This document shows, one piece after another, positions 1 to 64,000 of a stretch of 64,000 nt of DNA. Every line of letters starts with the position of its first letter. Positions within the stretch are counted from its first letter, which is position 1. A program made the position numbers and the translations under genes. Under the pieces are notes generated by a model that did not search any database, was not told the origin of the DNA, and was given only the letters and a program-made list of their open reading frames with translations. Origin of the DNA: an uncultured Actinomycetota bacterium (GTDB taxonomy: Bacteria; Actinomycetota; Actinomycetes; CAVWCF01); the NCBI GenBank assembly GCA_963753435.1, contig CAVWCF010000001.1, positions 928,001-992,000 on the forward strand, in the 5' to 3' direction.

Positions 1-565
1 CCGGGGTGCCGGTCACGGCTAGTGGGGCGCCGACAACGATCCCGGCGGCGGCATCGCGGACACCGCCGAACGTGATGGTGGAGTAGGCGTAGCTCTGTAC
101 CTGGCTGGCGCGAACGGCCTCGCGCAACTCCTCCGGGACTGAGTCCGAAAGCACCAGGTTCGACCCACGCTCAGGGGCGCCCGACGACTCCGTCGACAAC
201 AGCAGCACTTCGAACAGCGGCGGCTGTCCGGCCCGGTCGGCCAGATCCGTGGCGATCTGATCGACGAGCAGGTCGAGGCTGGCGGCGTCAGTGCGGTCCG
301 CGGCGTCCACCAATGCCTGCGCCTGGGTCAGTCCGGCGCGCGCGGTGTCCAGACTCTGGCGCTCCTTGGCCTGCAGCAAGCCGGTCTGCACCCGGGTCAG
401 CAGCACCTGCCCGAGGACCAGCACGACCACCACGCTCAGCCCCACGGCAGCGGCCACGACGCGGATAGTGAGCGATCGACGCCACAAGGACGTCACCCGC
501 GCCAGCAGACCGGCGGTCCCCGGGGAGATCCATCGTGTCGGGCCGTCCCCCGAGCGAGCCGCCAT
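1..565 (-). CDS. mtrB: MtrAB system sensor histidine kinase MtrB (N-terminal part; runs off the window edge)
   Basis: Hand-translated minus frame starting at ATG 565, which overlaps the mtrA stop (TGATG): MAARSGDG...VTSLWRRSLTIRVVAAAVGLSVVVVLVLGQVLLTRVQTGLLQAK. This matches the WRRSL-x-RVV + TM start of MtrB, directly downstream of mtrA. It is absent from the ORF track because it is truncated. Confidence 0.85.
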   Translation of the reverse strand, partial: MAARSGDGPTRWISPGTAGLLARVTSLWRRSLTIRVVAAAVGLSVVVVLVLGQVLLTRVQTGLLQAKERQSLDTARAGLTQAQALVDAADRTDAASLDLLVDQIATDLADRAGQPPLFEVLLLSTESSGAPERGSNLVLSDSVPEELREAVRASQVQSYAYSTITFGGVRDAAAGIVVGAPLAVTGTP

Positions 566-1275
566 CAACTCGAACGCGCCGAGGTCTCCGTCGGCGCTGC
601 TGCCTTGTAGCCGACCCCGCGCACGGTCAGGACGAGCGCGGGGTGCTCGGGGTCATGCTCGACCTTGGCGCGCAGTCGTTGGACGTGGACATTCACCAGC
701 CGGGTGTCGGCCGCATGCCGATAACCCCAAACCTGCTCAAGCAGCACTTCGCGGGAGAAGACCTGACCGGGCTTGCGCGCCAGCGCGAGCAGCAGGTCGT
801 ACTCCAACGGGGTCAAGTTGATCGAAACACCTTCCCTGCTGACCTCATGTCCGGCGACATCAATGGACAAGTCGCCGAGCGTGATCAGCTCCGAACCCGT
901 CGGACGGTCGCTGCGCAACCGCGCCCGCATCCGAGCGACCAGCTCCTTGGGCTTGAACGGCTTGACGATGTAGTCGTCGGCACCGCTTTCCAATCCGAGA
1001 ACCACGTCCACGGTGTCCGTCTTGGCCGTCAGCATCACGATCGGGATGCCGGACTCGGCTCGAATCTGCCGGCACACGTCGATGCCGTCGGTGCCGGGCA
1101 GCATCAGGTCCAACAGCACCAGGTCCGGCTGGGCGTCGCGGAAGGCGGCCAGCGCCTTGTCACCGTCCGCGCAGAAGGAGGGCGCGAAACCTTCCCCCCG
1201 CAGCACGATGCCGAGCATCTCCGCCAGGGCTGGGTCGTCATCCACCACGAGAACTCGTGCCTGCATGGCATTCAT
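565..1275 (-). CDS. mtrA: OmpR-family response regulator MtrA
   Basis: RVLVVDDDPALAEMLGIVL, DLVLLDLMLPG, MLTAKTDTVDVVLGLESGADDY, VWGYRHAADTRLVNVHVQRLRAKVE, TVRGVGY. Start trimmed to MNAMQ. Confidence 0.95.
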   Translation of the reverse strand: MNAMQARVLVVDDDPALAEMLGIVLRGEGFAPSFCADGDKALAAFRDAQPDLVLLDLMLPGTDGIDVCRQIRAESGIPIVMLTAKTDTVDVVLGLESGADDYIVKPFKPKELVARMRARLRSDRPTGSELITLGDLSIDVAGHEVSREGVSINLTPLEYDLLLALARKPGQVFSREVLLEQVWGYRHAADTRLVNVHVQRLRAKVEHDPEHPALVLTVRGVGYKAAAPTETSARSS

Positions 1276-1349
1276 GTTCCCACCCGATGCAAGCGCCGAC
1301 GCGCAACCGCCCCTGCCGCGCCGCCGCGAAGCCGTGTGAGGATCGCCCA

Positions 1350-2306
1350 ATGAGCCAGCCAACTCAGGCCTGGGGGCCTTGGCCGGACGGGGACGCCGGG
1401 GGCCAATGGCCGGCTTCGGACCGACCCGACCACCCCCCGGCCCAGGTCGACGGCGGCCGGCCGGTCGGGGAGATCCTCGAGGGCGCCATCAAGACGGTGC
1501 TGAGCGGACCCCGCGTGCTCGTCGGCGGTGCGTTGCTGGTGGTAGGCGGGGTACAGGCAATCGTGCTGGTGACGGTGTGGTTGCTGGCCGGCAATATCGA
1601 CTTCACCGACGCAAGCGTTACCGCTGCCGAAGTCGCACGACTGAGCGCGGCGGCAGCCGTGGCCGTACTCGGGTCCTGGACCGTGTCGGTTGCCATGACC
1701 GGGCTGGGGGCTGCCGCTGCCGCGGAGTGGACAGCAGGACGTCCGATCACGCTCGCGGCCGTAGCGCCGCGGATTCGACGACGGCTCGGGCGGCTGATCC
1801 TGGCGCTGATCGTCGCCGTCGGATTGCCGCTGGGCGTGGGGATCACCGTCGCTGCCGCGGCAGTGCTGCTGGCCATCACCGTCGGGGGGATCGCCGGCTC
1901 GCTGATCGGCGTGGTCGGGGTGTCCGTGGGGATCGGGGCTGGTCTGTGGCTGGCCATCCGGCTGGTGCTGTCCCCGGTCGCAGCCGTGCTGGGTTCGGCA
2001 GGCGCCGCCGTGGCGGTGCGCGAGTCGTGGGGCGTGACCCGGAGGCACTTCTGGCGCGTCCTGGGTTTCATCGTGCTCAACGTGCTACTTACGCAGACCG
2101 TCACCGCTGTCGTGGCCGCGCCCCTGGGCGTGATCGTGTCGGAGAACCCCGAGGCGTTCAGCGGCGCAGCGGTGATCGGCGGCGCGGTCACCTCTGCGGT
2201 GGCGGTGACGCTGACCGCCCCGTTCACCGCCTGCGTTACCGCTTTGCTCTTCCTGGACCTGCGGGACCGGAACGGATCGACTCAGCCGCGGCCATCCGTG
2301 GGCTAG
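1350..2306 (+). CDS. Integral membrane protein (Pro/Trp-rich N-terminus plus about 6 TM helices; glycerophosphodiester-phosphodiesterase membrane-domain-like)
   Basis: Hydrophobic segments, [18 protein letters not shown] and LLFLDLRDR motifs; typical of the membrane protein found beside mtrA. Confidence 0.65.
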
Positions 2307-3736
2307 TAGCGGTAGTGCTCCGGCTTGTACGGCCCCTCCACCGGCAACCCGAGGTAGGCGGCCTGCTCCTTGGTCATCTCGGTCAGGCGAACACCCAGCG
2401 CCGGTAGGTGATACCGAGCAACCCGTTCGTCCAGGGTCTTCGGCAGCGTGTAGACGCCGAGGGGGTACGCGTCCGGACGCGTGAACATCTCGATCTGCGC
2501 GATCACCTGGTTGGTGAACGAGTTGCTCATCACGAAACTCGGGTGGCCGGTCGCGTTGCCCAGGTTCAGCAGACGTCCTTCGCTCAACACGATGACGGCG
2601 TGGCCGTCCGGGAAATGCCAGGCATCCACCTGCGGCTTGATGTTCTCGTGCCGGATCCCCGCCGTGGCAGCAAGGCCGGCCATGTCGATCTCGTTGTCGA
2701 AGTGCCCGATGTTGCCGACGATCGCCTGATGCTTCATCGCCGCCATGTGGGCAGCCGTGATGACGTCGCGGTTGCCGGTGGCAGTGATGAAGATGTCGGC
2801 CTTGTCCACAACATCATCGATCGTCAGGACCTCATAGCCATCCATGGCCGCCTGCAAAGCGCAGATGGGGTCGATCTCGGTGACCACGACCTTGGCGCCC
2901 TGACCACGAAGGGCGTCAGCGCACCCCTTGCCCACGTCGCCGTATCCGCAGACGACGGCGGTCTTGCCACCGATGAGTACGTCCGTTGCCCGGTTGATGC
3001 CGTCAAGCAACGAGTGTCGGCAGCCATAGCGGTTGTCGAACTTGCTCTTGGTGACGGAGTCGTTGACGTTGATGGCCGGGAACAGCAACTGCCCGTCGCG
3101 AAGCATCTGGTACAGCCGGTGCACGCCCGTGGTCGTTTCCTCGGTAACACCCCGCACACCGTCGGCGATCCGACTCCACTTGCCCGGGTCAACGCCCTGG
3201 GCTGCCCGGAGGACGTCAAGCACGACGCGGTACTCCTCGGAGTCATCGCTGGTCGGCTGCGGCACCTGCCCGGCCTTCTCGAACTCCACACCCTTGTGCA
3301 GTAGCAGGGTCGCGTCGCCGCCGTCGTCGAGGATCATGTTGGGCCCGGCGCCGTCCGGCCAGGCGAGGATCTGCTCGGTGCACCACCAGTACTCCGGCAG
3401 GGTCTCGCCCTTCCAGGCAAAGACCGGCACGCCGGCCGGCTGCTCCGGCGTACCGGAGCCCACGACCACCGCGGCGGCCGCCTGATCCTGGGTCGAGAAG
3501 ATGTTGCAGGAGGCCCAGCGGACCTCCGCCCCCAACGCCGTCAATGTCTCGATCAGCACCGCGGTCTGCACCGTCATGTGCAGGGATCCCGCGATGCGCG
3601 CGCCCGCGAGCGGCTTGGTGTCGCCCAGTTCGGCTCGCATTGCCATCAGGCCCGGCATCTCGTGCTCGGCCAACCTGATCTCCTTGCGGCCGAACTCGGC
3701 CAGAGCCAGATCTGCAACCTTGAAATCGAATCCCAC
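2303..3736 (-). CDS. ahcY: Adenosylhomocysteinase
   Basis: [71 protein letters not shown]; GGAGG RBS. Confidence 0.97.
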
Positions 3737-3775
3737 CGGGACCTCCGCGTCGATGAACTGCCGAGAGCGTACGCG

Positions 3776-4891
3776 TTAGGGCTGGTCCGAGCTCACGATG
3801 AGGACCGTGCCGGAGCCGGAGACAGCCAGCCGGCCCGTGGCATCCGCATAGCCGGCCTGGCCGCGGGCCAGGCCAACGCCGTCAACTTCTACGTGCCCGT
3901 CGACGCAGAGCACCAGGGTCGCGCCACCGGCAGGCACAGCCAGTCCGGTGTTGGACGGCCGCGCGATGTGTACGCCGAACAATCCCTCATGGGCGGTCAG
4001 GGATTCCAGACCCGGGGTCTGCGTCCGCGGCCGCTGCACGCTCCATTCGGCGTCGGGCCGCAAGACCTGCAGCAGCGCTGGCACGTCGACGTGCTTGCTG
4101 GTGAGGCCGCCGCGCAGCACGTTGTCGCTGGCACCCATCACCTCCACACCCGATCCGGCCAGATAGGCGTGCAGCACTCCCGGGCGCAGTACCAACGCCG
4201 AACCGGAGTCCAGCCGGACCAAGTTCAGCAGCAGCGCAGCCAGCAGCCCCCGGTCACCCGGGTAGCTCTGGCCGATCCGCGCCAACCAGCCGCACTCCGC
4301 CGCCCAAGGGCTAGTGGCAGCGACTGCCGCGGCGGCGGTCGCAACCTCACCGGGCACCGACGCCGGAGCGAACTCAAGACTCCACCGCAGGGAGTCGGCA
4401 AGGACGTCGTCGGCCGGGCCGGGACCAGTTGCAGACAGCAGTTGCTGCAGAGGAGCCAGGGCCGGCACTTCCAGTTCCCCCAGCAGGTCAACCGTCGCGG
4501 CGGGGTTACGGAACCCGCACAGCGCCTCGACGGGTGTCAGGGCCCAGAGCAGTTCCGGCTTGCCGTGCCGGTCGCGGTAGTTGCGCTCGGCCGCGTCCCG
4601 CGGAATGCCCAAAGCTTCTTCCGCCGCGAAGCCCGCAGTCGCCTGGTCCCGATCCGGGTGCGTCTGGATGGACAACGGTTCCGCCGCCGACAACACCTTG
4701 ACCAGGAACGGCAACTCGCCCGCCACCTCGGCGAGCGCGCGGCCGTCCCGAAGCCGCGATGGGTGCGCCGGATGCGTCCCCAGCCACAACTCCGCCCATG
4801 GTCGCCCGTCGGGGTCGCTGCCGAGAAGCCGTGGCAGGAAGTCCGGGCTACCCCACTGGTAGTGGGCGACCTCGCCCGATATCAGATGCAC
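3776..4891 (-). CDS. manA: Mannose-6-phosphate isomerase, class I
   Basis: YQWGS, AELWLGTHP, LPFLVKVLSAAEPLSIQTHP, NYRDRHGKPEL, LHAYLAG, EVMGASDNVLRGGLTSKHVD. Confidence 0.93.
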   Translation of the reverse strand: MHLISGEVAHYQWGSPDFLPRLLGSDPDGRPWAELWLGTHPAHPSRLRDGRALAEVAGELPFLVKVLSAAEPLSIQTHPDRDQATAGFAAEEALGIPRDAAERNYRDRHGKPELLWALTPVEALCGFRNPAATVDLLGELEVPALAPLQQLLSATGPGPADDVLADSLRWSLEFAPASVPGEVATAAAAVAATSPWAAECGWLARIGQSYPGDRGLLAALLLNLVRLDSGSALVLRPGVLHAYLAGSGVEVMGASDNVLRGGLTSKHVDVPALLQVLRPDAEWSVQRPRTQTPGLESLTAHEGLFGVHIARPSNTGLAVPAGGATLVLCVDGHVEVDGVGLARGQAGYADATGRLAVSGSGTVLIVSSDQP

Positions 4892-4923
4892 GGGTGCTCA
4901 CCAGCCGTGACCGCGAGCGCTGC

Positions 4924-5127
4924 TCACTCCGCCGCCACGTCGACTCCGACGCCGTTGGGGCCAGGAGTCGCCTCCTCCAGCAGCATGACGGGGATGCCGT
5001 CGCGGATGGGAAACGTTGTCGCGCACACATCACAGGTGATGACCGCCGCTGCTTCATCGGCAGTCACCGGGGCGTGGCGCTGGCACGGGCAGGCCAGCAC
5101 TTCCAGGAGGACCGGATCCAGTGCCAT
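4924..5127 (-). CDS. Trm112-family small protein
   Basis: LDPVLLEVLACP ... FPIRDGIPVMLLEEA; conserved position after the phosphomannomutase. Confidence 0.9.
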   Translation of the reverse strand: MALDPVLLEVLACPCQRHAPVTADEAAAVITCDVCATTFPIRDGIPVMLLEEATPGPNGVGVDVAAE

Positions 5128-5128
5128 G

Positions 5129-6478
5129 TCAGGAATCCTCCCCCACCAAATCGAGCACCCGGTCGCGAATACCGGCCATGGTTGCCTCGTCCACCCCTTC
5201 GACGTTCAAGCGCAGCAGCGGCTCGGTGTTACTCGGGCGCAGGTTGAACCACCAGTCTTCAGCCGTCACCGTAAGACCGTCGAGATCGTCGATCTGCTCG
5301 CCGCTGAACTGCGCTGCCACCGCCTGCTGGGTGCCACCCGCATCTGCGACCCGGCGATTGATCTCGCCGCTGGCCGAGTAGCGCTGGAACTGCGCGAACA
5401 CCTCAGACGCGGCGCCGGCTCGGCCCACGGCCGCGATGGCGTGCAGCGCGGCCAGCATGCCGGAGTCGGCGCGCCAGAAGTCACGGAAGTAGAAGTGCCC
5501 GGAGTGCTCGCCACCGAAAACGGCTCCGGTTTCGGCCATCAACGCCTTGATGAACGAATGCCCCACGCGGCTGCGTACCGGCTGGCCCCCGTTCTCGGTG
5601 ACGATCTCGGGCACCGCTCGGGACGTGATCAGGTTGTGAATGATGCTGGCCCCAGGGTGTCGCTTCAGTTCGGCTACCGCGATGAGCGCCGTCAGCGTGC
5701 TCGGTGACACGATCGCGCCGGTCTCGTCGATGACGAAGCAGCGGTCGGCGTCGCCGTCGAAGGCCAGCCCGAGGTCAGCGCCGCCGGCCACCACTGCCTG
5801 CCGCAGATCGACCAGGTTGGCCGGGTCGATCGGGTTCGCCTCGTGGTTGGGGAAACTGCCGTCCAACTCGAAGTACATGGCTTCGACGTCCAGTTGCGGG
5901 ACCGAGCCGAGCACCGCGGGCACCGTGTGCCCAGCCATGCCGTTGCCGGCGTCCACGACCACCCGCAGCGGACGAATGCCGTCAAGGCTGACGAGGCCGA
6001 GCAGGTACTTCGCGTAGTCGCCGAGGACATCCCGGTGGCTGGTGGTGCCGGGCGTCGCGGCAGTCGGCGGCAAGGAACCTGATTCGACCATCCGCCGCAG
6101 GTCCGTCAGCCCCGAGTCCTGCCCGATCGGGGCCGCGCCCTTACGACATAACTTGATCCCGTTGTACTTGGCCGGGTTGTGACTGGCGGTGAACATCGCG
6201 CCGGGCAGGTCCAGGTGGCCGGAGGCGAAGTACAACTGGTCCGTTGCCGCCAGGCCGATGTGCACGACGTTCTTGCCCCGGCTGGCGACTCCAGCAGCAA
6301 AAGCTTCAGCCAACTGTGGAGATGTGGGCCGCATGTCCTGGCCGATGACCACCGCCTCGGCATCCGGAATCAGCGCGGTGAATGCCGCCCCGAGCTGCTC
6401 GGCGAGGTCGGCGTCCCAGTCGTCGGGGACAACGCCCCGCACGTCGTAGGCCTTGATCAGGTGCGACAGGTCGGACAC
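5129..6478 (-). CDS. manB: Phosphomannomutase/phosphoglucomutase
   Basis: KAYDVRG, TASHNP (catalytic Ser), DGDADR (metal loop), GGEHSGH, RPSNTEPLLRLNVE. Confidence 0.93.
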   Translation of the reverse strand: MSDLSHLIKAYDVRGVVPDDWDADLAEQLGAAFTALIPDAEAVVIGQDMRPTSPQLAEAFAAGVASRGKNVVHIGLAATDQLYFASGHLDLPGAMFTASHNPAKYNGIKLCRKGAAPIGQDSGLTDLRRMVESGSLPPTAATPGTTSHRDVLGDYAKYLLGLVSLDGIRPLRVVVDAGNGMAGHTVPAVLGSVPQLDVEAMYFELDGSFPNHEANPIDPANLVDLRQAVVAGGADLGLAFDGDADRCFVIDETGAIVSPSTLTALIAVAELKRHPGASIIHNLITSRAVPEIVTENGGQPVRSRVGHSFIKALMAETGAVFGGEHSGHFYFRDFWRADSGMLAALHAIAAVGRAGAASEVFAQFQRYSASGEINRRVADAGGTQQAVAAQFSGEQIDDLDGLTVTAEDWWFNLRPSNTEPLLRLNVEGVDEATMAGIRDRVLDLVGEDS

Positions 6479-6503
6479 GCGCCGGAGCGTAGTGCCGGTG
6501 GTG

Positions 6504-6731
6504 CTACTGCTTGCGCGTGCGCTGCAGCACCTCTTCGACCTCGAGCTCGCCGTCCGGGCCGACCCAGGCGCGGTGTTCGCACTGGCGGCAGGAGACGAAG
6601 GTGACCTCGGTCCCGTCGGTCAGGGTCATCCCAAGAACGGTCGTTCGCGAACTCCGGCAGGCACCGCAGACAGCGGGTGTGGACGTGACTACGACCGAAC
6701 CAAGGGGTTCGTCGCGTTGCTTGGTTGCCAT
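6504..6731 (-). CDS. Small zinc-ribbon protein (75 aa, CxxC...CxxC)
   Basis: GGAGGTG RBS before ATG 6731; CGAC and CRQC pairs separated by a beta-hairpin-like LTDGTEVTFVS. Confidence 0.7.
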   Translation of the reverse strand: MATKQRDEPLGSVVVTSTPAVCGACRSSRTTVLGMTLTDGTEVTFVSCRQCEHRAWVGPDGELEVEEVLQRTRKQ

Positions 6732-6780
6732 GGGCACCTCCGGGGGAAGACGGACGGTACGGGTCGGTTTGCGGACTGAA

Positions 6781-7137
6781 TCAGTCGGATCTTGGTGGGA
6801 CCACGCGAAGGTGTCCGCGCCGCCCCGTCGCCGGTGCGAGGGTTGCGGTCTCGGCTTCCTCAGCGGCACCGCCGGCCTCCCGGACGGCGTCGGCCAGCGC
6901 GAGCAGGTCATCGGTGCTGGGCAGCAACGAGTCCGGGTCGGGGGCCTGTCGCAGCACCTCCCACCCGCGTGGGGCGGTGAGGCGGTCCGAATGCTCCGCG
7001 CACAGGTCATAGCAGTGCGGTTCGGCATAAACCGCCAGCGGACCCAGCACGGCGGTCGAGTCGGCGTAGACGTACGTGAGCGTCGCAACCGCTGAACCAC
7101 GGCAACCCGGTCGCGAACAGCGACGCGCAGAACTCAC
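6781..7137 (-). CDS. DUF3499 family protein
   Basis: RRCSRPGCRGSAVATLTYVYADSTAVLGPLA, CYDLCAEH, APRGWEV, DDLLALADAVREA, RRGHLRV; TACGGT 6 nt before GTG 7137. Confidence 0.88.
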   Translation of the reverse strand: MSSARRCSRPGCRGSAVATLTYVYADSTAVLGPLAVYAEPHCYDLCAEHSDRLTAPRGWEVLRQAPDPDSLLPSTDDLLALADAVREAGGAAEEAETATLAPATGRRGHLRVVPPRSD

Positions 7138-7203
7138 GGGCGAACCGTATTCCGCATCCGCCATCAAGCCGGATCGCCACGCCGGGCGACTTAGTGTGTG
7201 AGC

Positions 7204-7614
7204 GTGATCCGGTGGCTGCGACCCCGCCCGGTGGTGCGTCGCCGCGACCGGCGCGGGCGTGGCCTGCGCGGGCCGCTGGCGCCGCCCCAGGTTCCGATCG
7301 CGGCGACTCGGGCCGAGGGGTTCGACGACCTGGTCGGGGACGCGATCGTCGTCGCTAGACAACGGTTGGCGGCAGCCGGAGTGGACCGGCCCCTGCAATC
7401 GGTGCGAATCCGGGTCGACGAGGTACCGCCGGAGGGCACTGGCCTGGCCGCGGCACGGTCCGGCAACCCGGCAGAACTGACCGTCTTCCGGCGCCCGATA
7501 GAGGCCCGGTCCGCGCCTGGGCGCGATCGGGCTCGGCTGGTGCGCGAGGTGGTGCTTGAGCAGGCCGCGACCCTTTACGGCCTGCCGCCGGACGCACTGA
7601 CGGACGGTGATTGA
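7204..7614 (+). CDS. Zincin-like 'metallopeptidase family' protein (no intact HExxH)
   Basis: RRRDRRGRGLRGPL, FDDLV, VDEVPP, VFRRPIEAR, LVREVVLEQAA; divergent from DUF3499 as in other actinobacteria. Confidence 0.75.
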   Translation: MIRWLRPRPVVRRRDRRGRGLRGPLAPPQVPIAATRAEGFDDLVGDAIVVARQRLAAAGVDRPLQSVRIRVDEVPPEGTGLAAARSGNPAELTVFRRPIEARSAPGRDRARLVREVVLEQAATLYGLPPDALTDGD

Positions 7615-7689
7615 CCAGCAACGACTGACCAGAGGCGACCGGCTACCGGCTGGAGCTGCGCCGACTCGGACTCGCCGCGACCGGATCGG

Positions 7690-9141
7690 CTAGCGCCCAG
7701 ACCGCCCAGCGGCCGGGTCGGCCGGTGCCGCGGGCAGCGTTACCGAGTCGGGTCTGCTCGTAAGCGGAACGGCCGCCACAAACACGGAGTCGTTGACCGC
7801 GACCGACGAGAGCCGCGCCACGTGGACCGGTTCGGGCCCAGCGGTGACCAGGATCGAGTAGGCGCCGGCCGGTGGCGCAACGCTCAACGTGGCCGCGCTT
7901 CGGGTGGCCACCTTCAACTGCGACGTCGTGCGCCGCCCCTCAGCGTCCACAACCGTGACTTCGACAGTTGTCGCGTCCCCGGGTGCGATCACCGACAACC
8001 GGGCGGCCACGTCGGGCGTGTTCGTCGGGGCCGCGGCTTCGCCGACCAGCGCCGGGGTTGCGGTTGCGTAGGCGAAGTCCTGCGGCGTGCCACCGGCACG
8101 CAACCGCACACCCGCGAGCACTGGCTCATCGGCCGTAACCAGGAGCCCGACGTCGGCCCGCCCCACCAACTCGGTCAGCGAGGCCGCGACCAGCCCACCG
8201 GCCGGGACCTCTACCGCCTCAAGTCCTACTGGGATGAATGCGCCGTCGGCGGCGACAACTTCGACCTGGACACTCGCGGTTCGCTCGCCCGGCGCGGCGA
8301 GCAGCAGCTCCGACTCGCCGTCCGGCAAAGCGAACACGCCTGGCACTACCAAGGTGGTGGCCGGCACCGCCGCTGGCGGGACCCAGTCGATCCCCTGCGG
8401 CTCAGCGCCGCGGATCGACAGGTCGAACAGACCGGCCGAAACCCGACCGCTGCGAGCGGTGACATGCAGAGCGAGCGCCGGTTGCCCCGGGGCCAGTTGG
8501 TCCATCCGCACGCTGGCGCGCCCGCCCCCGGGTACCGGCACACCCTGACCTGCCACCGGCTCGGCCAGCCCCGCGGGCGTGAACAGTCGGATGTCGACCG
8601 CCGCAGCGGTCGGGTCCGGGTTGACCAGTTCCAGCACTGTGCGCCGCCCCACGTCGGAACCGCCACCCACGAACCAGAACTCCGTGCTCGCCGCGGGACA
8701 GACCAACTCCGCCAAGCCGACCGCGTCACCAGCACCGGATCGCGAAACCTGCGTCACGGTCAAGCCGGCAGCTCCACCTTCGGTCCCAAGGACGCCGGTC
8801 ACCTGCGACTGCGGCACCCAGGCCCGCAACGGCCGATCGGCGTCGGAGCTGGCGGTGGCAGTGAATCCGGCGCCGGACTCGGTGGCCGGCTCCTCGGTCC
8901 CGGGCGCTAGCGCGCCCAGGGAGATCGTTCCGGGGGTCGTTCCGGTCGTCGCCAGGGCCCCGACACCGGACTGGCCGGGGCCGGGGGCGCAGTAGGCGCT
9001 GGCCGCTGCCAGCGGCTCGGTGACGGGCTGGGCCGTCGGCGTGACCGCCGGCACCGTCGCCGCGGCCATGACGAGCAGCAGGAGACCGCCGGCAACCGCG
9101 CTTACGCGCACCAACGGATCGCGGCTGGCGGGGGCGGTCAT
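7690..9141 (-). CDS. Secreted beta-rich protein (DUF5719-like)
   Basis: N-terminal signal/TM, CAPG, WFVGGGS..GRRTVLELVNPD; ATGA overlap with the upstream GT2; conserved position after whiB-GT2. Confidence 0.7.
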   Translation of the reverse strand: MTAPASRDPLVRVSAVAGGLLLLVMAAATVPAVTPTAQPVTEPLAAASAYCAPGPGQSGVGALATTGTTPGTISLGALAPGTEEPATESGAGFTATASSDADRPLRAWVPQSQVTGVLGTEGGAAGLTVTQVSRSGAGDAVGLAELVCPAASTEFWFVGGGSDVGRRTVLELVNPDPTAAAVDIRLFTPAGLAEPVAGQGVPVPGGGRASVRMDQLAPGQPALALHVTARSGRVSAGLFDLSIRGAEPQGIDWVPPAAVPATTLVVPGVFALPDGESELLLAAPGERTASVQVEVVAADGAFIPVGLEAVEVPAGGLVAASLTELVGRADVGLLVTADEPVLAGVRLRAGGTPQDFAYATATPALVGEAAAPTNTPDVAARLSVIAPGDATTVEVTVVDAEGRRTTSQLKVATRSAATLSVAPPAGAYSILVTAGPEPVHVARLSSVAVNDSVFVAAVPLTSRPDSVTLPAAPADPAAGRSGR

Positions 9142-12100
9142 GCGACTGCCCCTTGGGCCAGCGCCGGGTCGGCCTCGTCGGCAACCGCGTCGGCGTCAGG
9201 GTCGGGCCGCCGGCCTGGCAGCGCGGTCAGGACTACGCCGGCCAGAACCAAAGCCTGTGCGAGCAGCCACCAGCCGCGATTGTCGGAGTAGTCCACGCGC
9301 AGCGAACCGCCTTCCGCAGGCAACTGGAACGACTGCGCCCAGCCGGCTTCAGCCCGGGCCAGCGGCTCCCCGCTGAGGGTGGCAGACCAGCCGCCAGCTG
9401 CCGCTTCGGCGATTTCCACGCGTCGTTCAGCCGTGCCCGGCGGAACGACGATCGGACCGGCAACGGGGTCACCCACGAGCTGAATCCGAGTGCCATCGGC
9501 AGCGACCACCGTGGCCACCGAGGGCTCCCCATCGAGCCGCCAAACCGCGACTCCGGTGGCGCCGCTGACCCGCGACAGCCCCGCCGTCTGGGCGAGGCGC
9601 TGCTCGGCCCACGTGGCCACCGGCGCGGCCAGCTGCACGTAGCGGATGCCATGCGCGCGTAGCCGCTCCGCCTCGCCACCGCGAGGCTGACCGCCGAGCA
9701 GGTCGGCCACCAACCCGGCGAGGTCGGCGGTGGCCGCCTCGGCTACCGGTGTGCTGCGCTCAGCGTCGGAAAGGCGCGCACCGCTGCCCCGCAACAAGGC
9801 CCAAGGCGCGGAAGTGCTGGTTCCGCTGGCGGCGTCCGCCGCGATGAGAAGCGTTCGGGCGCCCGCAGTCTCGGCGGCGTCGGCGGCAACGAAAGCCGGG
9901 ACGCTTTCGGCCGGTCCCCGCTGCAACGGGTCGGCAGCGCCGATCCAGATCCAGGCGGTCGCTGCCACCAGCGGGGCAATCAGCCCCAGACCCAGAACCG
10001 CCGCAGCGACAGGTTGACGCCAACCGAAGCCGACCTCACGCAGACGTCGCTCGGCACCTTCCGCGCCAAGCGCCGTGGCCACGATCAGCCCGGCCCCGGC
10101 AACCACCAGACCGGGACCGGCCCACCCCAGCACCGCCGCCCCGACCGTCGGCGGCTGCACGGTGACCACTGAGGCCAGCAGCGCCGCGGCCAGGCCGACG
10201 AGGGCAACAGCCCACGCCCAGGCGATCACGACGGCGTGCCGCCAACGGAGCAGTGCGACCAGCGCACCGAGGACAAGAACCGCACCTACGGGCACGGGTG
10301 TGGACCCCGGCCCGCCCGGGTCCAGCAGCAGCACGCGCCACGCGGGGGTCGCCGGCGACAGCGTCGCGGCGGGTGCGCCCAAGTCGAGGAGCGCCCATTC
10401 TGGGTGCCGCAGCAGCCAAAGCGACCACGGCACCAGCGCCACCACCGGGACAGCTGCCAACGACGCCCGCTTTGCCCAAGCGTCGCGATCTCTGCGACCG
10501 GAGAGTCCCCCTGCCAACAGCAGGAGCACGGCGATCGGCCACACGACCGGCACGAATGCGACGACAACCGAAAGCAGGAGTCCGGCGGCCGCTACCCGGC
10601 GCCAGGTCCCGCCGTCGCGCACAACCGGAAGGGCCGCCGCCGCCAACGGGGGCAGCAACACCAGCAGGACCAGGGTGCCGATGCGCCCAGAAGCCTGGGC
10701 TCCGGTCGCGGCCGGCAGCAGCGCATAGGCAGCCGCCCCCCAGACCCGACCGATGCGGCCGACCCCGAACCTGCCCAGGGCGAAGTACGCGGTTAGCGCC
10801 GCCAGGGGGATCGACAACAAGACCAGCAGGTCGACTGTGACCGCCACCGACCCAAGAGCCAGTCCGGAGGCCGCTGCCAGCACGGCGTAGGCGGGCGGCG
10901 CCGGCAGCGCGGATCCGTCCGCCACCGGATGCCAGGCCTCCAGATACCCGCGCCACAGGTCAGCGGCCCCGGCCGTGGCGGGCAACAGCGCCCCACCGGA
11001 CAGCCAGCCGCCGCCAATCAGTCCCCGCCCCGCCAGGAGCGCGGCGACGACGCCGACGACTGCGATCAGCCACCCCGGCCGTGAAGTCGCACGGCGAAGC
11101 CGCGAATCAGGCTCATCGGAGTCCACGTCTGCCTGCAGCGCTCGTTCGGCGAGCGCGCCCGAGGCCGCGTCCCAAGCGTGCCGAAGCCCGACTCCTGGCG
11201 GCGGCTTCAGATGCCGCAGATCTCGTTCGGACGTCGTGCGCAACTGCCGAGCCGCTGCGCGCGCCCTCCAGACTGATCCGATTTGCCGGTAGAAGCCGAC
11301 CACGGCCCGGAACTCCTCGGCGGCCACACCGGGCTCCTTGGCCACGAGATATCCGATGACCCGGAGCAGGGAGGCGACCAGGATGCCGACCAACTGCAGC
11401 GGGAATTGCCACGCAGGTGCGCGCACCGCGGCGGCGTACAAGGCGGAGCGGCGTTGTGCGGTGTGCCGGGAGGCGTCGGCGTGCCGCCCGGTCGCGGCCG
11501 CATCCGGTCGACGACGGCCATGCGCCATCGCCTCGGCGTGAAACACCACTGCGCTGGGCACCACCGCGACCCGCGCCCCGGCGAGGTTTGCCCGCCAGCC
11601 CAGGTCCAGGTCCTCCCCGAACAGGCGCAGCTGGGGGTCAAATCCCCCGAGCCGGTCCCAGACCTCGCGGCGGATCAGCAGGCCCGGCGAGCCGACGGCG
11701 AGCACGTCCCGCTGCGCATCGTGTTGGCCCTGGTCCTGCTCATGCCGCTCCAGACCGGTTTCGCGGCGCCCCAGCCAGGTTGCCGTCAGACCCACCTCGA
11801 GCAGCCAGTGTCGGTCGTGCCAGGCGATGACTTTGGGGCCGGCCACTGCGATGGAAGGAGCGTCGGCGATGGCAACCAGCAGTTGCTTCAGGGCATCCGG
11901 GGCGGGTGCGCAGTCGTCGTGGAGGACCCAGATGAACTGGTCGTCGTGGTCGACCGGATCCCGGTCGGCGTGGGACAAGCCCGCCGCAATCGCTTCGCCG
12001 AACCCGGTCCCCCGATCCAAGGTGACCACGGACTCCGCTCCCAGGGCGGCGGCCAGGAGCTCGCCGGTGGAATCGGCGGAACCGGTGTCCACGGCGATTA

Positions 12101-12254
12101 CCCGATCCGGGGGGCGGGTCTGTCGCCGTAGGAAGTCCAAGGCCAGCGGGAGCCAGCGCGCACCGTCGTGAGCCACGATGACGGCGGTGACATCCGCCGC
12201 CAGCGGTTCGGCAGGGGCGACGTCGTCGTCGACGGTGAGTAGAAAGTCAGCCAT
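9138..12254 (-). CDS. Large GT2 glycosyltransferase with multi-TM C-terminal region
   Basis: VTAVIVAHDGARWL, AVDTGSAD, WVLHDDCAP, GGFDPQLRLFGEDLDLGWR, then more than 10 hydrophobic helices. Confidence 0.88.
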   Translation of the reverse strand: MADFLLTVDDDVAPAEPLAADVTAVIVAHDGARWLPLALDFLRRQTRPPDRVIAVDTGSADSTGELLAAALGAESVVTLDRGTGFGEAIAAGLSHADRDPVDHDDQFIWVLHDDCAPAPDALKQLLVAIADAPSIAVAGPKVIAWHDRHWLLEVGLTATWLGRRETGLERHEQDQGQHDAQRDVLAVGSPGLLIRREVWDRLGGFDPQLRLFGEDLDLGWRANLAGARVAVVPSAVVFHAEAMAHGRRRPDAAATGRHADASRHTAQRRSALYAAAVRAPAWQFPLQLVGILVASLLRVIGYLVAKEPGVAAEEFRAVVGFYRQIGSVWRARAAARQLRTTSERDLRHLKPPPGVGLRHAWDAASGALAERALQADVDSDEPDSRLRRATSRPGWLIAVVGVVAALLAGRGLIGGGWLSGGALLPATAGAADLWRGYLEAWHPVADGSALPAPPAYAVLAAASGLALGSVAVTVDLLVLLSIPLAALTAYFALGRFGVGRIGRVWGAAAYALLPAATGAQASGRIGTLVLLVLLPPLAAAALPVVRDGGTWRRVAAAGLLLSVVVAFVPVVWPIAVLLLLAGGLSGRRDRDAWAKRASLAAVPVVALVPWSLWLLRHPEWALLDLGAPAATLSPATPAWRVLLLDPGGPGSTPVPVGAVLVLGALVALLRWRHAVVIAWAWAVALVGLAAALLASVVTVQPPTVGAAVLGWAGPGLVVAGAGLIVATALGAEGAERRLREVGFGWRQPVAAAVLGLGLIAPLVAATAWIWIGAADPLQRGPAESVPAFVAADAAETAGARTLLIAADAASGTSTSAPWALLRGSGARLSDAERSTPVAEAATADLAGLVADLLGGQPRGGEAERLRAHGIRYVQLAAPVATWAEQRLAQTAGLSRVSGATGVAVWRLDGEPSVATVVAADGTRIQLVGDPVAGPIVVPPGTAERRVEIAEAAAGGWSATLSGEPLARAEAGWAQSFQLPAEGGSLRVDYSDNRGWWLLAQALVLAGVVLTALPGRRPDPDADAVADEADPALAQGAVA

Positions 12255-12303
12255 GGGCGCGTTGGGGCCGGGCCCCGGGCCCACACCCTATGCGAGGGTT
12301 GGC

Positions 12304-12318
12304 GACGTCCAGGACGTC
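12304..12318. promoter_or_regulatory. Perfect 15-bp palindrome GACGTCC-A-GGACGTC, candidate operator upstream of the GT2 gene
   Basis: Seen directly between whiB and GT2, 13 nt upstream of a TAGGGT -10-like hexamer (12285-12290, minus strand). Confidence 0.35.
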
Positions 12319-12346
12319 AAAGTGCGGCAGATGCGCCAGTCGGCGG

Positions 12347-12607
12347 TCAGACCGCAGCCGCGCGCTTGAGGCGACGGCGCTCACGCTCGGACAACCCGCC
12401 CCAGATCCCGAACCGTTCGTCGTTGGCGAGTGCGTACTCCAAACACTCCGCCTGGACTTCGCATCCGGAGCACACCCGCTTCGCCTCCCGGGTGGATCCC
12501 CCCTTCTCCGGGAAGAAGGACTCCGGGTCGGTCTGTGCGCACAGGGCGCGGTCCTGCCAATCGACCTGGTCTTCTCCTCCGCGAACGAGTGGGAACACCG
12601 TGCTCAT
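12347..12607 (-). CDS. whiB: WhiB-family Fe-S transcription factor (WhiB/WhiB2 type)
   Basis: WQDRALCAQTDPESFFPEKGGSTREAKRVCSGCEVQAECLEYAL..ERFGIWGGLSERERR; GAGAGG RBS. Confidence 0.95.
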   Translation of the reverse strand: MSTVFPLVRGGEDQVDWQDRALCAQTDPESFFPEKGGSTREAKRVCSGCEVQAECLEYALANDERFGIWGGLSERERRRLKRAAAV

Positions 12608-12655
12608 CGCGATTCCTCTCGACCCAGCCACCATGGGACGGCGGCGTTAGGGGGT

Positions 12656-12685
12656 ATTACATGCTTGTCATTCACGTGCGGTCAA
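12656..12685 (-). promoter_or_regulatory. Sigma-A-like promoter of whiB (TTGACC-N18-TGTAAT)
   Basis: Minus strand reads ttgacc gcacgtgaatgacaagca tgtaat in an AT-richer patch about 50 nt upstream of the whiB ATG. Confidence 0.55.
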
Positions 12686-12791
12686 GAGGAAGAGCCAATC
12701 TGCGGTGGACTAACGACCCGAAAACGCCTGAATCATGCCTAATCCGGTCAAATCATCTGATCGACGGCGCCGGCCCGCCAGATGAGCCGGA

Positions 12792-15290
12792 TCAGTTCGC
12801 CAGACCGGAGAGCACGTCGCCGTAGCAAGTGGTCCGCTGCCGCGGCCGGCGACCGATTGAGTCGATCAGCGCCGTCAACTGTTGCGGCGTGCGCGCCGAG
12901 CCGTGCCCGGACCCAGCCATCCGGGAGATCGTCTCCTCCATCAGGGTGCCGCCAAGGTCGTTGACGCCACCCGTCAGGACCGCCCGGCAGCCCTCGTCGC
13001 CCAACTTCACCCAGGAGCACTGGATGTTGTTGATGCGGCCGTGCAGCAGCAGTCGGGCCACTGCGTGCACGGCCCGGTTGTCGCGCATGGTGGGTCCGGG
13101 TCGGGCCACGCCCGCCAGGTAGAGCGGTGCGGACTGATGCACGAACGGCAGGGGTACGAACTCGGTGAAACCGCCGGTCTCGTCCTGGGTCGCGGCCAGG
13201 GTCCGCAGGTGAGCCACCCAATGGACCGGTGAGTCCACGTGCCCGTACATCATCGTTGAACTGCTGGGCAGGCCAACCTCGTGGGCGGTGCGGATGACGT
13301 CCAGCCAGTCAGCGGCCGGCAGCTTGCCCTTGGTCAGGATCCAGCGAACGTCGTCGTCCAGGATCTCCGCCGCCGTACCCGGGATGGAGTCGACCCCGGC
13401 CGCCTTCGCCTCCAGCAGCCACTCCCGCACGCTGATTCCGAGCCTGGTTGCGCCGTTGGCGACCTCCATCGGGCTGAAGGCGTGCAGATGAATATCCGGC
13501 GCGGCTTGCTTCACTGCGCGGGCCAATTCGAAATAGGCCGAGCCGGGGAGATCCGGGTGGATGCCGCCCTGCATGCAGATCTCCGTGGCACCGACATCGG
13601 CCGCCTCGCGCACCCGCTGCCGGACCTGATCCAGCGACAACGTGAACGCGTCCGGATCGTTGCGGCGCTGCGCGAACGCGCAGAAACGACAGCCGGTGTA
13701 GCAGACGTTGGTGAAGTTGATGTTCCGGTTGAGGACGAACGTGACGTCCTCGCCGACGGAATCCGCCCGCACCTGGTCTGCCAGCCGCGTCAACTCCGCC
13801 AACTGCGCGCCGTCGCAGGTCAGCAGGTCCAGGTACTCCGCGTCGCTGAGCCCGGCGGGATCGATAGCCGCGTGCCGCAGCGCCGCTGCGAAATCCCCCG
13901 ACACAGCCGCGGGCACGCTCGCCGGAACCGCCGCGGCCACGCTGGCCCAGTCGCCGAACACGTCGCCGACGTCGGAACGCGACTCAGCCCGACGACCGGC
14001 GCGGTCGATGTCCACGTTCAGATCCACCCGGCCGGCCGCCCCGGTCGGGTAGCCACCATCGGGCTCCTGCCAGGGCCGGCCCACGGGCAACCGGGTGCCC
14101 GCCAGCCCGGACGGATCGGCCAGGGCCGCCACGTGACCAGCCACCCGCGGGTCGATCCAAGGCTCCCCGGCGAGCACGTACTCCGGGTGCACCGTCAGTC
14201 GTTCGACCAGTTGCATGCCCTGCCCGGCCACCGTCTGGGCGAGTTCGTCCAACTGCGGCCACGGCCGCTCCGGGTTGACGTGGTCCGGGGTGATCGGCGA
14301 GATCCCCCCAAGGTCGTCCACCCCTGCGGCCAGCAGTCGGGGCACGTCCGCGCCCTCCACGAGATTCGGCGGGGCCTGCAGTCGCAGACCCGGGCCAAGC
14401 AGCAGCCGGGCCACGGCCAGGGTGGCCAGGTACTCCTCGACGGCCAGGTCCGGCTCGGCCCGCATCGCGGTATCGGCCTTGGCCCGGAAGTTCTGCACGA
14501 GGACTTCCTGGATGCCGCCGTACTCGCGAGCGACCTTTCGCAGGGTCAAGATCCCGTCGACCCGTTCGGCGGCAGTCTCGCCGATCCCCACCAGCAATCC
14601 GGTGGTGAAGGGGATCGCCAACCGCCCGGCGTCCTGCAAGACGCGTAGCCGGACCGCAGGTTCCTTGTCGGGCGACCCGTAGTGCGGTCCGCCTGGTTGC
14701 GACCACAGCCGGGTCGCGGTCGTCTCCAACATCATCCCCATCGACGGGGCCACCGGCTTGAGTTGGGCAAGTTCCCGCCACGACATGACACCGGGGTTCA
14801 GGTGCGGCAGCAGGCCGGTCTCCTCCAGCACCAGGACCGCCATGGCCCGCACATAGGCGAGCGTGCTGTCGTAGCCGCGGGCGTCCAACCACTCGGCCGC
14901 TTGCGGCCAACGCTCCTCCGGCCGGTCCCCCAGCGTGAAGAGCGCCTCCTTGCAGCCGACCGCAGCGGCCTTGGCCGCGATTTCCAGTACCTCCTCCGGC
15001 GCCAGGAACGGTGCGGGCACTTGTCCGGGGACGGTGGCGAACGTGCAGTAGTGGCAGCGGTCCCGACATAGCCGGGTAAGCGGGATGAACGCCTTGCGCG
15101 AGTACGTGACCATCCCGGGGCGCCCGGCGGACACCAGGCCGGCGTCCCGCACCGCGGCGGCGGCACCCATCAACTCCACCAGCGCTTCGCCGCGGGCCGC
15201 GAGCAGGTGCGTCGACTCTTCGGCGTCGAGAGTCTGCGCACGCTCCACGCGCCGCATCGCGCGCAGCAGCAGGCGCTCCGCCTGGGACAT
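12792..15290 (-). CDS. fbiC: Bifunctional FO synthase (CofG-CofH fusion)
   Basis: Two radical-SAM motifs, CRDRCHYC and CYTGCRFC; [49 protein letters not shown]. Confidence 0.95.
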
Positions 15291-15296
15291 GACCGA

Positions 15297-15323
15297 ACCC
15301 TACGGGCGGGGTGCAGGCAGACT
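15297..15323. promoter_or_regulatory. Back-to-back leaderless promoters of fbiC and fbiA
   Basis: Minus TAGGGT-N6-ATG (fbiC) and plus CAGACT-N6-GTG (fbiA) within a 39-bp intergenic gap lacking an SD. Confidence 0.6.
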
Positions 15324-15329
15324 GACCGC

Positions 15330-16268
15330 GTGCGTATCACCGTGCTGGCCGGCGGGATCGGCGGAGCCCGCTTTGTCCGCGGTCTGCGGCGGGCCGAACC
15401 CGACGCCGAGATCACCGTCATCGGCAACACCGGTGACGATCTGTGGTTGCACGGTCTGCGGGTGTGTCCGGACCTCGACACGCTCATGTACACGCTCGGC
15501 GGAGGTGTTCACAATGAACAGGGCTGGGGCCGTGCCGATGAGACCTTCTCCGTAGCGTCCGAACTTCAGGCCTACGAGGTCGAGGGCACGTGGTTCTCCC
15601 TCGGGGATCGGGACATTGCCACCCACCTGGTCCGCTCCCAGATGTTGCGGGCGGGGTACCCGCTTTCCGACGTGACCGCTGCCCTCTGCCGCCGCTGGCA
15701 GCCCGGCGTAACGCTGTTGCCCATGTCCGACGACCGGGTGGAGACCCACGTCGTGCTCGACGACGGCGGGGAACGCCGCGCCGTGCACTTTCAGGAGTGG
15801 TGGGTGCGCCTCCGCGCCGAGGTACCGGCGGCCGAATTCGCTTTCGTCGGCATTGAGGATGCCGCGCCGGCGCCCGGCGTCCTTGGCGCGTTGGCGCAAG
15901 CGGACGCGATCCTGCTGGCCCCCAGCAACCCGGTCGTCAGCCTGGGGCCGATCCTGGCCGTGCCCGGGCTGCGCGCCGCTCTCACCGACGCACCAGCCGC
16001 AGTCGTCGGGGTGTCCCCGATCATCGAGGGTCGCGCAGTGCGCGGCATGGCCGAGGCCTGCTTGACGGCGACCGGCGTCGAGGTGTCCGCAGCCGGCGTC
16101 GGTTCCCTGTGGGCGGACCTGCTGTCCGGCTGGTTGGTGGCCCCGCAGGACGCCGGAACCCAGGTTGAGTCAGTAACGGTCCGCGAAGTGCCGCTACTCA
16201 TGAGCGACGAGACCGCCGCGGCGGACCTGGCCGCTGCCGCTGTCGCGCTGTCGCGGGAACTGGCGTGA
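15330..16268 (+). CDS. fbiA: 2-phospho-L-lactate/phosphoenolpyruvate transferase (CofD)
   Basis: VRITVLAGGIGGARF, NTGDD..HGLRVCPDLDT, WFSLGDRD, HFQEWWV, APSNPVVS. Confidence 0.95.
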   Translation: MRITVLAGGIGGARFVRGLRRAEPDAEITVIGNTGDDLWLHGLRVCPDLDTLMYTLGGGVHNEQGWGRADETFSVASELQAYEVEGTWFSLGDRDIATHLVRSQMLRAGYPLSDVTAALCRRWQPGVTLLPMSDDRVETHVVLDDGGERRAVHFQEWWVRLRAEVPAAEFAFVGIEDAAPAPGVLGALAQADAILLAPSNPVVSLGPILAVPGLRAALTDAPAAVVGVSPIIEGRAVRGMAEACLTATGVEVSAAGVGSLWADLLSGWLVAPQDAGTQVESVTVREVPLLMSDETAAADLAAAAVALSRELA

Positions 16269-17533
16269 GCATCCGCATAGACGCCGTCACCGGCATCGGC
16301 GAGATCCGGGACGGCGACGACCTGGCTGCCTTGCTGGCCGCGGCAATGCCGGACCTGGCGACGAACGACGTGCTGGTGGTCAGCAGCAAGGCCGTGGCCA
16401 AGGCCGAGGGTCGGGTTGTGCGCATGAACCGGGATCAGGCCGTGGCCGCCGAGACGGTTTCCGTCGTGGCCCGCCGAGCGGGCACGCGAATCGTGCGCAC
16501 GAGTCACGGGCTGGTCCTGGCCGCTGCCGGCGTGGATGAGTCGAATACGGCACCGGGCACCGTGGTCCTGCTACCGAAAGACCCCGACGCCAGCGCGATG
16601 CGGATCCGCGCCGGCATCAACGCAGCCCTCGGCGTCGACGTCGCTGTCGTCGTCTCCGATACGGCCGGCCGCCCGTGGCGGCGCGGGCAGACCGACATCG
16701 CTATCGGCTGCGCCGGGCTGGACCCGCTGCTGGATCTACGTGGCCAGACAGATCAGCACGGCCGGGTGCTGACGGTGACGTTGACCGCCGTCGCCGACGA
16801 GTTGGCGGCCGCCGCGGATCTGGCCAAGGGCAAGGCCAGCGGCTGCCCGGCTGCCCGCATCCGCGGCTGGGACGGCGGGGTTCCGGAGAGCGGCACTGCG
16901 GCCCGTGAACTCATCCGGGGCCGAGACGAAGACCTCTTCGCCTACGGGCCGCACGAGTTACTGCTGGCCCGCCGCACCGTCCGCGAGTTCGACGACCGAC
17001 CAGTGCCCGCGGCGGTTCTGGACCGGGCTCTGGCAGCAGCCGGTGTGGCACCGGCCCCGCACCACGCCCGGCCTTGGCGCTTCGTGGTCCTGAGCCGCGA
17101 GACCACCACGCGGCTGCTGGACGAGATGGCCGAGCAGTGGCGTGCGGATCTGCGTGGCGATGGCCTTGACGACGTTGCCGTTGAGCGACGGGTGTCGCGC
17201 GGCAACGTCTTGCGTGACGTCCCTGGCCTGCTCGTTCCCTGCCTGGACACCTCCGCTGCCCACGAGTACCCCGACCCCCGCAGATCGGCGGCTGAGGAAC
17301 GCATGTTCTGGCTGGCCGGCGGTGCCGCGATTCAGAACCTGCTGCTGTCACTGACCGCCGATGGCGTGGGCAGCGCCTGGGTGTCGTCGACTTTGTTCGC
17401 CCCGGCGGTCGCGCGCCGGGTGCTGCACCTTGACGGTCACCTTCAGCCAATGGGCGCAGTCGCCTACGGCTACCCGGCGCGAAGCCTCCCCACCCGGGAC
17501 GACCCCGCCGCCGATCTGCGCCTGGACCGCTGA
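16265..17533 (+). CDS. fbiB: Coenzyme F420-0:L-glutamate ligase with C-terminal nitroreductase-like domain
   Basis: VVSSKAVAKAEGR, AAAGVDESN, SDTAGRPWRRGQTDIAIG, ADELAAAADL; C-terminal RRTVREF..APAPHHARPWRF; GTGA overlap with fbiA. Confidence 0.93.
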   Translation: MSIRIDAVTGIGEIRDGDDLAALLAAAMPDLATNDVLVVSSKAVAKAEGRVVRMNRDQAVAAETVSVVARRAGTRIVRTSHGLVLAAAGVDESNTAPGTVVLLPKDPDASAMRIRAGINAALGVDVAVVVSDTAGRPWRRGQTDIAIGCAGLDPLLDLRGQTDQHGRVLTVTLTAVADELAAAADLAKGKASGCPAARIRGWDGGVPESGTAARELIRGRDEDLFAYGPHELLLARRTVREFDDRPVPAAVLDRALAAAGVAPAPHHARPWRFVVLSRETTTRLLDEMAEQWRADLRGDGLDDVAVERRVSRGNVLRDVPGLLVPCLDTSAAHEYPDPRRSAAEERMFWLAGGAAIQNLLLSLTADGVGSAWVSSTLFAPAVARRVLHLDGHLQPMGAVAYGYPARSLPTRDDPAADLRLDR

Positions 17534-17537
17534 GCGA

Positions 17538-18425
17538 TCACCGATTGCGGTGGTCAAGCGGGGCGTAGCGCGGGCCGCGGCGCGGCGGATGCGGCGCAAA
17601 CAGCTCCAGCAATCGCGTCACCCGGTACCGATGTGGGCGAAACTCGGCAAGCAGTTCCAGCATCCGATCGTCATCGGCGGCAGTGTCGGCGGCCAACGCA
17701 TACGCGACCAGTTTGGGCAGATGAAAGTCACCGACACTGACTGCATCAGCATCACCACAAGCCCGTTGCCGCACCTCGGCCGAGGTCCAGGCCCCGAGGC
17801 CACGGATCGAGGTCAAGGCGATATCGAGTTGCTTGCTGTCAGTCGCGAAGCGCTGCAGGGAATCGGCCACGGCCGCCGCGCGCCGAAGCGTGTGCATTCG
17901 CTCCGGGCCGACACCGGCACGGTGGTATTCCCAGTCCGGGATGGCGTGCCACACAGCTGCCGGCGGTGGTGCAGTGAGGCCCTCGGGCGCGGGTCCGGGC
18001 GCCTGCTGGCCATGGCCGACGACGAGCGCCCTCCAACTTCGCCGTGACTCCAGTCCGGTGACCTTCTGCTCCAGGATCGCGGCGGCCAGCGCTTCCCAGA
18101 CGTGCCCGGTCGCTCCCACCCGCAGTCCACCGCTGGTTCGCCACGCCTGCGCCACGACGGGATGCTGCGGTTGAAAAGACTCGATCTCGTCGGTTCTGCC
18201 CAGGAGCGAATCGACCCGGTCGCGAACCCAAGCTGCTCCCGGTCCCCACTCCTTGGAGCTGACCGAGCCATCGGTTTCGGTGAGCAGTTGGGTGGCCGGT
18301 CCGGCCGGGGTCCACGTGGCACGCCAGTAGCCGGCGGCGTCGACCAGGACCGCCGGGTCCCACCGGCCGCGTCGATTGGGCGACAGCACCTGCTGCCAGC
18401 GCCCCGGCGCCTTCGGAGCGGTCAC
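17538..18425 (-). CDS. HhH-GPD DNA glycosylase (3-methyladenine glycosylase/AlkA-like)
   Basis: WRATWTPAGP, AILEQKVTG, LTSIRGLGAWTSAEV (HhH), GDADAVSVGDFHL, MLELLAEFRPHRYR. Confidence 0.82.
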   Translation of the reverse strand: MTAPKAPGRWQQVLSPNRRGRWDPAVLVDAAGYWRATWTPAGPATQLLTETDGSVSSKEWGPGAAWVRDRVDSLLGRTDEIESFQPQHPVVAQAWRTSGGLRVGATGHVWEALAAAILEQKVTGLESRRSWRALVVGHGQQAPGPAPEGLTAPPPAAVWHAIPDWEYHRAGVGPERMHTLRRAAAVADSLQRFATDSKQLDIALTSIRGLGAWTSAEVRQRACGDADAVSVGDFHLPKLVAYALAADTAADDDRMLELLAEFRPHRYRVTRLLELFAPHPPRRGPRYAPLDHRNR

Positions 18426-19357
18426 TGTGCTTGCCGTCGGCGCAACCAGAACAACCCGGCACCGGCGCCGAGCAGATCAGCGCCCGTGTGGACGAGGCGA
18501 CTGGCCACCACAACCAAGGCCACCGCACCTGCTGGCAACAGTGGCGCCAGCAGCGCGGCGAGGACCGCCTCGCGGGCCCCCAGCCCGGCCGGTGCGAAGA
18601 AGACGGTGACAGCCGCGAATACGAAACCTGCTGTCCAGGCCATGGCGAAGACCCCGGTCATCCGGGCGATCGGGGCGTCCGTAGCGAGCGGATCCACCAG
18701 AAACCACAACGAGGCGCCGTAGGCCGCCCAGGCGCCGAGCAGCCATGCGACACCACCGAGAAGTCCGGTCCAAGACGGCTGGCTCACCTGATCGGGTCGA
18801 AGTCCGCGCCGCTTCTCCCAAGCGCCAAGCAGGCGGCCAAGCACCCGTGGGTGGAGCAGCACAATCGCCAACGGGACGATCAGCAGGAACCAAGCGAACG
18901 AGGCGACCCCGTCGCCGACGATTGCCAAGAGTCCGACTCCGACGAGCGCACCCGTGCCGGCGTGGACCAGCACAAAGGACCCACTGACCGCGACTGCCTG
19001 CGCTGACGGGACCCCATACCGAGCTGACAGCGCGACTTGAGCCGCGTACGGCCACACGCTGCCGGGCACGTACTTGCCTGACTGCGCGACGAAGAACACG
19101 CTGGCGCTGTCGCGCCACGACAGCCGGCTGCCCAGGCCAGCAAGCAACTGCCGCCACGAGCCGAGGGTGCACAGCAGCCCCGCGGCCGCGAACACGAACG
19201 ACGCAACGAAACCGCCGACGCCGATTTCGGCTACGGCCTGCCTTGCCGCGTCCTGATCCTGCTGCAGCGCTCGCAGCAGGAACCAGACGACGGCGAGCAC
19301 ATAGGCGACACCCGCGATCCGAAGCACCCGCCGCCACACGGGAGCAGCATGTCCCAT
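18422..19357 (-). CDS. Lysylphosphatidylglycerol-synthase-TM (UPF0104) flippase-like membrane protein
   Basis: WRQLLAGLG, FFVAQSGKYVPGSVW, APAGLGAREAVL, SRLV; about 8 TM helices. Start position uncertain. Confidence 0.8.
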   Translation of the reverse strand: MGHAAPVWRRVLRIAGVAYVLAVVWFLLRALQQDQDAARQAVAEIGVGGFVASFVFAAAGLLCTLGSWRQLLAGLGSRLSWRDSASVFFVAQSGKYVPGSVWPYAAQVALSARYGVPSAQAVAVSGSFVLVHAGTGALVGVGLLAIVGDGVASFAWFLLIVPLAIVLLHPRVLGRLLGAWEKRRGLRPDQVSQPSWTGLLGGVAWLLGAWAAYGASLWFLVDPLATDAPIARMTGVFAMAWTAGFVFAAVTVFFAPAGLGAREAVLAALLAPLLPAGAVALVVVASRLVHTGADLLGAGAGLFWLRRRQAQ

Positions 19358-19390
19358 GGCTACGGCGCTTCGGGCTGGCATGCTGCGGCG

Positions 19391-20155
19391 ATGGCCCAGA
19401 CCGTCGGCGAAAACGTTCGGCGCAGGTACGTGACGGCGATGCGGCACTTCCGCGACGCCGCTGAACGGACTGGTGTGCTTGAGCGACTGGACCGCGGCGG
19501 GCGCGGGGCAAAGCACGTTCGCAGCTTGTTCGCCATCCACGACGTGGCAGCAATGGTGGACTTGGACCTGCCCTGGTGGACCTATCGGGCCACCGCATTC
19601 GTCGAACGTTGGCTACAGGGTCGCAACGAGGCTCGGGTCTTCGAGTACGGATCCGGCGCCAGCACCGTCTGGCTGGCGCGACGGGCCCCCACTGTGTACT
19701 CGGTCGAGCACGATGCCGGGTTCGCGTCCGTGTTGCGGCCACTGCTGCCCGACCCGAGCGTGCTGATCCAGTGCGAGGCGCGCGCCGACCCAACCCCGCA
19801 GGTGCCGTCGCGGAAAGAGCCGAACCGGGAATTCTTCGAGTACGTCCACGCCATCGACGAGGTATCCGGGGACTTCGACTTGGTCGTCGTTGACGGGCGC
19901 GCCCGCATCGCCTGCGTCCAGATGGCGATGGGCCGCCTCAAGCCCGGTGGTCTGATCCTGCTCGACGACTCCTGGCGGCGGGAGTATCGAGAAGGCTTGG
20001 CACGACTGCCGCTGCAGGCACACCACCTGCCGGGCGCGGCACCGTGCCTCCCCTATCCCAGCGTCACGGCACTGCTGACCGCTGACTCAGCGCGGCCGGG
20101 AGCGCACGACCAGGTCGGCCAGCAGCGCCAAGGACCCGATGATGAGCGCCGATAG
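19391..20155 (+). CDS. Class I SAM-dependent methyltransferase (polysaccharide/small-molecule O-methyltransferase-like)
   Basis: PWWTY, VFEYGSGASTVWL, YSVEHD, FDLVVVDGRAR, LKPGGLILLDDS; the 3' end overlaps the convergent GT2 by 69 bp. Confidence 0.82.
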   Translation: MAQTVGENVRRRYVTAMRHFRDAAERTGVLERLDRGGRGAKHVRSLFAIHDVAAMVDLDLPWWTYRATAFVERWLQGRNEARVFEYGSGASTVWLARRAPTVYSVEHDAGFASVLRPLLPDPSVLIQCEARADPTPQVPSRKEPNREFFEYVHAIDEVSGDFDLVVVDGRARIACVQMAMGRLKPGGLILLDDSWRREYREGLARLPLQAHHLPGAAPCLPYPSVTALLTADSARPGAHDQVGQQRQGPDDERR

Positions 20156-20977
20156 GAACATCACGACAGTGTTGGCGGGCAGGTAGAACGGCTGATTGAA
20201 CTGGTCCCAGATCCCCTTGAAGGTCGCCACCGCCAGCAGCACCAGCGCGATCGGCATCAGTACCCGTAGCGGGTTGAAGTACATGATCATGCGCAAGACC
20301 TGCATGACGTAGCGATACGCGTCCTGGATCGGATGGAACTTCGAACTCCCACTCCGAGACCCGTAGTCGATCGAGATGTAGTCGATCTGCTGCTGATTTG
20401 AGAGGAACGCCAGGGTCAACGTTGTCACGCACGAGAAACCCGGCGGCAGCAGGTGCAGAAACGGCTCCGCTGTGCGCCGCCGAAAGGCCCGAAGCCCGGA
20501 GTTCAAATCGGGGATGTCCGTGTTGGTCAGGTACTCGGCGAGTCGGCGAACGAACCACTTCGCCGGCACGCGCAGCAGGCGCAACCGCCCTGCCTCCACG
20601 TTTCGATGACCAACCACCTGAGCCACATCTGGTTCGCCGAGCAGTCGCTCGACGAACTCCGGGATTCGGTCATTCGGATACGTCATGTCGGCGTCAGTCC
20701 AGACGACGATGTCCGAGCGCGCCTCTTGCGTGCCGATGCGTCGAGCGGTCCCGGAACCGCCATTCCGCGGAAAGGCGATGACTCGCACGGCCGGATGCCG
20801 GTCTGCCGCCTCGCGCAATCGCGCCAAGGTCGAATCGGTGGACTTGTCGTCGATCGCCAGCAACTCATACGAGTACCCACTGGCATCCATCGCCGCACAG
20901 ATTCGGTCGACCTCGGCGACCACGTGGCCTTCTTCGTTGAAGCACGGCAGGACGACTGTCACAAGCGGATCAGTCAC
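20087..20977 (-). CDS. GT2 polyprenol-phosphate glycosyltransferase (Dpm1/GtrB-like) with two C-terminal TM helices
   Basis: VVLPCFNEE, IDDKSTD, NGGSG, WTDADMTYP, DLNSGLRAFRR, RSGSSKF. Confidence 0.85.
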   Translation of the reverse strand: MTDPLVTVVLPCFNEEGHVVAEVDRICAAMDASGYSYELLAIDDKSTDSTLARLREAADRHPAVRVIAFPRNGGSGTARRIGTQEARSDIVVWTDADMTYPNDRIPEFVERLLGEPDVAQVVGHRNVEAGRLRLLRVPAKWFVRRLAEYLTNTDIPDLNSGLRAFRRRTAEPFLHLLPPGFSCVTTLTLAFLSNQQQIDYISIDYGSRSGSSKFHPIQDAYRYVMQVLRMIMYFNPLRVLMPIALVLLAVATFKGIWDQFNQPFYLPANTVVMFLSALIIGSLALLADLVVRSRPR

Positions 20978-21008
20978 GGCTGAATCGGTCCCCTCCAGTT
21001 GGCCTACG

Positions 21009-22022
21009 TCAGATTCGAGACCCAGGTTCGGGCCGCGAATCCGCGGCGACCGTTTCGTCGTCGCCAACAGTGACACGTTCCAGGCTGGCCCCGGCGCCGA
21101 CGCGCGCGCGTTGGCCGATCGCACTGTCCAGCACGACAGCTTCGGCGCAGATGTGTGCGCCGTCGCGAAGCACCGAACCGCGGACGACAGCTCCCGATTC
21201 CACGACGGCATCCGCGCCGATGGTGCTGCCTCCCGTCACCACCGCCCCTGGTTCAACGACTGCGCCGGGTAGCAGGAGCGCGTCCCCCGGCGGCTGGGGC
21301 AGCGCGGGCGTGGGCAGAACTCCGGCTACGACATCCCGACAGCCGCGCACATAGTCCGCTGGGGTGCCCAGATCCAACCAGTCCGCCTCGTCGAGATAGC
21401 CCTGCAAGTGCTGCTCCGCGGCAAGTAAGCCCGGAAACGTCTCGCGCTCCACGGACACCACTCGGCCATGTGGAATCCGGGCGAGGACTGCTGCGGAGAG
21501 CACGTAGCAGCCCGCATTGATCTGGTCAGTAACCGGATCGGGATCCTTCTCGAGGAAGGCCAGCACTCGACCCGCGGCGTCCGTCGGTACGCAGCCGAAC
21601 GCGCGCGGATCCGCGACGCGAACCAGGTGCAGCGTGGCGCTGGCGCCACTGGCACGGTGCACCTCCAACTGCCGAACGAGATCATGACCGGACAGCACAT
21701 CGCCGTTGAGCACCACCACGTCATCGGTGCCACTCAGCTCATCTGCAGCATGGCGAATGGCGCCGCCGGTGCCGAGCGGCTCCGACTCGACCGCATAGGA
21801 CAACTGCAAGCCGAAAGCGCTGCCATCACCGAGAGTGCGAAAAGTCTCGGCCCGGTAGGAGGTGGCGAGCACGATCCGCCGTACACCGGCGGCGGCCAGC
21901 TTGCGAATCTGGTGTTCGACCAGAGGCACGCCGGCTACCGGGAGCATCGGCTTCGGCGTGTTGTTGGTCAACGGCCGCAGTCTGGTTCCTTGACCGCCAA
22001 CGAGGATGATCGCCTCAGTCAC
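21009..22022 (-). CDS. manC: NDP-sugar pyrophosphorylase (mannose-1-phosphate guanylyltransferase type)
   Basis: AIILVGGQGTRLRPLT..PKPMLP, EPLGTGGAI, NGDV, FLEK, WLDLGTP, C-terminal hexapeptide repeats; GTG 22022 preceded by TATGGT-N6. Confidence 0.88.
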   Translation of the reverse strand: MTEAIILVGGQGTRLRPLTNNTPKPMLPVAGVPLVEHQIRKLAAAGVRRIVLATSYRAETFRTLGDGSAFGLQLSYAVESEPLGTGGAIRHAADELSGTDDVVVLNGDVLSGHDLVRQLEVHRASGASATLHLVRVADPRAFGCVPTDAAGRVLAFLEKDPDPVTDQINAGCYVLSAAVLARIPHGRVVSVERETFPGLLAAEQHLQGYLDEADWLDLGTPADYVRGCRDVVAGVLPTPALPQPPGDALLLPGAVVEPGAVVTGGSTIGADAVVESGAVVRGSVLRDGAHICAEAVVLDSAIGQRARVGAGASLERVTVGDDETVAADSRPEPGSRI

Positions 22023-22028
22023 GCCCGG

Positions 22029-22038
22029 ACCATAGTCT
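22029..22038. promoter_or_regulatory. Overlapping divergent -10 hexamers for manC and TIGR03089
   Basis: accatagtct gives TATGGT on minus and TAGTCT on plus, each 6 nt from a start codon; only 22 bp separate the two starts. Confidence 0.6.
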
Positions 22039-22044
22039 GCGTGG

Positions 22045-22728
22045 ATGCCGACACTGCTGGATGCGCTGGACGATCTCGTCTCGGCCGACGCAGCCAGGCC
22101 GCTGTTGACCTGGTACCGCGACGGGGCCCGGGTGGAACTGTCGGGGGCCACCGTGGCCAACTGGGTCGCCAAGACGGCGGGGCTACTGGAGAACGAGCTA
22201 CTCATCGGGCCCGGCTGCACGGTTCGGGTTCTTCCGGGACAGCACTGGCTGTCGCTGGTGGTCCCGCTTGCTGTTTGGCGCGTAGGCGCCGCCCTCGTCG
22301 ATGCTGGGCCGGCGGACCTGTTGGTGTCCGAACAAGTGGACGAGGACATCGATGCCGCGGAGTTCCTGATGCTGCCCAGCGACCCGTTCGGTCTGTCCCG
22401 CGCCGCGGTACCGCCCCCGTGGCAACTCTTCAGCGAGTTGGTTCAGGCCCAACCCGATCGCTACACCGCGCCACTACCCGGCGGTCCGCAGTTGGCGATC
22501 GCGTCCGCGCCCCAGTTGACTCACGAGCAGCTGATCGACCGGGCCCACGCCGACGCGGCGGCCGTTTCGCTGCCGAGCGAAGGCCGGTTGCTGCTGGTCA
22601 CCACAACCAAGTCCGCAGACCCCCTGCGGCTCTGGTGCGCAACCATCTCGGTGTCCGGCTCGATGATCCTCGCCGCGGAGTTGACCGAAGGGCTCGCGGC
22701 TGAGAAGGCCGACGTAACGATCAGTTGA
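22045..22728 (+). CDS. TIGR03089 family protein (truncated adenylate-forming-like domain)
   Basis: RPLLTWY..GARVELSGATVANWVAKTAGLL, HW, VQAQPDRY; the family is normally found next to manC/LCP genes. Confidence 0.85.
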   Translation: MPTLLDALDDLVSADAARPLLTWYRDGARVELSGATVANWVAKTAGLLENELLIGPGCTVRVLPGQHWLSLVVPLAVWRVGAALVDAGPADLLVSEQVDEDIDAAEFLMLPSDPFGLSRAAVPPPWQLFSELVQAQPDRYTAPLPGGPQLAIASAPQLTHEQLIDRAHADAAAVSLPSEGRLLLVTTTKSADPLRLWCATISVSGSMILAAELTEGLAAEKADVTIS

Positions 22729-24220
22729 CGTGGGTGGCGGCCTGCCGAGCCACCGCGTCCGGCACGGCAGCGGGACCACCGACGATCGTGATCAGGTCAA
22801 CGGTCGGAGTCGCGTCCAACCATGCGCCAACAGCGGCGGAGAGCACGGATGTGCCCGTCAACAGCACCGGCTGACCAAGAGCGCCACCCGGCAGCGCATC
22901 CACCACGTTCGCGGATGCCGCTGAGGCCAGAACCACTTCTTCGGCGTCGTCGCGGAACCGATCCGCCACCGCAACCGACAGGCCCGGCAGGTCTGCGACG
23001 TGGATCCGTTCTCCACCTGGCAGCGACGCGACCACGCCGTCGGTCAGTGGCGAAGCGAAGGAGACCGCAAAAGCCTGCGACACGCCGATCTGGGCCATCG
23101 CTTGAGCAGTGGTGGCCGGGACGTAGTCCGCTCGGGTCAGCAGGATCGGGGCCCTAATTGCCGCTGCCACCCCGCCGACCATCAGCGAAGTCGGGAGTTG
23201 GCTGTCCCAGAAGGGCGTGACGAATGCCTGGGGGGCTCCCCCGTTGATCTGGGCCAGTTCGCGGGCGATCTGCTCGGCGGTGACGAACCGATCCGCGCCG
23301 GCCAGTCGGGTCACGGCGATCCCCTCGCTCACCAGTTGGGCCTCGACGGCGGCGCCAACGGCGGCCGGACCCCCAAGCACGTAGGCCTGGTTGGCGGAGC
23401 GCCGTCGTAGTTCGGTGAGTGTCGCCGCGGGGATGCTGTCACCGCGGACGAGCAGCACGGGTGCGTCCGCCGAGGCCGCCAGCGGCGCTCCTACCAGCCC
23501 GTCGACCAAATGCCCCTGCTCTCCGGACGCGATGACGACAGTTCGCTGGTTGGGCCTGGTCTCCTTGGCGATCGCAGCCGCAGTCGCGTACCGGTCCGAA
23601 CCCCAAAGGCGGCGCACGTTGCAGCCGTCGGCACCGGGCAGGCAGCCACCGCCCGTGAAGAAGCTGGTCTCCCCCCGGGCTCCGGGCCAGGAGAACGAGA
23701 TGTGGATGTGATCGGTGTGTGGGCTCGAACCGGTGTAGGTGCGCCAAGGCTTGGCCGGGTCGGAGTCGTAGGCGCGCCACATGCGACCGTTCCAAATGAC
23801 ATACATGACGCCCATCCGCCGCGCCATCGCATGTTGGTTTCCGTGTGCGTCTGTGGCCAACAGCCAAGCCAGGAAGTCCTCAGCGACGGCCCGTTGGGCG
23901 GAGTTGCCGGCGTTCAGCATCCAGTCGAGCGCGCGACCCTCTTCATGGCCACTCGTGGTCGCGGAACTGCAGGACCGCAGCGTCCCGTAGCTGGTGTAGG
24001 TCGGATACGCCGTACGCAACAAGCTGATCGTCGCCGTGACGCCAGGCTGCACCGTGCTGGAGCACCCGGTTCCCTCGGTGGAGTCCCAGCCGGAGTACCC
24101 CTCAATCCACGGACCGAAGTCAGTCGTCACCACCGGTGCTGCCGTAGCCGGCACCGAAGGCAGGAGGAGGCCCGTCGCTGCGAGCGCAACCGCTAGGGCG
24201 ACGCGGATCAACGAGGGCAT
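22721..24220 (-). CDS. Secreted LAS-type (H-x6-D / H-x-H) peptidoglycan metallopeptidase with C-terminal CWB2 repeats
   Basis: Signal peptide (ATA-AP); SGHEEGRALDW, YVIWNGRMW, HTDHIHISF; then RLWGSDRYATA..APVLL, RLAGADRFVTA..APILL and a degenerate third repeat (QPVLL, IVGGPAAV). Confidence 0.75.
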   Translation of the reverse strand: MPSLIRVALAVALAATGLLLPSVPATAAPVVTTDFGPWIEGYSGWDSTEGTGCSSTVQPGVTATISLLRTAYPTYTSYGTLRSCSSATTSGHEEGRALDWMLNAGNSAQRAVAEDFLAWLLATDAHGNQHAMARRMGVMYVIWNGRMWRAYDSDPAKPWRTYTGSSPHTDHIHISFSWPGARGETSFFTGGGCLPGADGCNVRRLWGSDRYATAAAIAKETRPNQRTVVIASGEQGHLVDGLVGAPLAASADAPVLLVRGDSIPAATLTELRRRSANQAYVLGGPAAVGAAVEAQLVSEGIAVTRLAGADRFVTAEQIARELAQINGGAPQAFVTPFWDSQLPTSLMVGGVAAAIRAPILLTRADYVPATTAQAMAQIGVSQAFAVSFASPLTDGVVASLPGGERIHVADLPGLSVAVADRFRDDAEEVVLASAASANVVDALPGGALGQPVLLTGTSVLSAAVGAWLDATPTVDLITIVGGPAAVPDAVARQAATHVN

Positions 24221-24244
24221 AACGCTGTCAGTCGGCACCGGTCC

Positions 24245-24264
24245 ATGGGCACTTGAGCGCCCAT
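24245..24264 (-). terminator. 8-bp hairpin immediately after the SpoIID-gene stop (possible terminator or processing site)
   Basis: Minus ATGGGCGC-TCAA-GTGCCCAT (one G-U pair); no U-tract. Confidence 0.3.
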
Positions 24265-26375
24265 TAGGCGCGCATCGCCGCCAGCAGGGCCGCATCTGAG
24301 ACGGGAGCCTTGGCGCCTACGGCCACGACCTCCTGGACTCCCGGCGTCGTCTGCAACCACACCGAGGCCGCCCCCGGCAGACCACCGGGCTGAGTCAGCA
24401 GCACCAGTCGTCCCCACGCCCCCGCGGGAAGGGCGTCCACCAGGTGGGCGTCGACACCGGCAGCCAGCAACACCGGGGTCGTCGGAACAACGGAACGGAA
24501 CGCGCGGGCCACTTCCGAGGCGGTCTCAAACCGGTTCGCGCCGTTGGCCCGCCACGCCTTCGGCAACTGCGCCGCCACTGCAGTTCCGACCTGAGCGGTT
24601 CCGCCGACGATGGTGGCCGCAACCGGGCGGATCACATCCAAGACCTGACGCGTCGGCGTCGGAACCCCGTCGCGCGTTACCAACAGGATGGGACGACCGG
24701 AGCCAGCAGCCGCGCCGCCGGCCCCCAGCGCATCCGCCAAGGCCGTGCCGTTGACAACAAGTACCGGTCGGCCCTCGGGCACGCCCATCGCCCGAGCCAC
24801 TGCCGCAGCGGTCTCGTACCGATCGGCACCGGCCAACCGCACCACCTTGGTGACGCCAGCCGCGGTAAGCCCGGCCACCACGGCATCGCTCAGTGCGCCG
24901 GTGCTCCCGATGACATAGGCGGTGCGCGCCCCGCGCCGCTTGAGCTCGGACACTGTGACCGACGGCAAACCGCCCGCACGGGCCAGCAGCAGCGGCGCGC
25001 CTAGAGATTTCGCCAATGGCGCCGCGACCATGCCGTCGACCAGGTGCTCGGTCTCCCCGGAGGCGATGACCACCGTGGCTCCGGTGGGTACAGCCGCCTT
25101 GGCAACAGCCACCGCGGTGGCGTACCGGTCCGCCCCGGCGACCCGGTCGCCCTGGCGCAACACCCACGTGGAGGGCAGCCCCAATGATGTGCGCAGCTTC
25201 TCGCCGGTGATGCTCGCCGCCTTGCCGCTGGCCGACCATGCGGTCGCCCTCTTGACTCCGCCGCCGACGGTTCGGACGGACAGGTCCAGCCGGACTACAT
25301 CCGGCAGTCCGAACGCGGCCGCCATCTTGGCCTGGCTGATTGATCGCGACCAGGCCCGGTATGGGTTGGATGACTCGGTTGCCCCAGGGTCTGCGACGCT
25401 GCGCAGGTAGGGCAACGCCGAGGACCAGACCTCTTCACTGTTCTGGGTGCGGCCGCCGCTGGAGGAGTAGTAGTAGGCGCTCACCGGCTTGCCGCCGTAG
25501 GCCACCACCTTGCCGGTAGTCGACCCCGTTGACGTGGCGTTCACCGCCGCGGTCCAAGCGCTGCCGTACGAGCCCGATTGCTTTGACCACCCGACGTAGA
25601 CCTGGTCACTCGTCCCGTCGTAAAGGTGACAAGCGCAGGCCGAGCGGACGCCGGCGTTGTACTTGAGCACTGCGAAGGAACGCGCTGCGATCACCTGAGC
25701 CTGCAGAGCTGCGGCCGGCCAGGAGGAGGGCATCTCACCCAATCCGTACAGGTACTCGTCGCCGAGACGGAGGTTCACGACCACCTCGAGCTTGCCGCCA
25801 ACCACCTGCGCGGTGACGAACCCATGGCGATACGTCGTGCCGTTGACGCTAATCAAGCTGGCGATGTCGCCGGTCGAGCCCGGGTAGCGGGTGCCGCCCC
25901 AGAGGAAGGTCACCTTGGCGCCGCTGCGGACCGTGCCGCCGTTGCGCTTGAGGACGACCGAGGAACCGCTAGGAGCGATCGTCCACGTGTCAGCGGCCGC
26001 CCCGACCATCCCCCAGGTGCCATCAACGCCCACGTGGATCTTGCCGCCGCCACTGGCCAGCGGTACCCCCTTGAGGGTCGCGGCCGAGGCCGCATGCAGG
26101 ACGTTCACCCGCACAGTCATGTCGTCGCGCGCGGGCGCAGCGACAGCGCCGGTGTAGTAGTGGGCGACGATCTGGTCGGCGGACTTGCCAGCGGCAGCGA
26201 ACGCCTTTGCCCCGTACTGCGACATGCCGACGCCGTGGCCGAAACCGGAGCCGTAGAGCGTGAATGTCGAAGGGGCACTGCCCGCTTGTGCGGCGGGAAC
26301 CAGGAGTCCGGTGACCGACAGCGCCGTAACCGCCGCCAGCGCCCAGCCGGCCTTGATCGCGCGCGAGCCGATCAT
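24264..26375 (-). CDS. Secreted SpoIID/LytB-domain lytic transglycosylase with three CWB2 repeats
   Basis: Signal peptide; GFGHGVGMSQYGA, YLYGLGEMPSSWPAAALQAQVIAARSFA, DQVYVG, YYSSSGGRT, PYLRSVAD; repeats GADRYATA/PLLL, GADRYETA/PILL, GANRFETA/LVLL. Confidence 0.9.
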   Translation of the reverse strand: MIGSRAIKAGWALAAVTALSVTGLLVPAAQAGSAPSTFTLYGSGFGHGVGMSQYGAKAFAAAGKSADQIVAHYYTGAVAAPARDDMTVRVNVLHAASAATLKGVPLASGGGKIHVGVDGTWGMVGAAADTWTIAPSGSSVVLKRNGGTVRSGAKVTFLWGGTRYPGSTGDIASLISVNGTTYRHGFVTAQVVGGKLEVVVNLRLGDEYLYGLGEMPSSWPAAALQAQVIAARSFAVLKYNAGVRSACACHLYDGTSDQVYVGWSKQSGSYGSAWTAAVNATSTGSTTGKVVAYGGKPVSAYYYSSSGGRTQNSEEVWSSALPYLRSVADPGATESSNPYRAWSRSISQAKMAAAFGLPDVVRLDLSVRTVGGGVKRATAWSASGKAASITGEKLRTSLGLPSTWVLRQGDRVAGADRYATAVAVAKAAVPTGATVVIASGETEHLVDGMVAAPLAKSLGAPLLLARAGGLPSVTVSELKRRGARTAYVIGSTGALSDAVVAGLTAAGVTKVVRLAGADRYETAAAVARAMGVPEGRPVLVVNGTALADALGAGGAAAGSGRPILLVTRDGVPTPTRQVLDVIRPVAATIVGGTAQVGTAVAAQLPKAWRANGANRFETASEVARAFRSVVPTTPVLLAAGVDAHLVDALPAGAWGRLVLLTQPGGLPGAASVWLQTTPGVQEVVAVGAKAPVSDAALLAAMRA

Positions 26376-28735
26376 CGCGCGCTCCGAGCAGACAGGATCA
26401 GCACGCTGTCGGACACCGCCGCGGGGCCGCCGGCAATCGTGAGACTGCGAGCCCGGTCATCCAGCCATTGCTGCGTAGCCGATGGCAGCGCAGTCGGGGT
26501 GACCAGGACGACCGATCGCCCCAGTGCCCCGGCGGCCAGCGCGTCAGCCAGGTTGGCCGTCATGCCACTGGCGACAACGGCCAAATCCGGCGCTGTTGCG
26601 AAGGAGAAACCGTTGGCGACGGCGACCGCGGTTGCATAGCGGTCCGCCCCACCGAGCCGGGCGGCCTTGGGCAACTGGGTTCGCACCGTTTCCGAGATGA
26701 CGCCAGTGCTGCCAATGACCGAAGTGGCCGTCGTGCCCAACGCGGTCAGCGCTTGCTTGGTTGCCGCTGGAACCTCGTTCTTGCGGGTCAGCAGGATGGG
26801 CCGACCGGAGGCCGCGGCCGGACCTGCTGCCGACAAGGCGTCGACCAAGGAGGCGTCCTCACCGGATGCAACCACCGCGGCCGTTCCGGTCGGCGCCAGC
26901 GCTTCGGCCACCAGGCCGGCAGTTGCGAAGCGGTCGGCTCCGGAGATCTGAGTTACCGCGGCGCCAAGCGCGCGGACCTCGTTCAAAACCGTGGCCTGCA
27001 ACGCGCCTACCACGTAGACCTTGGTGGCACCGCGGCTGAGCAGTTCCGAGCGAACTGCTGGCGGGAGCTTGTCGTTGGCCGACAGCAGGACCGGTGCACC
27101 CAACTTCTTCGCGAGTGGGGCGACCACGAGCCCGTCGACGAGATTTCGCTGTTCACCGCTGACGAGGACGACGGTCTTCGCGCTTGGCGCCGCCTCGCGT
27201 CCCAGTGCCACGGCCGTGGCCCAACGGTCGGACCCCCCGGACCGCGACGCATTCGGGCAGGCCAGGCTTGCCCCGGCACTCTTCAAGACCGTGTAGTAGT
27301 ACTGCAGCGGACGCGACGTGCTGCCGGAGCCGGAAGCTGTCAGCGTCAACCGGAACCGGCCGATGCCTGCGGACGCGCCGCTGTCGGTCTTGCCGTCCCA
27401 CGGGATCAACCACGAACCCGCCCCGGCGTCCCCCGACCAGGTGCGCACTGTGGCTCCCGCGCAGAAGTCCTCCACGCGCAGCTGCCAGGACTGCGGAATC
27501 GAGGATGTCGCGCGGATCCTGGCAACGGCCGACCCCAACACGCCCGAGCCGGAGTCGAAGCTCGGGTTGAACAGGGCGGCCCCGATCAGCGAACGGGCGG
27601 CGCTGCGAATCGCCGACAGTTGGGAGAAGAGGTAGCGCCCCGGGCAGGCAGTGGAACCCACGTCGCGATGGGCCGCAAGCACCGGGATGGTCGCCTTCTG
27701 CCCGGCGGAGTACTTCGAAGTGCCGCCACCGCTGCTGGTCAAAGTCACCGAGCCAGTGGGGTCGCGGTGGAAAAGGTCCAGTTTCCAAGCAGCCACCCGC
27801 GATATCCCCTGCACCAGACCTGAGGTCGGAGAAGCGGTATCGAGGTTGCCGAGCGCAGCAATCGCGAAGGTGTCCGTGTTGAACCCACCGGTCGCGCCAC
27901 TCTGCACGGCCTTGTCGACGCCACCGGCGCGACCCTCGTAGATGCGGCCCGCCTGGTCGACGAGGAAGTTATATGGGATGTCGGAGTAGCCACGGCTGTT
28001 AACCGAGTACGCGTAGATGGCGCGAATGTCCTTGGCGGCGTCTGCCTGCGTCCAGCCCGACTTCTGCCAGTAGCTGTTCGACGACGCGGTGTGGTGCACG
28101 AAGCCGGCCCGGATCGTCGACATGTACTTGGGGCTGCCAGAGCGAAGCGACTCGTCAGCACCCCACTGGGCCCGGGACACGAATGCCGGGGTCGTTGCGG
28201 CTGCTTGCGCGCTGCTCACCGGAGTGGGAGTTATGGCGCCGTCGGCCGGCGAGGACCCGGGATCGATCAGTTCTACGCGAAGGTCCTTGGGCAACGCCTG
28301 CCCGCCGGCGACAACACGCACCTGCACTGCGTCGGAGTCCGGAGCGAGCAGTGGCTCGGTGCCGCCTCTGGTGACCTGTTGGCCTTCCTCGCTGTTCGCA
28401 TCCGGGCTGTCGTCGGACTGGTGTAGTTCGACCCACTCACCCCATTCGCCGCCGACCCGAGTCCGCACCTCGAACTCACTGCCGACCGGCTCGCGGCCGG
28501 ACCAGGTGATCCCGACGAGCCGGAACGGCTGCTCTGCCTCATGCGTGACCGTAGGCACAGACCCCGAGTCAGCGGCGAGCGAACTGGCTCCGGACGCCGT
28601 CAAGGAGACCTGCTCCACTACCGGGCTGACCGGTCGCGGCTTGGCCACGGCTGGCGTTGCCACTGGCAGGACCAAGACGGACCCGACGATGCCCGCTGCG
28701 GTGAGTGTGCTGAGCCAAATCCGTGGGGACAACAT
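26372..28735 (-). CDS. Secreted N-acetylmuramoyl-L-alanine amidase (Amidase_2/PGRP-like) with FlgD-Ig-like domain and three CWB2 repeats
   Basis: SRAQWGADES, FVHHTAS, GYSDIPYNFLVD, YEGRAGG, AHRDVGSTACPG (His/His/Cys Zn ligands); VRTW..WDGKTDSG; repeats GSDRWATA, GADRFATA, GADRYATA. Confidence 0.88.
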   Translation of the reverse strand: MLSPRIWLSTLTAAGIVGSVLVLPVATPAVAKPRPVSPVVEQVSLTASGASSLAADSGSVPTVTHEAEQPFRLVGITWSGREPVGSEFEVRTRVGGEWGEWVELHQSDDSPDANSEEGQQVTRGGTEPLLAPDSDAVQVRVVAGGQALPKDLRVELIDPGSSPADGAITPTPVSSAQAAATTPAFVSRAQWGADESLRSGSPKYMSTIRAGFVHHTASSNSYWQKSGWTQADAAKDIRAIYAYSVNSRGYSDIPYNFLVDQAGRIYEGRAGGVDKAVQSGATGGFNTDTFAIAALGNLDTASPTSGLVQGISRVAAWKLDLFHRDPTGSVTLTSSGGGTSKYSAGQKATIPVLAAHRDVGSTACPGRYLFSQLSAIRSAARSLIGAALFNPSFDSGSGVLGSAVARIRATSSIPQSWQLRVEDFCAGATVRTWSGDAGAGSWLIPWDGKTDSGASAGIGRFRLTLTASGSGSTSRPLQYYYTVLKSAGASLACPNASRSGGSDRWATAVALGREAAPSAKTVVLVSGEQRNLVDGLVVAPLAKKLGAPVLLSANDKLPPAVRSELLSRGATKVYVVGALQATVLNEVRALGAAVTQISGADRFATAGLVAEALAPTGTAAVVASGEDASLVDALSAAGPAAASGRPILLTRKNEVPAATKQALTALGTTATSVIGSTGVISETVRTQLPKAARLGGADRYATAVAVANGFSFATAPDLAVVASGMTANLADALAAGALGRSVVLVTPTALPSATQQWLDDRARSLTIAGGPAAVSDSVLILSARSAR

Positions 28736-28754
28736 TCCTCCGTCATTCCTCCGT
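28733..28754 (-). repeat. Perfect 11-bp tandem repeat (ACGGAGGAATG)2 spanning the amidase RBS and start
   Basis: Plus strand cattcctccgt cattcctccgt. Confidence 0.85.
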
Positions 28755-28905
28755 AGCGTTATCGCAGGCGCCAGCGGAAGCCGCCTCACCCATTTGGAGG
28801 TATCGGGCCCCGCCGCCGCGGACTTGAACACCCTGAGGCCTCCGCGCGCAGACACGCCAGAGGGCGGCCGAAAGGATCATGGACGAGCGCCTACGGTGTT
28901 CCCCC

Positions 28906-30111
28906 GTGAGCTTCGGACGGACTCGACTTCCCCGGGTGGAGTCCCTCACCGGCCTGCGCTGGTTCGCCGCCTTCGCCGTCTTCGCTCACCACCTGAACAA
29001 CTTCGCGCCCCTGCCGATCATCAAGGACATGGCGTTCGGTGTGACCGGCGTCACGTTCTTCTTCGTGCTCTCCGGGTTCGTGCTGACCTGGTCGGCGACC
29101 GCCAACGACACCGCCGGCCGGTTCTACTGGCGCAGGTTCGCCCGCATCTGGCCGTTGCTGGCGGTGTCGACCCTCCTGGCGATTCCGGTCTTCTACGGCT
29201 CATCCGACAGTTTCCAGAAGCCGTTGGATTCCACGGCGCTGATCGGCATCGTCTTGTGCCTGCTCCTGCTGCAGGCCTGGTCGGACAACCCCGCCATCTT
29301 CTTCGCCGGCAACCCGGCCGCCTGGTCCCTGAGTTGCGAGGCGTTCTTCTACGCGATCTTCCCGCCGACCATCCGCCGAGCGATGCCGCGGGGAGTCCCG
29401 GCCATGCTGATGGCCGCCGTCGGCCTCGTGATCGTGAGTTGGGCTCTCCTGTTGTGGCTGCGCTATGCACCACCGGACCCGGACTCACCGCTGCGCATCT
29501 TCTTCCGAGAGCCCATGTACCGGGTTCCGGAGTTCCTCTTGGGTGTTGTGCTTGGAGTGGCGGTTCGCGCCGGGTGGCGACCGCGCCTCTCGGTGCCCGC
29601 CGCGGTCGGGCTGGTCTTCCTCGGAATAGCCACCCTCGTCTTGTGGCGGCACAGCCCCGGCCTGACTGAGTCGTTCATGAAGCCAACTAGCGCCATGAAT
29701 CAACTAATGGCGCCGCTGTACGGCCTACTGATCGTCGCCGTTGCCGTCCGCGACGTTCGCGGTGGTCAGTCCCGACTGCAAACCGGCTGGTTGGTCGCGC
29801 TGGGCAAGTGGTCCTACGCCTTCTACCTGGTGCACGCCACGGTGATCTACACCTTCCGCCTCGTCCTCGGCGTACAGCCTTCGTCGTGGTCCAACGTCGT
29901 ATGGATCGGCCCCATGCTGCTGGCGTCAATCGCGGTTGCGGCCGCGTTGTACATATGGGTGGAGCACCCGACGGAACGGCGCCTGCGGGCCATGCTGCCG
30001 CCGCGGCCGGAAGAGCCCCCGACTGCCGACGACCCCGTTCCCGCTGCCACGACGACGGTTGCCGCTACGCGTGCGGACCCGGTCGACCGCGATGGCGGAT
30101 CAGCCCGCTGA
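28906..30111 (+). CDS. Acyltransferase_3 (OafA-like) membrane O-acyltransferase
   Basis: SLTGLRWFAAFAVFAHH, GVTFFFVLSGFVL, FYWRRFARIWP, AWSLSCEAFFY, LGKWSYAFYLVH, YIWVEHP. Start may instead be 28879. Confidence 0.9.
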   Translation: MSFGRTRLPRVESLTGLRWFAAFAVFAHHLNNFAPLPIIKDMAFGVTGVTFFFVLSGFVLTWSATANDTAGRFYWRRFARIWPLLAVSTLLAIPVFYGSSDSFQKPLDSTALIGIVLCLLLLQAWSDNPAIFFAGNPAAWSLSCEAFFYAIFPPTIRRAMPRGVPAMLMAAVGLVIVSWALLLWLRYAPPDPDSPLRIFFREPMYRVPEFLLGVVLGVAVRAGWRPRLSVPAAVGLVFLGIATLVLWRHSPGLTESFMKPTSAMNQLMAPLYGLLIVAVAVRDVRGGQSRLQTGWLVALGKWSYAFYLVHATVIYTFRLVLGVQPSSWSNVVWIGPMLLASIAVAAALYIWVEHPTERRLRAMLPPRPEEPPTADDPVPAATTTVAATRADPVDRDGGSAR

Positions 30112-32715
30112 CCCCAACCCAAGGAAGGGCGCCAGAACAGCAGCGCTCTTCCTGCCATCGTGGAGTTCAGAGACGAATCTCAGCCCGGACGCCGCGGATG
30201 CGCGGACCTGCTCCGGATCGCTGAGCAGCGCCAGGAGCACCTGCTCGAGCGAGTCCGCATCCGCCTGAACCACTGGTAGCGGCAACGGCAGGCGGTCGCG
30301 AACCGACGCGGTCACGTTGCCGACAACGCACCTGCCCGCGGCCATCGCTTCGCAGGCCAGGACCCCGTAGGAGCCGATCGCGAATTGATCGAGCACGATG
30401 TCTGCAGCGGCCATGGCTGCGGGCATTTCCTCCGGTGGAACACCCTGCAGCCGCCGATAGGTGAGTACCCCGTCCGCCTCCAGGCGCTGAAGCAGCGAAT
30501 CCACCCGGTCACTGCCCTTGAGGGAAGACCGCGATGGGGCATGCAGCACCACCGGCGGCCCGTCGTGCTCCAACGGCGTTGTCGACGTTGCCCACATCTG
30601 CATGTCCACCACCACCGGCAGCCACGTCGCGGTGGGCACGTCGTCCAGCAGGTCCGGCGTGGAAACAAAGACCGGCCCATCAAAGCTGTCGATGAGCGGC
30701 CGCAGCTCGGCCGTCACCCGGCTGAGCCGGGTGCTCAGTTCGCTGGTGGGGTCGGCGTACGGGGAGTGCAGATGCATACGACGGTGGCGGGCCGGGTCAC
30801 GCACTTCCGAACCGTGGAAGACCGCCGCGACCTCCAGGCCGTTGCTGCGCAGGGCTGCCGCATCGTCAGCGAAGGTGCGGCCATTGAGCAGCCCGGCGAT
30901 CGGGCGCCCTGCTTCCAGCAGGACGTGGGTCGCGGTGTCGCAGAGGTGCGCGAAGTACTGCTGCTGCCACTGCAGATCCTTCGCGTAGGTGTCCGGCGAG
31001 ATCCGCGTGTCCGCGGGGAAGTCCAAACCGCCCTTCTCCACGGCCAGCACCTCGGTCTGCACTTCGGGGTAGGCCCGGTGCACCGCCTGCGCCCACTGCC
31101 AGGCCTGCCCGGCCATGTTCGCCGGCCCAACGGCCAGGTGAGTCGCACCCGATGCCCGCCGGCCCGCCGCCGGTGTCGATTCCACCAAATCACCCGGATT
31201 GAGATCGGGCACGCGGCCAAGGTCCGCCCAGTTCGCCTCCGGCAGCAGCCGGCGATACAGCTGCGCCAGTTCGGCTTCCTGCGCCTCCCAGGTGAGTGGC
31301 GCAAGCAGCGCAGCGTCGGTGACACGTTCTCGGTATTCGACGTACCCGGCGCGCACCCGGCCCACGGCGTCAGCCAGCGACCGCGGATCGTCCGCAACGT
31401 GCACCTCGCCGGTTCCAGTCTCGGCGAGGAACTCCGCTTGGGTGCGGCAGTCACTGGCCACGACGGGCAGCCCCGCGTGCAGGTACTCGAAGAGTTTGTT
31501 GGTCAGCGCCATGTCGTGACTGCCGAAGTGCAGCAAGGGCAGCAGGCCGACATCAGCAGAGGACAGGAACGAAACGACGTCGCCAGGGGCTACCGGGTTG
31601 AGGAAGTGGACACGATCCGAAACACCAACCGATGCCGCTTGCTCCCGAAGTCGCCGCACCGCATACGTGTCGTTGTGTGGCACACACACAACGGCCAAGT
31701 GCGCGTCGGGGAGTTGCGACAGCGCGTCGATGGCCGTCTGCACTCCCCGGGCCACCGTCACCCCACCGGAGTAGACGAGCAACAGGGTGTCCGCATCCAG
31801 ACCACATTGCTCGCGGACGCCTTCCTGACGAGTTCCGCGGCGGCTCTCATCGTGGATCGGCGTGTTCAGGATCAGCGTCGGTTGCTGGCGTAACGAGTGC
31901 TCGCGCTGAAGCCGCGACGCGATCGCCGGGGAAACGGTGATGACTCCGTCGGCGCGGCGGATGAAGTCGGATTCCAGCGCCGCCCAAGCCGATCGCACTC
32001 GGGCGGTTCGTCCCCCGTACAGGCTCAGCCCGCGCACGTACTCATGCGCGTCATAAACCCAGGGTGTCTGCCTGCCGGCCCGTTCCGCCCGGACGGCGGC
32101 ATTGGCGGCCACCAGCAGCAGGTCGGCATCATGGGAATGGATCAGATCCGGCTGCAGCGAATCGATGACGGCCGCGTATGAGGTCTCGTAGTCGTACACC
32201 TGCGGTACCACCCGACCCCAGACGACCGGCCACGTCAGCCGGGCCATCAACCCGTCGTAGGCACGCCAGGACTTCGTCCAGACCTTGGCGAAGCCGCGCT
32301 GCCCGGCTCGGCGGGCGCGCAACCACTGACCGCGCAACTGCCACCAGCGCCGACGCAGTCGCCGCCGCTCAATGCCGGCCCTGGTGTACTCCAGTCGCGC
32401 CCGGGCGCGGACGGCCTGCTCCTCGGCGGGTGTTCGGTAGCCGACCAGGTTCGGCGGCCTGCGACGACGCCCGCGCGCGGCATTGCGTGCGTCCCGAGAG
32501 CGCCAGGAGATGGGTATTCGCAGGACGGTTACTGGCCCCATGTTCCGGGTGCTGCGCCGACCATCCGAGGCGTACGCGATCAGCGTGACACGCGCGCCCA
32601 ACCTGGCTGCCGACAGCGCCGTCTTGCGGATTCGGGTGTCCGCGGCGACGTCGTTGCCGGCCAGCATCACCACATGCGGTTGCACGGTCTCGCGGGCCAC
32701 GTCCGGGTCGGTCAC
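30100..32715 (-). CDS. Bimodular glycosyltransferase: GT4 plus a second GT-B-like module
   Basis: Module 1: DTRIRK, IHSHD, VYDAHE, YSGGV..ARG, ALTNKLFEYLHAGLPVVASD. Module 2: GPANMAGQ, FHGSEVRDP, HAPSRSSLKG, DQFAIGSYGVLACEAMAAG. Start may extend to 32748. Confidence 0.85.
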   Translation of the reverse strand: MTDPDVARETVQPHVVMLAGNDVAADTRIRKTALSAARLGARVTLIAYASDGRRSTRNMGPVTVLRIPISWRSRDARNAARGRRRRPPNLVGYRTPAEEQAVRARARLEYTRAGIERRRLRRRWWQLRGQWLRARRAGQRGFAKVWTKSWRAYDGLMARLTWPVVWGRVVPQVYDYETSYAAVIDSLQPDLIHSHDADLLLVAANAAVRAERAGRQTPWVYDAHEYVRGLSLYGGRTARVRSAWAALESDFIRRADGVITVSPAIASRLQREHSLRQQPTLILNTPIHDESRRGTRQEGVREQCGLDADTLLLVYSGGVTVARGVQTAIDALSQLPDAHLAVVCVPHNDTYAVRRLREQAASVGVSDRVHFLNPVAPGDVVSFLSSADVGLLPLLHFGSHDMALTNKLFEYLHAGLPVVASDCRTQAEFLAETGTGEVHVADDPRSLADAVGRVRAGYVEYRERVTDAALLAPLTWEAQEAELAQLYRRLLPEANWADLGRVPDLNPGDLVESTPAAGRRASGATHLAVGPANMAGQAWQWAQAVHRAYPEVQTEVLAVEKGGLDFPADTRISPDTYAKDLQWQQQYFAHLCDTATHVLLEAGRPIAGLLNGRTFADDAAALRSNGLEVAAVFHGSEVRDPARHRRMHLHSPYADPTSELSTRLSRVTAELRPLIDSFDGPVFVSTPDLLDDVPTATWLPVVVDMQMWATSTTPLEHDGPPVVLHAPSRSSLKGSDRVDSLLQRLEADGVLTYRRLQGVPPEEMPAAMAAADIVLDQFAIGSYGVLACEAMAAGRCVVGNVTASVRDRLPLPLPVVQADADSLEQVLLALLSDPEQVRASAASGLRFVSELHDGRKSAAVLAPFLGLGSAG

Positions 32716-32725
32716 GTCGGGAAAC

Positions 32726-33241
32726 CTATGCGGCGCCGCCGGGTCCACCCGACAGCGCCTCGCGGTCGAGACCGGAGCGCAGGTCGGCGTTCGGACTCAG
32801 TCGGGCCAAGTGCCAGACCACGGGCCAGGCCGCTGCGGTCGTGGGGATGATCTGCGTCAACGTACCCGGGTCGATGGCGCGCAAGTAGTGCCTGCGGACA
32901 ACGGCCCAGTCAAGCTGTGGCAGGACCGCTTCGACCGCCTTCGTGCCACGGAGGCCGGGCCACCAAGGAGCGGTTCGCAGCGGCGACTGCCGACGCACCA
33001 GCTTTGCCGCGACCGAGCGCGGATCTGCGGCCAACGGTGCGATCGGCAGTGTCGAGGGATAGCGGGCGGCGGTGTCGAAGACGCGCACACCTCTGGGCAG
33101 GTCCGGCCAGCCCTGCTTGTCGCGTCGAATCAACAACGCCTCCCCTCCAGCCCGTACTACTCGGCCGAGGTCGTTGACCATCTGCGGGCGTCGGTGGTCC
33201 TCGAGAGCGACCACGAGAACCCGGGCTCGCGCCGCGTTCAC
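32726..33241 (-). CDS. Hypothetical protein coupled to the upstream GT (possible stand-alone GT-B N-terminal half)
   Basis: GTGA overlap with the 33238 stop; fills the operon gap; resembles 43004-43570. Confidence 0.6.
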   Translation of the reverse strand: MNAARARVLVVALEDHRRPQMVNDLGRVVRAGGEALLIRRDKQGWPDLPRGVRVFDTAARYPSTLPIAPLAADPRSVAAKLVRRQSPLRTAPWWPGLRGTKAVEAVLPQLDWAVVRRHYLRAIDPGTLTQIIPTTAAAWPVVWHLARLSPNADLRSGLDREALSGGPGGAA

Positions 33242-34542
33242 AAGTCACCTTCGGCGGTTCGAACCAACCACTCCGCATGCGGGGTGACGGTGGCCGACCA
33301 GGTGTGGCGGGCAGCCAGCCGCCGGGTGGCGGCGACCTGCTCGTCAGTGCGCGCGACCGCGAGTCCAGCAAGCCGGGAGAAACCGTCCGCCACCTCGCCG
33401 GGAGACAACCCAGTCACCCCGCAATACAGCGGTGACTCGGCGAAGACCCGGCTCGTGTCATTCTCCGGGCCGTAAGCACCCAGCACCGGAAGGCCGGAGC
33501 CGAGGTAGTCGTACGCCTTGGCGGAAGTCACATATCCGGAAGTAGGCAGCGTCAGCAGGAGCGCGTCGAACCGGGCGTAGGTAGCGGCCAATTGCGGATG
33601 CGGAACCGAGCCCCCGTAACTGACGCCGTCGTCGGCGTAGCTGCTGATGATCGCACCGGCGGGATCACCACCAGAACGCCAGAACCCCAGGTGACCGTGC
33701 AAGACCAACGTGGCCTGCGACCCCGCCGCGGTATTCCGGAAGAGACGCCAACCGGCCAGGACTTCGGCCAACGGCAGGTCCGGACGGATGGTCCCCACGT
33801 AGCCGACGGACAGGGGGCCGGACGGGGGCGGCCGCAGCGGCGTATTGAGGATCGCGGCGTCGAAGCCGTTCTCCATGACAACGATCCGGTCCGCCGCTTG
33901 CGGGTAGCGGTCGCGGTACCACTGGGCCAGGGCCTCGTTGACGGTGATCGTCCGCGCGGCGCGGCCGATGATCTTGCTTTCCCACGCCCAGGCCCGGTCT
34001 TGCGGGGCGAAGCGATCACGGCCGGTGAACTGGTCCATGGTCCAGGCGTCCCGGTAGTCGACGACCGAGGGGATGCGCAGGGCCCGGGCCACCGAATGCG
34101 CAGCGCCCAGCGACACGTACGGCCCCCCGGTGGCGAGCACGAGGTCTACCGGTCGCCGCCGATGCTCGCGCAGGGCCGACTGCACCAAGATGGGCAGTGC
34201 GTGCCCGTACCGCTCCGGGAAGGCCGTCCGAGCCGCTCGCTCCCAGAAGGCCGAGTGCAATCGAGGCATGTTCCCCCGAGTCCAGGACATGGCGCGGAAG
34301 TCGGTGACCAAGTGCTGGTGTGGGAACCGGAAGTGCACCACTCGGACCTTGGGGCTGACTTCGGTGGCTGCGTCCCGATCGATGCCGGTCAGGTCGTCGT
34401 AGAAGGAATGGTCCACCGCCAGTGCCGTGACGTCCGCCCCGGCCTCGACCAGAGCGTTGGCCCAGGCCCTGATCCGGTTGACGCCGCTGCCCCGGGCCGG
34501 CGGGAAGTGAAACGGAAGCATGAGGACATGCGGTTGCCTCAT
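33238..34542 (-). CDS. GT4-like glycosyltransferase
   Basis: FPPARGSGVNR, VLATGGPY, VDYRDAWT, ENGFD, GYVGTI, TSAKAYDYLGSGLPVL. Confidence 0.85.
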   Translation of the reverse strand: MRQPHVLMLPFHFPPARGSGVNRIRAWANALVEAGADVTALAVDHSFYDDLTGIDRDAATEVSPKVRVVHFRFPHQHLVTDFRAMSWTRGNMPRLHSAFWERAARTAFPERYGHALPILVQSALREHRRRPVDLVLATGGPYVSLGAAHSVARALRIPSVVDYRDAWTMDQFTGRDRFAPQDRAWAWESKIIGRAARTITVNEALAQWYRDRYPQAADRIVVMENGFDAAILNTPLRPPPSGPLSVGYVGTIRPDLPLAEVLAGWRLFRNTAAGSQATLVLHGHLGFWRSGGDPAGAIISSYADDGVSYGGSVPHPQLAATYARFDALLLTLPTSGYVTSAKAYDYLGSGLPVLGAYGPENDTSRVFAESPLYCGVTGLSPGEVADGFSRLAGLAVARTDEQVAATRRLAARHTWSATVTPHAEWLVRTAEGDL

Positions 34543-36404
34543 CGCCCACCTCCGGTCCCCGAAGACAAGAAGCTCGCCAGCGCTTCCGCTGCCGCGTCGC
34601 CATTGTGGAACCGTGCCACGAAGTCCCGGCCCGCTTCGCCCCGGCTGCGCAATATCTCCGGGTCGGCCAGCAGCGCCTCCATCTGCGCCGCCAACGTCTC
34701 CGGGTTGGCTTCAACGATGGGTACCTCCGCCGGGGAACGCTCCCGCAGGGTGGCCCCGACGTTTCCCACCACACACCTGCCCATAGCCATGGCCTCACAG
34801 GCCAAGTGGCCGTACAAACCCAGCAGCACCTGGTCCACCACCACGTCGGCGTCGGCGATGGTGGCCGCCACCTCTGCCGGTGTGATGCCTTGCAGTCGGC
34901 GGTAGCGAATGCGGCCCGCCTCGGCCAGGGGCTGCAGCACCGCTTCGATCGCTGCGGTTCCCTTGAGCACGGGGTTCGACGGCGCGTGCACCACCAGCGG
35001 TGGTTCGGAGGTGGTCAGCGGTCGCGTCGTCGGCAGTCGGTTCATATCGACGGTGACCGGCAACCACGTTGCTTTCGGTACGTAGTCCAGAAGGTCGAGC
35101 GTGGAGACGAAGGTAGGACCATCGAACCCATCCAGCAGCGCCAGGAGTTGGTCGCACTTGGCCTGCAGCGTGGCGGTGTAGGGGTCATCGGGATCTGCGA
35201 AAGGTGAGAAGGCGTGGGCGTCGCGGTGCCGACGCGGATCGCGAACCTCCGAACCATGAAAGACGAGCCCGACGTGAATTCCCGCGTCACGCATCTCCTC
35301 GACGTCGCCACGGAAATCAGATCCGTTCAGCGTCCCGAACAGTGGGCGTCCCGCCTCGACCAGGGCGTGCGTCCAAGTGGACAGACATTCAGTGCGCAAG
35401 CGCTCCTGCCAGGCGCGGTCCCGGGCGAAGACCTCCGCGGTGACGACCTCGTCCGCCGCATACGCGAACGCTCCCGCCTGGATCGCAACCACGCGGGTGT
35501 CCAGTCCGAACGCCCTGTTCGCAGCGCCCGTCCAGGCAGCAGCCTGGCCGGCGGAGTTCGTTGGCCCCATACCGAACAGCGGTCCCGACACCGAACGAGC
35601 CGGCAGCGGCAATCGCTCCGGTTCGTCCCATGCGGGTCGCTCGGTCGCTTCGGTGAGGTCTGCGCCAAAACGATGGCAAATTTCGAGAACGTGCTCCCCC
35701 GCGGCCCTTGCATCGGTGTCGGCTGCAATGACTCCGTCCACAGCGGCGGCCATTCGGTTCGTCAGCCGCTCGGTCACGTCCGCGCCCAGCCATGAGCGAC
35801 CAGCCGCGAGGGGTGCGGAGTCGTACAGAACCCGGAGGCGCCGACCTCGGCTGACAGCACGAGCCTTAGCCCGGGCGGCCGGCACGAGGAACTCCGCACC
35901 GGCCTGGACGAAGTCAGGTTCCAGGGAGTCAATCTCGCTTGCTACCGCTGTCTCAAGATCGAGAGCTTGGGCGATGTCCCTATCGCTACGGGCCCAACCC
36001 CATTCGGAGAACAGTTGGTTGCTGGGCCATCGCCGGGCAATGCGCAGACGCAGATCCCACCAGGATCTGGCCAACCGGCGGTGCTCCAAACCCGCCCACT
36101 GCCGCTTGAGGCCCATCACCCGAATCGCAGTGCTCTCCCGATGCCCACTCGATTCGGATTCAGACGACCCCGCCGCGGTTGCCCCGCTACCCCAATCACG
36201 GAACTTGTGGCCAAGCGGTACCCGCCGAATGCGCACCGTGCCCAAGCGGGTCTCCCCGCGGTGGCCACCGGGAGTTGTGATCAGGATCGTGACGGCTAGG
36301 CCACGCCTTGCCAAATCCGTGGCAATCCGTCGGACCCGGTCATCGGGCTGGGCATCCCCCAGCGCGAGCAGGACCACGCGCGCGGGGGCGGGTAGCCCGG
36401 TCAC
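34539..36404 (-). CDS. Glycosyltransferase with degenerate N-terminal GT4 half and intact GPxNxAGQ/HGSEVRDP module
   Basis: GPTNSAGQ, FHGSEVRDP, HAPSNPVLKG, DQVLLGLYGHLACEAMAMG; paralogous to 30100-32715. Confidence 0.8.
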   Translation of the reverse strand: MTGLPAPARVVLLALGDAQPDDRVRRIATDLARRGLAVTILITTPGGHRGETRLGTVRIRRVPLGHKFRDWGSGATAAGSSESESSGHRESTAIRVMGLKRQWAGLEHRRLARSWWDLRLRIARRWPSNQLFSEWGWARSDRDIAQALDLETAVASEIDSLEPDFVQAGAEFLVPAARAKARAVSRGRRLRVLYDSAPLAAGRSWLGADVTERLTNRMAAAVDGVIAADTDARAAGEHVLEICHRFGADLTEATERPAWDEPERLPLPARSVSGPLFGMGPTNSAGQAAAWTGAANRAFGLDTRVVAIQAGAFAYAADEVVTAEVFARDRAWQERLRTECLSTWTHALVEAGRPLFGTLNGSDFRGDVEEMRDAGIHVGLVFHGSEVRDPRRHRDAHAFSPFADPDDPYTATLQAKCDQLLALLDGFDGPTFVSTLDLLDYVPKATWLPVTVDMNRLPTTRPLTTSEPPLVVHAPSNPVLKGTAAIEAVLQPLAEAGRIRYRRLQGITPAEVAATIADADVVVDQVLLGLYGHLACEAMAMGRCVVGNVGATLRERSPAEVPIVEANPETLAAQMEALLADPEILRSRGEAGRDFVARFHNGDAAAEALASFLSSGTGGGR

Positions 36405-37693
36405 GCCTCGCCGATGACGCGCCTCACCACACCCGGGAACCTGCTGGCCTCGGTGACACCGCGACCATCCACCAAGGCCTTCAGGCCGGGTAGGTCCGCG
36501 ACGGCCAACTCCCGGTACTCCGGGTGGTCGGCCTGAAGCACCGCGGCGTCCGCCGGCTCGCCCAGGTGGTACGGGGTGAAGCCCAGATCCGCCAACTCCG
36601 CATCGGAGTACATCGGGTCGTGCACAGCCACGTGCGCGCCACGCTGCGCCAAGGCCGCGACGGTCGGGAAGACCCCGGAGAAGGCCGTCTCCTTCACACC
36701 ACCCCGGTAGGAGGCGCCGAGAACCACCACGCGCTGATTCGTGAGGTCGCCCATGGCCTCAACAAGCAACTCCGTCGCGTACGACGGCATGGCCATGTTG
36801 GCCTCGCGGGCGGCACGCACCACCGTGGCGTCTGGGTCGTTGAACAAGTACAGACGCGGGTAGACCGGGATGCAGTGACCGCCGACAGCGATGCCCGGCC
36901 GATGAATGTGGCTGTAGGGCTGGGAGTTGGACGCGTCGATCACCTTGTGCACATCGATCCCGTGCTCGGCGGCGAACCGGGCGAACTGGTTGGCCAGCCC
37001 AATGTTCACATCGCGGTACGTGGTCTCGGCCAGTTTCGCCATCTCCGCGGCCTCGGCCGAACCCAGGTCCCAGACACCGTTGGGGCTGGCCAGATCCGGA
37101 CGGTCGTCGAACTGCAGGACCGCCTCGTAGAAATCCCGGGCCCGGTCGGCACCGGCTGGCGCCAGCCCGCCGATCAACTTCGGGTACTTGCGCAAGTCGG
37201 CGAAGACGCGGCCGGTCAGCACGCGCTCCGGCGAGAAGACCAGATGGAAATCCGTGCCCTCGACCAGTCCGGAACCTTCTTCGAGCATCGGCTTCCACCG
37301 CGTCCGGGTGGTCCCGACCGGCAGCGTCGTTTCGTAGGAGACCAGCGTTCCTGGGGTCAGGTTCGCCGCGATGCTGCGGGTCGCCGAGTCCATCCAGCCG
37401 AAGTCGGGCTGCCAGGTTTCGTCGTTTACGAAGAGCGGCACGACCACGACCACGGCGTCCGCGCCAGGAACAGCCTGGGCGTAGTCGGTGGTGGCGGTGA
37501 GCAATCCGGAGCCCACTACGTCGGCCAGGTACTCGCCCAGGTGCGCCTCGCCCGGGAAGGGCTCGACGCCACCGGCCACTGCCGCGACCAGGTCCGGGTT
37601 GATGTCGACCCCGACCACCTGATGGCCGGACCGGGCGAACTGAACCGCCAGCGGTAGCCCGATCTTGCCCAGCGCGACAACCGCGATCTTCAC
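36401..37693 (-). CDS. UDP-N-acetylhexosamine 6-dehydrogenase (WbpA/WecC-like)
   Basis: VALGKIGLPLA, YETTLPVGTTR, FSPERV, AEMAKLAETTYRDVNIGLAN, PGIAVGGHCIPVYP, LGASYRGGVKE. Confidence 0.9.
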   Translation of the reverse strand: MKIAVVALGKIGLPLAVQFARSGHQVVGVDINPDLVAAVAGGVEPFPGEAHLGEYLADVVGSGLLTATTDYAQAVPGADAVVVVVPLFVNDETWQPDFGWMDSATRSIAANLTPGTLVSYETTLPVGTTRTRWKPMLEEGSGLVEGTDFHLVFSPERVLTGRVFADLRKYPKLIGGLAPAGADRARDFYEAVLQFDDRPDLASPNGVWDLGSAEAAEMAKLAETTYRDVNIGLANQFARFAAEHGIDVHKVIDASNSQPYSHIHRPGIAVGGHCIPVYPRLYLFNDPDATVVRAAREANMAMPSYATELLVEAMGDLTNQRVVVLGASYRGGVKETAFSGVFPTVAALAQRGAHVAVHDPMYSDAELADLGFTPYHLGEPADAAVLQADHPEYRELAVADLPGLKALVDGRGVTEASRFPGVVRRVIGEA

Positions 37694-37716
37694 CCGTGGC
37701 CCTCTCTTTCGGTGAT

Positions 37717-37744
37717 GGGAGGTTACCCGGCGCGCTACCCTCCC
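37717..37744. promoter_or_regulatory. Imperfect inverted repeat carrying divergent -10 hexamers (dehydrogenase and epimerase)
   Basis: GGGAGGTTACC-N6-GCTACCCTCCC (9/11 symmetric), containing TAACCT on minus and TACCCT on plus. Confidence 0.45.
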
Positions 37745-37774
37745 CCGCACTCTTCGGGACACAGGAGGGCCTTT

Positions 37775-38836
37775 GTGAAGGTCTTGAGCGTCGTGGGCGC
37801 CCGACCGCAGTTCGTCAAACTCGCTCCGGTGGCCGAGGCGGTGACGCGGGCCGGACATCAGCATGTGATCGTCCACACCGGGCAGCACTACGACGCACGC
37901 ATGAGCGACGTCTTCTTCGCCGATCTGGCCATCCCGGATCCTGATGTGCACCTCGGCGTCGGGTCCGGCAGCCACGGAGTGCAAACCGGCTCCATGCTCG
38001 CCGCAATGGACGCCGTCCTCGACGAGCACCGCCCCGATTGGGTCCTTGTCTACGGTGACACGAACTCCACCCTCGCCGGCGCGCTGTCCGCGGTGAAGGT
38101 CCACATCCCCGTGGCGCACCTGGAAGCCGGCTTGCGATCCTTCAACCGCCGCATGCCCGAGGAGCACAACCGGGTCCTGACCGACCATGCCGCCGATCTG
38201 CTGCTGGCGCCGACGCAGGTCGCGATGGGTCACTTGGATGCCGAAGGGCTGGCCGCAAGGTCGGTGCTGGTCGGCGACGTGATGACCGACGTCTGCTACC
38301 GCGTCCGGGACGCCGTCCTGACCGAGCAGCCCCTACCGCCAGCGGGACTGGCATCGGGCGACTACCTCGTCGCCACCATGCATCGGGCGGAGAACACCGA
38401 CGACCCGGCTCGGCTGCGAGCGGTCGTCGACGCCTTGGCGGGCCTACCCGTTCCGGTCCTGCTCCTGGCCCATCCGCGCCTGGTGACCCGCTGTCACGAG
38501 TTCGGCATCCCGCTGGACGGCGGGGCCCTGCGCACCAGCGAGCCACTCAGCTACCCCGACATGGTGGCGGCGGTGCTGCAATCACGTGGCGTCGTGACCG
38601 ACTCCGGGGGGCTGCAGAAGGAGGCCTACCTACTGCAGCGGCCCTGCACGACGGTCCGCACCGAAACTGAGTGGGTGGAAACCCTGGACGGCGGGTGGAA
38701 CGTCCTTACGCCGGACCCCGCTGACGTGCAGGAGCACGCACTCCGCCCTGCCCCAGCTGCACCTACCGGCCATCCGTACGGCGACGGGCACGCCGGCGGT
38801 CGAGTGGTCCAAGCGCTCAGCGACCGAACTCGCTGA
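37775..38836 (+). CDS. wecB: Non-hydrolysing UDP-N-acetylglucosamine 2-epimerase family (WecB/WbpI-like)
   Basis: VVGARPQFVK, HTGQHYD, YGDTNSTLAG, HLEAGLRSFNRRMPEE, TDSGGLQKEAY, TETEW, PYGDG; AGGAGG RBS. Confidence 0.92.
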   Translation: MKVLSVVGARPQFVKLAPVAEAVTRAGHQHVIVHTGQHYDARMSDVFFADLAIPDPDVHLGVGSGSHGVQTGSMLAAMDAVLDEHRPDWVLVYGDTNSTLAGALSAVKVHIPVAHLEAGLRSFNRRMPEEHNRVLTDHAADLLLAPTQVAMGHLDAEGLAARSVLVGDVMTDVCYRVRDAVLTEQPLPPAGLASGDYLVATMHRAENTDDPARLRAVVDALAGLPVPVLLLAHPRLVTRCHEFGIPLDGGALRTSEPLSYPDMVAAVLQSRGVVTDSGGLQKEAYLLQRPCTTVRTETEWVETLDGGWNVLTPDPADVQEHALRPAPAAPTGHPYGDGHAGGRVVQALSDRTR

Positions 38837-38907
38837 CTGCAGCCGGCGCCGGCCGGAACCCAGACTTTCGATGTGTCCGGCGTCTGGCGACGGCGGTCGC
38901 GGCGGCG

Positions 38908-39909
38908 CTAGTTCGGCTGTATGACGCTGACGGTGGACCCGGTGTTGGCGGACTCGATGCAGGCCTCGGCTACGGCAACTGTCGCCAGCCCCTGGCGCAT
39001 GGTCACGATGTCTGCATCTTTGCCGAGGACCGCGTCCCGGAACGCCTCGTGCTCGGTGCGCAACGGCTCAGCTTTCGCGAATGCGTAACGGATCATGTCG
39101 CCCTCGGAAACGCCGCGGAACTTGGCGATCGCGTCCCACTCGGTCGCGACCGACCCGTTGGCGAAGAAGGTGAGGTCCGCAGTCAGCGTGTCCGCCACGA
39201 AGGTGCCCCGCTCACCAGTGACCACCGTCACCCGCTCCTTCATCGGCGACAGCCAGTTGACCAGGTGATTGGTGACCGTCCCGTCCGCCAACTGACCGAC
39301 CACTGCCACCAGGTCCTCGTGCGAACGGCCCGACTTGTGGGCCACGCGCGCGGCAACCGCGGTGAAGGGCTGCTGGGCAACCCAGGCCGTCAGGTCGATG
39401 TCGTGGGTGGCCAGGTCCTTGACCACCCCGACGTCGGCGATGCGAGCCGGGAAGGGGCCCTGTCGACGGGTGACGATCTGGTAAACGGCGCCGAGGTCAC
39501 CCTCGGCCAGGCGACGCCGCAGCTGCTGCAGGGCAGGGTTGTAACGCTCGATGTGCCCCACGGCCCCGACCAGACCCGCGGCGTCGAACGCGTCTGCGAC
39601 CCGGGCAGCGGATTCGGTGTCAGGCGCCAGCGGCTTCTCGATCATGGCGTGGACGCCGGCCTCGGCCAGGGCCAAGGCAACTGACTCGTGATACGCCGTG
39701 GGTACGGCCACCATGCAGTAGTCGATGCCGGTGGCGATCAGGTCTTCCACGCTGGACAGCACCGGCAGCCCGGCGGCCACTCCGTGCACGTCGCCGCCCG
39801 GATCGGCAACGGCCACAAGCTCGACACCGTCAAGCGCCCGCAACACCCGGCCGTGGTGCCTGCCCATCATGCCCAGGCCGATGAGGCCGGCCCGCAGGTT
39901 GCTGCTCAT
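38908..39909 (-). CDS. Gfo/Idh/MocA oxidoreductase (WbpB/WlbA-like sugar 3-dehydrogenase)
   Basis: GLIGLGMMGRHH, IEKP, VGHIERYNPA, DVGVVKDLATHDID, NWLSPMKER, EPLRTE. Confidence 0.87.
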   Translation of the reverse strand: MSSNLRAGLIGLGMMGRHHGRVLRALDGVELVAVADPGGDVHGVAAGLPVLSSVEDLIATGIDYCMVAVPTAYHESVALALAEAGVHAMIEKPLAPDTESAARVADAFDAAGLVGAVGHIERYNPALQQLRRRLAEGDLGAVYQIVTRRQGPFPARIADVGVVKDLATHDIDLTAWVAQQPFTAVAARVAHKSGRSHEDLVAVVGQLADGTVTNHLVNWLSPMKERVTVVTGERGTFVADTLTADLTFFANGSVATEWDAIAKFRGVSEGDMIRYAFAKAEPLRTEHEAFRDAVLGKDADIVTMRQGLATVAVAEACIESANTGSTVSVIQPN

Positions 39910-40997
39910 GCGCCGGCCTTTGCCAGCGCGTTGACGCCGTTGACGATGCGTTCAAGATCCCCATCCGACAGGGCCGGATGCACCGGCAGGCTCAGCACCT
40001 CAGCGGCCGCGCGCTCCGTCTCCGGCAGATCAAGCGTCAGCCCGAACGACGGCAGGCGGTGGTTGGGGATTGGGTAGTACACCCCGCTGCCGACGCCGTG
40101 TTCGCTCGCAAGTGCCGCCGCGAACGCGTCGCGATCTCCGGGGACGCGGATCGTGTACTGGTGGTAGACGTGCACCGCCCCGTCCGCAACCGCGGGCGTG
40201 ATCACGCCATCGAGGTTCTCGTCCAAGAAGGCGGCGTTGGCCTGGCGACGGGCCGTCCAGCCAGGCAGCTTGCCCAACTGCACCCGGCCGATCGCGGCGT
40301 GCACGTCCGTCATTCGGGCGTTGAAGCCGACGACCTCGTTCTCGTAGCGCCGCTCCATGCCCTGATTGCGCAGCAGCCGGACCATGCGGGCCACGTCCTC
40401 CGTGGCACACGCGACCATGCCACCTTCACCGGAGGTCATGTTCTTAGTCGGATAGAGGCTGAACATGGCGAACGTGCCGAAGGAGCCGACGGGTTGCCCG
40501 GCCAAGGCGGCGCCGTGTGCCTGGGCCGCGTCCTCGTAGATCTGGATGCCGTGTTTGGCAGCGATGGCGGTCAAGGCGGTCATGTCCGCGGGGTGGCCGT
40601 AGAGATGGACCGGCATGACACCCACGGTGCGCTCGGTAATGGCGGCCTCGACCGCAGCCGGGGACAGGCAGTAGTGGTCCGGCTCGATGTCGGCGAACAC
40701 CGGGGTGGCCCCGGTCAGCGCGACGGAATTGGCAGTCGCGGCGAATGTGAAGGACGGGACGATGACCTCGTCGCCGGGGCCGACGCCGGCTGCCAACAGG
40801 CCGAGGTGCTGGCCCGAGGTGCCCGAGTTGACGGCTACGCAGGTGCGCCCTCCGACCAGGGCGTCGGCGAACTCAGCCTCGAAAGCGGCGACCTCCGGGC
40901 CCTGCGCGATCATCCCGCTGCGCAGGACGCGGTCAACGGCCGCGCGCTCGTCATCGCCGATCAACGGCTTTGCAGCCGGGATCATCTCCAGCGTCAT
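39906..40997 (-). CDS. DegT/DnrJ/EryC1/StrS aminotransferase (WbpE/WlbC-like)
   Basis: GPEVAAFEAEFA, VNSGT, PVHLYG, EDAAQAHGA, SLYPTKNMTSGEGG (PLP Lys), VLSLPVHP. Confidence 0.92.
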   Translation of the reverse strand: MTLEMIPAAKPLIGDDERAAVDRVLRSGMIAQGPEVAAFEAEFADALVGGRTCVAVNSGTSGQHLGLLAAGVGPGDEVIVPSFTFAATANSVALTGATPVFADIEPDHYCLSPAAVEAAITERTVGVMPVHLYGHPADMTALTAIAAKHGIQIYEDAAQAHGAALAGQPVGSFGTFAMFSLYPTKNMTSGEGGMVACATEDVARMVRLLRNQGMERRYENEVVGFNARMTDVHAAIGRVQLGKLPGWTARRQANAAFLDENLDGVITPAVADGAVHVYHQYTIRVPGDRDAFAAALASEHGVGSGVYYPIPNHRLPSFGLTLDLPETERAAAEVLSLPVHPALSDGDLERIVNGVNALAKAGA

Positions 40998-41587
40998 GCG
41001 TCCTCCTCGAGCAGCACGCCATCCTGCTCCCGGTAGTTGCGCCCCGTTCGCGGGCACGTCCAAGTACCTGAACCGGCATCGGTAAGCGGCTCGCCGGCAT
41101 GCCCAACCCAGCGAATCCGCTTGGCGGGAACGCCTGCGACCAGCGCGAAGTCCGGCACGTCGCGAGTGACAACCGATCCGGCGGCGACCATCGCCCACCT
41201 CCCGATGGTCACCGGGGCGACGCAGACCGCGCGGGCCCCGATGGATGCACCCGTACGGATCGTCACCCCGACCGGTTCCCAGTCGTCACCGGACTTGACG
41301 GTGCCATCCGGGTTGACCGACCTGGGGTAGTGGTCGTTGGTCAGAACCACGGCCGGACCGATGAACACGCCGGACTCCAGTTTCGCCGGCTCGTAGACCA
41401 GGGCGTAGTTCTGGATCTTCACGTTGTCGCCCACGTCAACGCCGGTTCCGACGTATGCACCGCGACCAACAACGCAGCCTTCGCCCAGTCGCGCGCCCTC
41501 GCGGATCTGGGCCAGATGCCAAACAGAGGTCCCCTCGCCCATGGCAACGTCATCGGCGACATCCGCAGACGGGTGCACGCGCGCCAT
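40994..41587 (-). CDS. Hexapeptide-repeat N-acetyltransferase (WbpD/WlbB-like)
   Basis: VHPSA, VWHLAQIRE, VKIQN, VFIGPAVVLTND..PRS, VAAGSVVTRDVP, VAGVPAK, C-terminal CPxTG..Y. Confidence 0.9.
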   Translation of the reverse strand: MARVHPSADVADDVAMGEGTSVWHLAQIREGARLGEGCVVGRGAYVGTGVDVGDNVKIQNYALVYEPAKLESGVFIGPAVVLTNDHYPRSVNPDGTVKSGDDWEPVGVTIRTGASIGARAVCVAPVTIGRWAMVAAGSVVTRDVPDFALVAGVPAKRIRWVGHAGEPLTDAGSGTWTCPRTGRNYREQDGVLLEEDA

Positions 41588-41675
41588 GGGACTCCGATCG
41601 GCTGGGGGCAGGCGCATACGCTATACGAGCCGAGGAGCGATTCGGGCCGTCGTAGACGGCCGTAGCGGAGGTTTG

Positions 41676-43007
41676 ATGACGGCGTCTGCACCGCACGTCC
41701 TCTACATCGCATGGGGTTTCCCGCCTTGCCGCGGCAGCGGTGTCTACCGCGCACTCGCTACGGCCAACGCGTTTGCCGCCAACGGCTGGAAAGTCACGGT
41801 GCTCACCGCCGATCGAGAAATCTGGCTCCGCTACACCGGCGCGGACCTCAGCCTGGAGGAACGCATCGATCCGCGGGTCAACGTGGAGCGGGTTCGGTTC
41901 GAGTGGCCGACTCTGGACCCTGACATCTCCAGTTGGTCGCGCTTGCGTGTCGCCACCCCGCGGGTGTGGGGCCGGGTACGCCGCCTGCGCGACCAGTTGC
42001 CGTTCCCCGAGGTCGCCTACGGCCCTTGGCTGCCCGTACTCAAGGAAGCGGTGCAGCGCATCCACGAACAGGACCCGGTCGATCTGACCGTGGCAACGGC
42101 AAACCCGCATGTGACATTCGGCGCAGCACACCACCTGTGGCGGACCGCGGGCGTGGACTACGTCATGGACTACCGCGACGCGTGGACCCTGGACGTGTTC
42201 AGCGGCGACCGGGTGCACTCACCGCGATCGCGCGCCGGTCGACGCGAAGCCGAACTGATCGGCGCCGCCAAAGAGGTCTGGTTCGTAAACGACCGGATCC
42301 GCGACTGGCACCGCACCCAGTACCCGGGGCAGGCCGATCGCATGCACACAGTCGCCAACGGCTACGACCCGGAGTTCGTCCCACCGGGCATCGGCCGCGC
42401 CCCCGATCCGGATCGGCCGTTGCGCTACGGATACCTGGGCACGATCTCGACCCGGGTTCCGATCGGTGAGTTCGCCGAGGGCTGGCGCCAGGCTCGCCGG
42501 GCGGAGCCGCTTGCGGACGCCACCGCGGTAATCCGTGGGCACCTCGGGCACTACCGCGCCGCGAATGCGAACGTGTCGGCGATGCTGGATTCGGCGCAAG
42601 AAATCGGCATCACGTACGACGGACCCGTGGCTAAGGCGGACGTTGCGGACTTCTATCACTCCGTGGACGTCCTCCTGCTCATCTTGGGCTCGGGCCGGTA
42701 TGTGACCTCGGGCAAGGTGTTCGAGTACGCCGCAACTGGGCTGCCGATCGTGTCCGTTCACGACCCCGACAGCGCCGCGAGCACGGTGCTGGCCGACTAC
42801 CCATCGTGGTTCCCCGCCGCCAGCCTCAGCGCGGCGGACATCGCAGCCGCGCTGCTCGCGGCCGGGCGGGCGCGCCGTGCCGAGACGGCCGAAGCGCGCG
42901 ATGCCGCCGTCGCGGCGGCCCAGAAGTTCGCGCGGGATGCCCAGCTGCGTCCGCGCGTCGATGCCCTGCGCCCCAAGGCGCCAACCTCGAGTGCACCGAC
43001 ATCGTGA
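41676..43007 (+). CDS. GT4-like glycosyltransferase (paralog of 33238-34542)
   Basis: FPPCRGSGVYR, VATANP, MDYRDAWT, ANGYD, GYLGTI, TSGKVFEYAATGLPIV; GGAGG RBS. Confidence 0.85.
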   Translation: MTASAPHVLYIAWGFPPCRGSGVYRALATANAFAANGWKVTVLTADREIWLRYTGADLSLEERIDPRVNVERVRFEWPTLDPDISSWSRLRVATPRVWGRVRRLRDQLPFPEVAYGPWLPVLKEAVQRIHEQDPVDLTVATANPHVTFGAAHHLWRTAGVDYVMDYRDAWTLDVFSGDRVHSPRSRAGRREAELIGAAKEVWFVNDRIRDWHRTQYPGQADRMHTVANGYDPEFVPPGIGRAPDPDRPLRYGYLGTISTRVPIGEFAEGWRQARRAEPLADATAVIRGHLGHYRAANANVSAMLDSAQEIGITYDGPVAKADVADFYHSVDVLLLILGSGRYVTSGKVFEYAATGLPIVSVHDPDSAASTVLADYPSWFPAASLSAADIAAALLAAGRARRAETAEARDAAVAAAQKFARDAQLRPRVDALRPKAPTSSAPTS

Positions 43008-43570
43008 GCGAGCCCCTGCGCGTGGCCGTGCTCTCCGGAGGCCGCCTGCCCGACATCAGCGCCCTGGCTCCAGTCGCCGAACTCCGCAGCCGCGGCGCCG
43101 AGGTCGCCCTCATCTCCCGCCAGCTTCCCAGCTCCGCCCAGCAAGGCCTCTTCGACGCTGCCCACGTGCTCGGTCGCGGGCCGGCAGCAGAACTGACGGC
43201 GCTGATGGAAGCCGCGAACGACGCCACCGAGGCCGACCCGGCCGCACCGATCACGCGGGCACGGCCGCCGCTGCCGCAACTGGTTGTCCGCAAGGCCCAG
43301 TTGGAGGCCAGGCGGGCCCGGCGGGTGGCTCGGCGCTCAGCACTGCGCGCCCGGCGCGGTCTGCAGCGGCGCCTACGCCGAACGGGACCTCGACCGCTGG
43401 GACGCGACCTGCGCGCCGACCCGGTCGCTGGCGCTCTGGTGGACCGTGCGGATCTGGTGGTCGCCCTGGACCGCGCCGGCGTGCGCATCGCCTGGGATCG
43501 CGCGCGGCAGACTGGGGCGGGAGCCGTCCTGGGCCTGCCTGCGGCGGTCTGGTGGGTGGACCACCGCTGA
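43004..43570 (+). CDS. Hypothetical Arg-rich protein coupled to the upstream GT (paralog-like to 32726-33241)
   Basis: GTGA overlap with the 43007 stop; LRVAVLSGG..GAEVALISR, ADLVVALD..IAWDRAR. Confidence 0.6.
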   Translation: MSEPLRVAVLSGGRLPDISALAPVAELRSRGAEVALISRQLPSSAQQGLFDAAHVLGRGPAAELTALMEAANDATEADPAAPITRARPPLPQLVVRKAQLEARRARRVARRSALRARRGLQRRLRRTGPRPLGRDLRADPVAGALVDRADLVVALDRAGVRIAWDRARQTGAGAVLGLPAAVWWVDHR

Positions 43571-43591
43571 GCTGAACGAGCGGCGGGACAG

Positions 43592-44667
43592 TCAGGCAAG
43601 GAGTGCGGCGACGGCCGCCGCCAGCCGCCGGTACTCCCCCGTGTCCGTTCGCGTGGCCGCCCAATCCCGAGCTCGATCGCGTAGTCCCAGCAACTCTGAT
43701 GGATCCAGTTGCCAACGCCGCAGCACTTCGCCGGCCGCAGCCGCATCGACCACGATCCCCGCTCCGGAGTCCACCAGCAGTGACTCCTGCCGGGGCAGTG
43801 GCGATGCCAGCACCGGCAGTCCGGCGGTCAAGTACTCCACGACCTTGGTCGGCAAAGCCTCTACGAACGCCGGCGTCGAGTGCAGCAGACTCAAGCCCAC
43901 CCACGCGTCAGCGGCACCCGCCCAGGCCCGCTCGGGGGGTTGGCGGCCCCAGAGCCGGACACGGTCACCAAGTCGCTCCGCTGCGATCTGGGCCCGCAGC
44001 TCGTCCGCTTCGCTCGGGGCGATCGGTCCAACGAGATCCATCGTCCAGTCTGGCGCTTGCGCGATGGCGCGAACCATGTCGAACGCGCCCCGTGTGCGTC
44101 GGATATCGCCTACATACAGAGCGCGAGGCCGGGCAGCGGGATCGGCCGGCTCCGGCAGATAGCCGGACTCCGGCGTGTTGCGGACGACGACGCGGTTGCG
44201 CGCGCGCAGTGGCGGCACCTGGTCGTCAGCCACGATGGTCAGGTCCGCGCGAGCGGTGAGTTCGTTGGCCCAGCGCAGTCCCGAGGTAACGGCCTTGACC
44301 TGGGCCGAAGGCCAATCTCGGTCCAGCACCAACTTCGTGTAGTCCTCGTGTACGTCGACCGCCACGGGCGGACCGCCCAGGCGGCGCCGTGTCATTGCGG
44401 GCACGACCAGGTCCGGGTCCAGCACCAGCAGTACTGAACCCGTGGCCTGCCAGGGCAGTCGCGCCCCGGCCCGCAGGCGCGCACCGAGCCCCGAGCGAGG
44501 ACGGGTGAACACACGCTCTGCTGATTCCGGGGCCGCGGCTGGATCACCCAGCCCGAGCACCTCCACCGACAGGCCGTGCTCGGTGAGTGCGGCGACGGTT
44601 CGGTGCAGCCGCGCATCGGCGACGTCATGTCCCGTCGTCAGAACGCTGACATCGACTGGCGCGCCGG

Positions 44668-44671
<4 letters not shown>
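43592..44671 (-). CDS. GT4 glycosyltransferase (probable CTG start at 44671)
   Basis: VDVHEDY, LYVGDIRRTRG, ALPTKVVEYLTAGLPVLAS; the N-terminal GT4 motif VSVLTTGHDVADARLHR lies upstream of the first canonical start (44566). Confidence 0.83.
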
Positions 44672-45445
<774 letters not shown>

Positions 45446-45468
<23 letters not shown>

Positions 45469-46327
45469 GCTCCCTGGACAAGAAGGCCCAACTCCCGACC
45501 AGCAGGGCGATGATCGGCCACACGATCGCGCCCACGATCATGCCCGTGGTGGGAGAGGTAGCCCGAACCATGAGTTCACCCAAGCTCCCCATCAGCCCGA
45601 ACAATGGGTTCAGTTGGAGCAAGACGAGCAGGACCGGGTTGTCCTCAAGCCGGTCCAGCACCAGTTCTGGCAACCAGATGATCGGGGATACGTACAACCA
45701 AATCCGCAGGAGGTACGGAAGGAAACTGGTCGTGTCGCGGAAGTACACCTGAAGGGTCGCCATCAGCATCGCCAGGCCAGACGCGAAGACGACCACGAGC
45801 CCAAGCAGCGGGATGGTCCACAACTGGATCCAGCCGAACGGCAGACCGGCGAATACATGGATCACGCCGTACACGGCAAGAGTCGGCAGGAACCGGTAGA
45901 ACGCTGTCCGGACTGCGGAAAGCGGCAGCAACACCCGAGGGAACGCCGTGTTGGTGATCATCTTGCCGGCGCTGACGACGCTCGTTGCCCCACCCGACAT
46001 TGACTGCGCGATGAAGTAGAAGGTGAACAGACACAGGAGCAGGTGCGGGAAGAACGCGGCGTCGGAACTTATGTCGCGACCACCGATGATCACGATCAGC
46101 AGCCAGTAGACGCAGGCCAGCAGCAGCGGATTCAGGATGTTCCAGATCCGCCCCAGCACGGTGAGGCTCTGCTGGGCCCTGGCGGTGGCTCGGGACAACT
46201 CCGCCGCGAACTCGCGGCGGCGCCAGGCCTCAGACAAATAGGGACCAAGCGGCGGCAACCCAGCCCGATGGGGTGCATAGACGTGGTGATCGCCCAGGAA
46301 ATCCACGTCAGGGGCTGCTGAGCGCAC
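45446..46327 (-). CDS. wzm: Polysaccharide/teichoic-acid ABC exporter permease (Wzm/TagG-like)
   Basis: LGRIWNILNPLL, FPRVLLPLS, VYFRD, WLYVSPIIW, LNPL; six TM helices. Confidence 0.9.
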
Positions 46328-46401
46328 TCAGACCTTCTCTCGAATCGGACCGCCACGCGCGAGGGACCGCAGCGGGAGAGTACTAGGAGACAGGCGCGCA
46401 C

Positions 46402-47538
46402 CTAGGGCGCGGCAAGCGCCAAAGCCTGCACGAGCCTGGGCCCATCCACGTCCCAAGACAGTTCGGGTTGGGCCGCGGCAACGGCGGCGCACAGCTCGGC
46501 ATAGTTGGTCCGGGCCGCTTCGACCGCCGCAGCCAGCGACTTGTGGTCGCCCGGGCGGTAAAGCGTGCCGATGCCGTATCGGCGGACCACGGCCGCAAGT
46601 TCATCCACGTCAGTTGCCACCACGGGCACACCGGCGTGGATCGCGTGGAAGAGCTTGTTGGGCAGAGCCAGGCGGTGGTTCTCCCACCGATCGGAGTGAG
46701 ACACCAGCGCCAAGCCGGCCGCCTGCAGCCGCTTCGTCACCTCATCCACCGGTTCGGCGCCGAGCACGGTCACCTTCCCGGTTCGTAGGCGCGCCAAGAA
46801 CTGCTCGTCGGCGGGACCGAGCAGGGTGACCGGCAGGTCCAGCAATTCCGCTGCCTCGATCGCCACCTCGATTTCCCGGTCGGCCGCGATGCGGCCCGCG
46901 TAGACGAGTCCGGTCGGCTCGGGGATTGGTTGCAGCTGCGCATTCAACGGAAACGTGTTGCGGACGACTTCGACGTTGTCCCAGCCGTAGCGGCGCCGGA
47001 GGGCGGCTGCAACTCCCTCCCCGACAGTGATGACTACGCGTGCTTGACCACCTAGTACCCGTTCCTGCGCGATCTCTCTGCGGTTTGCCAGCGGCGTTGG
47101 GCGGCCTTGACGCGGTCGCCCAGGCCAGTACTCGTGCGTGTCGTACACGTACGGCACGGCGCTGGCCCGGGCCAGTTCCGCGCCGACGGCCAACGCGGTG
47201 AAGTCGTGAGCATGGACAACGTCGAATTCGCGCCCTTGCGCGTCCGCGTGCGCGGCTTCGGCCCAGGCCCCGAAAACCGCGGCTCGATGCCGCGGCAGCA
47301 GAAGCCACCTGGCCACCCGGTACAGCAGGGTCGTGCGCCGAACGCGGGCCGCAGTCGCTGGCAGCGTCGGCTGATCCCCCACGCTCGACACGGTGACGCC
47401 GGCCGGGGGAACGAAGTCGCCTGGAACCGCCCGACCGATCACGTGCACGGCGTGGCCGGCTTCGGCGAGGGTCTGTGCCTCACGAAGCACTCGGGTATCA
47501 GTGGCGACGGACGTCGCCACAAGCATGAGGATCTTCAC
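46402..47538 (-). CDS. GT4 glycosyltransferase
   Basis: KILMLV..DTRVLREA, VVHAHD, VYDTHEYW, YAGRI, ALPNKLF..AGVPVVATD; GTGA overlap with the upstream GT2. Confidence 0.88.
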   Translation of the reverse strand: MKILMLVATSVATDTRVLREAQTLAEAGHAVHVIGRAVPGDFVPPAGVTVSSVGDQPTLPATAARVRRTTLLYRVARWLLLPRHRAAVFGAWAEAAHADAQGREFDVVHAHDFTALAVGAELARASAVPYVYDTHEYWPGRPRQGRPTPLANRREIAQERVLGGQARVVITVGEGVAAALRRRYGWDNVEVVRNTFPLNAQLQPIPEPTGLVYAGRIAADREIEVAIEAAELLDLPVTLLGPADEQFLARLRTGKVTVLGAEPVDEVTKRLQAAGLALVSHSDRWENHRLALPNKLFHAIHAGVPVVATDVDELAAVVRRYGIGTLYRPGDHKSLAAAVEAARTNYAELCAAVAAAQPELSWDVDGPRLVQALALAAP

Positions 47539-48506
47539 CGGCGCGCCAGCCTTGCCGGACTGGACAGGAAGCCCCATCCCCAGGCCAGGTGCATCACCGG
47601 CAATACGACCGGGAGACGAACCGCGCTGCGCCAGGCAAGCCGACTGCCGATGACCGCGCTGCCGCCGAGCACGACGAGGGCGTATCCGCCCGGCAACAAC
47701 CACCCGACACGAAGGCCCAGCAGCCCGGCGGCAGTGCCGGCGACGACACCGACCAGCGCCATGGGCGGAGCCAGGTACCGGAAGGTGACGGTGCCGCGAT
47801 GCTGCCGGGCAACGACCCGCCGCCACCTCCCATAGTCGCGATATTGGCGCGCCAGCGCCCGGACGGTGGATCGGGGTCGGTACGTCACCCGCAGCCGCGG
47901 CGTGAACCAGACGGTGCCACCGGTCTGCCGGATCCGATGGTTCATCTCCCAGTCCTGCGCCCTGGCGAAGCCCTCGTCGTACCCGCCGACTCGTTGCAGG
48001 GCCGCACGGCGGAAGGCGCCCAGGTAGACGGTGTCGGCGGGGCCCTCCGCGCCGCCGGTATGGAAGCGGGCCGCCCCCACCCCCAGCGGACTGGTCATGG
48101 CCGCCGCCACCGCCGCTTCAAATGGGGTCGTGCCCTCAGCCGCCATCACGCCACCCACATTGTCCGCACCCGTGGACTGCAGCACCTCCACCGCGACGCG
48201 CAGGTAGTCGGGCGGGAAGAGCGCGTGTCCGTCCACGCGAACCACCAAATCGTGCTCGGCGGCCCCGATGGCGGCATTCAGCCCGGCCGGGGTTGCTCCA
48301 GTGGGATTCGGGACCAGTCTGATCCGTGGGTCCGTTGCGCTCAGGTCCCGGGCGATCACGTCCGTGCCATCGGTCGACGGCCCCAGGGCCAGGATCAACT
48401 CCCACGGGCCGGGGTAATCCTGCCGTTGGATCTGGGTAACGGACTCGGCCAGGTGCCGCTCCTCATTGAGAACCGGCATCACCACTGAGACGGGCGGCCA
48501 GGACAC
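47535..48506 (-). CDS. GT2 glycosyltransferase (ExoA-like, LCP-adjacent)
   Basis: VSVVMPVLNEE, PSTDGT, VRVDGH, DTVYLGAFRR, GGYDE..RAQDWEMN, QYRDYGRWR; C-terminal TMs. Confidence 0.88.
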   Translation of the reverse strand: MSWPPVSVVMPVLNEERHLAESVTQIQRQDYPGPWELILALGPSTDGTDVIARDLSATDPRIRLVPNPTGATPAGLNAAIGAAEHDLVVRVDGHALFPPDYLRVAVEVLQSTGADNVGGVMAAEGTTPFEAAVAAAMTSPLGVGAARFHTGGAEGPADTVYLGAFRRAALQRVGGYDEGFARAQDWEMNHRIRQTGGTVWFTPRLRVTYRPRSTVRALARQYRDYGRWRRVVARQHRGTVTFRYLAPPMALVGVVAGTAAGLLGLRVGWLLPGGYALVVLGGSAVIGSRLAWRSAVRLPVVLPVMHLAWGWGFLSSPARLARR

Positions 48507-48545
48507 GGCCGAACCGTATCCGGGCAGCGCGTCGCGCAGATGAAT

Positions 48546-48561
48546 GTCACGTTCTTGTCAC
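48546..48561. promoter_or_regulatory. GTCAC-N6-GTCAC direct repeat (MtrA/GlnR-type box) between the divergent GT2 and LCP genes
   Basis: tGTCACgttcttGTCACgTACGCT: 8-bp TGTCACGT repeated with an 11-bp period, abutting a TACGCT -10-like hexamer (48563-48568). Confidence 0.6.
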
Positions 48562-48654
48562 GTACGCTGTGCCTGGCCAGGTTTGGCGGGAACCGTCCGG
48601 GGGCATCATGCGCCCAAGTAGTGCAGACATGGCACGACCCCGCCTGCAGGAGCC

Positions 48655-50226
48655 GTGACCGACGTCCCACAGCCGGCCGCTGGCGAGTACGGCGCGGCAG
48701 ATCAAGGAGAGCGCGTGAGCAGTGGAGTGGGTGCCGCGCCGTCGGCTGCTCCAGCGCTTCCCCCGGAGTTGGACCCACGGCAGCCACCGCGCCGCAACTG
48801 GGTGCTTCGGGGTCTAGCCGGTGGCGTCAGCGCTGCGATCGTGGCGGCGAGCCTGTTCGGGTACATCACCTTGAACTACTACGACGACAAGATCACCCGG
48901 ATCGACAACGTCTTCGCCGGTCGCGATTCGGATCGGCCGGTCAAGGTCGCGACCGAGTCGATCAACATTCTGCTGGTCGGGTCCGACAGCCGGGAAGGAC
49001 TCACCCGCGAAGAGATCTCCCAACTCAAGGTGGGCATCGAGGGCGGACCCGACGGCAGCGGTCGCCGTGCCGACACCGCGATCCTGATGCACCTGGACTC
49101 CGACTGGTCCCGGGCGACCTTGGTGAGCTTCCCCCGTGACTCCTTGGTCGACATCCCCGAGTTCACCGACTCGGACGGGAGCACCACCCGAGCTCAGCAG
49201 AACAAGCTGAACGCCGCTTATGCCATCGGCGGCCCGCAGTTGCTTGTGTCGACGATCGAGCAGAACACGGACCTGCGCATCGACCACTACGTCGAAGTGG
49301 GGTTCGACGGCTTCGTGAAGGCCGTGGACGCCGTCGGCGGAGTCGATGTGTGCACCGAGGAAGCGATCAGCGACCGGCGCTCCGGTCTCGAACTGGCTGC
49401 CGGCGAGAGTCGACTGGACGGCGCCCAAGCGCTGGCATTCGCACGCGCCCGCTACTTCGACCCGACCGCGGATATCGGCCGCATGCAGCGGCAGCAGCAG
49501 TTGCTGGCCTCGCTGTTCAACGAAGCGACGTCGACCGGGGTGCTGTTGAACCCCCTGCGACTGAACGGCCTGCTCGACGCCACGCTGTCCTCGATCTCCA
49601 CCGACCCCGGGTTCGACCGTCAACTCATGCTCAACCTCGCTACCAAGATGCGTGATGTCGCCGGCGGCGAAGTCGTCTTCACCACCGTGCCGATCGGTGA
49701 CGCCAACAACCGGATCGAGGGCATCGGATCCACCGTGGAGTGGGACGAGCAGGCCGCTGAGGAGTTGTTCCGCGCCATCCGCGAGGACCAGCCCATCGGG
49801 TCGCAGTCAGAGGAGGCGGCCGCGGCGGCCCCAAGCACCACGCCGGTCGTCTCAGTCCCACCGGGGTCAATCTCCATGAAGGTCCTGAACGGTGTGGGCA
49901 CAGCGGGACTGGCCCGGCAGTCGGCCGACCAGCTGGCGGCCCTCGGGTTCTCGGTAACCGGCGTCGGCGACGGAGAACGCGTCACGGCCACGGAGATCCG
50001 GTACGACCCGCTGTGGGACGAATCGGTCAAGACCGTTGCCGCGGCACTGCCGGGCGCCCGGCTGGTGCCGGTGCCGGGCCAAGGCGGCACCTTTGTTGTC
50101 GTGATCGGCGACGCGAACCAAGCGTTCCAGCCGGTAACGGTCCAGGCGGCCGCCGACGAGCCGGCCCCAACAGCTTCAGAGTCGGCAGCACCGGTCCGGT
50201 CCGCCGCCGACCCGCTCTGCGGCTGA
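48655..50226 (+). CDS. LCP (LytR-CpsA-Psr) glycopolymer-peptidoglycan ligase with LytR_C domain
   Basis: One TM; NILLVGSDSR, RADTAILMH, VSFPRDS, KLNAAY, IDHYVEV, ALAFARARY, DIGRMQRQQ; C-terminal VLNGVGTAGLA..VVIG. Confidence 0.93.
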   Translation: MTDVPQPAAGEYGAADQGERVSSGVGAAPSAAPALPPELDPRQPPRRNWVLRGLAGGVSAAIVAASLFGYITLNYYDDKITRIDNVFAGRDSDRPVKVATESINILLVGSDSREGLTREEISQLKVGIEGGPDGSGRRADTAILMHLDSDWSRATLVSFPRDSLVDIPEFTDSDGSTTRAQQNKLNAAYAIGGPQLLVSTIEQNTDLRIDHYVEVGFDGFVKAVDAVGGVDVCTEEAISDRRSGLELAAGESRLDGAQALAFARARYFDPTADIGRMQRQQQLLASLFNEATSTGVLLNPLRLNGLLDATLSSISTDPGFDRQLMLNLATKMRDVAGGEVVFTTVPIGDANNRIEGIGSTVEWDEQAAEELFRAIREDQPIGSQSEEAAAAAPSTTPVVSVPPGSISMKVLNGVGTAGLARQSADQLAALGFSVTGVGDGERVTATEIRYDPLWDESVKTVAAALPGARLVPVPGQGGTFVVVIGDANQAFQPVTVQAAADEPAPTASESAAPVRSAADPLCG

Positions 50227-50229
50227 GCG

Positions 50230-50748
50230 CTACGGCTGAGCGGGGCTGTCCTCGCGGGAACGAACGATCGCCGCGCGCCGCGCGAGCCGGTGCTCACGGC
50301 GGATCTCGGCTTCGCGCCAGCGCCGCGAGTCCTCGGTGGTCTCGATAAGCAATTGCGGCACCGATCGCGGCTGCCCCGCCGCGTCGATGGCGACGAACAC
50401 GAGATACGCGGTCGCCACTCGCACCAACGGTGCGTCAGCATCGTCCCAGCGCTCGGCGGTCACGCGCACGCCGACTTCCAGGGAGGTGCGCCCGGTCCAG
50501 TTGACCTGCGCGTCGGCGTGCAGCAGATCACCCACCCGCACGGGTTCGACGAAGATCATCTCGTCCATGGCCGCGGTGACTGCCGCGCCGCCGCTGTGCC
50601 GGGCGGCAACCGCCCCGGCGCAGTCGTCTACGAACTTCATCACGACTCCGCCATGCACGGTGCCCAGCAGGTTGGTGTCGTTCGGCGACATGATCTGGCT
50701 CAGTCGCGTACGAGAAGCCGACGAAGGGCGCTCCGCGACCGTTGTCAT
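50230..50748 (-). CDS. Hotdog-fold acyl-CoA thioesterase
   Basis: DTNLLGTVHGG, FVEPVRVGD, VNWTGRTSLEVGVRV, AYLVFVAID..PRSVP. Confidence 0.9.
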   Translation of the reverse strand: MTTVAERPSSASRTRLSQIMSPNDTNLLGTVHGGVVMKFVDDCAGAVAARHSGGAAVTAAMDEMIFVEPVRVGDLLHADAQVNWTGRTSLEVGVRVTAERWDDADAPLVRVATAYLVFVAIDAAGQPRSVPQLLIETTEDSRRWREAEIRREHRLARRAAIVRSREDSPAQP

Positions 50749-50823
50749 GGTGTGGAACCCTAACGTTCAGGTCACGAGTGTCCGATGGACATTGCGGGCG
50801 ATTCGCGGCGCGAGGAGTTGGTA

Positions 50824-52896
50824 ATGGACCACCTCTCTCGGCGCCTGCTGCGCGGAGCCGGTGCGGCCATCACCGGCGCTGCGCTGCTGATCTCGGTCAC
50901 GCCAGTGACGGCAACTGCCACAGCCGCCCCACTCGTACGGGACACAAGCGCAGCTGCCACGCCGAGGCCAACCCCAGCCATCCCCTTGATCGATGCCGAC
51001 CCCGCCGCGGCGTTGCCGACAACGGCTGTGGGCGGCACCGCGGCCCTGCCCGAATCGCTGACCCAGCGCGCGGTGCGCGTCAGTGGTGCCGATCCGACGC
51101 GGGTGTCCGGTGCCGATAGGTACGAGACCGCAGTAGCGCTCAGCGAGCGGTACTTCCCGTCCGGAGCCGGAACCGTTGTCCTGGCGACGGGCACCGGGTT
51201 CGCCGACGCGCTGGCGGGAGCGCCGCTCGCCGCGTCCCTCGACGCACCCCTGCTGTTGACCCGACCGACCGGAGCGCCGGAGTCGGTCCGAGTCGAGATC
51301 GCCCGGCTCCAGCCAGCCAGGCTCGTCGCGGTTGGCGGGACCGCGGCGGTCAGCCAGGCCGATCTGACGTCCCTGGCGGCGCTTGCCGGCGGGGCGCAGA
51401 CCGAGCGCGTGGCCGGCGCGGATCGGTACGGCACTGCGGCCGCAGTGGCCGCCGCCCTGGCCCCGGTGCAGTTCGCGGTGGTCGCCTCCGGGCTCAACTT
51501 CGCCGACGCACTGTCCGCTGGGCCGCTGGCGGCCCGGCGGCAAGGCGCCGTGCTGCTTACCCCTCCCGACCGTTTGGGCGCGGCGGCGGCGGCCGCGATA
51601 GCCGGGTTGCCGGCGTCTTCGGTGCTGATCGCCGGCGGCACTGGCGCAGTGTCGACCGCCGTCGAATCCGACCTCGCCGCCCTCCTCGGCGGCCCGGCCA
51701 GCCGAATCGGGGGTATCGACCGCTACGACACATCTGCCCGCTTCGCGACGGAGGTCGCCAAGGACGGCGGTCGCGGCGGGTCGCTGTTGACGACCGGCGC
51801 GGACTACCCCGACGCGATGGTCGCCGCGGCCCACGGTTCACGCCTCGGGCAACCGGTCCTGCTCATGGGAGGCCCTTACCGCTTCGGCCACGACGCTGCC
51901 CTGGCCCGTACCCGCGGGGTCGGTCCCTGGCTGCAGTTGACTTTGGATGCCCTCGCGGCAACCGACCGCGGCCTGCCGCTGAGACACACCGCTTACACCC
52001 AGGCCTATCGCGCCGACACGATTGGTCGCGCCTACGGCTGGGATCACGCCGAGGCCACCGATTCTCTGCAGCAGGTGCGGGCGACGGTCAAGCCGGACGG
52101 CGGCTATGGGCTCGACAACGGGTGGGACGCCTTCAGCGACGGGACCAAGAACCCCGCTGAGACGTCCTACCTGATCACGATCACCGATCACGTTGGCCGC
52201 GCCCTGCTTGACGGCTTCCAGGCCGGCGCCGTCCCAGCCGAGGAAGTGGCAGCCCTGGTCGAACTCGTGCGCGACTGGCCAACGGTCACGGACCAGCCTG
52301 GATGCCTGGCGTACTCCAACAGCGAGTACGACCGGACTTCGTGCGTGCACAACGTCAACTCAAGCGCCATCTGGTTCATCGACGCGGCCGAGCGTGCAGG
52401 TGCCTGGAGCGGCCCGCCGGCGGATCTTTCCGACCTCCTGGCCGAAGAAACCGGCGCCTACCTGGGTAACGGGTGGTGGCCGTACCGGGACGACCAGACC
52501 AGCCGCCAGGACGTGAACCACAACGCGGCTCAGATCGAGCACTTGCAGTTCACCGCGCCAGGCCTGGCCGCTGACGCGCTGGCGCTCATGCTCGACGACC
52601 CAGCAGTCCCCTACCACCCCGAAGTGACGATGCGCTCCGCCTACGACCCCTTGGGCTTCCTGCGCCTAGGTGAGCAGTCCTGTGCCGCGGCGAACTCCGC
52701 GTACGCGGAATCGGCGACGTTGACGGAGACCGCCCCGTACGCGGTGGTCACCGCGCAACTGGCCCTGTGGGCCGCGCGGGTGGCCGAATGTCCTGCGCCG
52801 ACCGCGACTGCGGCACTGCAGTCAGTGACACCTACCGGGCCATTGCCGCTGCCGCCGGTCGCCGGACCAGAGGCGCGCCCGGTTCCAACCCCCTGA
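50824..52896 (+). CDS. Secreted protein with N-terminal CWB2 repeats and an uncharacterised ~330-aa C-terminal helical (putative enzyme) domain
   Basis: GAGGAG RBS; SRRLL signal peptide; GADRYETA/FADAL/PLLL, GADRYGTA/FADAL/AVLL, GIDRYDTS/YPDAM/PVLL; C-terminal DGGYG..DAFSDGT.NP, CLAYS..CVHNVN, GWWPY, QDVNH. Confidence 0.75.
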   Translation: MDHLSRRLLRGAGAAITGAALLISVTPVTATATAAPLVRDTSAAATPRPTPAIPLIDADPAAALPTTAVGGTAALPESLTQRAVRVSGADPTRVSGADRYETAVALSERYFPSGAGTVVLATGTGFADALAGAPLAASLDAPLLLTRPTGAPESVRVEIARLQPARLVAVGGTAAVSQADLTSLAALAGGAQTERVAGADRYGTAAAVAAALAPVQFAVVASGLNFADALSAGPLAARRQGAVLLTPPDRLGAAAAAAIAGLPASSVLIAGGTGAVSTAVESDLAALLGGPASRIGGIDRYDTSARFATEVAKDGGRGGSLLTTGADYPDAMVAAAHGSRLGQPVLLMGGPYRFGHDAALARTRGVGPWLQLTLDALAATDRGLPLRHTAYTQAYRADTIGRAYGWDHAEATDSLQQVRATVKPDGGYGLDNGWDAFSDGTKNPAETSYLITITDHVGRALLDGFQAGAVPAEEVAALVELVRDWPTVTDQPGCLAYSNSEYDRTSCVHNVNSSAIWFIDAAERAGAWSGPPADLSDLLAEETGAYLGNGWWPYRDDQTSRQDVNHNAAQIEHLQFTAPGLAADALALMLDDPAVPYHPEVTMRSAYDPLGFLRLGEQSCAAANSAYAESATLTETAPYAVVTAQLALWAARVAECPAPTATAALQSVTPTGPLPLPPVAGPEARPVPTP

Positions 52897-52920
52897 AAGC
52901 ACCTGGCGCGCGAGTGCTGA

Positions 52921-54075
52921 CTAGCGGTTCAGGAGTTGCCGCGCCATCACGATGCGCTGAACTTGATTGGTGCCCTCGTAGATCTGCGTGATCTTGGCGT
53001 CCCGCATGAAGCGCTCCACCGGGTAGTCCTTGACGTACCCGTAACCGCCGAGCAGTTGCACCGCGTCCGTGGTGATCTCCATCGCCACGTCGGAGGCGAA
53101 GCATTTGGCTGCGGCGCCGAAGTAGGTCAAATCGGCGTCCCCGCGCTCGGACTTGGCGGCGGCCGCGTAGGTGAGTTGCCGGGCCGCCTCCAACTTCATG
53201 CCCATGTCCGCGAGCATGAACTGCAGCCCCTGGAACTCCGCGATCGCCTTGCCGAACTGCTTGCGCTCCTTGACGTAACCGAGGGCGTAGTCCAGGGCAC
53301 CCTGCGCGATGCCCAGCGCTTGGGCGGCGATGGTGATTCGGGTGTGGTCCAGGGTTCGCATCGCGGTGGTGAATCCGGTGCCGACTTCACCGATGATCCG
53401 GTCGCCGGGCAGCCGCACGTCGTCGAAGAACAGTTCGCGGGTGGGAGAGCCCTTGATCCCCAACTTCTTCTCCGGCGCACCGAAGGTGAAGCCGGCGTCG
53501 CCCTTCTCGACAACGAAGGCGGAGATCCCACCGCGGGTGCCCTTGTCGACATCGGTCACGGCCAGAACCGTGTAGTACTCCGAGACACCGGCGTTGGTGA
53601 TCCAGCGCTTGACCCCGTTGAGAATCCAGCCGTCGCCATCGGCCACCGCCCGCGTCCGCATCCCACCGGCGTCGCTGCCGGCCTCCGGCTCGCTCAACGC
53701 GTACGAGAACATGCCTTCACCGCGCGCCACCGGCGGCAGGTAGCGCTGCTGCAACTCCTCTGAACCGGCCAACAGCACCGGCAGGCTGCCCAACTTGTTC
53801 ACCGCCGGGATCAGCGAGACCGCAGCCGAGGCCCGCGCCAGTTCCTCGATCACCAGAACGGCCGCCAAGGCGTCGCCGCCCATTCCCTCGAACCGCTCCG
53901 GCACATGAATGGCATGCAGATCTGCGGCCACCAGCGCGTCGTAAACGTCAGCGGGGAACTCGTCGGTTTCGTCGATCTCGGCGGCCCGCGGCTGGATCTT
54001 GTCCTCGACCAGTGCGCGCACGGTGTCACGCAGCATCTGGTGCTCTTCGGTGAGGGTGAAGTGTTCGAATGTCAC
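52921..54075 (-). CDS. Acyl-CoA dehydrogenase (FadE25-like, short-chain)
   Basis: YALSEPEAGSDA, LNGVKRWITN, EKKLGIKGSPT, ERKQFGK, QLLGGYGY..YPVERFMRDAKITQIYEGTNQVQR; conserved position after purE. Confidence 0.92.
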   Translation of the reverse strand: MTFEHFTLTEEHQMLRDTVRALVEDKIQPRAAEIDETDEFPADVYDALVAADLHAIHVPERFEGMGGDALAAVLVIEELARASAAVSLIPAVNKLGSLPVLLAGSEELQQRYLPPVARGEGMFSYALSEPEAGSDAGGMRTRAVADGDGWILNGVKRWITNAGVSEYYTVLAVTDVDKGTRGGISAFVVEKGDAGFTFGAPEKKLGIKGSPTRELFFDDVRLPGDRIIGEVGTGFTTAMRTLDHTRITIAAQALGIAQGALDYALGYVKERKQFGKAIAEFQGLQFMLADMGMKLEAARQLTYAAAAKSERGDADLTYFGAAAKCFASDVAMEITTDAVQLLGGYGYVKDYPVERFMRDAKITQIYEGTNQVQRIVMARQLLNR

Positions 54076-54136
54076 GGCCAAGAGGCTACCTGCGGCCTGC
54101 GAAGCAGCCGCATTCGCGTGTCCTACGATCCGGCGG

Positions 54137-55447
54137 GTGCGGATATCGGTGCTGGGAACGGGCTACCTCGGCGCGACCCACGCCGCTGGCATGGCGGAAC
54201 TGGGCCATGACGTCCTCGGCGTCGACGTCGACGCGGCGAAGATCGCTGCGCTGTCCGAAGGGCGCGCCCCGTTCCACGAGCCCGGTCTGAACGAACTCCT
54301 CGCCACCCATGTGGCCAGTGGCCGGCTCCGGTTTTCCACCTCGCTGGCCGAAGCCGCAGAGTTCGCCGACCTGCACTTCCTTTGCGTGGGCACCCCGCAA
54401 CGGGCCGACTCCGAGGCCGCCGACCTGACCGCTGTTGATCAGGTGGTCGCCTCGCTGGCTGAACATCTGCAACGACCTACGTTCGTCATCGGCAAGTCCA
54501 CTGTGCCCGTCGGCACCGCCGACCACCTGGCGTCCGTCCTCGCCAGCGCGACGGCCGGCGTCGAAGTCGCGTGGAATCCGGAGTTCCTCCGCGAAGGGTT
54601 CGCCGTCCAGGACACGCTGAAGCCGGACCGGCTCGTGTTCGGAGTGGAGTCGGCGGCGGCCGAGTCCGCTCTCCGCGAGGTCTACGCGCCACTGCTGGCT
54701 GCCGGGGTTCCGCTGGTCGTCGCCGACCGACGCACCGCCGAACTGGTGAAGGTGGCTGCGAACGCGTTCCTGGCGACCAAGATCTCGTTCATCAACGCGA
54801 TGGCGGAGGTGTGCGAGAGCGCGGGGGCTGACGTCACCGTTCTCGCCGAGGCGCTGTCCCACGATGCCCGCATCGGGGGCCGGTTCCTGCGCCCGGGTCT
54901 GGGCTTCGGCGGCGGCTGCCTACCCAAGGACATCCGCGCCTTCCGGGCCCGTGCCGCTGAGCTTGGGGTCGCCGAGGCCGTGGGCTTCCTCGGCGAAGTC
55001 GATGGCATCAACCAGCGACGACGGCAGCGCATGGTGGATCTGGCGGTGGAGGCGCTGGACGGCCACGTTGCCGGTAGACGAATCGGCGTCCTGGGGGCGG
55101 CCTTCAAACCGAACTCAGACGACATCAGGGACTCACCGGCCCTCGATGTGGCCACCCGGCTCACGGATATGGGGGCGGCGGTATCCGTTTACGACCCGGC
55201 CGCCATCCCAAACGCGCGGCTGAAGTACCCGCACCTGACCTACGCCGAGTCGCTCTCGGCCGCCGTGGCTGAAGCCGATCTGGTGCTGCTGCTAACGGAG
55301 TGGGCGGAGTTCACCGAGATGGACCCGACCAAGGTTGCCGGGCTGGTGCATCAGCCCCACATTCTCGACGGACGCAACGCGCTGGACCCCGAGCAATGGC
55401 GGGCCGCCGGGTGGACGTACCGCGCCCTGGGGCGCCCGCACCAGTAG
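54137..55447 (+). CDS. ugd: UDP-glucose 6-dehydrogenase family
   Basis: VLGTGYLG, CVGTPQ, KSTVPVGT, NPEFLREG, AELVKVAANAFLATKISFIN, GFGGGCLPKD, AFKPNSDDIRDSP. Confidence 0.9.
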   Translation: MRISVLGTGYLGATHAAGMAELGHDVLGVDVDAAKIAALSEGRAPFHEPGLNELLATHVASGRLRFSTSLAEAAEFADLHFLCVGTPQRADSEAADLTAVDQVVASLAEHLQRPTFVIGKSTVPVGTADHLASVLASATAGVEVAWNPEFLREGFAVQDTLKPDRLVFGVESAAAESALREVYAPLLAAGVPLVVADRRTAELVKVAANAFLATKISFINAMAEVCESAGADVTVLAEALSHDARIGGRFLRPGLGFGGGCLPKDIRAFRARAAELGVAEAVGFLGEVDGINQRRRQRMVDLAVEALDGHVAGRRIGVLGAAFKPNSDDIRDSPALDVATRLTDMGAAVSVYDPAAIPNARLKYPHLTYAESLSAAVAEADLVLLLTEWAEFTEMDPTKVAGLVHQPHILDGRNALDPEQWRAAGWTYRALGRPHQ

Positions 55448-55463
55448 CAGCCGCCGCGCCAAT

Positions 55464-55485
55464 CCCGGGCCGCTGCCAGCCCGGG
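55464..55485. terminator. GC-rich hairpin between the convergent ugd and purE genes
   Basis: CCCGGGC-N8-GCCCGGG; no U-tract. Confidence 0.3.
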
Positions 55486-55498
55486 CCGTGCCTGCGGG

Positions 55499-56017
55499 CT
55501 AGGCGCCGAATCCGGTGGGACCGCGACGGGAGGCCCGCAGCGACTCCCCCTTTGCCTCCGCCGTTGCCTGCAACTCCCCTTGGAAGGCATCCAGCCGCCC
55601 CCGGAGAGCGTCGTCGGTCACCCCGAGGATTCGCGCCGCCAACAACCCCCCGTTGCGGGCGTTTCCGACGCCGACGGTGGCCACCGGGACGCCGGCCGGC
55701 ATCTGCACGATCGACAGGAGCGAGTCCATGCCGTCGAGGTACTGCAGCGGCACGGGAACCCCAACTACCGGCAATGAAGTGACGCTGGCCAGCATCCCCG
55801 GCAGATGCGCTGCGCCACCGGCCCCGGCAACGATCACGCGCAGGCCCCGGCCAGCCGCCTCCTGCCCGTAGCGCAACATGGCCTGGGGCATGCGGTGCGC
55901 GGAAACGACGTCCACCTCGTGGGCCACGCCGAGCTCAGCCAGCACCTCGGCGGCCGCGGACATGACCGGCCAGTCGGAGTCGGAACCCATCACGATTCCG
56001 ACCAACGGTTCACTCAT
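55499..56017 (-). CDS. purE: N5-CAIR mutase
   Basis: [48 protein letters not shown]. Confidence 0.96.
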
Positions 56018-57140
56018 CAGCTTCTCCTGCCAGTCGCTGCGCCGCGTGCCTGGCGCGAGCCAGGCACTCGCGCTCATCGTGCCCGACAACCGTGACGTGT
56101 CCCACCTTGCGCCCCGGCCGCACCTCCTTGCCGTACCAGTGCACCTTGACGCCAGGGTCGTGCGCGAACAGGTGCGGGTATTGACCGAACACGTCGCCGG
56201 CGCCCCCGAGTACGTTCACCATCACCGCGACCGGCGAGCGCGCGCTGGGTGCCCCCAGCGGCCAATCGAGGACGGCGCGCAGATGCTGTTCGAACTGGCT
56301 GGTGACCGCCCCGTCGATGCTCCAATGTCCGGAGTTGTGCGGACGCATCGCCAACTCGTTGACCAAGACCCCGTCATCGGTCTCGAACATCTCGACCGCC
56401 AGTACGCCGATCACTCCCAGGGATTCAGCGACGTTGAGCGCGACTCGCTGCGCGGCGACCGCATGCCCCGGAGCGATGTTCGCGGGAGCAACAACCTCGG
56501 TGCAGATGCCGTTGGTCTGCACCGTCTCGACAACCGGGTAGGCGACGGCCTGCCCGGACGGAGTGCGCGCCACCATCGCGGCAAGCTCGCGGCGAAATGG
56601 CACCCGCTCCTCGACCAACAGTGGTCCGGTCCAGCCCGCGAGGCACTCAGCCGCATCTTCCTCGCCTTCGACGACCCGCACCCCCTTGCCGTCGTAACCA
56701 CCTCGCGGCGTCTTGAGCACCACCGGCCAGCGGTTGTCGGCGAAGTCGGCAACGTCCGCCACCGAATCGACCTGGGCCCAATCGGGCACCGGAATGCCGG
56801 CCGCGGATAGGGCCCGACGCATCAACAGTTTGTCCTGGGCGTGCTCCAGCGCGTCGGGTCCGGGCCGCACCTGCACCCCCTCGGCAACCAGAGCCCGTAG
56901 GTGCGTGGTCGGCACGTGCTCATGATCGAACGTGATCACGTCACAGCCGCGGGCGAAGTCCCGCAGCACGTCCAGGTCATGGTGCGTGCCGACGACGGTG
57001 TCGGGGATGGCTGCGGCGGCGCAGTCCGACGGCGATTCGGCGAGCAGTCGCAGCCGGACACCGAGGGCGATCGCGGCCGGCTGCATCATCCGCGCCAATT
57101 GGCCGCCGCCGATCACGCCGACGACCGGTGCCTGACTCAC
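56010..57140 (-). CDS. purK: N5-CAIR synthase
   Basis: [66 protein letters not shown]. Confidence 0.96.
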
Positions 57141-57160
57141 GCGCGGAGGCTACCGGCCGC

Positions 57161-58309
57161 CTACAGGCCGAGTTCGCGGGCGATCAGCAGCCGCTGCACC
57201 TCGTTGGTTCCCTCGCCGATCTCCAGGATCTTGGCGTCGCGGTAGAACCGCCCGACCACCGACTCGTTGGTGAAGCCGTAGCCCCCGTGGACTTGCGTGG
57301 CGGCCCGCGCGTTGAGCATCGCGGCATCGGACGAATGCAGTTTGGCGATGGCCGCGGCCGTCTTGAAGTCCAGTCCCGCCGCCTGTCGTGCCGCCGCCTC
57401 CCGCCACGCCAGGCGTGAGGTGTGCGCTCGCGCAGCCATGTCCGCGATGGCGAACGACACGGCTTGGTACTGGCTGATCGGTGAGCCGAACGCCTGGCGT
57501 TGCTTCGCGTAGGACACCGACTGATCCACGCAGCCCTGAGCCAGACCCGTCGCCAACGCAGCGATCGCTATGCGGCCCTCGTCGAGGATCTCCAGGAACT
57601 GCGCATACCCGCGCCCGCGCTGACCGATGAGGTTGTCTGCAGGCACTCGGACGTCGTCCAGGTACACCGGGTGCGTGTCCGATGCCGCCCAGCCGACCTT
57701 GGAGTACGACGGGCCGATCTGCAGACCCGGTGTCCCGGTCGGCACCAGAATCGTCGACAACTCCGGCCGCGACGAGGCCGACTGTCCCGTGACGGCCATC
57801 ACCGTGACGAAGCGCGTCAGGTCTGTTCCGGAGTTGGTGATGAAGGCTTTGCTGCCGTTGATCTCCCAGGTGTCGCCGTCCAGCCGCGCCCGGGTGCGGA
57901 TTGCGGCTGCGTCCGATCCCGCATCCGGCTCGGTCAGCCCGAAGGCGGCCAGCCCACGACCGGCCGCCAACTCGGGCAGCCAGCGCTCCTTCTGCTCGGT
58001 GGTCCCGAACCGGATGATCGGGCCGCAACCCAGCGACACGGCAGCTTCCACCGTGATTGCCAACGACGAATCTGCGCGGGCAAGTTCTTCCAGGACCAGG
58101 CACACGGCCATCAGGTCGCTGCCGGATCCGCCGTATTCCTGCGGCACTGTCAGCCCGAACGCCCCGATCTCCCCGAGTCGCTGGACCAGCGGGTAGGGAA
58201 ACTCGGCCCGCTCGTAGTACCCACCGATCATCGGTTCGACCTCGTCGCGCACGAACGACCGGACCACGTCGACCAACGCCTGCTGCTCCGGAGCCAGTTC
58301 CGGCTGCAT
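57161..58309 (-). CDS. Acyl-CoA dehydrogenase (branched-chain/isovaleryl-CoA-like)
   Basis: AFGLTEPDAGSDA, INGSKAFITNSG, KVGWAASDT, LDEGRIAIAA, QVHGGYGF, RDAKILEIGEGTNEVQR. Confidence 0.9.
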   Translation of the reverse strand: MQPELAPEQQALVDVVRSFVRDEVEPMIGGYYERAEFPYPLVQRLGEIGAFGLTVPQEYGGSGSDLMAVCLVLEELARADSSLAITVEAAVSLGCGPIIRFGTTEQKERWLPELAAGRGLAAFGLTEPDAGSDAAAIRTRARLDGDTWEINGSKAFITNSGTDLTRFVTVMAVTGQSASSRPELSTILVPTGTPGLQIGPSYSKVGWAASDTHPVYLDDVRVPADNLIGQRGRGYAQFLEILDEGRIAIAALATGLAQGCVDQSVSYAKQRQAFGSPISQYQAVSFAIADMAARAHTSRLAWREAAARQAAGLDFKTAAAIAKLHSSDAAMLNARAATQVHGGYGFTNESVVGRFYRDAKILEIGEGTNEVQRLLIARELGL

Positions 58310-58363
58310 GGGCCACCTCCAAACAGGGGCAGGACCGCGCCGTACAACGACTACCGTAGGCGG

Positions 58364-58888
58364 ATGAGCGCGTCCCGTCCGGCCGTCGAATCGGACTCCG
58401 CGACGTCGCGGAACCGGCTCGTTGAGCGGCTAGCCGGCCTGTTCCACGAAGTTGCCAAGTTCGGCGCGGTCGGACTGATGGCGATGGTGGTCGACATCGG
58501 CCTCTTCAACTTGCTCCGCTTCGGAGCCTGGGCCCCACTCGCCGACAAGCCCCTGACCGCCAAGGTGATCTCGGTCGTCGCGGCGACGTTGGTCGCCTAC
58601 CTGGGCAACCGCTACTGGACCTACCGGGACCGACCCCGCCGCGGATTCGCCCGCGAGTACACGCTGTTCATCGTCCTGAACGCGATCGGGCTGGGGATCG
58701 CGCTTTCGTGCCTCTTCGTCTCCCACTACCTGCTGGACCTGACCAGCCCACTGGCGGACAACATCTCCGCCAACGTGATCGGACTTGGACTCGGGACGCT
58801 GTTCCGGTTCTGGGCTTACCGGACGTTCGTCTTCAAGCGCGTTGTCGAGGAAGACGCGCTGACTACGGAGTTGCGCCAGCCGATCTGA
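58364..58888 (+). CDS. GtrA-family small flippase-like membrane protein
   Basis: EVAKFGAVG, FNLL, AYLGNRYWTYR, FIVLNAIG, LFRFWAYRTFVF; TACCGT-N6-ATG. Confidence 0.88.
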   Translation: MSASRPAVESDSATSRNRLVERLAGLFHEVAKFGAVGLMAMVVDIGLFNLLRFGAWAPLADKPLTAKVISVVAATLVAYLGNRYWTYRDRPRRGFAREYTLFIVLNAIGLGIALSCLFVSHYLLDLTSPLADNISANVIGLGLGTLFRFWAYRTFVFKRVVEEDALTTELRQPI

Positions 58889-58903
58889 CCGGCAGAGCAC
58901 GGG

Positions 58904-60430
58904 TCAGACCGGTGTGACCGGATGCCGCCGCTGGCTGAAGTTCCGGTGCCGACCGCGAGCGGCCTCGAAGCGGGCGATGAGCTCCTCCCGCAGATCCTCC
59001 GGCAGGACCACCGCATCGACCACCAACTCCGCGGCCAATCGCAAGAGGTCGATGTCCGCCTCGTACTCGGCGCGGCGCTCGGCGATGAAGGCCGCGCGAT
59101 CCGATTCGTCCTCCATCTCGGCGATCTTCTTGGCGTAGACCGCGTTTACGGCTGCCTCGGGACCCATCACCGCGATGGAGGCTGTCGGCAGTGCCAGCGT
59201 GGCGTCCGGGTCGAACGCCGGGCCCGACATGGCATACAGACCCGCTCCGTAGGCCTTGCGCACAATGACGCTGATCTTGGGCACCGTGGCCTCGGCCACC
59301 GCGCTGATCATCTTCGCCCCGTGCCGGATGATCCCCTGGCGCTCGACGGCGCTGCCCACCATGAAGCCCGGCACGTCCGCCAGGAAGAGCAGCGGCACAT
59401 TGAACGCGTCACAGGTACGAATGAATCGCGCCGCCTTGTCCGCAGAATCGACGAACAGCACGCCGCCCTTGTGCATGGGGTTGTTCGCCACGACGCCCAC
59501 CACCTGCCCGTCCAGGCGGCCCAACCCGACGACGAGTTCCCGGGCCCACAGTTCCTGGATCTCCAAGAACGATCCGGCATCAACAACGCCGTCGATCAGG
59601 TCGTGAACGTCCCAGGCGGCCCGCTCCGAATCCGGGATGAGCCCCGCTAGATCGGTGCGCTCCGGCGGCGCCGGACTCGTCCGCGGCGGCGGTTGGGTCC
59701 AGTTGGCGGGCAGGTACGACAGATACCGGCGGACTACGGCCAGCGCCGCGGCCTCGTCGGGGCAGAGGAAGTGACCCAGGCCGGACACGCTGCAGTGCAT
59801 GCGCGCTCCGCCCATCTCCTCCAGCGTCGTGACCTCACCGGTCACCATCTCGACCATGCGATCGGAGCCCAGGTACATGGAGGCGTTGCCCTCGACCATC
59901 GCCACGACGTCGCAGAAGGCGGGGATGTACGCGCCACCGGCGGCGCTGGGACCGAACAACGCGCAGACCTGCGGAACGGCGCCCGAGGCGCGCACCTGCT
60001 CGTGGAAGATCCGACCGGCCCCGCGGCGACCCGGGAACAACTCGACCTGGTCGGTGATGCGGGCCCCAGCGGAGTCGACCAGATACACCATCGGCACCCC
60101 AGTGGCATAGGCGCGCTCGATGATCCGAATGATCTTCTCGACGGTTCGCGCACCCCACGAGCCGGCCTTCACCGTGGAGTCGTTGGCCATCAGGCAGACC
60201 GGACGACCTTCGACCCGGGCCGTACCGGTCACCACTCCGTCGGCCGGTAACCCGTCCGCATGCGCGTTGGCCAGCAGGCCGTCTTCCACGAAAGTGCCAG
60301 GGTCGATCAGAGATTCGATGCGATCTCGGGCAAAGGACTTGTTCTTGGCGCGATTCGCGGAGTGGTAGCGCTCCTCACCCCCGGCCCGAGCGCGCGCGGC
60401 CAGGTCGCGCCAAACTGTCTCGTCCACCAT
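58904..60430 (-). CDS. Acyl-CoA carboxylase beta (carboxyltransferase) subunit, MCC-like
   Basis: ANDSTVKAGSWG, LVDSAGARI, GPSAAGGAY, EEMGGA, DVPGFMVG..E..GIIRHGAK, RKAYGAG. Confidence 0.9.
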   Translation of the reverse strand: MVDETVWRDLAARARAGGEERYHSANRAKNKSFARDRIESLIDPGTFVEDGLLANAHADGLPADGVVTGTARVEGRPVCLMANDSTVKAGSWGARTVEKIIRIIERAYATGVPMVYLVDSAGARITDQVELFPGRRGAGRIFHEQVRASGAVPQVCALFGPSAAGGAYIPAFCDVVAMVEGNASMYLGSDRMVEMVTGEVTTLEEMGGARMHCSVSGLGHFLCPDEAAALAVVRRYLSYLPANWTQPPPRTSPAPPERTDLAGLIPDSERAAWDVHDLIDGVVDAGSFLEIQELWARELVVGLGRLDGQVVGVVANNPMHKGGVLFVDSADKAARFIRTCDAFNVPLLFLADVPGFMVGSAVERQGIIRHGAKMISAVAEATVPKISVIVRKAYGAGLYAMSGPAFDPDATLALPTASIAVMGPEAAVNAVYAKKIAEMEDESDRAAFIAERRAEYEADIDLLRLAAELVVDAVVLPEDLREELIARFEAARGRHRNFSQRRHPVTPV

Positions 60431-60436
60431 GCCTCC

Positions 60437-61864
60437 TCACCCCGCTACTGCAACTGCCAGCAGCGCCTTCAGCGCGATGGCGACTTCCGCCCCCGGCCCC
60501 TGCTCGGGCAGGAGTACCTCGGCCATCAGGTCGCCGACAACGGCCACAGCAACGCGATCGACGCCCCGGGCAGCCGCCAGCGGCGGGTCCGCGGTCAGGA
60601 GCACGCCCGCTTGCCGGGCTTGGACCATCCAGGGCGCGCTGGCCGGAGCCGGGACCACCGCATCCAGCCGCAGGCCGGCTGCGCCCGGAGCGCCACCGTC
60701 GCCAGAAGCACCGGCCCCGCCATCGAACGGGTGCGCGGCCCCCGCGTCCAGAACCGAGAGCACCCACCCTTGGGCACCCGACTCCGCCGCAAGTACGGCG
60801 ACGGCCATAGCCGCGCGCGACCTTGGTTCGGAACCGGGCTTCATCTGGGCCATGCCTTCGCGCAGCCACTCCTCCGCACGCATACGGCTACGCCACCTAC
60901 GTCGATCCGCGCCACCGCTGGTGGGCTGGGCCAGCACCGGCTCGCGCGATCCCGCAGCCTTGGCTCGGTACTGCGCCGCGTCCACAGCGGCCAGCATGCT
61001 GCGCAGGCTCTCCCCCGGTGCCGCAACGGCGACCCCGAGTGCCGCGCTGGAGCCGTGCGGGACCTCACCCCAACGGCGGGCAATCGCCCGGGCGACTGCC
61101 ATGCCGGACTCGGCGTCGGCGTCCGGCACCACCACGCAGAACTCATCCCCACCCATCCGGCCGACTATCGCGTCGGAGTGCTGCTTGGCGGTATCCGACA
61201 GCACCGTCGCCACCCCGATCAGCGCCTCGTCTCCGGCGGCGTGGCCGCGGGTGTCGTTGATGTGCTTGAGCAGGTTGACGTCGGCCATCAGCAGCGCGAA
61301 TGGCCGTCCGGCGGCCAGCAGGTCCTCAACGGTTGCCTCCACCAGGCGGCGATTGCCGACGCCGGTTAGCGGGTCGGCCAAGGCGATTCGTTGGACCTGC
61401 TCGAGGTGCGCAACCTGCGACAGGCCGGCGGTGAGGATCCCGGAGAAGGCTTGAGCCAGCGGGAGATCCTCGGCATCGAAGGGCTGCTGTTCAGCATCGC
61501 GCCCGACAGCCAGCAGGCCCCAGGCCCGCCGTTTCGCGATGATCGGGACGACCAGGCCACTTGGCTCGCTGAGCAGGCACGCCGTGTCCGCCGCGGACAG
61601 TAGGAGCGGTCGCAATTCCAGCAGGACTCCGGTTGCGCAGGCGAGGTCCTCCGCGCGAACTGATTGGGCTGGCCGTTCGTTCGGCCTCGCGGCCAGGAGC
61701 AGCAACTCGTCTCCGTTGAGTTGCGCCGCCACCGCACTAGCGGCGTCGAACGTGAACCGCGCCTCGTCCACGGCGCCCTGCAACAACGCCGAAACGTCAC
61801 TGGCCCGGCCCAGCACCTCCGCCGCCCGAGCCAGGCTGATGACCGAGGGGCTCAGCGAACTCAG
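60437..61864 (-). CDS. GAF-GGDEF diguanylate cyclase with C-terminal extension (start CTG 61864 or GTG 61816)
   Basis: LVVPI..WGLLAV..PFDAEDL (GAF-like); DPLTGVGNRR, DVNLLKHINDTRGHAAGDEAL, GRMGGDEF, DAAQYRAK. Confidence 0.85.
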   Translation of the reverse strand: MSSLSPSVISLARAAEVLGRASDVSALLQGAVDEARFTFDAASAVAAQLNGDELLLLAARPNERPAQSVRAEDLACATGVLLELRPLLLSAADTACLLSEPSGLVVPIIAKRRAWGLLAVGRDAEQQPFDAEDLPLAQAFSGILTAGLSQVAHLEQVQRIALADPLTGVGNRRLVEATVEDLLAAGRPFALLMADVNLLKHINDTRGHAAGDEALIGVATVLSDTAKQHSDAIVGRMGGDEFCVVVPDADAESGMAVARAIARRWGEVPHGSSAALGVAVAAPGESLRSMLAAVDAAQYRAKAAGSREPVLAQPTSGGADRRRWRSRMRAEEWLREGMAQMKPGSEPRSRAAMAVAVLAAESGAQGWVLSVLDAGAAHPFDGGAGASGDGGAPGAAGLRLDAVVPAPASAPWMVQARQAGVLLTADPPLAAARGVDRVAVAVVGDLMAEVLLPEQGPGAEVAIALKALLAVAVAG

Positions 61865-62358
61865 GTCGTCCCCCGCCGGCGCAGGTCGTCCTCATCGTGC
61901 AGGCGGGCGATGTCCCGCTGGATCGTCTCCACATCCGGCACGTTGCGCATCACCAAGCCGCCCCGTTCACCAGCGGATTCGATGGAGATGGTCCCGCAAC
62001 CGAGGATCCGCTCGACCAGGCCGACCTCGAACTGCACGTCGTTCACCTTGCTCAGCGGCATGTCCCGCCCGGTGCGCCGGATCACGCCGGATCGCATGAT
62101 CACCCGCCGATTGGTAATCACGTATTCAGTCGTCAACCACTGGACGAGCGGAGTCAGGACCCACCAGACGAGCAGAACCAGGGCACCAATTAGCACCAGC
62201 CACTGCACGAAGCTGTTGTCACTGATTGCGTAGAGGTAGACCGCGAGGGGGATCAACACGACCGTGGCCAGTATCGGCACCGCCAGGAACTTCCAGTGCT
62301 GCCTCATCTCGTACTCGATCTCTTCGCCGCCGGTGAGCAGCTCCCTGGGGTAGGCCAT
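61861..62358 (-). CDS. Bacterial PH-domain membrane protein
   Basis: YPRELL..E..RQHWK, two TMs, [26 protein letters not shown]; conserved downstream of birA. Confidence 0.85.
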
Positions 62359-62433
62359 GTGGTCATCGTGGCACGCAGGGGGCGCCGCGACAGACGAATC
62401 CGGCGCTGTGTCGCTGGTCCGGAATCGTCCGGT

Positions 62434-63231
62434 TCAGCGGACGTGCGCGACGTCGCCCGCCGCCACGGCCACATCGTCACCGGATTCGGTTCCGGCCGCG
62501 GAGGTGCCACGCAGGACCAATCGGCCGTCTGCGTCGATGCCACTGGCGTGCCCGGTCAGGGGCTCGGCGCGACCAGGTACAGCCACGGACACATCGCGCC
62601 CCAGCGTCGAACAGTGCGCCCGGTACGAGCCGGCAAGCCCGCACGCCTCGGCATCGCCGGCGGCTTCGGCCCATCGCGCCAGCCATCGGTCCCAGGCCAA
62701 CAGCAGCGCCTCAGCGACCTGCGTCGTGCTGGCCGTGGCGCCAGCGGCGGCGAGGGAGATCGCCTCAGCGACGGACCCCGGAGCAGTGGCGACGTTCAGG
62801 CCAACACCGACAACCGCCCGCGCCGGCTCGGTGCGCTCGGCCAGGATCCCGGCGACTTTGCGGCCCTCGATCAGCACATCGTTGGGCCACTTAAGGCTGG
62901 CGTTGGGCACCCCCAAGGTGCGCACCGCCTCGACCGCGGCGACCCCCGTGAGCAGCGGCAGCCACCCCCAGCGGGCGGGTGGCACCGGCGGAGCCAGCAG
63001 GGCCGAGCAGGCCAGGCCCGCACCGGGTTCGCTGAACCACTGCCGACCCAGCCGGCCACGGCCGAGCGTCTGCGCCTGCGCCAGAAGGACCAGCCCGGGT
63101 GGCTCTTCGGCCCGCGCCAGCAGGTCGGCGTTGGTGGACCCGGTGCTGGGCACCACCTCTATCGCGCGGAAGTCGGTCCGTGGCAGGACCGACGCTCGCA
63201 GCGCGGACGCATCGATCGCCGCTTCGGACAC
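62434..63231 (-). CDS. birA: Biotin--[acetyl-CoA carboxylase] ligase (no HTH domain)
   Basis: [48 protein letters not shown]. Confidence 0.93.
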
Positions 63232-63268
63232 GCCGATACGCTACGACGCCGACTCTCAAGGAGTGTGG

Positions 63269-64000
63269 ATGAGCGCCCAGCCCAGCCCCGAACTTCCCGA
63301 CCTGCACACGACCGCCGGCAAGCTGGCGCAGTTGCAGCACAAGGTCGACGAGGCGGTGCACGCCGGATCCGCCAAGGCCGTTGAAGCTCAGCACGCTCGC
63401 GGCAAACTCACCGCCCGCGAACGCATCGATCAACTGCTCGACGAGGGCTCGTTCGTGGAGCTCGACGCGTTCGCCCGACACCGCTCCACCAACTTCGGCA
63501 TGGACGCAAACCGCCCGTACGGCGACGGCGTGGTGACCGGCTACGGCACGGTGGACGGAAGACAGGTCTGCGTGTTCGCCCAGGACTTCACCGTCTTCGG
63601 CGGCTCGTTGGGTGAGGTGTTCGGCGAGAAGATCGTCAAGGTCATGGACTTGGCCCTGAAGATCGGTTGCCCGTTGATCGGCATCAACGACTCCGGCGGG
63701 GCGCGAATCCAGGAAGGCGTCGTCTCCCTGGGCCTGTACGGGGAGATCTTCCGGCGCAACACCTTGGCATCCGGCGTCATCCCGCAGATCTCGCTGGTCA
63801 TGGGGCCGTGTGCCGGTGGGGCGGTCTACTCCCCAGCGATCACCGACTTCACGGTGATGGTCGAAAAGACCAGCCACATGTTCATCACCGGGCCCGACGT
63901 AATCAAGACCGTCACCGGCGAAGAGGTCGCCTTCGAGGACCTGGGCGGGGCTCGGGCGCACAACTCGAAGTCGGGCGTGGCGCACTTCATGGCAGCCGAC
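63269..64000 (+). CDS. Acyl-CoA (propionyl-CoA) carboxylase beta subunit, AccD5/PccB-like (partial, runs off the edge)
   Basis: Hand-translated [78 protein letters not shown]; AAGGAG RBS; divergent from birA. Confidence 0.92.

Follow-up and report, generated by a model that had tools for sequence, protein, structure and literature searches.

The window analysed here, a stretch of 64,000 nucleotides from an uncultured Actinomycetota bacterium, carries four genes for proteins with CWB2 repeats beside a block of wall-polymer genes, raising the question of whether that polymer is what the repeats bind. In the literature searched, a proven CWB2 ligand is known from one organism, C. difficile, whose CWB2 proteins bind peptidoglycan-polysaccharide and not stripped peptidoglycan, and whose polymer locus lies next to the cwp genes (PMC4973711, in the part available). 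The presence of CWB2 in Actinobacteria has already been published (PMC9045149); a ligand of the actinobacterial triads is not described in the literature searched, and this locus names a candidate.

CWB2 Proteins and Their Catalytic Domains

A profile search with PF04122 matched three stretches in each of the ORFs at 22721, 24264, 26372 and 50824, at 107-155 bits against a curated cut-off of 24.9 (E 5.9e-31, 3.8e-37, 2.1e-37 and 6.6e-46), confirming the four three-repeat proteins of the original prediction. The strict motif GxDR[YFW]xT[AS] is found in 10 of the 12 repeats (2, 2, 3 and 3 per protein). Likely starts are at 24220, 26375, 28735 and 50824, and all four N-termini, read by hand, are hydrophobic and signal-peptide-like. 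The proteins are:

22721..24220, (-): VldE-like (LAS/M15 fold) zinc peptidase domain and C-terminal CWB2 triad (nt 22733-23617), predicted secreted; PF04122 x3 and model
24264..26375, (-): SpoIID/LytB-type lytic transglycosylase domain and C-terminal CWB2 triad (nt 24270-25151), predicted secreted; PF08486, PF04122 x3
26372..28735, (-): Amidase_2, Ig-like domain and C-terminal CWB2 triad (nt 26384-27250), predicted secreted; PF01510, weak PF13860, PF04122 x3
50824..52896, (+): fourth CWB2 protein, N-terminal canonical triad (nt 51094-51900) and (alpha/alpha)6 toroid domain; PF04122 and model

The structure prediction for 22721 (pLDDT 95), the one triad of the four counted as modelled, was compared with C. 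difficile Cwp6 (5J72; Foldseek E 1.3e-20, rmsd 2.0 Å over 321 columns), and the modelled triad matches the triangular CWB2 pseudo-trimer of Cwp6/Cwp8, as had been anticipated. The same PDB entry was also matched by sequence for 22721 and 50785. Net charges of the four triads are +7, +5, -7 and -2, an inconsistent basic character that counts against docking on the predicted polymer.

From their domains, the amidase, the SpoIID-type transglycosylase and the VldE-like peptidase are predicted to be wall hydrolases. The SpoIID-type protein scores over the cut-off for TIGR02669 and has a YLYGLGEMP motif. The peptidase domain of 22721 matches VldE (9FLN, Foldseek E 4.6e-6) and carries the H-x6-D and HxDHxH zinc motifs described for that enzyme (PMC11667670, in the part available). 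It shares the LAS fold of the S. pneumoniae l,d-endopeptidase (TM 0.78 by target), but identity is about 22% and the partner domain in 22721 is CWB2. Judged by sequence, the triads of these left three proteins are one CWB2 subfamily: they group in a single clade of 17 rows (SH-like 97) that also contains slot hydrolases from G011, G055, G085, G104 and L007.

The Predicted Wall Polymer Locus

The block occupies the purE–LCP…manC wall-polymer slot that is common in Actinomycetes and is the main predicted wall-glycopolymer locus of the cell. Its features are:

21009..22022, (-): manC (mannose-1-phosphate guanylyltransferase), the slot's left landmark; NF052502 over cut-off
22045..22728, (+): conserved slot gene without a Pfam match, presumably TIGR03089-like; homologues adjoin manC/LCP in many loci
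28879..30111, (+): AT3 O-acyltransferase; PF01757
30100..32715, (-): two-domain glycosyltransferase, predicted polymerase; PF13692/PF13439/PF13524
32726..33241, (-): 171-aa protein without family; no match in Pfam and NCBIfam searches
33238..34542, (-): GT4-like glycosyltransferase; PF13439
34539..36404, (-): glycosyltransferase; weak PF13524, C-terminal domain common to 30100 (E 4e-104)
36401..37693, (-): WbpA-like UDP-sugar 6-dehydrogenase; PF03721/PF00984/PF03720, TIGR03026
37775..38836, (+): WbpI-like UDP-2,3-diacetamido-glucuronate 2-epimerase; PDB comparison
38908..39909, (-): WbpB-like 3-dehydrogenase; Gfo/Idh/MocA, NF040723 E 1.3e-57, below cut-off
39906..40997, (-): WbpE-like aminotransferase; PF01041
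40994..41587, (-): WbpD/WlbB-like N-acetyltransferase; hexapeptide repeats, best PDB match 3MQG, E 5.8e-43
41676..43007, (+): glycosyltransferase without a Pfam match of its own; paralogue of 33238 (E 2e-73)
43004..43570, (+): 188-aa protein without family; weak homologues in L007 and G170
43592..44566, (-): GT4 glycosyltransferase; PF00534
44668..46327, (-): ABC exporter, Wzt 44668-45468 and Wzm 45446-46327; profile matches
46402..48506, (-): GT4 46402-47577 and GT2 47535-48506; Pfam
48655..50226, (+): LCP–LytR_C glycopolymer ligase; profile matches, LCP motifs present
54149..57140, mixed strands: UDP-glucose dehydrogenase (+) and purE/purK (-), the slot's right landmark; Pfam

Relatives have manC in the same position and the same UDP-glucose dehydrogenase/purE/purK order. 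The parts first listed for the block are all there: sugar-synthesis genes, the O-acyltransferase, Wzm/Wzt, the LCP ligase and seven glycosyltransferase genes (30100, 33238, 34539, 41676 on the + strand, 43592, 46402 and 47535). Two-domain homologues of 30100 occur in most wbp loci read, and the AT3 gene's site holds a divergent second LCP gene in G085, G104, G317 and G006. The GT2 at 47535 is kept opposite LCP (57-67% identity across wbp-type loci and a single TagF-type one) and is predicted to make the linkage unit.

All five enzyme types of the ManNAc3NAcA route are present (dehydrogenase, 3-oxidase, aminotransferase, N-acetyltransferase and 2,3-diNAc-uronate 2-epimerase), the epimerase and acetyltransferase being the best supported. 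The epimerase is closest to UDP-2,3-diacetamido-glucuronate 2-epimerase (best PDB matches, E 1.3e-106), with UDP-GlcNAc 2-epimerases at 1.2e-71 or weaker, while 39906 places WbpE structures third (E 4e-69) after two other transaminases. This WbpA/B/E/D/I-like route is predicted to give ManNAc3NAcA and an acidic polymer, in line with the acidic secondary wall polymer proposed originally. The description of the locus as complete did not hold, since no PF00953 or PF02397 initiating transferase is found within the window and a WecA-like initiator gene lies about 225 kb from the block, before the atp operon (G000:C1:732981-734072). The gene at 48655 is the only LCP found in the 98%-complete genome. 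By gene content, the block does not offer a PSII-like glycosyl-phosphate ligand: a genome-wide search found no TagF in the 98%-complete genome, and Pfam/NCBIfam assigned none of the block's genes to a phosphotransferase family.

Linkage in Relatives and the Likely Ligand

The amidase–SpoIID–VldE trio with CWB2 also lies beside the same cluster in four other genomes (G011, G085, G104 and G317/L007), in two of these across contig ends; the claimed linkage of CWB2 genes to the polymer cluster therefore stands for the left three, but not for the fourth gene, which was in no relative's slot among those read. More widely, CWB2 triads were found in 30 of 301 Actinomycetes genomes sampled and in 23 of 301 across the phylum. 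The slot holds a CWB2 gene in 11 of the 18 CWB2-positive class genomes with a slot read and none in the other 7, and CWB2 genes lie inside wbp/Wzy-type loci in G456, G514 and L008.

We regard the left three as the polymer locus's resident predicted hydrolases, and on balance it is likely that in this lineage the CWB2 triad holds them on the polymer. WbpA/B/E/D/I-like enzymes, whose genes are present, would make UDP-ManNAc3NAcA. On a lipid carrier primed by the remote WecA-like enzyme, seven glycosyltransferases would build an O-acylated teichuronic-type chain. Judging from their families, this chain would leave the cell through Wzm/Wzt and be ligated to peptidoglycan by the single LCP. The three hydrolases would be secreted, fold the C. 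difficile-type pseudo-trimer (modelled for one) and bind the polymer non-covalently, as in the PSII precedent. The anchor would be an exchangeable part on the same slot enzymes.

A less likely but serious alternative is that the triads bind a different or generic glycan, such as a Wzx/Wzy-type polysaccharide, the LCP-made linkage unit that many polymers share, or a lipoglycan. A second locus in the genome (G000:C2:86-108 kb) encodes a polysaccharide of the Wzx/Wzy type, which may bear phosphate; it contains a PF02397 initiator, a cytidylyltransferase, genes like Wzz, Wzx and Wzy and a CDP-alcohol phosphotransferase, and lies next to a CWB2 gene. CWB2 is also found in rhamnose/GDP-mannose-type and TagF-type slots of other genomes, and PSII is itself a phosphate polymer (PMC4973711, in the part available). 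However, the CWB2 gene at the second cluster is frameshifted and of another subfamily, and among the wbp/Wzm loci compared the left three remain with the wbp/Wzm cluster in all four other genomes.

Across genomes, the presence of CWB2 does not track that of the polymer genes. Co-occurrence of CWB2 with wbp clusters had been expected, but WbpB was not enriched in CWB2 genomes: WbpB-like genes occur in 10/29 CWB2-positive and 55/271 CWB2-negative class genomes (P 0.10, related genomes not being independent), and a second WbpB type in 6/22 CWB2-positive and 65/278 CWB2-negative phylum genomes (P 0.61). WbpB is missing from G055, whose slot is TagF-type, and from the genomes with L005, L006 and L015, although all of these have members of the left-three clade. 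In G154, G170 and G006, where CWB2 and WbpB coexist, the slot hydrolases end in other tails. The lack of WbpB enrichment, like the SpoIID genes that adjoin wbp genes without CWB2 in L050, L068, L073 and L074, would also be expected if co-location were inherited from long-resident slot hydrolases whatever their tail, with the actinobacterial triad binding peptidoglycan or wall non-specifically. Likewise, 13 of the 16 amidases on a wbpB contig are within 25 kb of wbpB, and 12 of these 13 lack a CWB2 tail, which only one has. Nevertheless, we consider this explanation improbable, as CWB2 proteins of C. difficile fail to bind stripped peptidoglycan (PMC4973711, in the part available) and the slot also houses CWB2 genes joined to different domains (in G031, G087, G123, G140 and G151).

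Among 30 slot amidases, the C-terminal tail is CWB2 in 4, FG-GAP in 10 and without a Pfam-named anchor in 16. Relatives' versions of the same enzymes carry FG-GAP or SLH tails or unnamed repeats, and the amidase and SpoIID enzyme usually share one kind of tail. Since the same cluster and the same enzymes occur with other anchors in relatives, the locus is a variant of a known design and not a dedicated new system; the polymer cassette is common in Actinomycetes. A bolder and less probable reading is that Actinomycetes house a wall amidase and a SpoIID enzyme in the polymer locus and swap their tails together (CWB2, FG-GAP, SLH and several unnamed repeats) as interchangeable local-polymer readers, and that a distinct CWB2 subfamily (HLVDG motif) here reads a phosphate-free ManNAc3NAcA teichuronic acid. 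If true, this polymer would be both the first non-Firmicutes CWB2 ligand and the first that is no phosphate polymer. The wider pattern, in which the same two hydrolases appear with many exchangeable tails at a single polymer slot, also gives genome comparison a way to find new glycan-binding domains.

Genome-wide there are 8 CWB2-triad genes, of which 4 lie outside the window. They form 6 loci in 2.17 Mb, and having two within this 30-kb block is clustering above chance (P about 0.003), though only the left locus is kept in relatives. The triad of 50824 falls outside the left-three clade in the tree, being 34-37% identical to them and 35-41% to the four distant triads of the genome. Its C-terminal domain had no match in Pfam; in the model (pLDDT 95) it is best compared to GH76 (Z 21.6, 9% identity), with other (alpha/alpha)6 enzymes nearly tied. 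Four full-length relatives of the protein were found, and its catalytic domain had no match in any relative's locus read. Three CWB2 genes do lie left of the locus and one right, but since the right gene's triad is unrelated, its partner is an (alpha/alpha)6 domain and it is absent from the relatives' slots read, outside the conserved cassette, the bracket is incidental. The gene would be a separate lineage-specific insertion using the ligand of the genome's other CWB2 proteins. A self-contained dedicated system, with four CWB2 genes flanking and co-travelling with a complete locus, is thus very improbable even with 4/8 CWB2 genes within 30 kb and a chance of ~0.02 that one of five canonical-type genes is <=5 kb from the block edges, as co-travel of all four is largely refuted by the fourth gene, the initiator is elsewhere, and 6/10 CWB2-negative loci read hold LCP, Wzm/Wzt and wbp genes together.

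Comparison with Known Systems

The closest parallel is C. difficile Cwp/SlpA–PSII, which shares three tandem PF04122 repeats at either protein end, the same predicted trefoil fold (5J72, 5J6Q), genes adjoining a wall-polymer locus and wall hydrolase cargo (PMC4973711 and PMC5842191, each in the part available). As described there, PSII is a hexaglycosyl-phosphate polymer, whereas a uronic-acid chain with Wzm/Wzt export is predicted here; C. difficile lacks TagO, while the polymer here is probably WecA-primed; Cwp6 has an amidase 3 domain rather than Amidase_2; and C. difficile has 29 CWB2 genes against 8. No SlpA orthologue was found here (NF033435 far below cut-off).

The predicted polymer resembles a ManNAc3NAcA teichuronic acid from S. 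griseus, which has been solved by NMR and for which the same five-enzyme route has been proposed (PMC13274773, in the part available). The Streptomyces utr locus combines this UDP-ManNAc3NAcA route with glycosyltransferases and an O-acetyltransferase, a likeness drawn from its published description. In S. griseus the chain hangs on a ribitol-phosphate teichoic acid and is read by umbrella-toxin lectins, according to the same source. Here, in contrast, TagF was not found, and Wzm/Wzt and LCP lie within the cluster.

The B. subtilis lytR–lytABC and tua gene layout was the basis for a further comparison. Both systems have a CWB2-bearing amidase and a SpoIID-domain protein, an LCP gene is divergent from the amidase in G085, G104 and G317, and the B. 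subtilis control gave a PF04122 hit. LytB/LytC have been noted to resemble Cwp repeats (PMC5842191, in the part available). Differences from lytRABC are that the catalytic domains come first here, the amidase is Amidase_2, and a third, VldE-like enzyme is added. The same parts list as lytRABC-tua had been claimed, but the block's enzymes are not Tua-type: the NCBIfam TuaC/D/G/H models all scored far below cut-off for its genes, export is by Wzm/Wzt, and the pathway differs from tua (PMC13274773, in the part available).

The available part of PMC11481543 makes no CWB2 link for S. venezuelae CglA, which shares the LCP–LytR_C architecture of 48655. S. venezuelae has several CglA paralogues, compared with the single LCP here (PMC11481543).

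The CWB2 proteins and their polymer block

The source genome (G000) is 2.17 Mb, 98% complete and GC-rich, with a GC content of 65-74% in the window (C1:928001-992000); gene content and homologues assign it to Actinomycetes, and the genomes compared include two relatives from its family and none from its genus. Profile searches found three PF04122 repeats in each of four open reading frames (22721, 24264, 26372 and 50824), bearing out the original observation of about three repeats per protein, and the strict CWB2 motif is present in 10 of the 12 repeats. The whole genome has 24 repeats in eight genes, four of them inside the window. The triangular CWB2 fold was checked on 22721, and its AlphaFold model (pLDDT 95) matches C. 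difficile Cwp6 (rmsd 2.0 Å) and Cwp8 (rmsd 2.5 Å). All four thus belong to the CWB2 family, judged by sequence and by predicted fold (modelled for 22721). The N-terminal domain of the 22721 model resembles pneumococcal VldE and carries H-x6-D and HxDHxH motifs, and a metagenome scan with this protein returned matches mainly to the VldE domain; 24264 has a SpoIID domain and 26372 an Amidase_2 domain. The net charge of the window triads (three repeats each) gave no consistent polyanion-binding signal, and promoter, terminator and Rfam scans found nothing exceeding background.

The block of polymer genes lies at the purE–LCP…manC position of wall-polymer genes in Actinomycetes (the slot). It encodes seven glycosyltransferases, an AT3 protein, Wzm/Wzt, an LCP–LytR_C protein, which is the sole LCP found in the genome, and five sugar enzymes; no TagF was found in G000. 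Among solved structures, UDP-2,3-diacetamido-glucuronate 2-epimerases come nearest to the epimerase (E 1e-106 vs 1e-71 or weaker), the acetyltransferase is closest to 3MQG and the aminotransferase matches WbpE, though not as its top match. From these matches we predict UDP-ManNAc3NAcA as the sugar product. A ManNAc3NAcA teichuronic acid has been solved in S. griseus, where the same five-enzyme route was proposed, with enzymes that do not resemble those of B. subtilis teichuronic acid (PMC13274773), and an LCP–LytR_C ligase has been shown in Streptomyces (PMC11481543). The locus had been called complete, which it is not, as the initiator lies outside the block: a WecA-like gene is found at C1:733 kb, before atp. 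The other PF00953 gene, at C1:94.7 kb, was rejected as WecA, being MraY. Left of manC (window 18422-21076) are a GT2 gene (AglJ/PgfS-like) and a lysylphosphatidylglycerol-synthase-like membrane protein gene, where GC falls to ~0.65; the same pair adjoins CWB2 genes in slots of f30, a family of class genomes.

The idea that four CWB2 genes bracket the block is unsupported for 50824, the gene to its right. A FastTree built from 135 triads places the left three in one clade of 17 rows (SH-like 97), and an HLVDG-like motif is present in most of its members. The 50824 triad lies outside this clade with no supported partner; its identity is 34-37% to those three triads and 35-41% to four distant G000 triads. 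Its C-terminal domain is modelled as an (alpha/alpha)6 toroid (best Z 21.6 to a GH76, with many near ties), and an atlas search with it gave scores all below 0.9. Searches found four other full-length relatives and 184 relatives of the C-terminal domain, mostly of single-domain length; this catalytic domain is absent from every slot read.

Distribution and linkage to the slot

The slot is common in the class Actinomycetes. WbpB-like genes (E below 1e-70) were found in 66 of 301 class genomes and PF04122 in 30 of 301; in the phylum sample, 23 of 301 genomes carry PF04122 (E below 1e-15). The proposed co-occurrence of CWB2 with the polymer was examined by genome counts, which show no clear coupling. 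WbpB-like genes occur in 10/29 CWB2-positive and 55/271 CWB2-negative class genomes (P 0.10), and in 6/15 strong-CWB2 genomes vs 59/285 others (P 0.10), kin not being independent in either count. The phylum count, which concerns a second WbpB type rather than that of the window and takes in two unpublished genomes (G320 and G364), gave 6/22 CWB2-positive vs 65/278 CWB2-negative (P 0.61), again with non-independent kin. For 10 of the 55 CWB2-negative genomes with WbpB, picked among strong matches on long contigs, we examined the 40 kb surrounding wbpB; six hold LCP, Wzm/Wzt and wbp genes, several of them close to purE or manC and in almost the order seen in the window. All seven f30 genomes are CWB2-positive, window-type WbpB was found in none of them, and their slots that were read have rhamnose and GDP-mannose genes. 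The 17-row clade extends outside WbpB genomes, to G055, whose slot is TagF-type, and to the genomes of loci L005, L006 and L015, in which no WbpB was found. The two family relatives of G000 (G001 and G002; 88% and 58% complete) are without CWB2, and also without manC, canonical LCP or WbpB matches, so the slot is absent from these assemblies and they are uninformative.

A CWB2 gene lies inside the slot in 11 of the 18 CWB2-positive class genomes examined at this position (G011, G028, G031, G055, G085, G087, G104, G123, G140, G151 and G207), and none was found in the slot stretch read in the other seven (G006, G063, G102, G121, G141, G154 and G170); this count leaves out G037, G106, G157 and most weak-match genomes. 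Some of these genomes have ~30 CWB2 genes, so a copy in the slot may in some cases be due to chance. The CWB2-bearing trio of amidase, SpoIID and VldE is seen again in G011, G085 and G104, where the slot is divided across contig ends, and in G317 (L007). Of the trio, L011 has the first two genes; both L007 and L011 were retrieved using the window protein as query. Outside the class, two of the four CWB2 clusters read lie within wbp/Wzy-type loci (G456 and G514; not G501 or G591), and so does that of L008. csaB marks SLH anchoring; by eye, no gene marking CWB2-positive slots was seen in the loci read. CWB2 triads in the diderm-assigned records L052 (titled Zixiibacteriota; four CWB2 genes beside wbp-like genes), L020 and L055 (titled Steroidobacteraceae) may be real or binning errors. 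In one open frame of G031 (L086:16141-18675) a GT4 domain is fused with a CWB2 triad.

Exchangeable tails of the slot hydrolases

Of the 66 genomes with WbpB, 45 gave a match to the amidase and 38 to SpoIID; the C-terminal tails were surveyed in the best 30 loci of each. The best 30 of 45 amidases end in CWB2 (4), FG-GAP (10) or no Pfam-named anchor (16); by eye, seven of these 16 have a cysteine-containing tail in common and ~5 another repeat. Where amidase and wbpB share a contig, 13 of 16 lie within 25 kb, one of the 13 with CWB2. Amidase and SpoIID carry the same tail in many genomes: CWB2 in G000, G011, G085 and G104; the cysteine tail in G006, G059, G083, G102, G120 and G137; FG-GAP in G067 and G308; SLH in G141; and an unnamed repeat in G031 and G123. 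Exceptions are a tailless SpoIID in G061, G135, G222 and G278 and differing tails in G257 and G268. A tree of 24 rows shows at least 10 changes of tail state. The anchor on the slot amidase and SpoIID is an exchangeable part. With tails exchangeable in the same slot and no clear coupling in the genome counts, a dedicated CWB2–polymer pairing, as first proposed, is unsupported. Several origins of the amidase CWB2 tail were considered and set aside: the free tree scatters them, but an AU test on 24 of 36 rows retains one clade (p 0.105).

The cysteine-containing domain (150-220 aa, basic-looking, without a Pfam match; L163-L168, L189-L192, L195, L198 and L200) is carried by the slot amidase, and in most cases by SpoIID as well, in seven wbp-cluster genomes, and is a candidate new wall-glycan-binding module. 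An unnamed ~100-aa repeat (RPDV…GF) without a Pfam match stands C-terminally in three to four copies on f30 slot hydrolases.

Proteins with the RPDV…GF repeat: amidase, SpoIID, GH18 protein (in G031)
L085:15707-18328
L086:7400-12355
L102:11112-13832
L103:2747-5194

SLH repeats end the slot amidase and SpoIID of G141 (L131:8033-10021 and L132:3826-6705), which parallels, in an actinomycete, the SLH anchoring known from Bacillus. Amidase and SpoIID are seemingly one open frame in L306-L307 (G207:C149), with partial CWB2 repeats between them, and in L180/L201 (G145). In G295 (L172, L208) both hydrolase tails resemble heavily decayed CWB2 triads by eye and match neither Pfam nor the clade profile.

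Candidate ligands

In C. difficile, CWB2 requires all three repeats and binds peptidoglycan-polysaccharide and not stripped peptidoglycan, and the polymer locus adjoins the cwp genes (PMC4973711); positive patches have been suggested as the site for PSII, its anionic wall polymer (PMC8881574). CWB2 is broadly present in Actinobacteria (PMC9045149), and passages in two papers list it among hydrolase anchors with no ligand given in Actinomycetota (PMC6403190, PMC8051824). A literature search that covered few subscription papers, some sources in part, found no description of such a ligand.

Profile searches of G000 gave 10 glycosyltransferase genes by PF00535 and nine by PF00534, and a second polysaccharide cluster, of Wzx/Wzy type, is found at C2:86-108 kb.

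The second cluster and its CWB2 gene
G000:C2:86339-110637 (L098, L314): PF02397 initiator, cytidylyltransferase, Wzz-, Alg14-, GT2, Wzx- and Wzy-like genes; further, CDP-alcohol phosphotransferase, 1462-aa secreted protein, then CWB2 gene
C2:109231-111050 (L314:14231-16060, - strand): CWB2 gene, frameshifted

The PF02397 gene was rejected as an orphan initiator, as it is part of this cluster. The triad of the adjacent CWB2 gene clusters with CWB2 proteins found in the slots of G123, G140 and G028. In this gene the signal-like N-terminus and the triad are in different frames, and the shift falls in a glycine-rich segment containing a run of G; assembly error, pseudogene or phase variation would each account for it. 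An AftD-like GT-C cluster (G000:C6:34-12201, L313) has a PorA-family protein, AT3, GT4 and GT2. With these other glycan clusters, elimination favours the window's polymer as the ligand without singling it out. We lean slightly towards a locus that operates on the pattern of C. difficile Cwp/PSII, with a teichuronic-type polymer; it is of neither the PSII nor the B. subtilis tua type. In common with B. subtilis lytRABC-tua, the locus has CWB2 with SpoIID and amidase domains; its polymer genes are not tua-type. Elsewhere in G000 (C1:738439-741909, L312), three genes in a row encode a GT2 of processive type, a membrane protein of the exosortase family and a small protein that is secreted.
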